Assembly (NCBI GenBank): GCA_964057225.1
Contig: OZ059899.1
Location: forward strand, 15,996,001-16,060,000
Length of the DNA: 64,000 nt
Reading direction: 5' to 3'
DNA from: Auanema rhodensis
Lineage: Eukaryota > Animalia > Nematoda
The notes under the pieces were generated by a model that saw only the letters and a program-made list of their open reading frames with translations, searched no databases and was not told where the DNA came from. The translations under genes were made by a program, and so were the position numbers. Position 1 is the stretch's first letter. The number at the start of each line of letters is the position of its first letter. Shown piece by piece: positions 1 through 64,000 of the stretch.

Positions 1-828
1 GAAATATATGCCTGCCTTCGCAGCAGGAAATACTTCCAAACGCTGAACAGTTTCAAAAAACATGTCCGCATTGCTGGTCCCGACTGGCTCACTCATCCAT
101 GATGGATAGCTTGACAACGAATTTTCAAAAATGAAATCACTCAAACCGAAAAGTTTGAGCTTATTCATTTTTTCAATGCGTGTCATTACTAACCACTCAT
201 GGTTTTCAACATGAAAATGAGTGACCAGTTTGTCGGATTTCTGATGAACGGCTCCAATTCGTTCTTTAATTTCTTCTATAAAAAAATTACTAGTTATTTT
301 CATTATGTTTTGATTACCTTCATGTAGTTGTAGCATTTTTTCTAGAACTTGATGAGCCGGAATAGGGTGAGGTATTCTAGCGTTCAATTGAGAATTCTTC
401 GACTCCAACAAGCTTGTTGAAAAAAATTGTTGGCTTTGCCCAGCTCTCAATTTTTGAATCAAACTATTGGTTTGATATAAATCGTCCTTGTTGGTAAGAA
501 GCCTAAATTAAAAAAAAATAAAAGAATTCAAAAAAAACCAACCATTGTCGAGTTCTTTCTCCACAATTCCTTACAATATCTTGGATTTTCCTTTCATATT
601 CATCACGGTTTTGTGATGATAGAGCCCCTTTCCTCATGATCGTTCCATATTCAGTCTTAAAACATAAAAATAGTGTTTAAAAACAATATCAAGTATACCT
701 CTTTTTTTCTTCCAAATATTTTATGGAGGATGTGTTCCTTTCTCTCAGCATCATCGTCCTTGCCGAATGTGCTTTTGATATTCTCCATTCGGTGCACGGA
801 ACATCTTAGCGGTACGGTACGGTACGAG
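1..828 (-). mobile_element. Partial copy of the 1.9-kb MULE-like transposase fragment insert (cut by window edge)
   Basis: Reverse complement of 27825..28652. Same (GGTAC)3 junction into the array at 828/829. Confidence 0.75.
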
Positions 829-3800
829 TTCAGTCGTATGTTATATTTCAATTTGATCTTCGCAGTAGGGTAAAAACAATTTTAGCTACGTTGGAATGTC
901 AAAAAATATCTGATGAGAGTGGGATTCGAACCCACGCCTCCGAAGAGACTGGTGCCTTAAACCAGCGCCTTAGACCGCTCGGCCATCTCACCTTGATGTG
1001 ACTATTTCAGTCGTATGTTATATTTCAATTTGATCATCGCAATAGGGTAAAAACAATTTTAGCTACGTTGGAATGTCAAAAAATATCTGATGAGAGTGGG
1101 ATTCGAACCCACGCCTCCGAAGAGACTGGTGCCTTAAACCAGCGCCTTAGACCGCTCGGCCATCTCACCTTGATGTGGCATTTTCAGTCGTATGTTATAT
1201 TTCAATTTGATCTTCGCAGTAGGGTAAAAACAATTTTAGCTACGTTGGAATGTCAAAAAATATCTGATGAGAGTGGGATTCGAACCCACGCCTCCGAAGA
1301 GACTGGTGCCTAAAACCAGCGCCTTAGACCGCTAGGCCATCTCACCTTGATGTGACTATTTCAGTCGTATGTTATATTCGAATTTGATCATCGCAATAGG
1401 GTAAAAACAATTTTAACTACGTTGGAATGTCAAAAAATATCTGATGAGAGTGGGATTCGAACCCACGCCTCCGAAGAGACTGGTGCCTAAAACCAGCGCC
1501 TTAGACCGCTCGGCCATCTCACCTTGATGTGGCATTTTCAGTCGTATGTTATATTTCAATTTGATCATCGCAGTAGAGTAACAACAATTTTAGCTACGTT
1601 GGAATGTCAAAAAATATCTGATGAGAGTGGGATTCGAACCCACGCCTCCGAAGAGACTGGTGCCTTAAACCAGCGCCTTAGACCGCTCGGCCATCTCACC
1701 TTGATGTGACTATTTCGGTCGTATGTTATATTTGAATTTGATCATAGCAGTTGGGTAAAAACAATTTTAGCAACGTTGGAATGTCAAAAAATATCTGATG
1801 AGAGTGGGATTCGAACCCACGCCTCCGAAGAGACTGGTGCCTAAAACCAGCGCCTTAGACCGCTGGGCCATCTCACCTTGATGTGGCATTTTCAGTCGTA
1901 TGTTATATTTCAATTTGATCATCGCAGTAGAGTAAAAACAATTTTAGCTACGTTGGAATGTCAAAAAATATCTGATGAGAGTGGGATTCGAACCCACGCC
2001 TCCGAAGAGACTGGTGCCTTAAACCAGCGCCTTAGACCGCTCGGCCATCTCACCTTGATGTGACTATTTCGGTCGTATGTTATATTTGAATTTGATCATA
2101 GCAGTTGGGTAAAAACAATTTTAGCAACGTTGGAATGTCAAAAAATATCTGATGAGAGTGGGATTCGAACCCACGCCTCCGAAGAGACTGGTGCCTAAAA
2201 CCAGCGCCTTAGACCGCTCGGCCATCTCACCTTGATGTGACTATTTCAGTCGTATGTTATATTTCAATTTGATCATCGCAATAGGGTAAAAACAATTTTA
2301 GCTACGTTGGAATGTCAAAAAATATCTGATGAGAGTGGGATTCGAACCCACGCCTCCGAAGAGACTGGTGCCTAAAACCAGCGCCTTAGACCGCTCGGCC
2401 ATCTCACCTTGATGTGGCATTTTCAGTCGTATGTTATATTTCAATTTGATCATCGCAGTAGAGTAAAAACAATTTTAGCTACGTTGGAATGTCAAAAAAT
2501 ATCTGATGAGAGTGGGATTCGAACCCACGCCTCCGAAGAGACTGGTGCCTAAAACCAGCGCCTTAGACCGCTCGGCCATCTCACCTTGATGTGGCATTTT
2601 CAGTCGTATGTTATATTTCAATTTGATCATCGCAATAGGGTAAAAACAATTTTAGCTACGTTGGAATGTCAAAAAATATCTGATGAGAGTGGGATTCGAA
2701 CCCACGCCTCCGAAGAGACTGGTGCCTAAAACCAGCGCCTTAGACCGCTCGGCCATCTCACCTTGATGTGGCATTTTCAGTCGTATGTTATATTTCAATT
2801 TGATCATCGCAGTAGAGTAAAAACAATTTTAGCTACGTTGGAATGTCAAAAAATATCTAATGAGAGTGGGATTCGAACCCACGCCTCCGAAGAGACTGGT
2901 GCCTAAAACCAGCGCCTTAGACCGCTCGGCCATCTCACCTTGATGTGACTATTTCAGTCGTATGTTATATTCGAATTTGATCATCGCAGTAGGGTAAAAA
3001 CAATTTTAGCTACGTTGGAATGTCAAAAAATATCTGATGAGAGTGGGATTCGAACCCACGCCTCCGAAGAGACTGGTGCCTAAAACCAGCGCCTTAGACC
3101 GCTGGGCCATCTCACCTTGATGTGGCATTTTCAGTCGTATGTTATATTTCAATTTGATCATCGCAGTAGAGTAAAAACAATTTTAGCTACGTTGGAATGT
3201 CAAAAAATATCTGATGAGAGTGGGATTCGAACCCACGCCTCCGAAGAGACTGGTGCCTTAAACCAGCGCCTTAGACCGCTCGGCCATCTCACCTTGATGT
3301 GACTATTTCGGTCGTATGTTATATTTGAATTTGATCATAGCAGTTGGGTAAAAACAATTTTAGCAACGTTGGAATGTCAAAAAATATCTGATGAGAGTGG
3401 GATTCGAACCCACGCCTCCGAAGAGACTGGTGCCTAAAACCAGCGCCTTAGACCGCTCGGCCATCTCACCTTGATGTGACTATTTCAGTCGTATGTTATA
3501 TTTCAATTTGATCATCGCAATAGGGTATAAACAATTTTAGCTACGTTGGAATGTCAAAAAATATCTGATGAGAGTGGGATTCGAACCCACGCCTCCGAAG
3601 AGACTGGTGCCTAAAACCAGCGCCTTAGACCGCTCGGCCATCTCACCTTGATGTGGCATTTTCAGTCGTATGTTATATTTCAATTTGATCATCGCAGTAG
3701 AGTAAAAACAATTTTAGCTACGTTGGAATGTCAAAAAATATCTGATGAGAGTGGGATTCGAACCCACGCCTCCGAAGAGACTGGTGCCTTAAACCAGCGC

Positions 3801-6800
3801 CTTAGACCGCTCGGCCATCTCACCTTGATGTGACTATTTCAGTCGTATGTTATATTTCAATTTGATCATCGCAATAGGGTAAAAACAATTTTAGCTACGT
3901 TGGAATGTCAAAAAACATCTGATGAGAGTGGGATTCGAACCCACGCCTCCGAAGAGACTGGTGCCTTAAACCAGCGCCTTAGACCGCTCGGCCATCTCAC
4001 CTTGATGTGGCATTTTCAGTCGTATGTTATATTTCAATTTGATCTTCGCAGTAGGATAAAAACAATTTTAGCTTCGTTGGAATGTCAAAAAATATCTGAT
4101 GAGAGTGGGATTCGAACCCACGCCTCCGAAGAGACTGGTGCCTTAAACCAGCGCCTTAGACCGCTCGGCCATCTCACCTTGATGTGGCATTTTCAGTCGT
4201 ATGTTATATTTCAATTTGATCTTCGCAGTAGGGTAAAAACAATTTTAGCTTCGTTGGAATGTCAAAAAATATCTGATGAGAGTGGGATTCGAACCCACGC
4301 CTCCGAAGAGACTGGTGCCTAAAACCAGCGCCTTAGACCGCTCGGCCATCTCACCTTGATGTGACTATTTCAGTCGTATGTTATATTCGAATTTGATCAT
4401 CGCAGTAGGGTAAAAACAATTTTAGCTACGTTGGAATGTCAAAAAATATCTGATGAGAGTGGGATTCGAACCCACGCCTCCGAAGAGACTGGTGCCTAAA
4501 ACCAGCGCCTTAGACCGCTCGGCCATCTCACCTTGATGTGGCATTTTCAGTCGTATGTTATATTTCAATTTGATCATCGCAGTAGAGTAAAAACAATTTT
4601 AGCTACGTTGGAATGTCAAAAAATATCTGATGAGAGTGGGATTCGAACCCACGCCTCCGAAGAGACTGGTGCCTAAAACCAGCGCCTTAGACCGCTCGGC
4701 CATCTCACCTTGATGTGGCATTTTCAGTCGTATGTTATATTTCAATTTGATCATCGCAGTAGAGTAACAACAATTTTAGCTACGTTGGAATGTCAAAAAA
4801 TATCTGATGAGAGTGGGATTCGAACCCACGCCTCCGAAGAGACTGGTGCCTTAAACCAGCGCCTTAGACCGCTCGGCCATCTCACCTTGATGTGACTATT
4901 TCAGTCGTATGTTATATTTCAATTTGATCATCGGAATAGGGTAAAAACAATTTTAGCTACGTTGGAATGTCAAAAAATATCTGATGAGAGTGGGATTCGA
5001 ACCCACGCCTCCGAAGAGACTGGTGCCTAAAACCAGCGCCTTAGACCGCTCGGCCATCTCACCTTGATGTGGCATTTTCAGTCGTATGTTATATTTCAAT
5101 TTGATCTTCGCAGTAGGGTAAAAACAATTTTAGCTACGTTGGAATGTCAAAAAATATCTGATGAGAGTGGGATTCGAACCCACGCCTCCGAAGAGACTGG
5201 TGCCTTAAACCAGCGCCTTAGACCGCTCGGCCATCTCACCTTGATGTGACTATTTCAGTCGTATGTTATATTTCAATTTGATCTTCGCAGTAGGGTAAAA
5301 ACAATTTTAGCTACGTTGGAATGTCAAAAAACATTTGATGAGAGTGGGATTCGAACCCACGCCTCCGAAGAGACTGGTGCCTAAAACCAGCGCCTTAGAC
5401 CGCTCGGCCATCTCACCTTGATGTGACTATTTCAGTCGTATGTTATATTCGAATTTGATCATCGCAGTAGGGTAAAAACAATTTTAGCTACGTTGGAATG
5501 TCAAAAAATATCTGATGAGAGTGGGATTCGAACCCACGCCTCCGAAGAGACTGGTGCCTAAAACCAGCGCCTTAGACCGCTGGGCCATCTCACCTTGATG
5601 TGGCATTTTCAGTCGTATGTTATATTTCAATTTGATCATCGCAGTAGAGTAAAAACAATTTTAGCTACGTTGGAATGTCAAAAAATATCTGATGAGAGTG
5701 GGATTCGAACCCACGCCTCCGAAGAGACTGGTGCCTTAAACCAGCGCCTTAGACCGCTCGGCCATCTCACCTTGATGTGACTATTTCAGTCGTATGTTAT
5801 ATTTCAATTTGATCATCGCAATAGGGTAAAAACAATTTTAGCTACGTTGGAATGTCAAAAAACATCTGATGAGAGTGGGATTCGAACCCACGCCTCCGAA
5901 GAGACTGGTGCCTTAAACCAGCGCCTTAGACCGCTCGGCCATCTCACCTTGATGTGACTATTTCAGTCGTATGTTATATTTCAATTTGATCATCGCAATA
6001 GGGTAAAAACAATTTTAGCTACGTTGGAATGTCAAAAAACATCTGATGAGAGTGGGATTCGAACCCACGCCTCCGAAGAGACTGGTGCCTTAAACCAGCG
6101 CCTTAGACCGCTCGGCCATCTCACCTTGATGTGGCATTTTCAGTCGTATGTTATATTTCAATTTGATCTTCGCAGTAGGATAAAAACAATTTTAGCTTCG
6201 TTGGAATGTCAAAAAATATCTGATGAGAGTGGGATTCGAACCCACGCCTCCGAAGAGACTGGTGCCTTAAACCAGCGCCTTAGACCGCTCGGCCATCTCA
6301 CCTTGATGTGGCATTTTCAGTCGTATGTTATATTTCAATTTGATCTTCGCAGTAGGGTAAAAACAATTTTAGCTTCGTTGGAATGTCAAAAAATATCTGA
6401 TGAGAGTGGGATTCGAACCCACGCCTCCGAAGAGACTGGTGCCTAAAACCAGCGCCTTAGACCGCTCGGCCATCTCACCTTGATGTGACTATTTCAGTCG
6501 TATGTTATATTCGAATTTGATCATCGCAGTAGGGTAAAAACAATTTTAGCTACGTTGGAATGTCAAAAAATATCTGATGAGAGTGGGATTCCAACCCACG
6601 CCTCCGAAGAGACTGGTGCCTAAAACCAGCGCCTTAGACCGCTCGGCCATCTCACCTTGATGTGGCATTTTCAGTCGTATGTTATATTTCAATTTGATCA
6701 TCGCAGTAGAGTAAAAACAATTTTAGCTACGTTGGAATGTCAAAAAATATCTGATGAGAGTGGGATTCGAACCCACGCCTCCGAAGAGACTGGTGCCTAA

Positions 6801-7963
6801 AACCAGCGCCTTAGACCGCTCGGCCATCTCACCTTGATGTGACTATTTCAGTCGTATGTTATATTTCAATTTGATCATCGCAATAGGGTAAAAACAATTT
6901 TAGCTACGTTGGAATGTCAAAAAATATCTGATGAGAGTGGGATTCGAACCCACGCCTCCGAAGAGACTGGTGCCTTAAACCAGCGCCTTAGACCGCTCGG
7001 CCATCTCACCTTGATGTGGCATTTTCAGTCGTATGTTATATTTCAATTTGATCTTCGCAGTAGGGTAAAAACAATTTTAGCTACGTTGGAATGTCAAAAA
7101 ATATCTGATGAGAGTGGGATTCGAACCCACGCCTCCGAAGAGACTGGTGCCTAAAACCAGCGCCTTAGACCGCTCGGCCATCTCACCTTGATGTGACTAT
7201 TTCAGTCGTATGTTATATTCGAATTTGATCATCGCAGTAGGGTAAAAACAATTTTAGCTACGTTGGAATGTCAAAAAATATCTGATGAGAGTGGGATTCG
7301 AACCCACGCCTCCGAAGAGACTGGTGCCTTAAACCAGCGCCTTAGACCGCTCGGCCATCTCACCTTGATGTGGCATTTTCAGTCGTATGTTATATTTGAA
7401 TTTGATCATAGCAGTAGGGTAAAAACAATTTTAGCAACGTTGGAATGTCAAAAAATATCTGATGACAGTGGGATTCGAACCCACGCCTCCGAAGAGACTG
7501 GTGCCTTAAACCAGCGCCTTAGACCGCTCGGCCATCTCACCTTGATGTGACTATTTCAGTCGTATGTTATATTTCAATTTGATCATCGCAATAGGGTAAA
7601 AACAATTTTAGCTACGTTGGAATGTCAAAAAACATCTGATGAGAGTGGGATTCGAACCCACGCCTCCGAAGAGACTGGTGCCTTAAACCAGCGCCTTAGA
7701 CCGCTCGGCCATCTCACCTTGATGTGGCATTTTCAGTCGTATGTTATATTTCAATTTGATCATCGCAATAGGGTAAAAACAATTTTAGCTACGTTGGAAT
7801 GTCAAAAAACATCTGATGAGAGTGGGATTCGAACCCACGCCTCCGAAGAGACTGGTGCCTTAAACCAGCGCCTTAGACCGCTCGGCCATCTCACCTTGAT
7901 GTGGCATTTTCAGTCGTATGTTATATTTCAATTTGATCTTCGCAGTAGGGTAAAAACAATTTT
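829..7963 (-). tRNA. Tandem tRNA-Leu array block 1, 177-bp unit, about 40 genes, mixed AAG/TAG anticodons
   Basis: Each unit contains the reverse complement of GGTGAGATGGCCGAGCGGTCTAAGGCGCTGGTTT(A/T)AGGCACCAGTCTCTTCGGAGGCGTGGGTTCGAATCCCACTCTCATCA. First gene at 911, last at 7814, spacing 177. Confidence 0.97.
911..992 (-). tRNA. Representative tRNA-Leu(AAG) gene
   Basis: Acceptor stem GGTGAGA/TCTCATC plus discriminator A, A-box TGGCCGAGCGG, anticodon stem CTGGT/ACCAG with loop TTAAGGC, long variable arm, B-box GGTTCGAATCC, no encoded CCA, T6 terminator 5 nt downstream. Confidence 0.97.
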
Positions 7964-8312
7964 TGTGGCGTTATACCACAAGTGTATAGTATGGTTGGAA
8001 GTAAAACACAAAGCGAATATGTAGAAAAGGGTTTATTGATGAATTAACAAGACAAGCACGGAATAAAATCACTGACTGCGAACGTTCAAAAAGTAAGACT
8101 GATCTCTTCTCGTGGGCGGTCGTCAGCCTGAAACAAAGAGTTAGTCATGCCACATGTATAACACAACATGTGGTATGGATAAAAATTACTTAGGAAGTTA
8201 CAAGAAAGAAGAAAGAAGAGAGAGAGAGAGAGAGAGAGGGAGAGAACAGGAGAGACAAATAAAACAATTGTTGAAGATAAAATTTATACAAACTCACTCG
8301 CTTATCGCGACA
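7964..8312 (-). mobile_element. BEL/Pao 3' LTR (inverted), 349 bp
   Basis: Reverse complement of the LTRs at 9002 and 18028. TGT...ACA ends, followed on its own strand by target sequence AAAAT and preceded by PPT-like GCCGGGAG (8313..8320). Confidence 0.93.
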
Positions 8313-8342
8313 CTCCCGGCAATGCGGGAATGAGAAGAAGGC

Positions 8343-8804
8343 CTACAAAGGTCTTTTACGTTTTATATCACCACAAACCACTCCATGATGCGTATCCGCC
8401 TTACATCTATAGCAGGATACCTCGCAAATCGCTGGATGTTTTTGATTCAAACATCTGATGCATAACCCCAGTTCATGAAGACGGAGAGTGCGTTCCGGTG
8501 AGGAAGGATAAATCGGACAGGCCGCAGTACGGTGCCCATCAGCTGTCGGTTTATTGCAGAATACACATGAAGCTTTAGGAGCAGTCTGAATGGTCAAATT
8601 GTCTAGTTTTAGATTTAACGAATGTTGAATATTGTCCAGTCGTTCGGATAGATGGTTCACCGCGCTAGCTAGGTGCTCGTAGAGCCTCTTTTCAAGCACA
8701 ATTAGTTGCCTCAGATTGGCAGCAGTGTTAGGTAGATGGGAATATTTTTTGAGCTCTTCCTCAAAGGAAGCATTCTCAATTATATTCGAGACAATATCTT
8801 CCAT
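8343..8804 (-). CDS. Accessory ORF at the 3' end of the BEL element: predicted coiled coil plus three Cys/His (nucleocapsid-like) motifs, about 153 aa
   Basis: ATG in AAAATG context. Motifs CVFC..H..C, CIRC..H..C and CYRC..H..C parallel the Gag knuckles at about 19815-20005. C-terminal KRKR. Stop lies about 30 nt before the 3' LTR. Confidence 0.75.
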   Translation of the reverse strand: MEDIVSNIIENASFEEELKKYSHLPNTAANLRQLIVLEKRLYEHLASAVNHLSERLDNIQHSLNLKLDNLTIQTAPKASCVFCNKPTADGHRTAACPIYPSSPERTLRLHELGLCIRCLNQKHPAICEVSCYRCKADTHHGVVCGDIKRKRPL

Positions 8805-8887
8805 TTTCACGGAATATAGGAAATTGTTTTTACCCTATTGCGATGATCAAATTGAAATATAACATACGACTGAAATAGTCACATCAA

Positions 8888-8969
8888 GGTGAGATGGCCG
8901 AGCGGTCTAAGGCGCTGGTTTTAGGCACCAGTCTCTTCGGAGGCGTGGGTTCGAATCCCACTCTCATCA
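8888..8969 (+). tRNA. tRNA-Leu(TAG), single unit between the inversion junction (8821) and the solo LTR
   Basis: Anticodon loop TTTAGGC, intact A/B boxes and T6. Confidence 0.95.
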
Positions 8970-9001
8970 GATATTTTTTGACATTCCAACGTAGCTAAAA
9001 T

Positions 9002-9350
9002 TGTCGCGATAAGCGAGTGAGTTTGTATAAATTTTATCTTCAACAATTGTTTTATTTGTCTCTCCTGTTCTCTCCCTCTCTCTCTCTCTCTCTCTCTTCT
9101 TTCTTCTTTCTTGTAACTTCCTAAGTAATTTTTATCCATACCACATGTTGTGTTATACATGTGGCATGACTAACTCTTTGTTTCAGGCTGACGACCGCCC
9201 ACGAGAAGAGATCAGTCTTACTTTTTGAACGTTCGCAGTCAGTGATTTTATTCCGTGCTTGTCTTGTTAATTCATCAATAAACCCTTTTCTACATATTCG
9301 CTTTGTGTTTTACTTCCAACCATACTATACACTTGTGGTATAACGCCACA
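9002..9350 (+). mobile_element. BEL/Pao solo LTR with 5-bp TSD AAAAT
   Basis: TGTCGCG...CGCCACA flanked on both sides by AAAAT, with the array resuming in register. Internal (CT)n tract and AATAAA. Confidence 0.95.
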
Positions 9351-12300
9351 AAAATTGTTTTTACCCTACTGCGAAGATCAAATTGAAATATAACATACGA
9401 CTGAAAATGCCACATCAAGGTGAGATGGCCGAGCGGTCTAAGGCGCTGGTTTAAGGCACCAGTCTCTTCGGAGGCGTGGGTTCGCATCCCACTCTCATCA
9501 GATGTTTTTTGACATTCCAACGTAGCTAAAATTGTTTTTACCCTATTGCGATGATCAAATTGAAATATAACATACGACTGAAATAGTCACATCAAGGTGA
9601 GATGGCCGAGCGGTCTAAGGCGCTGGTTTTAGGCACCAGTCTCTTCGGAGGCGTGGGTTCGAATCCCACTCTCATCAGATGTTTTTTGACATTCCAACGT
9701 AGCTAAAATTGTTTTTACCCTACTGCGAAGATCAAATTGAAATATAACATACGACTGAAAATGCCACATCAAGGTGAGATGGCCGAGCGGTCTAAGGCGC
9801 TGGTTTAAGGCACCAGTCTCTTCGGAGGCGTGGGTTCGAATCCCACTCTCATCAGATGTTTTTTGACATTCCAACGTAGCTAAAATTGTTTTTACCCTAT
9901 TGCGATGATCAAATTGAAATATAACATACGACTGAAATAGTCACATCAAGGTGAGATGGCCGAGCGGTCTAAGGCGCTGGTTTAAGGCACCAGTCTCTTC
10001 GGAGGCGTGGGTTCGAATCCCACTCTCATCAGATATTTTTTGACATTCCAACGTAGCTAAAATTGTTTTTACTCTACTGCGATGATCAAATTCGAATATA
10101 ACATACGACTGAAATAGTCACATCAAGGTGAGATGGCCGAGCGGTCTAAGGCGCTGGTTTTAGGCACCAGTCTCTTCGGAGGCGTGGGTTCGAATCCCAC
10201 TCTCATCAGATATTTTTTGACATTCCAACGTAGCTAAAATTGTTTTTACCCTATTGCGATGATCAAATTGAAATATAACATACGACTGAAATAGTCACAT
10301 CAAGGTGAGATGGCCGAGCGGTCTAAGGCGCTGGTTTAAGGCACCAGTCTCTTCGGAGGCGTGGGTTCGAATCCCACTCTCATCAGATATTTTTTGACAT
10401 TCCAACGTAGCTAAAATTGTTTTTACCCTATTGCGATGATCAAATTGAAATATAACATACGACTGAAATAGTCACATCAAGGTGAGATGGCCGAGCGGTC
10501 TAAGGCGCTGGTTTTAGGCACCAGTCTCTTCGGAGGCGTGGGTTCGAATCCCACTCTCATCAGATATTTTTTGACATTCCAACGTAGCTAAAATTGTTTT
10601 TACTCTACTGCGATGATCAAATTGAAATATAACATACGACTGAAAATGCCACATCAAGGTGAGATGGCCGAGCGGTCTAAGGCGCTGGTTTTAGGCACCA
10701 GTCTCTTCGGAGGCGTGGGTTGGAATCCCACTCTCATCAGATATTTTTTGACATTCCAACGTAGCTAAAATTGTTTTTACCCTACTGCGATGATCAAATT
10801 CGAATATAACATACGACTGAAATAGTCACATCAAGGTGAGATGGCCGAGCGGTCTAAGGCGCTGGTTTTAGGCACCAGTCTCTTCGGAGGCGTGGGTTCG
10901 AATCCCACTCTCATCAGATATTTTTTGACATTCCAACGAAGCTAAAATTGTTTTTACCCTACTGCGAAGATCAAATTGAAATATAACATACGACTGAAAA
11001 TGCCACATCAAGGGGAGATGGCCGAGCGGTCTAAGGCGCTGGTTTAAGGCACCAGTCTCTTCGGAGGCGTGGGTTCGAATCCCACTCTCATCAGATATTT
11101 TTTGACATTCCAACGAAGCTAAAATTGTTTTTACCCTACTGCGAAGATCAAATTGAAATATAACATACGACTGAAAATGCCACATCAAGGTGAGATGGCC
11201 GAGCGGTCTAAGGCGCTGGTTTAAGGCACCAGTCTCTTCGGAGGCGTGGGTTCGAATCCCACTCTCATCAGATGTTTTTTGACATTCCAACGTAGCTAAA
11301 ATTGTTTTTACCCTATTGCGATGATCAAATTGAAATATAACATACGACTGAAATAGTCACATCAAGGTGAGATGGCCGAGCGGTCTAAGGCGCTGGTTTA
11401 AGGCACCAGTCTCTTCGGAGGCGTGGGTTCGAATCCCACTCTCATCAGATGTTTTTTGACATTCCAACGTAGCTAAAATTGTTTTTACCCTATTGCGATG
11501 ATCAAATTGAAATATAACATACGACTGAAATAGTCACATCAAGGTGAGATGGCCGAGCGGTCTAAGGCGCTGGTTTAAGGCACCAGTCTCTTCGGAGGCG
11601 TGGGTTCGCATCCCACTCTCATCAGATGTTTTTTGACATTCCAACGTAGCTAAAATTGTTTTTACCCTATTGCGATGATCAAATTGAAATATAACATACG
11701 ACTGAAATAGTCACATCAAGGTGAGATGGCCGAGCGGTCTAAGGCGCTGGTTTTAGGCACCAGTCTCTTCGGAGGCGTGGGTTCGAATCCCACTCTCATC
11801 AGATATTTTTTGACATTCCAACGTTGCTAAAATTGTTTTTACCCAACTGCTATGATCAAATTCAAATATAACATACGACCGAAATAGTCACATCAAGGTG
11901 AGATGGCCGAGCGGTCTAAGGCGCTGGTTTAAGGCACCAGTCTCTTCGGAGGCGTGGGTTCGAATCCCACTCTCATCAGATATTTTTTGACATTCCAACG
12001 TAGCTAAAATTGTTTTTACTCTACTGCGATGATCAAATTGAAATATAACATACGACTGAAAATGCCACATCAAGGTGAGATGGCCGAGCGGTCTAAGGCG
12101 CTGGTTTTAGGCACCAGTCTCTTCGGAGGCGTGGGTTCGAATCCCACTCTCATCAGATGTTTTTTGACATTCCAACGTAGCTAAAATTGTTTTTACCCTA
12201 CTGCGAAGATCAAATTGAAATATAACATACGACTGAAATAGTCACATCAAGGTGAGATGGCCGAGCGGTCTAAGGCGCTGGTTTAAGGCACCAGTCTCTT

Positions 12301-15300
12301 CGGAGGCGTGGGTTCGAATCTCACTCTCATCAGATATTTTTTGACATTCCAACGTAGCTAAAATTGTTTTTACTCTACTGCGATGATCAAATTGAAATAT
12401 AACATACGACTGAAAATGCCACATCAAGGTGAGATGGCCGAGCGGTCTAAGGCGCTGGTTTTAGGCACCAGTCTCTTCGGAGGCGTGGGTTCGAATCCCA
12501 CTGTCATCAGATATTTTTTGACATTCCAACGTTGCTAAAATTGTTTTTACCCTACTGCTATGATCAAATTCAAATATAACATACGACTGAAAATGCCACA
12601 TCAAGGTGAGATGGCCGAGCGGTCTAAGGCGCTGGTTTAAGGCACCAGTCTCTTCGGAGGCGTGGGTTCGAATCCCACTCTCATCAGATATTTTTTGACA
12701 TTCCAACGTAGCTAAAATTGTTTTTACCCTATTGCGATGATCAAATTGAAATATAACATACGACTGAAAATGCCACATCAAGGTGAGATGGCCGAGCGGT
12801 CTAAGGCGCTGGTTTTAGGCACCAGTCTCTTCGGAGGCGTGGGTTCGAATCCCACTCTCATCAGATATTTTTTGACATTCCAACGTAGCTAAAATTGTTT
12901 TTACCCTACTGCGATGATCAAATTCGAATATAACATACGACTGAAATAGTCACATCAAGGTGAGATGGCCGAGCGGTCTAAGGCGCTGGTTTTAGGCACC
13001 AGTCTCTTCGGAGGCGTGGGTTCGAATCCCACTCTCATCAGATATTTTTTGACATTCCAACGTAGCTAAAATTGTTTTTACCCTACTGCGAAGATCAAAT
13101 TGAAATATAACATACGACTGAAAATGCCACATCAAGGTGAGATGGCCGAGCGGTCTAAGGCGCTGGTTTAAGGCACCAGTCTCTTCGGAGGCGTGGGTTC
13201 GAATCCCACTCTCATCAGATATTTTTTGACATTCCAACGTAGCTAAAATTGTTTTTACCCTATTGCGATGATCAAATTGAAATATAACATACGACTGAAA
13301 TAGTCACATCAAGGTGAGATGGCCGAGCGGTCTAAGGCGCTGGTTTAAGGCACCAGTCTCTTCGGAGGCGTGGGTTCGAATCCCACTGTCATCAGATATT
13401 TTTTGACATTCCAACGTAGCTAAAATTGTTTTTACTCTACTGCGATGATCAAATTGAAATATAACATACGACTGAAAATGCCACATCAAGGTGAGATGGC
13501 CGAGCGGTCTAAGGCGCTGGTTTTAGGCACCAGTCTCTTCGGAGGCGTGGGTTCGAATCCCACTCTCATCAGATATTTTTTGACATTCCAACGTAGCTAA
13601 AATTGTTTTTACCCTATTGCGATGATCAAATTGAAATATAACATACGACTGAAATAGTCACATCAAGGTGAGATGGCCGAGCGGTCTAAGGCGCTGGTTT
13701 TAGGCACCAGTCTCTTCGGAGGCGTGGGTTCGAATCCCACTCTCATCAGATATTTTTTGACATTCCAACGTAGCTAAAATTGTTTTTACCCTATTGCGAT
13801 GATCAAATTGAAATATAACATACGACTGAAATAGTCACATCAAGGTGAGATGGCCGAGCGGTCTAAGGCGCTGGTTTTAGGCACCAGTCTCTTCGGAGGC
13901 GTGGGTTCGAATCCCACTCTCATCAGATATTTTTTGACATTCCAACGTAGCTAAAATTGTTTTTACCCTACTGCGATGATCAAATTCGAATATAACATAC
14001 GACTGAAATAGTCACATCAAGGTGAGATGGCCGAGCGGTCTAAGGCGCTGGTTTTAGGCACCAGTCTCTTCGGAGGCGTGGGTTCGAATCCCACTCTCAT
14101 CAGATGTTTTTTGACATTCCAACGTAGCTAAAATTGTTTTTACCCTACTGCGAAGATCAAATTGAAATATAACATACGACTGAAATAGTCACATCAAGGT
14201 GAGATGGCCGAGCGGTCTAAGGCGCTGGTTTAAGGCACCAGTCTCTTCGGAGGCGTGGGTTCGAATCCCACTCTCATTAGATATTTTTTGACATTCCAAC
14301 GTAGCTAAAATTGTTTTTACCCTACTGCGAAGATCAAATTGAAATATAACATACGACTGAAAATGCCACATCAAGGTGAGATGGCCGAGCGGTCTAAGGC
14401 GCTGGTTTTAGGCACCAGTCTCTTCGGAGGCGTGGGTTCGAATCCCACTCTCATCAGATATTTTTTGACATTCCAACGTAGCTAAAATTGTTTTTACCCT
14501 ATTCCGATGATCAAATTGAAATATAACATACGACTGAAATAGTCACATCAAGGTGAGATGGCCGAGCGGTCTAAGGCGCTGGTTTAAGGCACCAGTCTCT
14601 TCGGAGGCGTGGGTTCGAATCCCACTCTCATCAGATATTTTTTGACATTCCAACGTTGCTAAAATTGTTTTTACCCTACTGCTATGATCAAATTCAAATA
14701 TAACATACGACTGAAAATGCCACATCAAGGTGAGATGGCCGAGCGGTCTAAGGCGCTGGTTTAAGGCACCAGTCTCTTCGGAGGCGTGGGTTCGAATCCC
14801 ACTCTCATCAGATATTTTTTGACATTCCAACGTAGCTAAAATTGTTTTTACCCTATTGCGATGATCAAATTGAAATATAACATACGACTGAAAATGCCAC
14901 ATCAAGGTGAGATGGCCGAGCGGTCTAAGGCGCTGGTTTTAGGCACCAGTCTCTTCGGAGGCGTGGGTTCGAATCCCACTCTCATCAGATATTTTTTGAC
15001 ATTCCAACGTAGCTAAAATTGTTTTTACCCTACTGCGATGATCAAATTCGAATATAACATACGACTGAAATAGTCACATCAAGGTGAGATGGCCGAGCGG
15101 TCTAAGGCGCTGGTTTTAGGCACCAGTCTCTTCGGAGGCGTGGGTTCGAATCCCACTCTCATCAGATATTTTTTGACATTCCAACGTAGCTAAAATTGTT
15201 TTTACCCTACTGCGAAGATCAAATTGAAATATAACATACGACTGAAAATGCCACATCAAGGTGTGATGGCCGAGCGGTCTAAGGCGCTGGTTTTAGGCAC

Positions 15301-18027
15301 CAGTCTCTTCGGAGGCGTGGGTTCGAATCCCACTCTCATCAGATATTTTTTGACATTCCAACGTAGCTAAAATTGTTTTTACCCTACTGCGAAGATCAAA
15401 TTGAAATATAACATACGACTGAAAATGCCACATCAAGGTGAGATGGCCGAGCGGTCTAAGGCGCTGGTTTTAGGCACCAGTCTCTTCGGAGGCGTGGGTT
15501 CGAATCCCACTCTCATCAGATATTTTTTGACATTCCAACGTTGCTAAAATTGTTTTTACCCTACTGCTATGATCAAATTCAAATATAACATACGACTGAA
15601 AATGCCACATCAAGGTGAGATGGCGGAGCGGTCTAAGGCGCTGGTTTAAGGCACCAGTCTCTTCGGAGGCGTGGGTTCGAATCCCACTCTCATCAGATAT
15701 TTTTTGACATTCCAACGTAGCTAAAATTGTTTTTACCCTACTGCGAAGATCAAATTGAAATATAACATACGACTGAAAATGCCACATCAAGGTGAGATGG
15801 CCGAGCGGTCTAAGGCGCTGGTTTTAGGCACCAGTCTCTTCGGAGGCGTGGGTTCGAATCCCACTCTCATCAGATATTTTTTGACATTCCAACGTAGCTA
15901 AAATTGTTTTTACCCTACTGCGAAGATCAAATTGAAATATAACATACGACTGAAAATGCCACATCAAGGTGAGATGGCCGAGCGGTCTAAGGCGCTGGTT
16001 TTAGGCACCAGTCTCTTCGGAGGCGTGGGTTCGAATCCCACTCTCATCAGATATTTTTTGACATTCCAACGTAGCTAAAATTGTTTTTACCCTATTCCGA
16101 TGATCAAATTGAAATATAACATACGACTGAAATAGTCACATCAAGGTGAGATGGCCGAGCGGTCTAAGGCGCTGGTTTAAGGCACCAGTCTCTTCGGAGG
16201 CGTGGGTTCGAATCCCACTCTCATCAGATATTTTTTGACATTCCAACGTTGCTAAAATTGTTTTTACCCTACTGCTATGATCAAATTCAAATATAACATA
16301 CGACTGAAAATGCCACATCAAGGTGAGATGGCCGAGCGGTCTAAGGCGCTGGTTTAAGGCACCAGTCTCTTCGGAGGCGTGGGTTCGAATCCCACTCTCA
16401 TCAGATATTTTTTGACATTCCAACGTAGCTAAAATTGTTTTTACCCTATTGCGATGATCAAATTGAAATATAACATACGACTGAAAATGCCACATCAAGG
16501 TGAGATGGCCGAGCGGTCTAAGGCGCTGGTTTTAGGCACCAGTCTCTTCGGAGGCGTGGGTTCGAATCCCACTCTCATCAGATATTTTTTGACATTCCAA
16601 CGTAGCTAAAATTGTTTTTACCCTACTGCGATGATCAAATTCGAATATAACATACGACTGAAATAGTCACATCAAGGTGAGATGGCCGAGCGGTCTAAGG
16701 CGCTGGTTTTAGGCACCAGTCTCTTCGGAGGCGTGGGTTCGAATCCCACTCTCATCAGATATTTTTTGACATTCCAACGTAGCTAAAATTGTTTTTACCC
16801 TATTGCGATGATCAAATTGAAATATAACATACGACTGAAATAGTCACATCAAGGTGAGATGGCCGAGCGGTCTAAGGCGCTGGTTTTAGGCACCAGTCTC
16901 TTCGGAGGCGTGGGTTCGAATCCCACTCTCATCAGATATTTTTTGACATTCCAACGTTGCTAAAATTGTTTTTACCCAACTGCTATGATCAAATTCAAAT
17001 ATAACATACGACCGAAATAGTCACATCAAGGTGAGATGGCCGAGCGGTCTAAGGCGCTGGTTTAAGGCACCAGTCTCTTCGGAGGCGTGGGTTCGAATCC
17101 CACTCTCATCAGATATTTTTTGACATTCCAACGTAGCTAAAATTGTTTTTACCCTATTGCGATGATCAAATTGAAATATAACATACGACTGAAAATGCCA
17201 CATCATGGTGAGATGGCCGAGCGGTCTAAGGCGCTGGTTTTAGGCACCAGTCTCTTCGGAGGCGTGGGTTCGAATCCCACTCTCATCAGATATTTTTTGA
17301 CATTCCAACGTAGCTAAAATTGTTTTTACCCTACTGCGAAGATCAAATTGAAATATAACATACGACTGAAAATGCCACATCAAGGTGAGATGGCCGAGCG
17401 GTCTAAGGCGCTGGTTTTAGGCACCAGTCTCTTCGGAGGCGTGGTTCGAATCCCACTCTCATCAGATATTTTTTGACATTCCAACGTTGCTAAAATTGTT
17501 TTTACCCTACTGCTATGATCAAATTCAAATATAACATACGACTGAAAATGCCACATCAAGGTGAGATGGCCGAGCGGTCTAAGGCGCTGGTTTAAGGCAC
17601 CAGTCTCTTCGGAGGCGTGGGTTCGAATCCCACTCTCATCAGATATTTTTTGACATTCCAACGTAGCTAAAATTGTTTTTACCCTACTGCGAAGATCAAA
17701 TTGAAATATAACATACGACTGAAAATGCCACATCAAGGTGAGATGGCCGAGCGGTCTAAGGCGCTGGTTTTAGGCACCAGTCTCTTCGGAGGCGTGGGTT
17801 CGAATCCCACTCTCATCAGATATTTTTTGACATTCCAACGTAGCTAAAATTGTTTTTACCCTACTGCGAAGATCAAATTGAAATATAACATACGACTGAA
17901 AATGCCACATCAAGGTGAGATGGCCGAGCGGTCTAAGGCGCTGGTTTTAGGCACCAGTCTCTTCGGAGGCGTGGGTTCGAATCCCACTCTCATCAGATAT
18001 TTTTTGACATTCCAACGTAGCTAAAAT
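9351..18027 (+). tRNA. Tandem tRNA-Leu array block 2, about 49 genes, mixed AAG/TAG
   Basis: Same 177-bp unit on the + strand. Confidence 0.97.
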
Positions 18028-18094
18028 TGTCGCGATAAGCGAGTGAGTTTGTATAAATTTTATCTTCAACAATTGTTTTATTTGTCTCTCCTGT

Positions 18095-18125
<31 letters not shown>

Positions 18126-18377
18126 TCTTTCTTCTTTCTTGTAACTTCCTAGTAATTTTTATCCATACCACATGTTGTGTTATACATGTGGCATGACTAA
18201 CTCTTCGTTTCAGGCTGACGACCGCCCACGAGAAGAGATCAGTCTTACTTTTTGAACGTTCGCAGTCAGTGATTTTATTCCGTGCTTGTCTTGTTAATTC
18301 ATCAATAAACCCTTTTCTACATATTCGCTTTGTGTTTTACTTCCAACCATACTATACACTTGTGGTATAACGCCACA
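18028..18377 (+). repeat. 5' LTR of the BEL element (350 bp)
   Basis: TGT...ACA, preceded by AAAAT. Differs from the other two LTRs by about 3 small changes (CT count, a 1-bp indel, one SNP). Confidence 0.95.
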
Positions 18378-18380
18378 AAT

Positions 18381-18392
18381 TGGTGCATCGGC
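18381..18392 (+). promoter_or_regulatory. Primer binding site, probably tRNA-Gly
   Basis: TGGTGCATCGGC 3 nt after the LTR, complementary to a ...GCCGATGCA-CCA tRNA-Gly-type 3' end. Confidence 0.75.
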
Positions 18393-18665
18393 TAGTTTAG
18401 ATCTTAGCCGCTTTAAGTCCCGCGTGGCAGGTGAGATACAACTCGAACCAAGCGTGTTTGAGCAAAAAACATACTTAATAAAAATCGTGGCGATCATAAG
18501 TCCACGTCAAGTCACACCAAACAGACTTGAACAATAAGCAAACTCTGAAATTAGAAACAGTGGTTTTAATTTCCTTACGTTCACATATACTGTGATCACC
18601 AAACAAACAAAGAAAAAAGAAAACAAAAAAGGAACATAAGCATTATTCCTACATCTACAACTAAA

Positions 18666-19301
18666 ATGTCACTCCTTTTTGTCAATCATATCAAACAATC
18701 TAACCAGTTTCTTGGAGAACTGCTTACACGATACGAGATGGAAGTGAAGGACCTTCCTGGTATTCTGGTAGATTGCGACTTCCACACTGAGGAAGAAGAG
18801 GAAACCCTCTCTTGCCTTATCATTCGCTGGGCAAAAGTCCAACACCAATTCAAAGAATCGTTGAAAAATCATCAAGATAACGAGAAAAAATTCCAAAAAT
18901 TTTACGAAGCATCAGACAAAACGCTTCGTAAAGCATTAGACGAACAGTACATCGCCTTCACATCCGATGAAGACTTTGAACCGAACATTAAAAAGGTTCA
19001 AAACGCCATTATTGAGCTTGACGAACACATCATGAAAGCCGAACGCATACTTAGAAAGCTGAGAAAAATGCTTCATAAGAATGAATCTGAGCACAACAGC
19101 AATTGCTCAACAGAAAACAATGAAACAGAAAACAAATCGAATGATCAATTTCTGGAAATTATCAAGTACACATCCAACAAACTAGCATCCAAAAACCAGC
19201 GATGTCGCTACCTACATTTGATGGCAAACCAGAGAACTTCAAATCATTCTGGGGCCGTTTTGATAGACTTGTTCATGATAATGAACAGTTTACAACCTTA
19301 G
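18666..19301 (+). CDS. gag: Gag N-terminal (helical) region, frameshifted relative to the rest of gag near 19145-19190
   Basis: First long ORF after the PBS, AAAATG start. The -1 frame reads IQKPAMSLPTFDG, the typical BEL gag motif. Confidence 0.75.
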   Translation: MSLLFVNHIKQSNQFLGELLTRYEMEVKDLPGILVDCDFHTEEEEETLSCLIIRWAKVQHQFKESLKNHQDNEKKFQKFYEASDKTLRKALDEQYIAFTSDEDFEPNIKKVQNAIIELDEHIMKAERILRKLRKMLHKNESEHNSNCSTENNETENKSNDQFLEIIKYTSNKLASKNQRCRYLHLMANQRTSNHSGAVLIDLFMIMNSLQP

Positions 19302-22300
19302 AAAAGGTAAACCTACTCTGTGAAAGCCTCAAAGGCGATTCACAAATAGCAATCAGAGGAATAGAACCCTCTGCTCAAAATTATGAGCTCATGCGTGAAG
19401 CATTAGTTTCTGAATTTGGAGACTATTCGTCGGATATCAACTCTCTTTTAACACAACTACGTAATTTGAGATTTGCAAGCAATAATGCAAAATCATGTAA
19501 AGAAACATTTGGGGAAACCAAGGCACTTATCAGGCAAATTGAAGCAGCCGGAGCTACAGTATCCCGCGAAATGTGTACCGCGATGATTCTCAACAAATTC
19601 CCATACCACATCGTGGAAGACATTCTAATTTATCCAAACAACTACCATTCCACTAAAGAAATGCTGACAGCTGTAGACCACAAAATCTATTCCTTTTTTC
19701 TAAAAGAACAAACAAGAAATAGTCATGAACAAAAGTTTCGAAATCACAAAGAGAATGTCACATCTGTAGCACATAAAGAAAACTCCGTAGAACAACGGAA
19801 AACCCAAACTTGGCCATGTGTTTTCTGCGACTCATCCGAACATCGCTTTTATCATTGCACCACATTTGAAACACCAGAGAAAAGAAGACACCGCATCCGC
19901 GGAAAGGCCATCTGTTGGATTTGTTTTTCCGAGAAACACAAAAGTTCCGAATGCAGAAAACAAAAATGTCGAAATTGCCAAGGAGACCATAATTCCTCCT
20001 TGTGCTCACAAGGAAGAAAAAACGTGCAAAATATCCAAAAAGATAAAGAAACTCCCACAATTAAAAAAGATCAGGCTTTACTGATCACCACAGAAGAATT
20101 ATTGAATAAAAAAACAACAGAATATAAACAAGAATCTGACACTAATAATCGAATCCCTACTGAGGCACTTAATGCACCAGTATCGCTTAATCACATTGCC
20201 GACACACATAATATTGAAGAAAGTCAAGTAATATTACGAACAGCAATGGCGAACATATACAACCACAATAGTAAAAAATATGAGCAAGTACGCATGCTCA
20301 TAGATGAAGGATCCATGAGATCTTTTATATCCAAGGACTTATCCACTAAGTTAGGATTGCCCATCCTTGGTTCTCAAAAGAAAACCTTTTACGGTATCGG
20401 AGCATTGTCCGAAACGCACGAAGTTCAGGACGTAAAGGTAATTATTGGAACCTCAAGTGGATCCCTTATCGTAACAAAACTATTCACCAAACCCATGTTA
20501 ACCACACCCATACGTTGTCCAAAACTATCTAAAGAAGACTTGAAATTTATAAAGACAAGAAAAATAAAATTAGCCAATCCACAAACAAACGGAGAATCAT
20601 TTACTCCGGATATACTGATAGGTATGGATAGATACAAACTGTTCATGCATTTAAACGAAGAAACCGAACTCCCCTCACGTATGAGATTGAAAAATTCGGT
20701 ATTCGGCCACATGATACATGGAGAAGCTCCTCTTCCCGATGATAATACACAACAAGAAGTAATATTATGCTCTACAGTAGAAGAAATAACAAAAGAAACC
20801 TCTCATAAAGAACTCCTCACTAATCTGTTTGAACTGGATTCTATCGGCATCAATACAGAAAATGCCAACGCAGACCGCACTATTGATTACTATGAAGAAT
20901 ACTCAAAAGATATAAAAATTGAGAACAACCGCATTATTGCACCGTTCCCGTTAAAAAATAACTTCAAAAATCTTAAAAACAACAAAATGCCCGCGTACCA
21001 TAGATTCGTATCCCTATGGCGAAAGTTACTGCACAATCCAGAAATGCTCTCACACTATACTACAACCATTGAAAGTTACCTCAAAGATAACATTGTCGAA
21101 CAAATTCCCAACAATCACCAGAAGCCTTTAGAGTTTTATATGCCCCACCATGGGGTTTGGAAGCCCAGCAAGGCTAACCCTCTCAGAATCGTTTTTGACG
21201 CCTCCGCTAAACAGAAAGACAGCCCATCGTTGAATGAGATAATACACACAGGACGATCATTTATCACATATATACACGACATCATGATCTCCTGCAGAAC
21301 AAGACCAATATTAATAACATGCGATATCAAAGCCGCATTTTTACAAATACAACTGACAGAGAATCACAAAAATCTATGCAAATTCTTTTGGATAAAAAAC
21401 AAAGAATACCCAATATCTCACAATAATATCATAACCCTTCGATTCAACAGATTACCGTTCGGTATCACTGCATCCCCCAGCGTATTGAACATGGGCATAA
21501 AATGGTTCTTAGAATCAAAAGTAGACAACCAATTAGCTATGGAAATACTGAACAACTTATACGTTGACAATATCATTCTTACAGCAAATACAACAGCAGA
21601 AGCTATAAAGAAATGTAAAGAAACCCAAAAACTATTTACAGAAATAAACATGCATGTTCGCGAATTCTTGTCAAACGACGAACAAGTAATACAGAACCTT
21701 CCTGAAGAAGACAGATATCCGAACATGACAACCAAAATACTTGGCATATCTTTTAATAAAGAACACGACTCCTTCATTATCCCAATAAAAATAACAACGA
21801 CTCACACAAGTTACACCAAGAGAATTCTACTCAGTCAACTACACTCAATATTTGATCCCATTGGATTAGCAGCACCATTACTGTTACCTCTCAAACTTAT
21901 CTTGCGAGAAATCATAAACACAAAATTATCATGGGACCAACCCATTGAATCAGATAATATCAAACAATGGGAACAACATATTAATCACATTAACAATCAG
22001 CAATTGACCATGAAAAGATATTTTAAATTCTCTGAACATAAAACACAGTTATGGGTCTTTGCTGACGCAAGCAACCAAGCCATGGCCGCATGTTCATATT
22101 TCCAAACAAACGAGCAGATTAGTTCTCTGCTCAACGGTAAATCCCGCATAGCACCCAAAAATAAGACCACAATTCCTCGATTAGAATTATTAGCCATCCG
22201 CTTAGCAGTACGAATGGCATTAGCTATTGTAACCATATGCCCGAAAGTGGCAAAAGTCAACATTGTAAGCGATAGCAACATCGCGCTATCATGGATTATT

Positions 22301-23419
22301 TCTCTAAAATCCCTCCCACTGTTCATTAAAAATCAAACAAACATTATAAATAAACAGCTACACCAAATCAAACAAGTATGTTGCAATGTAGAATTACATC
22401 ATGTACAAACTTCGTACAATACTGCAGACATCGGATCCCGAGGTGCAGACATCGAGAAACTACAAGATTCCGACTGGATAAAGGGTCCACATTGGTTAAC
22501 TAAACTTTCCGCTCATAACCCTCTGACATCATTCGGCTCGCCTAAGAACTCTAACAGGAATAACGCAGAATCAGAATCGGAGCATCACAATGTGGTCCAC
22601 ATAATTATAGACAATCTTCCAACCGATGATATTTGGAACATTCGTGAAAACTATGATGATGTGATCAAAACAATGACAACCGTAGGAAAATTATTCAAAA
22701 AATGGTTTCTTAAAGTCCATCCTAACAACGCCAACAAGTTGCAAAAAATAAAACATCTCACATCAACAGACACGAATACTGTTGAAGACATCAACATAAT
22801 TGAAAAAATTTTGATCAGTAACAGCCAATCTAATATGAGCCTCGATGAGCTACAGCAAAGAAATATAAATTTAAAATTCTTCAAAGATACATGGGACATT
22901 TATCGCGTAAGAAGTCGTTTACAAAATACTCTTCTTCCCGAAGAGACAAAAAACCCTATATTCCTTCTCAAAACAAACCCCATAGTTAAAAAACTGATCA
23001 ACAAAATACACAAAGATAATAATCATCAAGGCAAAAATTTCACGCTTATTCAACTCAGACAAAAGTTCTATATACCAAAAATAACCGGAGTCATTAAGCA
23101 AACATTGAAAAACTGTGTGACATGTAAAAGATTTCAATCACATCCTTATGAATTACCAGATATGCCATCGCTACCAAAAGACAGAGCAATTCTTACAAGA
23201 GCATTCTTTTCAACAGGGTGTGATCTTATGGGCCCCTTCACCCTTCGAAATGGGTCTAAAGTCCATATTTGTCTGTTTACATGCATGACAACTAGAGCGG
23301 TTCACTTAGAGGTAGTCACCAATCAATCCACAGTTGCCTTTATGAATGCATTTAATAGATTTATTTCAGAGGTACTCCAGAAATTATGCGCAGTGACTGC
23401 GCAGGAAACTTTATTCTGA
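19202..23419 (+). CDS. pol: Gag C-terminus, aspartic protease, reverse transcriptase, RNase H and integrase N-terminus
   Basis: LPTFDG..F..FW..F; triple Cys-His knuckles; LIDEGSMRSFI (protease); LRIVFDAS, CDIKAAFLQI, RLPFG, YVDN (RT); FADAS, TIPRLEL, SDS (RNase H); H..H..C..C and CDLMGPF (integrase). Confidence 0.96.
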   Translation: MSLPTFDGKPENFKSFWGRFDRLVHDNEQFTTLEKVNLLCESLKGDSQIAIRGIEPSAQNYELMREALVSEFGDYSSDINSLLTQLRNLRFASNNAKSCKETFGETKALIRQIEAAGATVSREMCTAMILNKFPYHIVEDILIYPNNYHSTKEMLTAVDHKIYSFFLKEQTRNSHEQKFRNHKENVTSVAHKENSVEQRKTQTWPCVFCDSSEHRFYHCTTFETPEKRRHRIRGKAICWICFSEKHKSSECRKQKCRNCQGDHNSSLCSQGRKNVQNIQKDKETPTIKKDQALLITTEELLNKKTTEYKQESDTNNRIPTEALNAPVSLNHIADTHNIEESQVILRTAMANIYNHNSKKYEQVRMLIDEGSMRSFISKDLSTKLGLPILGSQKKTFYGIGALSETHEVQDVKVIIGTSSGSLIVTKLFTKPMLTTPIRCPKLSKEDLKFIKTRKIKLANPQTNGESFTPDILIGMDRYKLFMHLNEETELPSRMRLKNSVFGHMIHGEAPLPDDNTQQEVILCSTVEEITKETSHKELLTNLFELDSIGINTENANADRTIDYYEEYSKDIKIENNRIIAPFPLKNNFKNLKNNKMPAYHRFVSLWRKLLHNPEMLSHYTTTIESYLKDNIVEQIPNNHQKPLEFYMPHHGVWKPSKANPLRIVFDASAKQKDSPSLNEIIHTGRSFITYIHDIMISCRTRPILITCDIKAAFLQIQLTENHKNLCKFFWIKNKEYPISHNNIITLRFNRLPFGITASPSVLNMGIKWFLESKVDNQLAMEILNNLYVDNIILTANTTAEAIKKCKETQKLFTEINMHVREFLSNDEQVIQNLPEEDRYPNMTTKILGISFNKEHDSFIIPIKITTTHTSYTKRILLSQLHSIFDPIGLAAPLLLPLKLILREIINTKLSWDQPIESDNIKQWEQHINHINNQQLTMKRYFKFSEHKTQLWVFADASNQAMAACSYFQTNEQISSLLNGKSRIAPKNKTTIPRLELLAIRLAVRMALAIVTICPKVAKVNIVSDSNIALSWIISLKSLPLFIKNQTNIINKQLHQIKQVCCNVELHHVQTSYNTADIGSRGADIEKLQDSDWIKGPHWLTKLSAHNPLTSFGSPKNSNRNNAESESEHHNVVHIIIDNLPTDDIWNIRENYDDVIKTMTTVGKLFKKWFLKVHPNNANKLQKIKHLTSTDTNTVEDINIIEKILISNSQSNMSLDELQQRNINLKFFKDTWDIYRVRSRLQNTLLPEETKNPIFLLKTNPIVKKLINKIHKDNNHQGKNFTLIQLRQKFYIPKITGVIKQTLKNCVTCKRFQSHPYELPDMPSLPKDRAILTRAFFSTGCDLMGPFTLRNGSKVHICLFTCMTTRAVHLEVVTNQSTVAFMNAFNRFISEVLQKLCAVTAQETLF

Positions 23420-25398
23420 GCTCAAAAATATTAGAAACCCTTGAAAAAACCTCGGATTACAATGAAAGTAGCATACTAAACACATTAGCTCAAAGAAAAA
23501 TTAAATGGATATACAACACTCCGCTATCTCCTTGGAAAGGAGGTTGTTGGGAACGCTTAGTAGGTGTCACCAAATCATCCCTCAAAAAATGCTTCGTTCC
23601 TAGTCAAATGTCACTAGATGATTTACACACAGCTATTGTAAAAATAGAAGCCATAATTAATACACGCCCACTCACTCATCCACACCCAGATAATTTAGAT
23701 GCTTTACCCATAAGACCAATTGATTTTTTAACATCAGCAATAAAGTTTTCATTACCAGAAAACAATGATAACACTCATATATTCGATATTCACAGCGATA
23801 TCCAAACGATTCAATCGACAGAACAAGCGCTAGAAGCTCTTCAGTTATCAGAAGACTCAGCGTCTAAATTCTGGACACGTTTCCAGGAGGAGTATCTAAC
23901 TAGTTTAAAAGACATTTTCAAACATAAAAACAAGAGAAAAAATCACACAAATCTCTTTCCTCACAAGGATGAAATAGTAATAATACAAAACGACATGTCG
24001 CCACGAGGAACATGGAAACTAGGTCGCATTATTGAAACAATTACTAGTTCAGATGGCAACATACGTTCAGCAAAAGTTGCAACAAGCAACGGAAACATAA
24101 TTACTCGATCCATCAATCAGCTCTATCCACTAGAGATAAGATGCAACACTAGCAACAACAAAATCATAGAAGACAACTCACACATAGTCCAAGAAAATAA
24201 TAGCTCAACAGATAGAATAGCACATACTGATACCGTATTAGACAACATACACTCCGATCATCATATAGAACATACAGATGAAACAATACATGAGAACAAT
24301 AACATAAATGATAGCAACCATAATTACGATATTGCATATGAATCAGACAACTCTCAACATGATAATACATACACTCCAGAAACAGAGAATAATGAGGATG
24401 CAACAAACGATAGACCTCAAAATAAAACAAAACTATCATCAGTGAAAACAGCAAAATATACAGAACAAGATGAGGTCACTGAGAAGGAAAATATAAAAGC
24501 CTTCCCACTAAAAATGTCCTATGCCACACACCAAAGGAAAAATAAAATAAACCCAAAAATAGCAGCTGACATAATGAAAGCCCTTTCATTACCGATTATA
24601 ATTACTTCGACATATGCCGAAGAAATCAATAGTTGCAAGGACTCTAACATGTTCACCACAAAACTTATAGCGAATCCTCATTGCTCCCCAGAAATGGCAA
24701 CATGGACAGTGATAATAACCATTATGGCAGTTACCCTCATAGTCTCTTGTCTATGCCGCATGGGTTACAGCCAATATAGATATAAGACATGGTCCAAAAA
24801 CACTCAAACCATGCTCAACATCATGAAATTAAAACATAAAACAATCTCCGAACAAGAAGATCATGAAACTGGTCAAAAAATAACAGAAGACCACAATGAT
24901 ACATTGCAATTAAAACAAACGAACACACAAGACGCTAATATTGTGGATCATGAAACCTTTCAAAAGCATATTTACCCTATTTTAAACCATACGAGAAAGC
25001 CACCAAAATTCTCTCTCTTTACTAGAGGGTCGCAAACATCTTTACCATCGTTACTGGCAATCATCTTGGCTTTATGTATTGGAAGCTGCAGTTCATGTTC
25101 CGATGTTCATGTTCAACACTTCGTTAACATACGATGCGATGACAACTTAGCTTGTTATCACGAATACAGTCAAGATATCATATTTTCTCCCGGAACAAAA
25201 CAATTATGCATTACCATAACGCATTCTAATCATGAAATTGGTCAATTTAAAATAACTAAACTATATACTGAACATGTCTGCCAGAAGAATACTAGATACT
25301 TCACTAGACAGACAACCGTCAACATATTGAGCATATTACGATGCCGTCACCGGGGCTCGTGTGACGGAACATGTGAAACTAACTCGCTCCATAATAAA
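23386..25398 (+). pseudogene. env: Integrase core and C-terminus, acidic linker and truncated envelope (phlebovirus Gc-like); frameshifted from the upstream ORF at about 23365
   Basis: RGTPEIMRSDCAGNF, PWKGGCWERLV, INTRPL, WKLGRI. Hydrophobic segment ATWTVIITIMAVTLIVSCLC. Signal-like SLLAIILALCIGSCSS followed by CSD...C...LC...C...YFTR...RC...GSC..C, the cysteine pattern of a class II phlebovirus Gc N-terminus. Confidence 0.85.
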
Positions 25399-27824
25399 AG
25401 GCACCAGTCTCTTCGGAGGCGTGGGTTCGAATCCCACTCTCATCAGATATTTTTTGACATTCCAACGTAGCTAAAATTGTTGTTACCCTATTGCGATGAT
25501 CAAATTGAAATATAACATACGACTGAAATAGTAAGGTGAGATGGCCGAGCGGTCTAAGGCGCTGGTTTAAGGCACCAGTCTCTTCGGAGGCGTGGGTTCG
25601 AATCCCACTCTCATCAGATATTTTTTGACATTCCAACGTAGCTAAAATTGTTTTTACCCTACTGCGATGATCAAATTCGAATATAACATACGACTGAAAT
25701 AGTCACATCAAGGTGAGATGGCCGAGCGGTCTAAGGCGCTGGTTTTAGGCACCAGTCTCTTCGGAGGCGTGGGTTCGAATCCCACTCTCATCAGATATTT
25801 TTTGACATTCCAACGTAGCTAAAATTGTTTTTACCCTACTGCGATGATCAAATTCGAATATAACATACGACTGAAATAGTCACATCAAGGTGAGATGGCC
25901 GAGCGGTCTAAGGCGCTGGTTTTAGGCACCAGTCTCTTCGGAGGCGTGGGTTCGAATCCCACTCTCATCAGATATTTTTTGACATTCCAACGTAGCTAAA
26001 ATTGTTTTTACCCTATTGCGATGATCAAATTGAAATATAACATACGACTGAAATAGTCACATCAAGGTGAGATGGCCGAGCGGTCTAAGGCGCTGGTTTT
26101 AGGCACCAGTCTCTTCGGAGGCGTGGGTTCGAATCCCACTCTCATCAGATATTTTTTGACATTCCAACGTAGCTAAAATTGTTTTTACCCTACTGCGATG
26201 ATCAAATTCGAATATAACATACGACATGAAATAGTCACATCAAGGTGAGATGGCCGAGCGGTCTAAGGCGCTGGTTTAAGGCACCAGTCTCTTCGGAGGC
26301 GTGGGTTCGAATCCCACTCTCATCAGATATTTTTTGACATTCCAACGTAGCTAAAATTGTTTTTACCCTACTGCGAAGATCAAATTGAAATATAACATAC
26401 GACTGAAATAGTCACATCAAGGTGAGATGGCCGAGCGGTCTAAGGCGCTGGTTTTAGGCACCAGTCTCTTCGGAGGCGTGGGTTCGAATCCCACTCTCAT
26501 CAGATATTTTTTGACATACCAACGTAGCTAAAATTGTTTTTACCCTACTGCGATGATCAAATTCGAATATAACATACGACTGAAATAGTCACATCAAGGT
26601 GAGATGGCCGAGCGGTCTAAGGCGCTGGTTTTAGGCACCAGTCTCTTCGTAGGCGTGGGTTCGAATCCCACTCTCATCAGATATTTTTTGACATTCCAAC
26701 GTAGCTAAAATTGTTTTTACCCTATTGCGATGATCAAATTGAAATATAACATACGACTGAAATAGTCACATCAAGGTGAGATGGCCGAGCGGTCTAAGGC
26801 GCTGGTTTTAGGCACAAGTCTCTTCGGAGGCGTGGGTTCGAATCCCACTCTCATCAGATATTTTTTGACATTCCAACGTAGCTAAAATTGTTTTTACCCT
26901 ACTGCGATGATCAAATTCGAATATAACATACGACATGAAATAGTCACATCAAGGTGAGATGGCCGAGCGGTCTAAGGCGCTGGTTTTAGGCACCAGTCTC
27001 TTCGGAGGCGTGGGTTCGAATCCCACTCTCATCAGATATTTTTTGACATTCCAACGTAGCTAAAATTGTTTTTACCCTACTGCGAAGATCAAATTGAAAT
27101 ATAACATACGACTGAAATAGTCATATCAAGGTGAGATGGCCGAGCGGTCTAAGGCGTTGGTTTTAGGCACCAGTCTCTTCGGAGGCGTGGGTTCGAATCC
27201 CACTCTCATCAGATATTTTTTGACATTCCAACGTAGCCAAAATTGTTTTTACCCTACTGCGATGATCAAATTGAAATGTAACATACGACTGAAAATGCCA
27301 CATCAAGGTGAGATGGCCGAGCGGTCTAAGGCGCTGGTTTTAGGCACCAGTCTCTTCGGAGGCGTGGGTTCGAATCCCACTCTCATCAGATATTTTTTGA
27401 CATTCCAACGTAGCTAAAATTGTTTTTACCCTACTACGATAATCAAATTCGAATATAACATACGACTGAAATAGTCACATCAAGGTGAGATGGCCGAGCG
27501 GTCTAAGGCGCTGGTTTAAGGCACCAGTCTCTTCGGAGGCGTGGGTTCGAATCCCACTCTCATCAGATATTTTTTGACATTCCAACGTAGCTAAAATTGT
27601 TTTTACCCTACTACGATAATCAAATTCGAATATAACATACGACTGAAATAGTCACATCAAGGTGAGATGGCCGAGCGGTCTAAGGCGCTGGTTTAAGGCA
27701 CCAGTCTCTTCGGAGGCGTGGGTTCGAATCCCACTCTCATCAGATATTTTATGACATTCCAACGTAGCTAAAATTGTTTTTACCCTACTGCGAAGATCAA
27801 ATTGAAATATAACATACGACTGAA
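25399..27824 (+). tRNA. Tandem tRNA-Leu array block 3 (one 3' half-gene plus about 13 genes)
   Basis: Same unit, beginning in the anticodon loop at the env breakpoint. Confidence 0.96.
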
Positions 27825-27825
27825 C

Positions 27826-29060
27826 TCGTACCGTACCGTACCGCTAAGATGTTCCGTGCACCGAATGGAGAATATCAAAAGCACATTCGGCAAGGACGAT
27901 GATGCTGAGAGAAAGGAACACATCCTCCATAAAATATTTGGAAGAAAAAAAGAGGTATACTTGATATTGTTTTTAAACACTATTTTTATGTTTTAAGACT
28001 GAATATGGAACGATCATGAGGAAAGGGGCTCTATCATCACAAAACCGTGATGAATATGAAAGGAAAATCCAAGATATTGTAAGGAATTGTGGAGAAAGAA
28101 CTCGACAATGGTTGGTTTTTTTTGAATTCTTTTATTTTTTTTTAATTTAGGCTTCTTACCAACAAGGACGATTTATATCAAACCAATAGTTTGATTCAAA
28201 AATTGAGAGCTGGGCAAAGCCAACAATTTTTTTCAACAAGCTTGTTGGAGTCGAAGAATTCTCAATTGAACGCTAGAATACCTCACCCTATTCCGGCTCA
28301 TCAAGTTCTAGAAAAAATGCTACAACTACATGAAGGTAATCAAAACATAATGAAAATAACTAGTAATTTTTTTATAGAAGAAATTAAAGAACGAATTGGA
28401 GCCGTTCATCAGAAATCCGACAAACTGGTCACTCATTTTCATGTTGAAAACCATGAGTGGTTAGTAATGACACGCATTGAAAAAATGAATAAGCTCAAAC
28501 TTTTCGGTTTGAGTGATTTCATTTTTGAAAATTCGTTGTCAAGCTATCCATCATGGATGAGTGAGCCAGTCGGGACCAGCAATGCGGACATGTTTTTTGA
28601 AACTGTTCAGCGTTTGGAAGTATTTCCTGCTGCGAAGGCAGGCATATATTTCACCAAGGACAGTACGGGAGCGTAAGCTAAGATTTTTTATTTTGAGTTT
28701 ATCATTGTTATTCCAGATTGGGATGTGTCAATGAGACCAATAATGAGCTTGTATGCTCCAGTCCGGGATGCACGCAACGAAATTGCCCTAAGCATGCTCT
28801 ATGCCAACACAGGTTTCTTAAGTTTGAGAAACAAAATATTATATTTTTGTTCCAGGCTAGCTGTCTTCATATCGTTAGAAAACGAAACGAAGAAAAGAGC
28901 GATCGTGGAAAATCTGGAACGAAAAAGAAATGAGAGAACAGTGCGAGATGTACAAGCTGAGCAATTGAGACCAGCTGACGGATCAAAGTTTGATCACAGA
29001 AGATTTGGTTCTCAATTTTCGAAAACGAACCGTAAGAGAAACTACTACGACATGGAATAG
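27826..29060 (+). pseudogene. 5'-truncated five-exon MULE-like transposase/SWIM gene
   Basis: GT-AG introns at 27955-27997, 28111-28150, 28673-28716 and 28813-28855 (40-44 nt) splice to one open frame: ..CSVHRMEN..RQWLL..STSLLESKNSQLN..VCSSPGC..CPKHALCQHRLAVF..YYDME*. Confidence 0.7.
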
Positions 29061-29349
29061 GTTTCAAATACCTCGATTTGTAATCAATTTTCATTATAGC
29101 TCAACAGCCGATTCAGATGACGAGATTCTGATACCAGGGCCAGGGGGACAACAGGAACGCTACTACTCACTTTCATAAAGTGCCGTAGCTACAAAAATCA
29201 AACAACAAGAGCATTAATAAGGTCAGTAAACTAGCATATTTAAAATTTAATATTTCATTTCATTTACAATATTGATCCATCACACACTCTCAGCAATTTG
29301 AAAATCATTATCAAAAGATCAGTTAGAACGATTACTTAACATCTTTAAT

Positions 29350-29737
29350 GAACACTTTTCATGTATGCAACAGCTCCACAAAAAGAAAACATGCGAAACA
29401 GAAGGTTTTTTTAGAATTAAATTTCCATTTTTTTAACATACCATGTTCAATTAATAAAAAATTCTTTTTCCTGATATTATTATCACTACCTTGAAAAAAC
29501 ATACAATTTCAAACTACAACTTTTTGTATTTTGGTATACTTAGTATAAAGATATTTTTTTGGTAAACTTGGTAAATTTGGTATACTTGGTAAACCTTGCG
29601 AAGTGGAAAATATCAGGAAAAAGAATTTTTTATTAATTGAACATGATGTGTTAAAAAAATGAAAATTTAATTCTTAAAAAACCTTCTGTTTCGCATGTTT
29701 TCTTTTTGTGGAGCTGTTGCATACATGAAAAGTGTTC
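29350..29737. repeat. Inverted repeat, about 129-bp arms (29350-29478 and 29609-29737) around a 130-bp spacer
   Basis: GAACACTTTTCATGTATGCAAC...CCTGATATT versus AATATCAGG...GTTGCATACATGAAAAGTGTTC with few mismatches. The spacer has repeated TTGGTA(A/T)A motifs. Confidence 0.93.
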
Positions 29738-32667
29738 GGCCATCTCACCATGATATGACTATTTCAGTCGTATGTTATATTTGAATTTGATCATAGCAGT
29801 AGGGTAAAAACAATTTTAGCAACGTTGGAATGTCAAAAAATAATCTGATGAGAGTGGGATTCGAACCCACGCCTCCGAAGAGACTGGTGCCTAAAACCAG
29901 CGCCTTAGACCGCTCGGCCATCTCACCATGTTGTGACTATTTCAGTCGTATGTTATATTCAAATTTGATCATAGCAGTAGGGTAAAAACAATTTTAGCAA
30001 CGTTGGAATGTCAAAAAATAATCTGATGAGAGTGGGATTCGAACCCACGCCTCCGAAGAGACTGGTGCCTAAAACCAGCGCCTTAGACCGCTCGGCCATC
30101 TCACCATGTTGTGACTATTTCAGTCGTATGTTATATTCAAATTTGATCATCGTAGTAGGGTAAAAACAATTTTAGCTACGTTGGAATGTCAAAAAATATC
30201 TGATGAGAGTGGGATTCGAACCCACGCCTCCGAAGAGACTGGTGCCTAAAACCAGCGCCTTAGACCGCTCGGCCATCTCACCATGATGTGACTATTTCAG
30301 TCGTATGTTATATTCAAATTTGATCATCGTAGTAGGGTAAAAACAATTTTAGCTACGTTGGAATGTCAAAAAATATCTGATGAGAGTGGGATTCGAACCC
30401 ACGCCTCCGAAGAGACTGGTGCCTAAAACCAGCGCCTTAGACCGCTCGGCCATCTCACCTTGATGTGACTATTTCAGTCGTATGTTATATTCAAATTTGA
30501 TCATCGTAGTAGGGTAAAAACAATTTTAGCTACGTTGGAATGTCAAAAAATATCTGATGAGAGTGTGATTCGAACCCACGCCTCCGAAGAGACTGGTGCC
30601 TTAAACCAGCGCCTTAGACCGCTCGGCCATCTCACCTTGATGTGGCATTTTCAGTCGTATGTTATATTTCAATTTGATCTTCGCAGTAGGGTAAAAACAA
30701 TTTTAGCTACGTTGGAATGTCAAAAAATATCTGATGAGAGTGGGATTCGAACCCACGCCTCCGAAGAGACTGGTGCCTAAAACCAGCGCCTTAGACCGCT
30801 CGGCCATCTCACCTTGATGTGACTATTTCAGTCGTATGTTATATTTGAATTTGATCATCGCAGTAGGGTAAAAACAATTTTAGCTACGTTGGAATGTCAA
30901 AAAATATCTGATGAGAGTGGGATTCGAACCCACGCCTCCGAAGAGACTGGTGCCTAAAACCAGCGCCTTAGACCGCTCGGCCATCTCACCATGATGTGAC
31001 TATTTCAGTCGTATGTTATATTTCAATTTGATCATCGCAGTGGGGTAAAAACAATTTCAGCTAAGTTGGAATGTCAAAAAATATCTGATGAGAGTGGGAT
31101 TCGAACCCACGCCTCCGAAGAGACTGGTGCCTAAAACCAGCGCCTTAGACCGCTCGGCCATCTCACCTTGATGTGACTATTTCAGTCGTATGTTATATTC
31201 AAATTTGATCATCGTAGTAGGGTAAAAACAATTTTAGCTACGTTGGAATGTCAAAAAATATCTGATGAGAGTGGGATTCGAACCCACACCTCCGAAGAGA
31301 CTGGTGCCTAAAACCAGCGCCTTAGACCGCTCGGCCATCTCACCATGATGTGACTATTTCAGTCGTATGTTATATTCAAATTTGATCATCGTAGTAGGGT
31401 AAAAACAATTTTAGCTACGTTGGAATGTCAAAAAATATCTGATGAGAGTGGGATTCGAACCCACACATCCGAAGAGACTGGTGCCTAAAACCAGCGCCTT
31501 AGACCGCTCGGCCATCTCACCATGATGTGACTATTTCAGTCGTATGTTATATTCAAATTTGATCATCGTAGTAGGGTAAAAACAATTTTAGCAACGTTGG
31601 AATGTCAAAAAATAATCTGATGAGAGTGGGATTCGAACCCACGCCTCCGAAGAGACTGGTGCCTAAAACCAGCGCCTTAGACCGCTCGGCCATCTCACCA
31701 TGATGTGACTATTTCAGTCGTATGTTATATTCAAATTTGATCATCGTAGTAGGGTAAAAACAATTTTAGCTACGTTGGAATGTCAAAAAATATCTGATGA
31801 GAGTGGGATTCGAACCCACACCTCCGAAGAGACTGGTGCCTAAAACCAGCGCCTTAGACCGCTCGGCCATCTCACCATGATGTGACTATTTCAGTCGTAT
31901 GTTATATTCAAATTTGATCATCGTAGTAGGGTAAAAACAATTTTAGCTACGTTGGAATGTCAAAAAATATCTGATGAGAGTGGGATTCGAACCCACACCT
32001 CCGAAGAGACTGGTGCCTAAAACCAGCGCCTTAGACCGCTCGGCCATATCACCATGATGTGGCATTTTCAGTCGTATGTTATATTTCAATTTGATCATCG
32101 CAATAGGGTAAAAACAATTTTAGCAACGTTGGAATGTCAAAAAATAATCTGATGAGAGTGGGATTCGAACCCACGCCTCCGAAGAGACTGGTGCCTAAAA
32201 CCAGCGCCTTAGACCGCTCGGCCATCTCACCATGATGTGACTATTTCAGTCGTATGTTATATTTGAATTTGATCATCGCAGTAGGGTAAAAACAATTTTA
32301 GCTACGTTGGAATGTCAAAAAATATCTGATGAGAGTGGGATTCGAACCCACGCCTCCGAAGAGACTGGTGCCTAAAACCAGCGCCTTAGACCGCTCGGCC
32401 ATCTCACCATGATGTGACTATTTCAGTCGTATGTTATATTTCAATTTGATCATCGCAGTGGGGTAAAAACAATTTCAGCTAAGTTGGAATGTCAAAAAAT
32501 ATCTGATGAGAGTGGGATTCGAACCCACGCCTCCGAAGAGACTGGTGCCTAAAACCAGCGCCTTAGACCGCTCGGCCATCTCACCATGATGTGACTATTT
32601 CAGTCGTATGTTATATTTCAATTTGATCATCGCAGTGGGGTAAAAACAATTTCAGCTAAGTTGGAAT
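29738..32667 (-). tRNA. Tandem tRNA-Leu array block 4, about 16 genes, almost all TAG
   Basis: Same unit with subfamily variants (ACCATGATG, ATTCAAATTT, CGTAGTAGG, AAATAATCT). Confidence 0.96.
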
Positions 32668-33012
32668 CGTTCCATTCGGACTCCCCATATATGTAGCTGA
32701 AGGGTTAGAGCCAGACGACCAGAGGACCGAGGAATGGCTCCGCCTTCCCTCGTTCCCTTGGTCGGGAGTTCGCCTCTTAGCAAGCTCATGGACGGCTTGT
32801 AGTTTAGTCTTTATACTTATATTTATCTTATTGTATTGTATCTTTATCTTTGTATATTATTGTTGTAGTTTCAAGCCAATAAATCTTTCTCTCTTTTATC
32901 TTATGATTGACCTTATGCTCTTTATTCCTTACCGCTACACCAAGGAATACTATGCGCGTCATAGTATAAACTACAATGGTTTATATTATCGACGCAGGAG
33001 CATAACGGAACG

Positions 33013-33025
33013 TGGAGGTTCCACC
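33013..33025 (+). promoter_or_regulatory. Primer binding site, tRNA-Gln
   Basis: TGGAGGTTCCACC is the complement of the conserved tRNA-Gln 3' end GGTGGAACCT-CCA. Confidence 0.85.
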
Positions 33026-34002
33026 TCGAACTCATCTTTTGAAAAAAAAAAAATTTTTTTTTATTGTAAAAGTCCATTTTTGCATTCTAAATTATAAATT
33101 CCTCCACTTGAAACAACAAAATGAAGGCGCCAATTTGTTTTAAGGTACAGATACAAGGGATCTCGCTTAAATGCGAGATAGGACCAATAAAATTTTTGCC
33201 CGCCGTCCTCAATTTAAAACCGTCTGAATGTCCACCCTTTTCTTATCGTATCTTGTACCGCTTCTCATGCCATTTTGAGGACGTTTGGTTTGAAATAGAG
33301 GACAATTTCGCCAAACGAGAAATTATAATTGTTCACATTTTTTTTGGGCATAGAGAAGTTTGATTATTGGAACAAAAATTTATAAGACGCGCGCAATTGA
33401 TTATAGTTTGTATATTTTGTGGTCAGGACTAGAATTTTGAAAAATTATTATATTCAGACGTAAAAGATCATTTTACATATTATTTTGCGGGAAACCAAAA
33501 ACGGTTACATAAATTGAATATAAAAAGAGACCACACTAGTCCGAAAAAGCCTGGTAAATCTGCATTAAGACTTCTCAGCTCTTATTTGACAGTCAGGTCA
33601 AGTTGGAGGAAGCATAACTGCTACGGATTTTATCCCCGTAGATTATGTCACCTTCCTCAAATCATTTCGTTGTTTCAACTCATAAGATACCCCTTATCTC
33701 CTACAGTAATCCTAAGTAAATGGGAAATGTTTAAAAATAGACGTATTTTTCTCATTTTCAAAAAGAAATTTGCTTAGGAAAACGCACTTTTGCTTATTTT
33801 GATCAAGAAAAAGGACAGCCTTTTCAATAACTCTCCTCAAACCTCATTAGCATGCACAATGTCGAAAACATTTTGAGCAAAACATGTTATTTAAGGGAAA
33901 AGGAATGAGGAAAAGCTTGAAAACATAAGTCCGTTTTCTTGACGAAAACAGAGCAAAGTGCACAAAAAAAAAATAAAAACACAGAGTACAAACTTTATTC
34001 AG

Positions 34003-34547
34003 TCAATACCCATATTTGATTTGCAACCGAGTTCGAAACTCAGAGGCAAGAAACATAGGAGTTTCGCTCGCAATTAAATCTTCACTATATTCTAAACCTC
34101 GCGAAACCCTAAGTTCCAAACCAAATAATGAGTCATCATAAACAATATAGATTTTAAACAATAATCTATATAATAAATAATAATAAAAATGACTCTTTTC
34201 CTGGTACCAGGCCCAAGGACGTGCGGTTAATAAACCGGCCCTACCATTATATACATGAGCGCATAGATCAACTAAGCACCTTCGACCAACAAGCTCCACT
34301 TCGGGAGCTACATCTACGAAGGTGGCAAAGTTTATATAGCCCTGCCCCAAATAATACATTTGGAGATCTTCGATAAACTAAAGTAATCAAATAATCAAAC
34401 ATAAAATGGAGATACACAAACCATCAAAATTATATCAGGATTTGGCCTATAAGCCAAAACTCCTTCTCCATCGTATTCAACGATGGATTCGTATAATTTC
34501 CACAGGACATAAGTCATGCCAGTGGGATTATAACGTTGGAAATCCAT
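34003..34547 (-). CDS. Two-exon orphan gene (about 166 aa) antisense inside the non-autonomous LTR element
   Basis: AAAATG start at 34547. A 44-nt GTTTGT...ACTTTAG intron (34421-34378) joins MDFQRY...DIILM to FIEDLQMYYLG...KYGY* in frame. AATAAA lies 3 nt after the stop. Confidence 0.7.
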
Positions 34548-36233
34548 TTTTTTTTCTTTCTTTCTTTTCTTTTCTTTTGGTTCTAACCTTAAAATAAATG
34601 TCCAAAGGCCGCAAAAGTACAAAGGGGACGACATGAATAAAGTTTTTTTGAAGATTCTAGAGCAGTAAGAAAACAAAATTAGAGGAAAGTGCAAGAGCGG
34701 ATAAAAATAGTTTTTGCGAAGAGATAAACATCATTAACTATAATAAGCTTACGGTAGATAGGCGGAGTCAGATTCCTGGCCAGAATTTGAAAAACTCCCT
34801 CTCATTTACCCTCCGCATCGCCCAGCAAAGCATGACTATCCTATTGCTCCCGAATCTTTCTCTCTCCCAACACACATCTAAAAGAATCTTACGCACCTTA
34901 CGTCAACATCCCACACGTAGCTCACCATTCTCGGTTTTTCCAAACCAAGAGTCCTATAAAGGTGGCCAAAAGATTCTCATCGGTTTTCCGAGCCCTTTAC
35001 TCGTCCGATACCAACAGTGACGCTACTGTCGCAAGTCGTCGCAGAAGCGGTACCCGACTTCTTAGTGTTCAAATAGAAAAACCGCACCAACCAGCCGAGA
35101 AGCCGAAGCCGCAAGTCGACCAGTTTTATACTCCCCGAGAAGGAACATATTCACCTTCTGACGACACCTACGAAGATCCGGACTTCATCAAAGCCGACGA
35201 CAGAAAAAATTTTTATATACATTCTTTTCTTTTCTGTAAATTGTAAAATAAAGTAACGGTGAATTAGAAAACTTTTTGATGAGAGATTAAGTGAGTAAAC
35301 AACCAAAAATAAGGAATAAGTGAAAATATAATAGAAATAAATGGCTACCGTAATCCTATACGACCGATAGAGATAATATTTTGCGCTAAACTGAGCTCCA
35401 TATGTATCTCCAAGAAGAGACGAACATTGGCAGGCGCCTAAGCCACACCCCATCTGAGTGGTAGCCTCCATTAGTACTCAAGGATTCATTTAGAGAGACA
35501 TATGGAGACGAGTAAATTATTAACTAAAATTATCCCCATCATCATTAGGATACGAGTAACCATGTACGCGAAATGTTTAATAATTCCTTATTGTCTCACA
35601 TAAATCACACATTCATGAAACAAAGAAAAATTTTTTTTTATTACAGTACTACAGTGACGAAATTTATTTTCTAATCCTCCGTTACAAAATAACGTAAAAC
35701 CTATTATTGTATTCAAATTCTATCTTAATACCATAAAGAAACCTATTAAAACTATTTATATATCTTTCTACATGTAGATTTTAAAACTTTTAATTTTATT
35801 TGTAAACTCCTAGACTCTAAAACTCAGCTACATATACACTAAAAACACTTTATATCGCGCGGACGCGAAAAATCTTTGAAAAAGGGCACGTTCCATTCGG
35901 ACTCCCCATATATGTAGCTGAAGGGTTAGAGCCAGACGACCAGAGGACCGAGGAATGGCTCCGCCTTCCCTCGTTCCCTTGGTCGGGAGTTCGCCTCTTA
36001 GCAAGCTCATGGACGGCTTGTAGTTTAGTCTTTATACTTATATTTATCTTATTGTATTGTATCTTTATCTTTGTATATTATTGTTGTAGTTTCAAGCCAA
36101 TAAATCTTTCTCTCTTTTATCTTATGATTGACCTTATGCTCTTTATTCCTTACCGCTACACCAAGGAATACTATGCGCGTCATAGTATAAACTACAATGG
36201 TTTATATTATCGACGCAGGAGCATAACGGAACG

Positions 36234-37478
36234 GAATGTCAAACAATATCTGATGAGAGTGGGATTCGAACCCACGCCTCCGAAGAGACTGGTGCCTAAA
36301 ACCAGCGCCTTAGACCGCTCGGCCATCTCACCTTGATGTGACTATTTCAGTCGTATGTTATATTCAAATTTGATCATCGTAGTAGGGTAAAAACAATTTT
36401 AGCTACGTTGGAATGTCAAAAAATAATCTGATGAGAGTGGGATTCGAACCCACGCCTCCGAAGAGACTGGTGCCTAAAACCAGCGCCTTAGACCGCTCGG
36501 CCATCTCACCATGATGTGACTATTTCAGTCGTATGTTATATTCAAATTTGATCATCGTAGTAGGGTAAAAACAATTTTAGCTACGTTGGAATGTCAAAAA
36601 ATATCTGATGAGAGTGGGATTCGAACCCACACCTCCGAAGAGACTGGTGCCTAAAACCAGCGCCTTAGACCGCTCGGCCATCTCACCATGATGTGACTAT
36701 TTCAGTCGTATGTTATATTCAAATTTGATCATCGTAGTAGGGTAAAAACAATTTTAGCTACGTTGGAATGTCAAAAAATATCTGATGAGAGTGGGATTCG
36801 AACCCACACCTCCGAAGAGACTGGTGCCTAAAACCAGCGCCTTAGACCGCTCGGCCATCTCACCATGATGTGGCATTTTCAGTCGTATGTTATATTTCAA
36901 TTTGATCATCGCAATAGGGTAAAAACAATTTTAGCAACGTTGGAATGTCAAAAAATAATCTGATGAGAGTGGGATTCGAACCCACGCCTCCGAAGAGACT
37001 GGTGCCTAAAACCAGCGCCTTAGACCGCTCGGCCATCTCACCATGATGTGACTATTTCAGTCGTATGTTATATTTGAATTTGATCATCGCAGTAGGGTAA
37101 AAACAATTTTAGCTACGTTGGAATGTCAAAAAATATCTGATGAGAGTGGGATTCGAACCCACGCCTCCGAAGAGACTGGTGCCTAAAACCAGCGCCTTAG
37201 ACCGCTCGGCCATCTCACCATGATGTGACTATTTCAGTCGTATGTTATATTTCAATTTGATCATCGCAGTGGGGTAAAAACAATTTCAGCTAAGTTGGAA
37301 TGTCAAAAAATATCTGATGAGAGTGGGATTCGAACCCACGCCTCCGAAGAGACTGGTGCCTAAAACCAGCGCCTTAGACCGCTCGGCCATCTCACCATGA
37401 TGTGACTATTTCAGTCGTATGTTATATTTCAATTTGATCATCGCAGTGGGGTAAAAACAATTTCAGCTAAGTTGGAAT
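36234..37478 (-). tRNA. tRNA-Leu array block 5, 7 genes, all TAG
   Basis: Same unit. The first gene has an interrupted terminator. Confidence 0.96.
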
Positions 37479-40400
37479 CGTTCCATTCGGACTCCCCATA
37501 TATGTAGCTGAAGGGTTAGAGCCAGACGACCAGAGGACCGAGGAATGGCTCCGCCTTCCCTCGTTCCCTTGGTCGGGAGTTCGCCTCTTAGCAAGCTCAT
37601 GGACGGCTTGTAGTTTAGTCTTTATACTTATATTTATCTTATTGTATTGTATCTTTATCTTTGTATATTATTGTTGTAGTTTCAAGCCAATAAATCTTTC
37701 TCTCTTTTATCTTATGATTGACCTTATGCTCTTTATTCCTTACCGCTACACCAAGGAATACTATGCGCGTCATAGTATAAACTACAATGGTTTATATTAT
37801 CGACGCAGGAGCATAACGGAACGTGGAGGTTCCACCTCGAACTCATCTTTTGAAAAAAAAAATTTTTTTTTTATTGTAAAAGTCCATTTTTGCATTCTAA
37901 ATTATAAATTCCTCCACTTGAAACAACAAAATGAAGGCGCCAATTTGTTTTAAGGTACAGATACAAGGGATCTCGCTTAAATGCGAGATAGGACCAATAA
38001 AATTTTTGCCCGCCGTCCTCAATTTAAAACCGTCTGAATGTCCACCCTTTTCTTATCGTATCTTGTACCGCTTCTCATGCCATTTTGAGGACGTTTGGTT
38101 TGAAATAGAGGACAATTTCGCCAAACGAGAAATTATAATTGTTCACATTTTTTTTGGGCATAGAGAAGTTTGATTATTGGAACAAAAATTTATAAGACGC
38201 GCGCAATTGATTATAGTTTGTATATTTTGTGGTCAGGACTAGAATTTTGAAAAATTATTATATTCAGACGTAAAAGATCATTTTACATATTATTTTGCGG
38301 GAAACCAAAAACGGTTACATAAATTGAATATAAAAAGAGACCACACTAGTCCGAAAAAGCCTGGTAAATCTGCATTAAGACTTCTCAGCTCTTATTTGAC
38401 AGTCAGGTCAAGTTGGCGGAAGCATAACTGCTACGGATTTTATCCCCGTAGATTATGTCACCTTCCTCAAATCATTTCGTTGTTTCAACTCATAAGATAC
38501 CCCTTATCTCCTACAGTAATCCTAAGTAAATGGGAAATGTTTAAAAATAGACGTATTTTTCTCATTTTCAAAAAGAAATTTGCTTAGGAAAACGCACTTT
38601 TGCTTATTTTGATCAAGAAAAAGGACAGCCTTTTCAATAACTCTCCTCAAACCTCATTAGCATGCACAATGTCGAAAACATTTTGAGCAAAACATGTTAT
38701 TTAAGGGAAAAGGAATGAGGAAAAGCTTGAAAACATAAGTCCGTTTTCTTGACGAAAACAGAGCAAAGTGCACAAAAAAAAAATAAAAACACAGAGTACA
38801 AACTTTATTCAGTCAATACCCATATTTGATTTGCAACCGAGTTCGAAACTCAGAGGCAAGAAACATAGGAGTTTCGCTCGCAATTAAATCTTCACTATAT
38901 TCTAAACCTCGCGAAACCCTAAGTTCCAAACCAAATAATGAGTCATCATAAACAATATAGATTTTAAACAATAATCTATATAATAAATAATAATAAAAAT
39001 GACTCTTTTCCTGGTACCAGGCCCAAGGACGTGCGGTTAATAAACCGGCCCTACCATTATATACATGAGCGCATAGATCAACTAAGCACCTTCGACCAAC
39101 AAGCTCCACTTCGGGAGCTACATCTACGAAGGTGGCAAAGTTTATATAGCCCTGCCCCAAATAATACATTTGGAGATCTTCGATAAACTAAAGTAATCAA
39201 ATAATCAAACATAAAATGGAGATACACAAACCATCAAAATTATATCAGGATTTGGCCTATAAGCCAAAACTCCTTCTCCATCGTATTCAACGATGGATTC
39301 GTATAATTTCCACAGGACATAAGTCATGCCAGTGGGATTATAACGTTGGAAATCCATTTTTTTTTCTTTCTTTCTTTTCTTTTCTTTTGGTTCTAACCTT
39401 AAAATAAATGTCCAAAGGCCGCAAAAGTACAAAGGGGACGACATGAATAAAGTTTTTTTGAAGATTCTAGAGCAGTAAGAAAACAAAATTAGAGGAAAGT
39501 GCAAGAGCGGATAAAAATAGTTTTTGCGAAGAGATAAACATCATTAACTATAATAAGCTTACGGTAGATAGGCGGAGTCAGATTCCTGGCCAGAATTTGA
39601 AAAACTCCCTCTCATTTACCCTCCGCATCGCCCAGCAAAGCATGACTATCCTATTGCTCCCGAATCTTTCTCTCTCCCAACACACATCTAAAAGAATCTT
39701 ACGCACCTTACGTCAACATCCCACACGTAGCTCACCATTCTCGGTTTTTCCAAACCAAGAGTCCTATAAAGGTGGCCAAAAGATTCTCATCGGTTTTCCG
39801 AGCCCTTTACTCGTCCGATACCAACAGTGACGCTACTGTCGCAAGTCGTCGCAGAAGCGGTACCCGACTTCTTAGTGTTCAAATAGAAAAACCGCACCAA
39901 CCAGCCGAGAAGCCGAAGCCGCAAGTCGACCAGTTTTATACTCCCCGAGAAGGAACATATTCACCTTCTGACGACACCTACGAAGATCCGGACTTCATCA
40001 AAGCCGACGACAGAAAAAATTTTTATATACATTCTTTTCTTTTCTGTAAATTGTAAAATAAAGTAACGGTGAATTAGAAAACTTTTTGATGAGAGATTAA
40101 GTGAGTAAACAACCAAAAATAAGGAATAAGTGAAAATATAATAGAAATAAATGGCTACCGTAATCCTATACGACCGATAGAGATAATATTTTGCGCTAAA
40201 CTGAGCTCCATATGTATCTCCAAGAAGAGACGAACATTGGCAGGCGCCTAAGCCACACCCCATCTGAGTGGTAGCCTCCATTAGTACTCAAGGATTCATT
40301 TAGAGAGACATATGGAGACGAGTAAATTATTAACTAAAATTATCCCCATCATCATTAGGATACGAGTAACCATGTACGCGAAATGTTTAATAATTCCTTA

Positions 40401-41043
40401 TTGTCTCACATAAATCACACATTCATGAAACAAAGAAAAATTTTTTTTTATTACAGTACTACAGTGACGAAATTTATTTTCTAATCCTCCGTTACAAAAT
40501 AACGTAAAACCTATTATTGTATTCAAATTCTATCTTAATACCATAAAGAAACCTATTAAAACTATTTATATATCTTTCTACATGTAGATTTTAAAACTTT
40601 TAATTTTATTTGTAAACTCCTAGACTCTAAAACTCAGCTACATATACACTAAAAACACTTTATATCGCGCGGACGCGAAAAATCTTTGAAAAAGGGCACG
40701 TTCCATTCGGACTCCCCATATATGTAGCTGAAGGGTTAGAGCCAGACGACCAGAGGACCGAGGAATGGCTCCGCCTTCCCTCGTTCCCTTGGTCGGGAGT
40801 TCGCCTCTTAGCAAGCTCATGGACGGCTTGTAGTTTAGTCTTTATACTTATATTTATCTTATTGTATTGTATCTTTATCTTTGTATATTATTGTTGTAGT
40901 TTCAAGCCAATAAATCTTTCTCTCTTTTATCTTATGATTGACCTTATGCTCTTTATTCCTTACCGCTACACCAAGGAATACTATGCGCGTCATAGTATAA
41001 ACTACAATGGTTTATATTATCGACGCAGGAGCATAACGGAACG
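37479..41043 (+). mobile_element. Non-autonomous LTR element, copy 2 (LTRs at 37479-37823 and 40699-41043; PBS at 37824-37836)
   Basis: Near-identical to copy 1 at offset 4810-4811, including the flanks. Confidence 0.92.
38813..39357 (-). CDS. Second copy of the two-exon orphan gene (intron 39188-39231)
   Basis: Same sequence as 34003..34547. Confidence 0.7.
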
Positions 41044-41253
41044 GAATGTCAAACAATATCTGATGAGAGTGGGATTCGAACCCACGCCTCCGAAGAGACT
41101 GGTGCCTAAAACCAGCGCCTTAGACCGCTCGGCCATCTCACCTTGATGTGACTATTTCAGTCGTATGTTATATTCAAATTTGATCATCGTAGTAGGGTAA
41201 AAACAATTTTAGCTACGTTGGAATGTCAAAAAATATCTGATGAGAGTGGGATT
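41044..41253 (-). tRNA. One tRNA-Leu(TAG) (41061-41142) plus a broken 3' fragment at the inversion point
   Basis: The unit is cut at GGGATT and continues directly in the opposite orientation. Confidence 0.93.
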
Positions 41254-43988
41254 TGTTTTTACCCTACTGCTATGATCAAATTCAAATATAACATACGACT
41301 GAAATAGTCATATCATGGTGAGATGGCCGAGCGGTCTAAGGCGCTGGTTTTAGGCACCAGTCTCTTCGGAGGCGTGGGTTCGAATCCCACTCTCATCAGA
41401 TATTTTTTGACATTCCAACGTAGCTAAAATTGTTTTTACCCTACTACGATGATCAAATTCGAATATAACATACGACTGAAATAGTCACATCAAGGTGAGA
41501 TGGCCGAGCGGTCTAAGGAGCTGGTTTAAGGCACCAGTCTCTTCGGAGGCGTGGGTTCGAATCCCACTCTCATCAGATATTTTTTGACATTCCAACTTAG
41601 CTGAAATTGTTTTTACCCCACTGCGATGATCAAATTGAAATATAACATACGACTGAAATAGTCGCATCATGGTGAGATGGCCGAGCGGTCTAAGGCGCTG
41701 GTTTTAGGCACCAGTCTCTTCGGAGGCGTGGGTTCGAATCCCACTCTCATCAGACTATTTTTTGACATTCCAACGTTGCTAAAATTGTTTTTACCCTACT
41801 GCTATGATCAAATTCAAATATAACATACGACTGAAATAGTCACATCATGGTGAGATGGCCGAGCGGTCTAAGGCGCTGGTTTTAAGCACCAGTCTCTTCG
41901 GAGGCGTGGGTTTGAATCCCACTCTCATCAGATATTTTTTGACATTCCAACGTTGCTAAAATTGTTTTTACCCTATTGCGATGATCAAATTGAAATATAA
42001 CATACGACTGAAAATGCCACATCAAGGTGAGATGGCCGAGCGGTCTAAGGCGCTGGTTTAAGGCACCAGTCTCTTCGGAGGTGTGGGTTCGAATCCCACT
42101 CTCATCAGATATTTTTTGACATTCCAACGTAGCTAAAATTGTTTTTACCCTACTGCGATGATCAAATTGAAATATAACATACGACTGAAAATGCCACATC
42201 AAGGTGAGATGGCCGAGCGGTCTAAGGCGCTGGTTTAAGGCACCAGTCTCTTCGGAGGTGTGGGTTCGAATCCCACTCTCATCAGATATTTTTTGACATT
42301 CCAACGTTGCTAAAATTGTTTTTACCCTATTGCGATGATCAAATTGAAATATAACATACGACTGAAAATGCCACATCATGGTGAGATGGCCGAGCGGTCT
42401 AAGGCGCTGGTTTTAGGCACCAGTCTCTTCGGAGGTGTGGGTTCGAATCCCACTCTCATCAGATATTTTTTGACATTCCAACGTTGCTAAAATTGTTTTT
42501 ACCCTACTGCGATGATCAAATTCAAATATAACATACGACTGAAATAGTCACATCATGGTGAGATGGCCGAGCGGTCTAAGGCGCTGGTTTTAGGCACCAG
42601 TCTCTTCGGAGGCGTGGGTTCGAATCCCACTCTCATCAGATTATTTTTTGACATTCCAACGTTGCTAAAATTGTTTTTACCCTATTGCGATGATCAAATT
42701 GAAATATAACATACGACTGAAAATGCCACATCATGGTGAGATGGCCGAGCGGTCTAAGGCGCTGGTTTTAGGCACCAGTCTCTTCGGAGGTGTGGGTTCG
42801 AATCCCACTCTCATCAGATATTTTTTGACATTCCAACGTAGCTAAAATTGTTTTTACCCTACTACGATGATCAAATTTGAATATAACATACGACTGAAAT
42901 AGTCACATCATGGTGAGATGGCCGAGCGGTCTAAGGCGCTGGTTTTAGGCACCAGTCTCTTCGGAGGTGTGGGTTCGAATCCCACTCTCATCAGATATTT
43001 TTTGACATTCCAACGTAGCTAAAATTGTTTTTACCCTACTACGATGATCAAATTTGAATATAACATACGACTGAAATAGTCACATCATGGTGAGATGGCC
43101 GAGCGGTCTAAGGCGCTGGTTTTAGGCACCAGTCTCTTCGGAGGCGTGGGTTCGAATCCCACTCTCATCAGATTATTTTTTGACATTCCAACGTTGCTAA
43201 AATTGTTTTTACCCTACTACGATGATCAAATTTGAATATAACATACGACTGAAATAGTCACATCATGGTGAGATGGCCGAGCGGTCTAAGGCGCTGGTTT
43301 TAGGCACCAGTCTCTTCGGAGGTGTGGGTTCGAATCCCACTCTCATCAGATATTTTTTGACATTCCAACGTAGCTAAAATTGTTTTTACCCTACTACGAT
43401 GATCAAATTTGAATATAACATACGACTGAAATAGTCACATCATGGTGAGATGGCCGAGCGGTCTAAGGCGCTGGTTTTAGGCACCAGTCTCTTCGGAGGT
43501 GTGGGTTCGAATCCCACTCTCATCAGATATTTTTAGACATTCCAACGTAGCTAAAATTGTTTTTACCCTACTGCGATGATCAAATTCGAATATAACATAC
43601 GACATGAAATAGTCACATCAAGGTGAGATGGCCGAGCGGTCTAAGGCGCTGGTTTTAGGCACCAGTCTCTTCGGAGGCGTGGGTTCGAATCCCACTCTCA
43701 TCAGATATTTTTTGACATTCCAACGTAGCTAAAATTGTTTTTACCCTACTACGATGATCAAATTTGAATATAACATACGACTGAAATAGTCACAACATGG
43801 TGAGATGGCCGAGCGGTCTAAGGCGCTGGTTTTAGGCACCAGTCTCTTCGGAGGCGTGGGTTCGAATCCCACTCTCATCAGATTATTTTTTGACATTCCA
43901 ACGTTGCTAAAATTGTTTTTACCCTACTGCTATGATCAAATTCAAATATAACATACGACTGAAATAGTCATATCATGGTGAGATGGCC
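41254..43988 (+). tRNA. tRNA-Leu array block 7, about 15 genes, mostly TAG, one TAA
   Basis: Same subfamily variants as block 4, inverted. Confidence 0.96.
41849..41930 (+). pseudogene. tRNA-Leu(TAA) variant with mutated B-box
   Basis: Anticodon loop TTTAAGC at 41881-41887. T-loop reads GGTTTGAAT instead of GGTTCGAAT. Confidence 0.8.
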
Positions 43989-45901
43989 GAACACTTTTCA
44001 TGTATGCAACAGCTCCACAAAAAGAAAACATGCGAAACAGAAGGTTTTTTAAGAATTAAATTTTCATTTTTTTAACACATCATGTTCAATTAATAAAAAA
44101 TTCTTTTTCCTGATATTTTCCACTTCGCAAGGTTTACCAAGTATACCAAATTTACCAAGTTTACCAAAAAAATATCTTTATACTAAGTATACCAAAATAC
44201 AAAAAGTTGTAGTTTGAAATTGTATGTTTTTTCAAGGTAGTGATAATAATATCAGGAAAAAGAATTTTTTATTAATTGAACATGATATGTTAAAAAAATG
44301 GAAATTTAATTCTAAAAAAACCTTCTGTTTCGCATGTTTTCTTTTTGTGGAGCTGTTGCATACATGAAAAGTGTTCATTAAAGATGTTAAGTAATCGTTC
44401 TAACTGATCTTTTGATAATGATTTTCAAATTGCTGAGAGTGTGTGATGGATCAATATTGTAAATGAAATGAAATATTAAATTTTAAATATGCTAGTTTAC
44501 TGACCTTATTAATGCTCTTGTTGTTTGATTTTTGTAGCTACGGCACTTTATGAAAGTGAGTAGTAGCGTTCCTGTTGTCCCCCTGGCCCTGGTATCAGAA
44601 TCTCGTCATCTGAATCGGCTGTTGAGCTATAATGAAAATTGATTACAAATCGAGGTATTTGAAACCTATTCCATGTCGTAGTAGTTTCTCTTACGGTTCG
44701 TTTTCGAAAATTGAGAACCAAATCTTCTGTGATCAAACTTTGATCCGTCAGCTGGTCTCAATTGCTCAGCTTGTACATCTCGCACTGTTCTCTCATTTCT
44801 TTTTCGTTCCAGATTTTCCACGATCGCTCTTTTGTTCGTTTCGTTTTCTAACGATATGAAGACAGCTAGCCTGGAACAAAAATATAATATTTTGTTTCTC
44901 AAACTTAAGAAACCTGTGTTGGCATAGAGCATGCTTAGGGCAATTTCGTTGCGTGCATCCCGGACTGGAGCATACAAGCTCATTATTGGTCTCATTGACA
45001 CATCCCAATCTGGAATAACAATGATAAACTCAAAATAAAAAATCTTAGCTTATGCTCCCGTACTGTCCTTGGTGAAATATATGCCTGCCTTTGCAGCAGG
45101 AAATACTTCCAAACGCTGAACAGTTTCAAAAAACATGTCCGCATTGCTGGTCCCGACTGGCTCACTCATCCATGATGGATAGCTTGACAACGAATTTTCA
45201 AAAATGAAATCACTCAAACCGAAAAGTTTGAGCTTATTCATTTTTTCAATGCGTGTCATTACTAACCACTCATGGTTTTCAACATGAAAATGAGTGACCA
45301 GTTTGTCGGATTTCTGATGAACGGCTCCAATTCGTTCTTTAATTTCTTCTATAAAAAAATTACTAGTTATTTTCATTATGTTTTGATTACCTTCATGTAG
45401 TTGTAGCATTTTTTCTAGAACTTGATGAGCCGGAATAGGGTGAGGTATTCTAGCGTTCAATTGAGAATTCTTCGACTCCAACAAGCTTGTTGAAAAAAAT
45501 TGTTGGCTTTGCCCAGCTCTCAATTTTTGAATCAAACTATTGGTTTGATATAAATCGTCCTTGTTGGTAAGAAGCCTAAATTAAAAAAAAATAAAAGAAT
45601 TCAAAAAAAACCAACCATTGTCGAGTTCTTTCTCCACAATTCCTTACAATATCTTGGATTTTCCTTTCATATTCATCACGGTTTTGTGATGATAGAGCCC
45701 CTTTCCTCATGATCGTTCCATATTCAGTCTTAAAACATAAAAATAGTGTTTAAAAACAATATCAAGTATACCTCTTTTTTTCTTCCAAATATTTTATGGA
45801 GGATGTGTTCCTTTCTCTCAGCATCATCGTCCTTGCCGAATGTGCTTTTGATATTCTCCATTCGGTGCACGGAACATCTTAGCGGTACGGTACGGTACGA
45901 G
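43989..45901 (-). mobile_element. Full inverted copy of the 1.9-kb MULE-like insert (hairpin at 43989-44376)
   Basis: Reverse complement of 27825..29737 with identical junctions. The third splice donor is mutated GT>AT. Confidence 0.7.
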
Positions 45902-48900
45902 TTCAGTCGTATGTTATATTTCAATTTGATCTTCGCAGTAGGGTAAAAACAATTTTAGCTACGTTGGAATGTCAAAAAATATCTGATGAGAGTGGGATTC
46001 GAACCCACGCCTCCGAAGAGACTGGTGCCTAAAACCAGCGCCTTAGACCGCTCGGCCATCTCACCTTGATGTGGCATTTTCAGTCGTATGTTATATTTCA
46101 ATTTGATCATCGCAATAGGGTAAAAACAATTTTAGCTACGTTGGAATGTCAAAAAATATCTGATGAGAGTGGGATTCGAACCCACGCCTCCGAAGAGACT
46201 GGTGCCTTAAACCAGCGCCTTAGACCGCTCGGCCATCTCACCTTGATGTGGCATTTTCAGTCGTATGTTATATTTCAATTTGATCATCGCAGTAGAGTAA
46301 AAACAATTTTAGCTAAGTTGGAATGTCAAAAAATATCTGATGAGAGTGGGATTCGAACCCACGCCTCCGAAGAGACTGGTGCCTTAAACCAGCGCCTTAG
46401 ACCGCTCGGCCATCTCACCTTGATGTGACTATTTCAGTCGTATGTTATATTCGAATTTGATTATCGTAGTAGGGTAAAAACAATTTTAGCTACGTTGGAA
46501 TGTCAAAAAATATCTGATGAGAGTGGGATTCGAACCCACGCCTCCGAAGAGACTGGTGCCTAAAACCAGCGCCTTAGACCGCTCGGCCATCTCACCTTGA
46601 TGTGGCATTTTCAGTCGTATGTTACATTTCAATTTGATTATCGCAATAGGGTAAAAACAATTTTAGCTACGTTGGAATGTCAAAAAATATCTGATGAGAG
46701 TGGGATTCGAACCCACGCCTCCGAAGAGACTGGTGCCTAAAACAAGCGCCTTAGACCGCTCGGCCATCTCACCTTGATGTGACTATTTCAGTCGTATGTT
46801 ATATTCGAATTTGATCATCGCAGTAGGGTAAAAACAATTTTAGCTACGTTGGAATGTCAAAAAATATCTGATGAGAGTGGGATTCGAACCCACGCCTCCG
46901 AAGAGACTGGTGCCTTAAACCAGCGCCTTAGACCGCTCGGCCATCTCACCTTGATGTGACTATTTCAGTCGTATGTTATATTTCAATTTGATCATCGCAA
47001 TAGGGTAAAAACAATTTTAGCTACGTTGGAATGTCAAAAAATATCTGATGAGAGTGGGATTCGAACCCACGCCTCCGAAGAGACTGGTGCCTTAAACCAG
47101 CGCCTTAGACCGCTCGGCCATCTCACCTTGATGTGGCATTTTCAGTCATATGTTATATTTCAATTTGATCTTCGCAGTAGGGTAAAAACAATTTTAGCTA
47201 CGTTGGAATGTCAAAAAATATCTGATGAGAGTGGGATTCGAACCCACGCCTCCGAAGAGACTGGTGCCTAAAACCAGCGCCTTAGACCGCTCGGCCATCT
47301 CACCTTGATGTGACTATTTCATGTCGTATGTTATATTCGAATTTGATCATCGCAGTAGGGTAAAAACAATTTTAGCTACGTTGGAATGTCAAAAAATATC
47401 TGATGAGAGTGGGATTCGAACCCACGCCTCCGAAGAGACTGGTGCCTAAAACCAGCGCCTTAGACCGCTCGGCCATCTCACCTTGATGTGACTATTTCAG
47501 TCGTATGTTATATTTCAATTTGATCATCGCAATAGGGTAAAAACAATTTTAGCTACGTTGGAATGTCAAAAAATATCTGATGAGAGTGGGATTCGAACCC
47601 ACGCCTCCGAAGAGACTGGTGCCTAAAACCAGCGCCTTAGACCGCTCGGCCATCTCACCTTGATGTGACTATTTCAGTCGTATGTTATATTCGAATTTGA
47701 TCATCGCAGTAGGGTAAAAACAATTTTAGCTACGTTGGAATGTCAAAAAATATCTGATGAGAGTGGGATTCGAACCCACGCCTCCGAAGAGACTGGTGCC
47801 TAAAACCAGCGCCTTAGACCGCTCGGCCATCTCACCTTGATGTGACTATTTCAGTCGTATGTTATATTTCAATTTGATCTTCGCAGTAGGGTAAAAACAA
47901 TTTTAGCTACGTTGGAATGTCAAAAAATATCTGATGAGAGTGGGATTCGAACCCACGCCTCCGAAGAGACTGGTGCCTTAAACCAGCGCCTTAGACCGCT
48001 CGGCCATCTCACCTTGATGTGACTATTTCATGTCGTATGTTATATTCGAATTTGATCATCGCAGTAGGGTAAAAACAATTTTAGCTACGTTGGAATGTCA
48101 AAAAATATCTGATGAGAGTGGGATTCGAACCCACGCCTCCGAAGAGACTGGTGCCTAAAACCAGCGCCTTAGACCGCTCGGCCATCTCACCTTGATGTGA
48201 CTATTTCAGTCGTATGTTATATTTCAATTTGATCATCGCAATAGGGTAAAAACAATTTTAGCTACGTTGGAATGTCAAAAAATATCTGATGAGAGTGGGA
48301 TTCGAACCCACGCCTCCGAAGAGACTGGTGCCTAAAACCAGCGCCTTAGACCGCTCGGCCATCTCACCTTGATGTGACTATTTCAGTCGTATGTTATATT
48401 CGAATTTGATCACCGCAGTAGGGTAAAAACAATTTTAGCTACGTTGGAATGTCAAAAAATATCTGATGAGAGTGGGATTCGAACCCACACCTCCGAAGAG
48501 ACTGGTGCCTAAAACCAGCGCCTTAGACCGCTCGGCCATCTCACCATGATGTGACTATTTCAGTCGTATGTTATATTCAAATTTGATCATCGTAGTAGGG
48601 TAAAAACAATTTTAGCTACGTTGGAATGTCAAAAAATATCTGATGAGAGTGGGATTCGAACCCACACCTCCGAAGAGACTGGTGCCTAAAACCAGCGCCT
48701 TAGACCGCTCGGCCATCTCACCTTGATGTGACTATTTCAGTCGTATGTTATATTTCAATTTGATCATCGCAATAGGGTAAAAACAATTTTAGCTACGTTG
48801 GAATGTCAAAAAATATCTGATGAGAGTGGGATTCGAACCCACGCCTCCGAAGAGACTGGTGCCTTAAACCAGCGCCTTAGACCGCTCGGCCATCTCACCT

Positions 48901-51766
48901 TGATGTGGCAGTTTCAGTCGTATGTTATATTTCAATTTGATCATCGCAATAGGGTAAAAACAATTTTAGCTACGTTGGAATGTCAAAAAATATCTGATGA
49001 GAGTGGGATTCGAACCCACGCCTCCGAAGAGACTGGTGCCTAAAACCAGCGCCTTAGACCGCTCGGCCATCTCACCTTGATGTGACTATTTCAGTCGTAT
49101 GTTATATTCGAATTTGATCATCGCAGTAGGGTAAAAACAATTTTAGCTACGTTGGAATGTCAAAAAATATCTGATGAGAGTGGGATTCGAACCCACGCCT
49201 CCGAAGAGACTGGTGCCTTAAACCAGCGCCTTAGACCGCTCGGCCATCTCACCTTGATGTGACTATTTCAGTCGTATGTTATATTTCAATTTGATCATCG
49301 CAATAGGGTAACAACAATTTTAGCTACGTTGGAATGTCAAAAAATATCTGATGAGAGTGGGATTCGAACCCACGCCTCCGAAGAGACTGGTGCCTTAAAC
49401 CAGCGCCTTAGACCGCTCGGCCATCTCACCTTGATGTGACTATTTCAGTCGTATGTTATATTTCAATTTGATCATCGCAATAGGGTAAAAACAATTTTAG
49501 CTACGTTGGAATGTCAAAAAATATCTGATGAGAGTGGGATTCGAACCCACGCCTCCGAAGAGACTGGTGCCTAAAACCAGCGCCTTAGACCGCTCGGCCA
49601 TCTCACCTTGATGTGACTATTTCAGTCGTATGTTATATTTCAATTTGATCATCGCAATAGGGTAAAAACAATTTTAGCTACGTTGGAATGTCAAAAAATA
49701 TCTGATGAGAGTGGGATTCGAACCCACGCCTCCGAAGAGACTGGTGCCTAAAACCAGCGCCTTAGACCGCTCGGCCATCTCACCTTGATGTGACTATTTC
49801 AGTCGTATGTTATATTCGAATTTGATCATCGCAGTAGGGTAAAAACAATTTTAGCTACGTTGGAATGTCAAAAAATATCTGATGAGAGTGGGATTCGAAC
49901 CCACGCCTCCGAAGAGACTGGTGCCTTAAACCAGCGCCTTAGACCGCTCGGCCATCACACCTTGATGTGACTATTTCAGTCGTATGTTATATTTCAATTT
50001 GATCATCGCAATAGGGTAAAAACAATTTTAGCTACGTTGGAATGTCAAAAAATATCTGATGAGAGTGGGATTCGAACCCACGCCTCCGAAGAGACTGGTG
50101 CCTTAAACCAGCGCCTTAGACCGCTCGGCCATCTCACCTTGATGTGGCATTTTCAGTCGTATGTTATATTTCAATTTGATCTTCGCAGTAGGGTAAAAAC
50201 AATTTTAGCTACGTTGGAATGTCAAAAAATATCTGATGAGAGTGGGATTCGAACCCACGCCTCCGAAGAGACTGGTGCCTAAAACCAGCGCCTTAGACCG
50301 CTCGGCCATCTCACCTTGATGTGACTATTTCATGTCGTATGTTATATTCGAATTTGATCATCGCAGTAGGGTAAAAACAATTTTAGCTACGTTGGAATGT
50401 CAAAAAATATCTGATGAGAGTGGGATTCGAACCCACGCCTCCGAAGAGACTGGTGCCTAAAACCAGCGCCTTAGACCGCTCGGCCATCTCACCTTGATGT
50501 GACTATTTCAGTCGTATGTTATATTCGAATTTGATCATCGCAGTAGGGTAAAAACAATTTTAGCTACGTTGGAATGTCAAAAAATATCTGATGAGAGTGG
50601 GATTCGATCCCACGCCTCCGAAGAGACTGGTGCCTTAAACCAGCGCCTTAGACCGCTCGGCCATCTCACCTTGATGTGACTATTTCAGTCGTATGTTATA
50701 TTCGAATTTGATCATCGCAGTAGGGTAAAAACAATTTTAGCTACGTTGGAATGTCAAAAAATATCTGATGAGAGTGGGATTCGATCCCACGCCTCCGAAG
50801 AGACTGGTGCCTTAAACCAGCGCCTTAGACCGCTCGGCCATCTCACCTTGATGTGACTATTTCAGTCGTATGTTATATTTCAATTTGATCATCGCAATAG
50901 GGTAAAAACAATTTTAGCTAAGTTGAAATGTCAAAAAATATCTGATGAGAGTGGGATTCGAACCCACGCCTCCGAAGAGACTGGTGCCTTAAACCAGCGC
51001 CTTAGACCGCTCGGCCATCTCACCTTGATGTGACTATTTCAGTCGTATGTTATATTCGAATTTGATTATCGTAGTAGGGTAAAAACAATTTTAGCTACGT
51101 TGGAATGTCAAAAAATATCTGATGAGAGTGGGATTCGATCCCACGCCTCCGAAGAGACTGGTGCCTTAAACCAGCGCCTTAGACCGCTCGGCCATCTCAC
51201 CTTGATGTGACTATTTCAGTCGTATGTTATATTCGAATTTGATCATCGCAGTTGGGTAAAAACAATTTTAGCTAAGTTGAAATGTCAAAAAATATCTGAT
51301 GAGAGTGGGATTCGAACCCACGCCTCCGAAGAGACTGGTGCCTTAAACCAGCGCCTTAGACCGCTCGGCCATCTCACCTTGATATGACTATTTCAGTCGT
51401 ATGTTATATTCGAATTTGATCATCGCAGTAGGGTAAAAACAATTTTAGCTACGTTGGAATGTCAAAAAATATCTGATGAGAGTGGGATTCGAACCCACGC
51501 CTCCGAAGAGACTGGTGCCTAAAACCAACGCCTTAGACCGCTCGGCCATCTCACCTTGATGTGACTATTTCAGTCGTATGTTATATTTGAATTTGATCAT
51601 AACAGTAGGGTAAAAACAATTTTAGCTACGTTGGAATGTCAAAAAATATCTGATGAGAGTGGGATTCGAACCCACGCCTCCGAAGAGACTGGTGCCTTAA
51701 ACCAGCGCCTTAGACCGCTCGGCCATCTCACCTTGATGTGGCATTTTCAGTCCTATGTTATATTTC
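45902..51766 (-). tRNA. tRNA-Leu array block 8, about 33 genes
   Basis: Same unit, mixed anticodons. Confidence 0.97.
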
Positions 51767-53353
51767 AAAAAACCTTCTGTTTCGCATGTTTTCTTTTTGT
51801 GGAGCTGTTGCATACATGAAAAGTGTTCATTAAAGATGTTAAGTAATCGTTCTAACTGATCTTTTGATAATGATTTTCAAATTGCTGAGAGTGTGTGATG
51901 GATCAATATTGTAAATGAAATGAAATATTAAATTTTAAATATGCTAGTTTACTGACCTTATTAATGCTCTTGTTGTTTGATTTTTGTAGCTACGGCACTT
52001 TATGAAAGTGAGTAGTAGCGTTCCTGTTGTCCCCCTGGCCCTGGTATCAGAATCTCGTCATCTGAATCGGCTGTTGAGCTATAATGAAAATTGATTACAA
52101 ATCGAGGTATTTGAAACCTATTCCATGTCGTAGTAGTTTCTCTTACGGTTCGTTTTCGAAAATTGAGAACCAAATCTTCTGTGATCAAACTTTGATCCGT
52201 CAGCTGGTCTCAATTGCTCAGCTTGTACATCTCGCACTGTTCTCTCATTTCTTTTTCGTTCCAGATTTTCCACGATCGCTCTTTTGTTCGTTTCGTTTTC
52301 TAACGATATGAAGACAGCTAGCCTGGAACAAAAATATAATATTTTGTTTCTCAAACTTAAGAAACCTGTGTTGGCATAGAGCATGCTTAGGGCAATTTCG
52401 TTGCGTGCATCCCGGACTGGAGCATACAAGCTCATTATTGGTCTCATTGACACATCCCAATCTGGAATAACAATGATAAACTCAAAATAAAAAATCTTAG
52501 CTTATGCTCCCGTACTGTCCTTGGTGAAATATATGCCTGCCTTTGCAGCAGGAAATACTTCCAAACGCTGAACAGTTTCAAAAAACATGTCCGCATTGCT
52601 GGTCCCGACTGGCTCACTCATCCATGATGGATAGCTTGACAACGAATTTTCAAAAATGAAATCACTCAAACCGAAAAGTTTGAGCTTATTCATTTTTTCA
52701 ATGCGTGTCATTACTAACCACTCATGGTTTTCAACATGAAAATGAGTGACCAGTTTGTCGGATTTCTGATGAACGGCTCCAATTCGTTCTTTAATTTCTT
52801 CTATAAAAAAATTACTAGTTATTTTCATTATGTTTTGATTACCTTCATGTAGTTGTGGCATTTTTTCTAGAACTTGATGAGCCGGAATAGGGTGAGGTAT
52901 TCTAGCGTTCAATTGAGAATTCTTCGACTCCAACAAGCTTGTTGAAAAAAATTGTTGGCTTTGCCCAGCTCTCAATTTTTGAATCAAACTATTGGTTTGA
53001 TATAAATCGTCCTTGTTGGTAAGAAGCCTAAATTAAAAAAAAATAAAAGAATTCAAAAAAAACCAACCATTGTCGAGTTCTTTCTCCACAATTCCTTACA
53101 ATATCTTGGATTTTCCTTTCATATTCATCACGGTTTTGTGATGATAGAGCCCCTTTCCTCATGATCGTTCCATATTCAGTCTTAAAACATAAAAATAGTG
53201 TTTAAAAACAATATCAAGTATACCTCTTTTTTTCTTCCAAATATTTTATGGAGGATGTGTTCCTTTCTCTCAGCATCATCGTCCTTGCCGAATGTGCTTT
53301 TGATATTCTCCATTCGGTGCACGGAACATCTTAGCGGTACGGTACGGTACGAG
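51767..53353 (-). mobile_element. Truncated copy of the MULE-like insert (hairpin lost)
   Basis: Starts inside the inner hairpin arm at an AA microhomology. The array has the same orientation on both sides. Confidence 0.7.
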
Positions 53354-56300
53354 TTCAGTCGTATGTTATATTTCAATTTGATTTTCGCAAAAGGGTAAAA
53401 ACAATTTTAGCTACGTTGGAATGTCAAAAAATATCTGATGAGAGTGGGATTCGAACCCACGCCTCCGAAGAGACTGGTGCCTTAAACCAGCGCCTTAGAC
53501 CGCTCGGCCATCTCACCTTGATGTGACTATTTCAGTCGTATGTTATATTTCAATTTGATCATCGCAATAGGGTAAAAACAATTTTAGCTACGTTGGAATG
53601 TCAAAAAATATCTGATGAGAGTGGGATTCGAACCCACGCCTCCGAAGAGACTGGTGCCTTAAACCAGCGCCTTAGACCGCTCGGCCATCTCACCTTGATG
53701 TGACTATTTCAGTCGTATGTTATATTTCAATTTGATCATCGCAATAGGGTAAAAACAATTTTAGCTACGTTGGAATGTCAAAAAATATCTGATGAGAGTG
53801 GGATTCAAACCCACGCCTCCGAAGAGACTGGTGCCTTAAACCAGCGCCTTAGACTGCTCGGCCATCTCACCTTGATGTGACTATTTCAGTCGTATGTTAT
53901 ATTTCAATTTGATCATCGCAGTAGGGTAAAAACAATTTTAGCTACGTTGGAATGTCAAAAAATATCTGATGAGAGTGGGATTCGATCCCACGCCTCCGAA
54001 GAGACTGGTGCCTTAAACCAGCGCCTTAGACCGCTCGGCCATCTCACCTTGATGTGACTATTTCAGTCGTATGTTATATTTGAATTTGATCATCGCAGTA
54101 GGGTAAAAACAATGTTAGCAACGTTGGAATGCCAAAAAATATCTGATGAGAGTGGGATTCGAACCCACGCCTCCGAAGAGACTGGTGCCTTAAACCAGCG
54201 CCTTAGACCGCTCGGCCATCTCACCTTGATGTGACTATTTCAGTCGTATGTTATATTCGAATTTGATCATCGCAGTAGGGTAAAAACAATTTTAGCTACG
54301 TTGGAATGTCAAAAAATATCTGATGAGAGTGGGATTCGAACCCACGCCTCCGAAGAGACTGGTGCCTTAAACCAGCGCCTTAGACCGCTCGGCCATCTCA
54401 CCTTGATGTGACTATTTCAGTCGTATGTTATATTTCAATTTGATCATCGCAATAGGGTAAAAACAATTTTAGCTACGTTGGAATGTCAAAAAATATCTGA
54501 TGAGAGTGGGATTCAAACCCACGCCTCCGAAGAGACTGGTGCCTTAAACCAGCGCCTTAGACTGCTCGGCCATCTCACCTTGATGTGACTATTTCAGTCG
54601 TATGTTATATTTCAATTTGATCATCGCAATAGGGTAAAAACAATTTTAGCTACGTTGGAATGTCAAAAAATATCTGATGAGAGTGGGATTCGAACCCACG
54701 CCTCCGAAGAGACTGGTGCCTTAAACCAGCGCCTTAGACCGCTCGGCCATCTCACCTTGATGTGGCAGTTTCAGTCGTATGTTATATTTCAATTTGATCA
54801 TCGCAATAGGGTAAAAACAATTTTAGCTACGTTGGAATGTCAAAAAATATCTGATGAGAGTGGGATTCGAACCCACGCCTCCGAAGAGACTGGTGCCTAA
54901 AACCAGCGCCTTAGACCGCTCGGCCATCTCACCTTGATGTGACTATTTCAGTCGTATGTTATATTCGAATTTGATCACCGCAGTAGGGTAAAAACAATTT
55001 TAGCTACGTTGGAATGTCAAAAAATATCTGATGAGAGTGGGATTCGAACCCACGCCTCCGAAGAGACTGGTGCCTAAAACCAGCGCCTTAGACCGCTCGG
55101 CCATCTCACCTTGATGTGACTATTTCAGTCGTATGTTATATTCGAATTTGATCATCGCAGTAGGGTAAAAACAATTTTAGCTACGTTGGAATGTCAAAAA
55201 ATATCTGATGAGAGTGGGATTCGAACCCACGCCTCCGAAGAGACTGGTGCCTTAAACCAGCGCCTTAGACCGCTCGGCCATCTCACCTTGATGTGACTAT
55301 TTCAGTCGTATGTTATATTTCAATTTGATCATCGCAATAGGGTAACAACAATTTTAGCTACGTTGGAATGTCAAAAAATATCTGATGAGAGTGGGATTCG
55401 AACCCACGCCTCCGAAGAGACTGGTGCCTTAAACCAGCGCCTTAGACCGCTCGGCCATCTCACCTTGATGTGACTATTTCAGTCGTATGTTATATTTCAA
55501 TTTGATCATCGCAATAGGGTAAAAACAATTTTAGCTACGTTGGAATGTCAAAAAATATCTGATGAGAGTGGGATTCGAACCCACGCCTCCGAAGAGACTG
55601 GTGCCTAAAACCAGCGCCTTAGACCGCTCGGCCATCTCACCTTGATGTGGCATTTTCAGTCGTATGTTATATTTCAATTTGATCATCGCAATAGGGTAAA
55701 AACAATTTTAGCTACGTTGGAATGTCAAAAAATATTTGATGAGAGTGGGATTCGAACCCACGCCTCCGAAGAGACTGGTGCCTAAAACCAGCGCCTTAGA
55801 CCGCTCGGCCATCTCACCTTGATGTGACTATTTCAGTCGTATGTTATATTTCAATTTGATCATCGCAATAGGGTAAAAACAATTTTAGCTACGTTGGAAT
55901 GTCAAAAAATATCTGATGAGAGTGGGATTCGAACCCACGCCTCCGAAGAGACTGGTGCCTAAAACCAGCGCCTTAGACCGCTCGGCCATCTCACCTTGAT
56001 GTGACTATTTCAGTCGTATGTTATATTCGAATTTGATCATCGCAGTAGGGTAAAAACAATTTTAGCTACGTTGGAATGTCAAAAAATATCTGATGAGAGT
56101 GGGATTCGAACCCACGCCTCCGAAGAGACTGGTGCCTTAAACCAGCGCCTTAGACCGCTCGGCCATCACACCTTGATGTGACTATTTCAGTCGTATGTTA
56201 TATTTCAATTTGATCATCGCAATAGGGTAAAAACAATTTTAGCTACGTTGGAATGTCAAAAAATATCTGATGAGAGTGGGATTCGAACCCACGCCTCCGA

Positions 56301-59040
56301 AGAGACTGGTGCCTTAAACCAGCGCCTTAGACCGCTCGGCCATCTCACCTTGATGTGGCATTTTCAGTCGTATGTTATATTTCAATTTGATCTTCGCAGT
56401 AGGGTAAAAACAATTTTAGCTACGTTGGAATGTCAAAAAATATCTGATGAGAGTGGGATTCGAACCCACGCCTCCGAAGAGACTGGTGCCTAAAACCAGC
56501 GCCTTAGACCGCTCGGCCATCTCACCTTGATGTGACTATTTCATGTCGTATGTTATATTCGAATTTGATCATCGCAGTAGGGTAAAAACAATTTTAGCTA
56601 CGTTGGAATGTCAAAAAATATTTGATGAGAGTGGGATTCGAACCCACGCCTCCGAAGAGACTGGTGCCTAAAACCAGCGCCTTAGACCGCTCGGCCATCT
56701 CACCTTGATGTGACTATTTCAGTCGTATGTTATATTTCAATTTGATCATCGCAATAGGGTAAAAACAATTTTAGCTACGTTGGAATGTCAAAAAATATCT
56801 GATGAGAGTGGGATTCGAACCCACGCCTCCGAAGAGACTGGTGCCTAAAACCAGCGCCTTAGACCGCTCGGCCATCTCACCTTGATGTGACTATTTCAGT
56901 CGTATGTTATATTCGAATTTGATCATCGCAGTAGGGTAAAAACAATTTTAGCTACGTTGGAATGTCAAAAAATATCTGATGAGAGTGGGATTCGAACCCA
57001 CGCCTCCGAAGAGACTGGTGCCTTAAACCAGCGCCTTAGACCGCTCGGCCATCACACCTTGATGTGACTATTTCAGTCGTATGTTATATTTCAATTTGAT
57101 CATCGCAATAGGGTAAAAACAATTTTAGCTACGTTGGAATGTCAAAAAATATCTGATGAGAGTGGGATTCGAACCCACGCCTCCGAAGAGACTGGTGCCT
57201 TAAACCAGCGCCTTAGACCGCTCGGCCATCTCACCTTGATGTGGCATTTTCAGTCGTATGTTATATTTCAATTTGATCTTCGCAGTAGGGTAAAAACAAT
57301 TTTAGCTACGTTGGAATGTCAAAAAATATCTGATGAGAGTGGGATTCGAACCCACGCCTCCGAAGAGACTGGTGCCTAAAACCAGCGCCTTAGACCGCTC
57401 GGCCATCTCACCTTGATGTGACTATTTCATGTCGTATGTTATATTCGAATTTGATCATCGCAGTAGGGTAAAAACAATTTTAGCTACGTTGGAATGTCAA
57501 AAAATATCTGATGAGAGTGGGATTCGAACCCACGCCTCCGAAGAGACTGGTGCCTAAAACCAGCGCCTTAGACCGCTCGGCCATCTCACCTTGATGTGAC
57601 TATTTCAGTCGTATGTTATATTTCAATTTGATCATCGCAATAGGGTAAAAACAATTTTAGCTACGTTGGAATGTCAAAAAATATCTGATGAGAGTGGGAT
57701 TCGAACCCACGCCTCCGAAGAGACTGGTGCCTAAAACCAGCGCCTTAGACCGCTCGGCCATCTCACCTTGATGTGACTATTTCAGTCGTATGTTATATTC
57801 GAATTTGATCATCGCAGTAGGGTAAAAACAATTTTAGCTACGTTGGAATGTCAAAAAATATCTGATGAGAGTGGGATTCGATCCCACGCCTCCGAAGAGA
57901 CTGGTGCCTTAAACCAGCGCCTTAGACCGCTCGGCCATCTCACCTTGATGTGACTATTTCAGTCGTATGTTATATTCGAATTTGATCATCGCAGTAGGGT
58001 AAAAACAATTTTAGCTACGTTGGAATGTCAAAAAATATCTGATGAGAGTGGGATTCGATCCCACGCCTCCGAAGAGACTGGTGCCTTAAACCAGCGCCTT
58101 AGACCGCTCGGCCATCTCACCTTGATGTGACTATTTCAGTCGTATGTTATATTTCAATTTGATCATCGCAATAGGGTAAAAACAATTTTAGCTAAGTTGA
58201 AATGTCAAAAAATATCTGATGAGAGTGGGATTCGAACCCACGCCTCCGAAGAGACTGGTGCCTTAAACCAGCGCCTTAGACCGCTCGGCCATCTCACCTT
58301 GATGTGACTATTTCAGTCGTATGTTATATTCGAATTTGATTATCGTAGTAGGGTAAAAACAATTTTAGCTACGTTGGAATGTCAAAAAATATCTGATGAG
58401 AGTGGGATTCGATCCCACGCCTCCGAAGAGACTGGTGCCTTAAACCAGCGCCTTAGACCGCTCGGCCATCTCACCTTGATGTGACTATTTCAGTCGTATG
58501 TTATATTCGAATTTGATCATCGCAGTAGGGTAAAAACAATTTTAGCTAAGTTGAAATGTCAAAAAATATCTGATGAGAGTGGGATTCGAACCCACGCCTC
58601 CGAAGAGACTGGTGCCTTAAACCAGCGCCTTAGACCGCTCGGCCATCTCACCTTGATATGACTATTTCAGTCGTATGTTATATTCGAATTTGATCATCGC
58701 AGTAGGGTAAAAACAATTTTAGCTACGTTGGAATGTCAAAAAATATCTGATGAGAGTGGGATTCGAACCCACGCCTCCGAAGAGACTGGTGCCTAAAACC
58801 AACGCCTTAGACCGCTCGGCCATCTCACCTTGATGTGACTATTTCAGTCGTATGTTATATTTGAATTTGATCATAACAGTAGGGTAAAAACAATTTTAGC
58901 TACGTTGGAATGTCAAAAAATATCTGATGAGAGTGGGATTCGAACCCACGCCTCCGAAGAGACTGGTGCCTTAAACCAGCGCCTTAGACCGCTCGGCCAT
59001 CTCACCTTGATGTGGCATTTTCAGTCCTATGTTATATTTC
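53354..59040 (-). tRNA. tRNA-Leu array block 9, about 32 genes
   Basis: Same unit. The first 8 genes are all AAG. Confidence 0.97.
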
Positions 59041-60627
59041 AAAAAACCTTCTGTTTCGCATGTTTTCTTTTTGTGGAGCTGTTGCATACATGAAAAGTGT
59101 TCATTAAAGATGTTAAGTAATCGTTCTAACTGATCTTTTGATAATGATTTTCAAATTGCTGAGAGTGTGTGATGGATCAATATTGTAAATGAAATGAAAT
59201 ATTAAATTTTAAATATGCTAGTTTACTGACCTTATTAATGCTCTTGTTGTTTGATTTTTGTAGCTACGGCACTTTATGAAAGTGAGTAGTAGCGTTCCTG
59301 TTGTCCCCCTGGCCCTGGTATCAGAATCTCGTCATCTGAATCGGCTGTTGAGCTATAATGAAAATTGATTACAAATCGAGGTATTTGAAACCTATTCCAT
59401 GTCGTAGTAGTTTCTCTTACGGTTCGTTTTCGAAAATTGAGAACCAAATCTTCTGTGATCAAACTTTGATCCGTCAGCTGGTCTCAATTGCTCAGCTTGT
59501 ACATCTCGCACTGTTCTCTCATTTCTTTTTCGTTCCAGATTTTCCACGATCGCTCTTTTGTTCGTTTCGTTTTCTAACGATATGAAGACAGCTAGCCTGG
59601 AACAAAAATATAATATTTTGTTTCTCAAACTTAAGAAACCTGTGTTGGCATAGAGCATGCTTAGGGCAATTTCGTTGCGTGCATCCCGGACTGGAGCATA
59701 CAAGCTCATTATTGGTCTCATTGACACATCCCAATCTGGAATAACAATGATAAACTCAAAATAAAAAATCTTAGCTTATGCTCCCGTACTGTCCTTGGTG
59801 AAATATATGCCTGCCTTTGCAGCAGGAAATACTTCCAAACGCTGAACAGTTTCAAAAAACATGTCCGCATTGCTGGTCCCGACTGGCTCACTCATCCATG
59901 ATGGATAGCTTGACAACGAATTTTCAAAAATGAAATCACTCAAACCGAAAAGTTTGAGCTTATTCATTTTTTCAATGCGTGTCATTACTAACCACTCATG
60001 GTTTTCAACATGAAAATGAGTGACCAGTTTGTCGGATTTCTGATGAACGGCTCCAATTCGTTCTTTAATTTCTTCTATAAAAAAATTACTAGTTATTTTC
60101 ATTATGTTTTGATTACCTTCATGTAGTTGTAGCATTTTTTCTAGAACTTGATGAGCCGGAATAGGGTGAGGTATTCTAGCGTTCAATTGAGAATTCTTCG
60201 ACTCCAACAAGCTTGTTGAAAAAAATTGTTGGCTTTGCCCAGCTCTCAATTTTTGAATCAAACTATTGGTTTGATATAAATCGTCCTTGTTGGTAAGAAG
60301 CCTAAATTAAAAAAAAATAAAATAATTCAAAAAAAACCAACCATTGTCGAGTTCTTTCTCCACAATTCCTTACAATATCTTGGATTTTCCTTTCATATTC
60401 ATCACGGTTTTGTGATGATAGAGCCCCTTTCCTCATGATCGTTCCATATTCAGTCTTAAAACATAAAAATAGTGTTTAAAAACAATATCAAGTATACCTC
60501 TTTTTTTCTTCCAAATATTTTATGGAGGATGTGTTCCTTTCTCTCAGCATCATCGTCCTTGCCGAATGTGCTTTTGATATTCTCCATTCGGTGCACGGAA
60601 CATCTTAGCGGTACGGTACGGTACGAG
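59041..60627 (-). mobile_element. Second truncated copy of the MULE-like insert
   Basis: Duplicate of 51767..53353 at offset 7274. Confidence 0.7.
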
Positions 60628-63600
60628 TTCAGTCGTATGTTATATTTCAATTTGATTTTCGCAAAAGGGTAAAAACAATTTTAGCTACGTTGGAATGTCA
60701 AAAAATATCTGATGAGAGTGGGATTCGAACCCACGCCTCCGAAGAGACTGGTGCCTTAAACCAGCGCCTTAGACCGCTCGGCCATCTCACCTTGATGTGA
60801 CTATTTCAGTCGTATGTTATATTTCAATTTGATCATCGCAATAGGGTAAAAACAATTTTAGCTACGTTGGAATGTCAAAAAATATCTGATGAGAGTGGGA
60901 TTCGAACCCACGCCTCCGAAGAGACTGGTGCCTTAAACCAGCGCCTTAGACCGCTCGGCCATCTCACCTTGATGTGACTATTTCAGTCGTATGTTATATT
61001 TCAATTTGATCATCGCAATAGGGTAAAAACAATTTTAGCTACGTTGGAATGTCAAAAAATATCTGATGAGAGTGGGATTCAAACCCACGCCTCCGAAGAG
61101 ACTGGTGCCTTAAACCAGCGCCTTAGACTGCTCGGCCATCTCACCTTGATGTGACTATTTCAGTCGTATGTTATATTTCAATTTGATCATCGCAGTAGGG
61201 TAAAAACAATTTTAGCTACGTTGGAATGTCAAAAAATATCTGATGAGAGTGGGATTCGATCCCACGCCTCCGAAGAGACTGGTGCCTTAAACCAGCGCCT
61301 TAGACCGCTCGGCCATCTCACCTTGATGTGACTATTTCAGTCGTATGTTATATTTGAATTTGATCATCGCAGTAGGGTAAAAACAATGTTAGCAACGTTG
61401 GAATGCCAAAAAATATCTGATGAGAGTGGGATTCGAACCCACGCCTCCGAAGAGACTGGTGCCTTAAACCAGCGCCTTAGACCGCTCGGCCATCTCACCT
61501 TGATGTGACTATTTCAGTCGTATGTTATATTCGAATTTGATCATCGCAGTAGGGTAAAAACAATTTTAGCTACGTTGGAATGTCAAAAAATATCTGATGA
61601 GAGTGGGATTCGAACCCACGCCTCCGAAGAGACTGGTGCCTTAAACCAGCGCCTTAGACCGCTCGGCCATCTCACCTTGATGTGACTATTTCAGTCGTAT
61701 GTTATATTTCAATTTGATCATCGCAATAGGGTAAAAACAATTTTAGCTACGTTGGAATGTCAAAAAATATCTGATGAGAGTGGGATTCAAACCCACGCCT
61801 CCGAAGAGACTGGTGCCTTAAACCAGCGCCTTAGACTGCTCGGCCATCTCACCTTGATGTGACTATTTCAGTCGTATGTTATATTTCAATTTGATCATCG
61901 CAATAGGGTAAAAACAATTTTAGCTACGTTGGAATGTCAAAAAATATCTGATGAGAGTGGGATTCGAACCCACGCCTCCGAAGAGACTGGTGCCTTAAAC
62001 CAGCGCCTTAGACCGCTCGGCCATCTCACCTTGATGTGGCAGTTTCAGTCGTATGTTATATTATAATTTGATCATCGCAGTAGGGTAAAAACAATTTTAG
62101 CTACGTTGGAATGTCAAAAAATATCTGATGAGAGTGGGATTCGAACCCACGCCTCCGAAGAGACTGGTGCCTAAAACCAGCGCCTTAGACCGCTCGGCCA
62201 TCTCACCATGATGTGACTATTTCAGTCGTATGTTATATTTCAATTTGATCATCGCAATAGGGTAAAAACAATTTTAGCTACGTTGGAATGTCAAAAAATA
62301 TCTGATGAGAGTGGGATTCGAACCCACGCCTCCGAAGAGACTGGTGCCTTAAACCAGCGCCTTAGACCGCTCGGCCATCTCACCTTGATGTGGCAGTTTC
62401 AGTCGTATGTTATATTATAATTTGATCATCGCAGTAGGGTAAAAACAATTTTAGCTACGTTGGAATGTCAAAAAATATCTGATGAGAGTGGGATTCGAAC
62501 CCACGCCTCCGAAGAGACTGGTGCCTTAAACCAGCGCCTTAGACCGCTCGGCCATCACACCTTGATGTGACTATTTCAGTCGTATGTTATATTTCAATTT
62601 GATCATCGCAATAGGGTAAAAACAATTTTAGCTACGTTGGAATGTCAAAAAATATCTGATGAGAGTGGGATTCGAACCCACGCCTCCGAAGAGACTGGTG
62701 CCTTAAACCAGCGCCTTAGACCGCTCGGCCATCTCACCTTGATGTGGCATTTTCAGTCGTATGTTATATTTCAATTTGATCTTCGCAGTAGGGTAAAAAC
62801 AATTTTAGCTACGTTGGAATGTCAAAAAATATCTGATGAGAGTGGGATTCGAACCCACGCCTCCGAAGAGACTGGTGCCTAAAACCAGCGCCTTAGACCG
62901 CTCGGCCATCTCACCTTGATGTGACTATTTCATGTCGTATGTTATATTCGAATTTGATCATCGCAGTAGGGTAAAAACAATTTTAGCTACGTTGGAATGT
63001 CAAAAAATATCTGATGAGAGTGGGATTCGAACCCACGCCTCCGAAGAGACTGGTGCCTAAAACCAGCGCCTTAGACCGCTCGGCCATCTCACCTTGATGT
63101 GACTATTTCAGTCGTATGTTATATTTCAATTTGATCATCGCAATAGGGTAAAAACAATTTTAGCTAAGTTGAAATGTCAAAAAATATCTGATGAGAGTGG
63201 GATTCGAACCCACGCCTCCGAAGAGACTGGTGCCTTAAACCAGCGCCTTAGACCGCTCGGCCATCTCACCTTGATGTGACTATTTCAGTCGTATGTTATA
63301 TTCGAATTTGATTATCGTAGTAGGGTAAAAACAATTTTAGCTACGTTGGAATGTCAAAAAATATCTGATGAGAGTGGGATTCGATCCCACGCCTCCGAAG
63401 AGACTGGTGCCTTAAACCAGCGCCTTAGACCGCTCGGCCATCTCACCTTGATGTGACTATTTCAGTCGTATGTTATATTCGAATTTGATCATCGCAGTAG
63501 GGTAAAAACAATTTTAGCTAAGTTGAAATGTCAAAAAATATCTGATGAGAGTGGGATTCGAACCCACGCCTCCGAAGAGACTGGTGCCTTAAACCAGCGC

Positions 63601-64000
63601 CTTAGACCGCTCGGCCATCTCACCTTGATATGACTATTTCAGTCGTATGTTATATTCGAATTTGATCATCGCAGTAGGGTAAAAACAATTTTAGCTACGT
63701 TGGAATGTCAAAAAATATCTGATGAGAGTGGGATTCGAACCCACGCCTCCGAAGAGACTGGTGCCTAAAACCAACGCCTTAGACCGCTCGGCCATCTCAC
63801 CTTGATGTGACTATTTCAGTCGTATGTTATATTTGAATTTGATCATAACAGTAGGGTAAAAACAATTTTAGCTACGTTGGAATGTCAAAAAATATCTGAT
63901 GAGAGTGGGATTCGAACCCACGCCTCCGAAGAGACTGGTGCCTTAAACCAGCGCCTTAGACCGCTCGGCCATCTCACCTTGATGTGGCATTTTCAGTCCT
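60628..64000 (-). tRNA. tRNA-Leu array block 10, about 19 genes, mostly AAG
   Basis: Same unit, running to the window edge. Confidence 0.97.

What the first reader, a model, noticed from the sequence alone, without database searches (positions are those of the whole stretch)
829..64000. tRNA-gene satellite: about 225 mostly intact tRNA-Leu genes in a 177-bp, nucleosome-length tandem unit
Seen: each monomer is a complete Pol III unit with TATAA near -30, CAA at -3, A and B boxes, a full cloverleaf and a T6 terminator, plus a 95-bp spacer. Most variation lies in the spacer. Known: animal isoacceptor families usually have tens of mostly dispersed genes. Inference: this copy number exceeds translational need, so the array may be structural (TFIIIC/condensin platform, insulator, chromosome-end or pairing element) or germline-restricted DNA, since programmed DNA elimination of tandem repeats occurs in several nematode lineages.
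Basis: partly seen in the sequence, partly recalled or inferred. Interest (0 to 1): 0.8.

Follow-up and report, generated by a model that had tools for sequence, protein, structure and literature searches.

The report
Amplified tRNA-Leu gene arrays, nematode
The window holds 226 near-identical leucine tRNA genes, repeated every 177 bases in ten blocks broken up by retrotransposons and copies of a gene fragment. Arrays of this kind were recently reported in a related nematode, so it is a striking example of a known thing, not a new kind of element.

Summary
ARAGORN and Rfam each find 226 tRNA-Leu genes (57-61 bits against a cut-off of 29) in a 177-bp unit of an 82-nt gene plus a 95-nt spacer. 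TATAA at -30, CAA at -3 and a T6 terminator are each present in 85-99% of units.

It is not one satellite. There are ten blocks in both orientations, covering 63% of the window. They are interrupted by a truncated Pao/BEL retroelement, solo LTRs, two copies of a 3.6-kb LTR element, and five copies of a 5'-truncated gene fragment. That fragment's best relative is an Auanema protein.

Two Leu isoacceptors (126 TAG, 99 AAG, 1 TAA) share one tRNA body and are mixed in near-random order. Spacer subfamilies differ at 10 sites, while the tRNA body has no difference between them. Rare variants are as common in the gene as in the spacer, and 16% of copies are damaged. So the family was constrained, but single copies drift.

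Best reading: a recently amplified, Pol III-competent tRNA gene family in a clade V nematode, grown by unequal exchange and segmental duplication. Germline restriction is plausible, because Auanema rhodense has tRNA arrays in eliminated DNA, but it cannot be tested here. Nothing supports a structural role.

The parts
1..828 (-). Element A, partial copy cut by the window edge (3' part of the gene fragment)
   Evidence: 100% identical to 28652-27825
829..7963 (-). tRNA-Leu array block, 40 genes
7964..8312 (-). Solo LTR of the Pao/BEL-like element
   Evidence: 98.9% identical to the 5' LTR at 18031-18379 and 100% to 9350-9002
8313..8820 (-). Fragment of a second Pao-like gag (155-aa ORF at 8343-8810 with Cys/His knuckles)
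   Evidence: E 8e-6 against the gag zinc-knuckle region of the ORF at 19202-23419
8821..9001 (+). Single tRNA-Leu(TAG) unit (gene at 8888-8969)
9002..9350 (+). Solo LTR (TG..CA ends) in a spacer, flanked by a 5-bp duplication AAAAT
   Evidence: read directly
9351..18030 (+). tRNA-Leu array block, 49 genes
18031..25398 (+). Pao/BEL LTR retroelement: 5' LTR at 18031-18379, a primer-binding-site-like TGG just after the LTR, gag-pol ORF at 19202-23419, and an integrase C-terminus plus Phlebovirus-G2-like env ORF from 23386. It is 3'-truncated with no 3' LTR and is joined to mid-tRNA at 25399.
   Evidence: Pfam Peptidase_A17 1.6e-40, DUF1759, Integrase_H2C2, DUF5641 and Phlebovirus_G2 4e-13; relatives in clade V nematodes
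25399..27824 (+). tRNA-Leu array block: a 47-nt 3' tRNA piece plus 13 genes
27825..29735 (+). Element A, long form. It holds a 5'-truncated spliced gene fragment (exons about 27835-27957, 27998-28111, 28151-28669, 28717-28811 and 28856-29060) and then a 129-nt inverted repeat (29350-29478 / 29609-29737).
29736..32667 (-). tRNA-Leu array block, 16 genes (15 TAG)
32668..36232 (+). Non-autonomous LTR element, copy 1. It has 345-bp direct LTRs that are 100% identical, a primer-binding-site-like TGG after the 5' LTR, a purine tract before the 3' LTR, and a GAAT target duplication in the spacer. No Pfam domain was found.
36233..37478 (-). tRNA-Leu array block, 7 genes
37479..41042 (+). Non-autonomous LTR element, copy 2 (99.9% identical to copy 1; part of a 4.8-kb tandem duplication)
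41043..41253 (-). One tRNA-Leu unit plus a 17-nt 3' tRNA stub; the orientation flips at about 41253/41254
41254..43990 (+). tRNA-Leu array block, 15 genes (includes the one TAA copy at 41849)
43991..45901 (-). Element A, long form, inverted copy (99.8% identical to 27825-29735)
45902..51757 (-). tRNA-Leu array block, 33 genes
51758..53353 (-). Element A, short form (1.6 kb)
53354..59031 (-). tRNA-Leu array block, 32 genes; together with the adjacent element A it forms a 7274-bp higher-order unit
59032..60627 (-). Element A, short form
60628..64000 (-). tRNA-Leu array block, 19 genes, running off the window

Best explanation
This is a recently and repeatedly amplified family of ordinary-looking cytosolic tRNA-Leu genes in a clade V (rhabditine) nematode genome. 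Each 177-bp unit carries what RNA polymerase III needs: internal A and B boxes, an upstream TATA-like box, and a T6 terminator five bases after the gene.

Shown by the sequence: the family grew by unequal exchange between units and by tandem and inverted segmental duplication, which dragged along a gene fragment and LTR-element insertions.

Inferred: the tRNA body was under functional constraint while the spacer subfamilies diverged. The only common polymorphism inside the gene switches it between two working leucine isoacceptors (A34, read as inosine, and U34). The family is now so redundant that single copies accumulate damage neutrally. The region behaves like a repeat-permissive compartment of the kind described for tandem ncRNA gene arrays in Auanema rhodense. 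No structural function is needed to explain it.
For: There are 226 full-length tRNA-Leu genes with high covariance-model scores. Of these, 166 have an identical body. A73, the long variable arm and all stem pairs are intact in the consensus. The Pol III flanking signals are kept in 85-99% of units.

Three major spacer subfamilies (73, 60 and 58 copies) plus a minor one differ at 10 spacer sites and at 0 of 81 tRNA-body sites (P = 0.002 if differences fell uniformly). Each subfamily contains both anticodon alleles. Variants in the gene reach lower copy numbers than spacer variants (Mann-Whitney p = 2.7e-4).

Rare variants are equally frequent in gene and spacer (19 and 21), and 36 copies are damaged.

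Growth by duplication is visible. Monomer-type strings are shared between blocks. A 7274-bp unit repeats with 2 mismatches over about 4.3 kb. Element A occurs five times at 99.5-100% identity, and inverted blocks share diverged monomer order.

The insertions are real: there are target-site duplications, and the LTRs of the 3.6-kb element are 100% identical to each other.

The taxon evidence is as follows. Introns are about 45 bp. The retroelement integrase/env has its best relatives in strongylids. The gene fragment's best relative is in Auanema sp. JU1783.

A precedent exists in bioRxiv 10.64898/2026.08.27.747507.
Against: No expression, Pol III occupancy or read-depth data are available, so 'Pol III-competent' rests on sequence signals alone.

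The zero-difference result for the tRNA body could partly reflect gene conversion from a few master copies rather than selection.

The equal density of rare variants could include sequencing or assembly errors.

The species is not identified. The Auanema match is weak (32% identity, E 1e-7). tRNA density here is 46% inside arrays, higher than the under-20% per 10 kb reported for A. rhodense ncRNA arrays.
Confidence: 0.7

Rival explanations
1. The arrays lie in germline-restricted DNA that is removed from somatic cells by programmed DNA elimination. They are then either silent passengers or a germline and early-embryo tRNA supply. This reading is compatible with the best explanation and adds a location and a fate.
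For: In A. rhodense, tandem arrays of several tRNAs, 5S and U2 sit in eliminated DNA, and half of the eliminated protein genes are TE-related. The window is repeat-rich, TE-invaded and carries only a gene fragment, whose best relative is an Auanema protein.
Against: The species is unknown. The window has no telomere repeat or break-site evidence. No depth data are available. tRNA density differs from the A. rhodense description. Many nematodes with repeat-rich chromosome arms do not eliminate DNA.
Confidence: 0.3
2. The array is a dead satellite that merely derives from a tRNA gene. It is not transcribed, and its intactness only reflects very recent amplification.
For: Recent mutations show no bias against the gene (19 and 21 rare variants). 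About two thirds of the distinct variant types break a pair or a universal base, close to what random mutation would give. The array tolerates TE insertions, inversions and truncated genes.
Against: Spacer subfamilies have diverged at 10 sites with no change in the tRNA body. The single common change inside the gene is a synonymous isoacceptor switch, present on every spacer background. The Pol III signals in the otherwise variable spacer are retained.
Confidence: 0.15
3. The array has a structural or chromatin role: a TFIIIC/condensin loading platform, a boundary element, or a meiotic pairing or chromosome-end element.
For: Known biology (from my own knowledge, not tested here): tRNA genes and TFIIIC sites act as boundaries and condensin sites in yeasts. 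[quoted passage not shown] B boxes are intact in at least 207 of 226 copies.
Against: Nothing in the sequence calls for such a role. The blocks lie in both orientations and are interrupted, which does not suggest a selected architecture. No telomere repeats are present.
Confidence: 0.07
4. The copy number or the palindromic layout is an assembly artefact, from over-expansion or foldback chimeras.
For: Some arms are 100% identical: 7964-8312 against 9350-9002, and 1-828 against 28652-27825. One orientation flip is a blunt junction inside a tRNA.
Against: The inverted and tandem blocks share monomer order but have diverged by insertions, deletions and variant changes. Each block has its own variant string. 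The TE insertions have target-site duplications.
Confidence: 0.07

Closest known systems
Tandem ncRNA gene arrays (several tRNAs, 5S rRNA, U2) in germline-restricted DNA of Auanema rhodense (bioRxiv 10.64898/2026.08.27.747507)
   Same: A rhabditine nematode with thousands of mostly intact tRNA loci in tandem blocks. The repeat units there span 167-504 bp, a range that includes 177 bp. The surroundings are repeat- and TE-rich with few genes. The window's gene fragment has its best relative in the same genus.
   Different: The species of the window is unknown and elimination is untested. The paper reports ncRNA density under 20% per 10 kb, against 46% inside these arrays. The paper's tables naming the tRNA types were not available.
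Entamoeba histolytica tRNA gene arrays
   Same: Tandem units each holding complete tRNA genes, making up a sizeable share of the DNA; a structural role has been proposed but not shown.
   Different: [quoted passage not shown] Here the unit is a single-gene 177-bp repeat, in an animal, with no sign of a chromosome end.
Xenopus 3.18-kb tRNA repeat and oocyte-type 5S rRNA arrays; zebrafish tRNA clusters (the Xenopus details are from my own knowledge; zebrafish and Xenopus clusters per PMC2888827)
   Same: Pol III genes amplified in tandem to hundreds or thousands of copies in an animal. The oocyte 5S genes are a model for stage-restricted use of an amplified array.
   Different: Vertebrate tRNA clusters are mostly mixed in amino-acid type and have longer units. 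Here a single isotype has two anticodons on one body.
tRNA anticodon shifts (Rogers and Griffiths-Jones, RNA 2014, PMC3923123)
   Same: A single change at position 34 converts one gene copy into another isoacceptor on the same body.
   Different: Here the two states coexist at 126:99 inside one array and on every spacer background, rather than as an isolated shifted paralogue. I did not read that paper beyond its abstract.
tRNA-derived SINEs and tRNA-derived plant satellites (from my own knowledge)
   Same: Repeats that start from a tRNA sequence.
   Different: Those are degenerate and lack a full cloverleaf and terminator. SINEs are dispersed and carry tails and target duplications. Here the genes are complete and lie head to tail at a fixed period.

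Membership tests
Eukaryotic cytosolic tRNA-Leu gene (type II tRNA) | Cloverleaf that scores above the curated threshold | tested here: met
   All 226 are above the RF00005 gathering score of 29; at least the best 150 score 56.8-60.9 bits. ARAGORN calls all 226 as Leu.
Eukaryotic cytosolic tRNA-Leu gene (type II tRNA) | Long variable arm, discriminator A73, U33, and Leu anticodons | tested here: met
   The Rfam alignment shows a 10-nt variable-arm insertion with a CUC/GAG stem and a terminal A. Anticodons are 126 TAG, 99 AAG and 1 TAA.
Eukaryotic cytosolic tRNA-Leu gene (type II tRNA) | Pol III signals: internal A and B boxes and a downstream T-run terminator | tested here: met
   The exact B-box string occurs 207 times. 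A T run of at least 6 starts at +5 in 221/225 units, and TATAA at -30 is present in 222/225.
Eukaryotic cytosolic tRNA-Leu gene (type II tRNA) | Transcribed, processed and charged with leucine | not testable with these tools
   No expression data are available; tRNAscan-SE eukaryotic isotype models are not on hand.
Satellite-type tandem repeat | Head-to-tail copies at a fixed period with a higher-order repeat structure | tested here: met
   The period is 177 bp at 96-97% identity. A 7274-bp higher-order unit and shared monomer strings are present.
Satellite-type tandem repeat | One uninterrupted array over the stated span | tested here: not met
   There are ten blocks on both strands, and 37% of the window is other sequence.
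Germline-restricted (programmed-elimination) DNA of rhabditine nematodes | Lower or absent read depth in somatic DNA | not testable with these tools
   No reads are available and the species is not identified.
Germline-restricted (programmed-elimination) DNA of rhabditine nematodes | Bounded by the palindromic break motif with new telomere addition | not tested
   The motif is given only as a figure in the paper. There are no TTAGGC repeats in the window, and the window may lie inside such a region.
tRNA-derived SINE | Dispersed copies with a 3' tail and target-site duplications, and a degenerate tRNA part | tested here: not met
   The units are contiguous with a constant 95-nt spacer and complete genes.
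Pao/BEL LTR retrotransposon (the inserted element at 18031-25398) | Peptidase_A17, a DUF1759 gag, integrase, and LTRs with TG..CA ends | tested here: met
   Pfam matches; the LTR and primer-binding-site-like sequence were read directly. The 3' LTR is missing because the element is truncated at 25398.

The most novel reading that the evidence does not exclude
The arrays are germline-restricted batteries of Pol III genes. They would supply both CUN-reading leucine tRNAs to the germline and early embryo and then be discarded from somatic cells by programmed DNA elimination. That would make them a nematode counterpart of the oocyte-type 5S genes of Xenopus, with array-level selection keeping the gene intact while single copies drift.
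Probability: 0.1. Interest if true: 0.75.

Novelty: new member of a known kind. Interest (0 to 1): 0.4.

Why it matters
If the source species eliminates DNA, this array gives a clean test of whether amplified ncRNA genes in eliminated DNA are used or are only passengers. The array carries its own tags that tRNA sequencing and Pol III ChIP could follow: the position-57 and position-63 variants and the trailer sequence. The 126:99 mix of two isoacceptors on one body also shows how an anticodon switch behaves under concerted evolution. Beyond that, it is a well-resolved example of array growth by unequal exchange and of LTR elements landing in tRNA spacers.

Tried and rejected
- A fuzzy-regex scan for the gene timed out and was replaced by blastn.
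- The minimum-free-energy fold of one gene is not a cloverleaf. This is usual for single-sequence folding, so the covariance-model alignment was used instead.
- An exact scan of metagenome contigs for a 46-nt spacer string found nothing.
- The word search with exon 3 of the gene fragment was blank. It sees only proteins of 95-300 aa, so the full library search was then run.
- The Auanema contig (L001) and a Logan contig (L002) that encode relatives of the fragment have no tRNA genes and no DNA similarity to the window. Species identification therefore failed.
- The gag-pol ORF has only a 31% best hit.
- The supplementary tables of the A. rhodense preprint are not held.
- A permissive Rfam search found no other RNA family in the spacer.
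- There are no telomere repeats.
- Anticodon order within blocks is close to random (128 like-neighbour pairs against 120 +/- 6.4 in shuffles), so there is no alternating design.
- tRNA-targeted integration by the LTR elements was considered. It is left open because the three Pao LTR copies share one junction and probably reflect duplication of a single insertion.
- The exons of the gene fragment were searched one by one by reference. The joined (spliced) protein was not built or searched.


Full report
OBSERVATION

Tandem Repeats Finder reports a 177-bp period at 96-97% identity in eight stretches between 829 and 63998. ARAGORN tRNA-Leu genes. Rfam's tRNA model gives 226 matches above gathering, at least the best 150 of them scoring 56.8-60.9 bits against a gathering score of 29. 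The unit is an 82-nt gene plus a 95-nt spacer, and 197 of 215 clean units are exactly 177 bp.

The Rfam alignment shows a seven-pair acceptor stem, a long variable arm with a CUC/GAG stem, a canonical T loop and a terminal A73. Read against the consensus unit, TATAA lies at -30..-26, CAA at -3..-1, and a T6 run starts at +5. These are present in 222, 192 and 221 of 225 units respectively.

The span is not one array. There are ten blocks, six on the minus strand and four on the plus strand. Arrays cover 63% of the window and tRNA sequence covers 29%. The rest consists of four kinds of sequence.

- A Pao/BEL LTR retroelement at 18031-25398. It has a 349-bp TG..CA LTR and a primer-binding-site-like TGG just after it. 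Its gag-pol ORF matches Peptidase_A17 at 1.6e-40, DUF1759 and Integrase_H2C2. A second ORF carries the integrase C-terminus (DUF5641) and a Phlebovirus-G2-like envelope domain. The element is cut off inside that second ORF, lacks a 3' LTR, and is joined to the middle of a tRNA at 25399.
- Two solo LTRs of the same element, at 7964-8312 and 9002-9350. The second is flanked by a 5-bp duplication (AAAAT) of spacer sequence. Between them lies a gag-like fragment of a second Pao-type element.
- Two 99.9%-identical copies of a 3.57-kb element with 345-bp direct LTRs that are 100% identical. It has a primer-binding-site-like TGG, a purine tract and a GAAT target duplication, but no recognisable protein domain.
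- Five copies (1.6-1.9 kb, 99.5-100% identical) of what I call element A.

ELEMENT A

It contains a spliced reading frame with introns of about 45 bp that end in TTTTAAG, ATTTAG or TTCCAG, which is nematode style. Pfam and the word search gave nothing for its largest exon. The word search sees only proteins of 95-300 aa, so I ran the full library search.

The best hit is CAI4220887.1 of Auanema sp. JU1783, a 629-aa protein (E 1.2e-7, 32% identity). By tblastn, residues 393-431 and 473-613 of that protein align to 27835-27954 and 28158-28625. The alignment begins 10 bp from the junction with the tRNA array.

Element A is therefore the 3' part of a gene that was cut off at the array and then copied along with it.

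TAXON

The best relatives of the integrase/env ORF are all clade V strongylids (Ancylostoma, Oesophagostomum, Necator and Haemonchus, at 38-45% identity). The gag-pol ORF has its best hit in Trichostrongylus at 31%. With the intron style and the Auanema match, the source is most likely a rhabditine nematode.

No protein encoded in the window is present in the public collections searched, so the species is not identified. The sequence is not human.

STATE OF THE GENES

Of the 226 genes, 166 have the identical body (96 with TAG, 70 with AAG). Another 24 carry changes that leave every pair and universal base intact. The remaining 36 have a broken stem pair, a changed universal base (for example T54 to A in 9 copies) or an indel.

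Anticodons are 126 TAG, 99 AAG and 1 TAA. The two main types differ only at position 34. They are mixed within blocks in near-random order (128 like-neighbour pairs against 120 +/- 6.4 in shuffles).

CONSTRAINT

Diversity is 0.0074 per site in the tRNA body (position 34 excluded) and 0.050 in the spacer. Clustering the spacers gives three large subfamilies (73, 60 and 58 copies) and a small one. Their majority sequences differ at 10 spacer sites and at none of the 81 body sites, which has P = 0.002 if differences fell uniformly. Each subfamily holds both anticodon alleles. Variants in the gene also reach lower copy numbers than variants in the spacer (Mann-Whitney p = 2.7e-4).

By contrast, rare variants (present in at most two copies) number 19 over the 82 gene sites and 21 over the 95 spacer sites. 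About two thirds of the distinct variant types in the gene are damaging, roughly what random mutation would give.

My reading is inference. The gene was kept intact while the family diversified, and the one change allowed to become common turns it into another working leucine isoacceptor. Individual copies are now too redundant to be policed. Gene conversion from a few master copies could contribute to the first pattern, and read errors to the second.

HOW IT GREW

Coding each unit by its variant type shows that blocks share runs of the same order with local gains and losses. At the right end, a unit of 7274 bp (element A plus about 32 genes) is repeated. About 4.3 kb of it differs by only two bases between copies.

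Blocks 25399-32667 and 41254-48400 are inverted copies around element A, and they have since diverged in monomer order. Blocks 829-7963 and 9351-18030 are likewise inverted relatives, not a perfect palindrome. One orientation flip is a blunt junction inside a tRNA at about 41253. Another coincides with a 129-nt inverted repeat at the end of element A.

These features point to unequal exchange plus tandem and inverted segmental duplication, all very recent. They also argue against a trivial assembly artefact, although only read-level data can settle that.

COMPARISON WITH WHAT IS KNOWN

Large tRNA gene numbers and clusters are known in Entamoeba, zebrafish, Xenopus and Nematostella (PMC2888827). 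[quoted passage not shown]

The closest case is a 2026 preprint on Auanema rhodense. Its 180-Mb germline genome has 19,554 tRNA loci, of which only 215 are called pseudogenes. Among its germline-restricted tandem repeats are arrays of 5S rRNA, several tRNAs and U2. Repeat units range from 167 to 504 bp. The authors suggest that eliminated regions are places of weak selective surveillance where repeats pile up.

The window fits that picture in content: ncRNA gene arrays, TE-related genes and a gene fragment. It differs in density, and its species and somatic fate are unknown. The paper's tables that list the tRNA types were not available.

VERDICT

Redundancy is consistent with the neutral drift of single copies, and germline restriction has a close precedent but is untested here. 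A structural role has no support in the sequence.

The feature is a new member of a known kind: tandemly amplified Pol III gene arrays. Its interest is moderate. It lies in the two isoacceptors interleaved on one body and in the contrast between family-level constraint and copy-level drift, and it would rise if the array proves to be germline-restricted and expressed.

Noticed in passing
window 18031-25398: A Pao/BEL retroelement carrying a Phlebovirus-G2-like envelope domain fused downstream of the integrase C-terminus. The closest relatives with the same layout are in strongylid nematodes. The element is cut inside the env ORF and joined to mid-tRNA.
   Followed up: partly
window 9002-9350, 18031-18379 and 7964-8312: All three Pao LTR copies share the same junction in the tRNA spacer, about 30 nt downstream of the gene, with an AAAAT duplication. 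The other LTR element sits 13-17 nt downstream of a tRNA. This may be one duplicated insertion or a preference for tRNA flanks; it is undecided.
   Followed up: partly
window 8343-8810 (-): A 155-aa ORF with Cys/His knuckles that aligns to the gag zinc-knuckle region of the Pao element (E 8e-6). It is a fragment of a second, different element lying between two inverted solo LTRs.
   Followed up: yes
window 29350-29478 / 29609-29737 (and the mirror copy near 44000-44380): A 129-nt inverted repeat, 97% complementary, around a short (TTGGTAAAC)n tract at the 3' end of element A, exactly where the array orientation flips. The short form of element A ends inside its first arm.
   Followed up: partly
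window 53790, 54498, 61064, 61772 (-): Four tRNA copies carry the same two changes together, at gene position 17 (D-loop G) and position 65 (T-loop C), which lie near the D-loop/T-loop contact. Their spacing (708 bp and 7274 bp) shows a single double mutant that was copied, not independent co-variation.
   Followed up: yes
window 8217-8245, 9069-9097, 18095-18125: An (AG)n/(TC)n microsatellite of about 29 bp inside each Pao LTR copy.
   Followed up: no
window 32668-36232 and 37479-41042: A 3.57-kb LTR element with identical 345-bp LTRs that do not begin with TG or end with CA and that enclose no recognisable coding domain. It is probably a non-autonomous element that inserted very recently and was then duplicated together with seven tRNA units.
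   Followed up: partly
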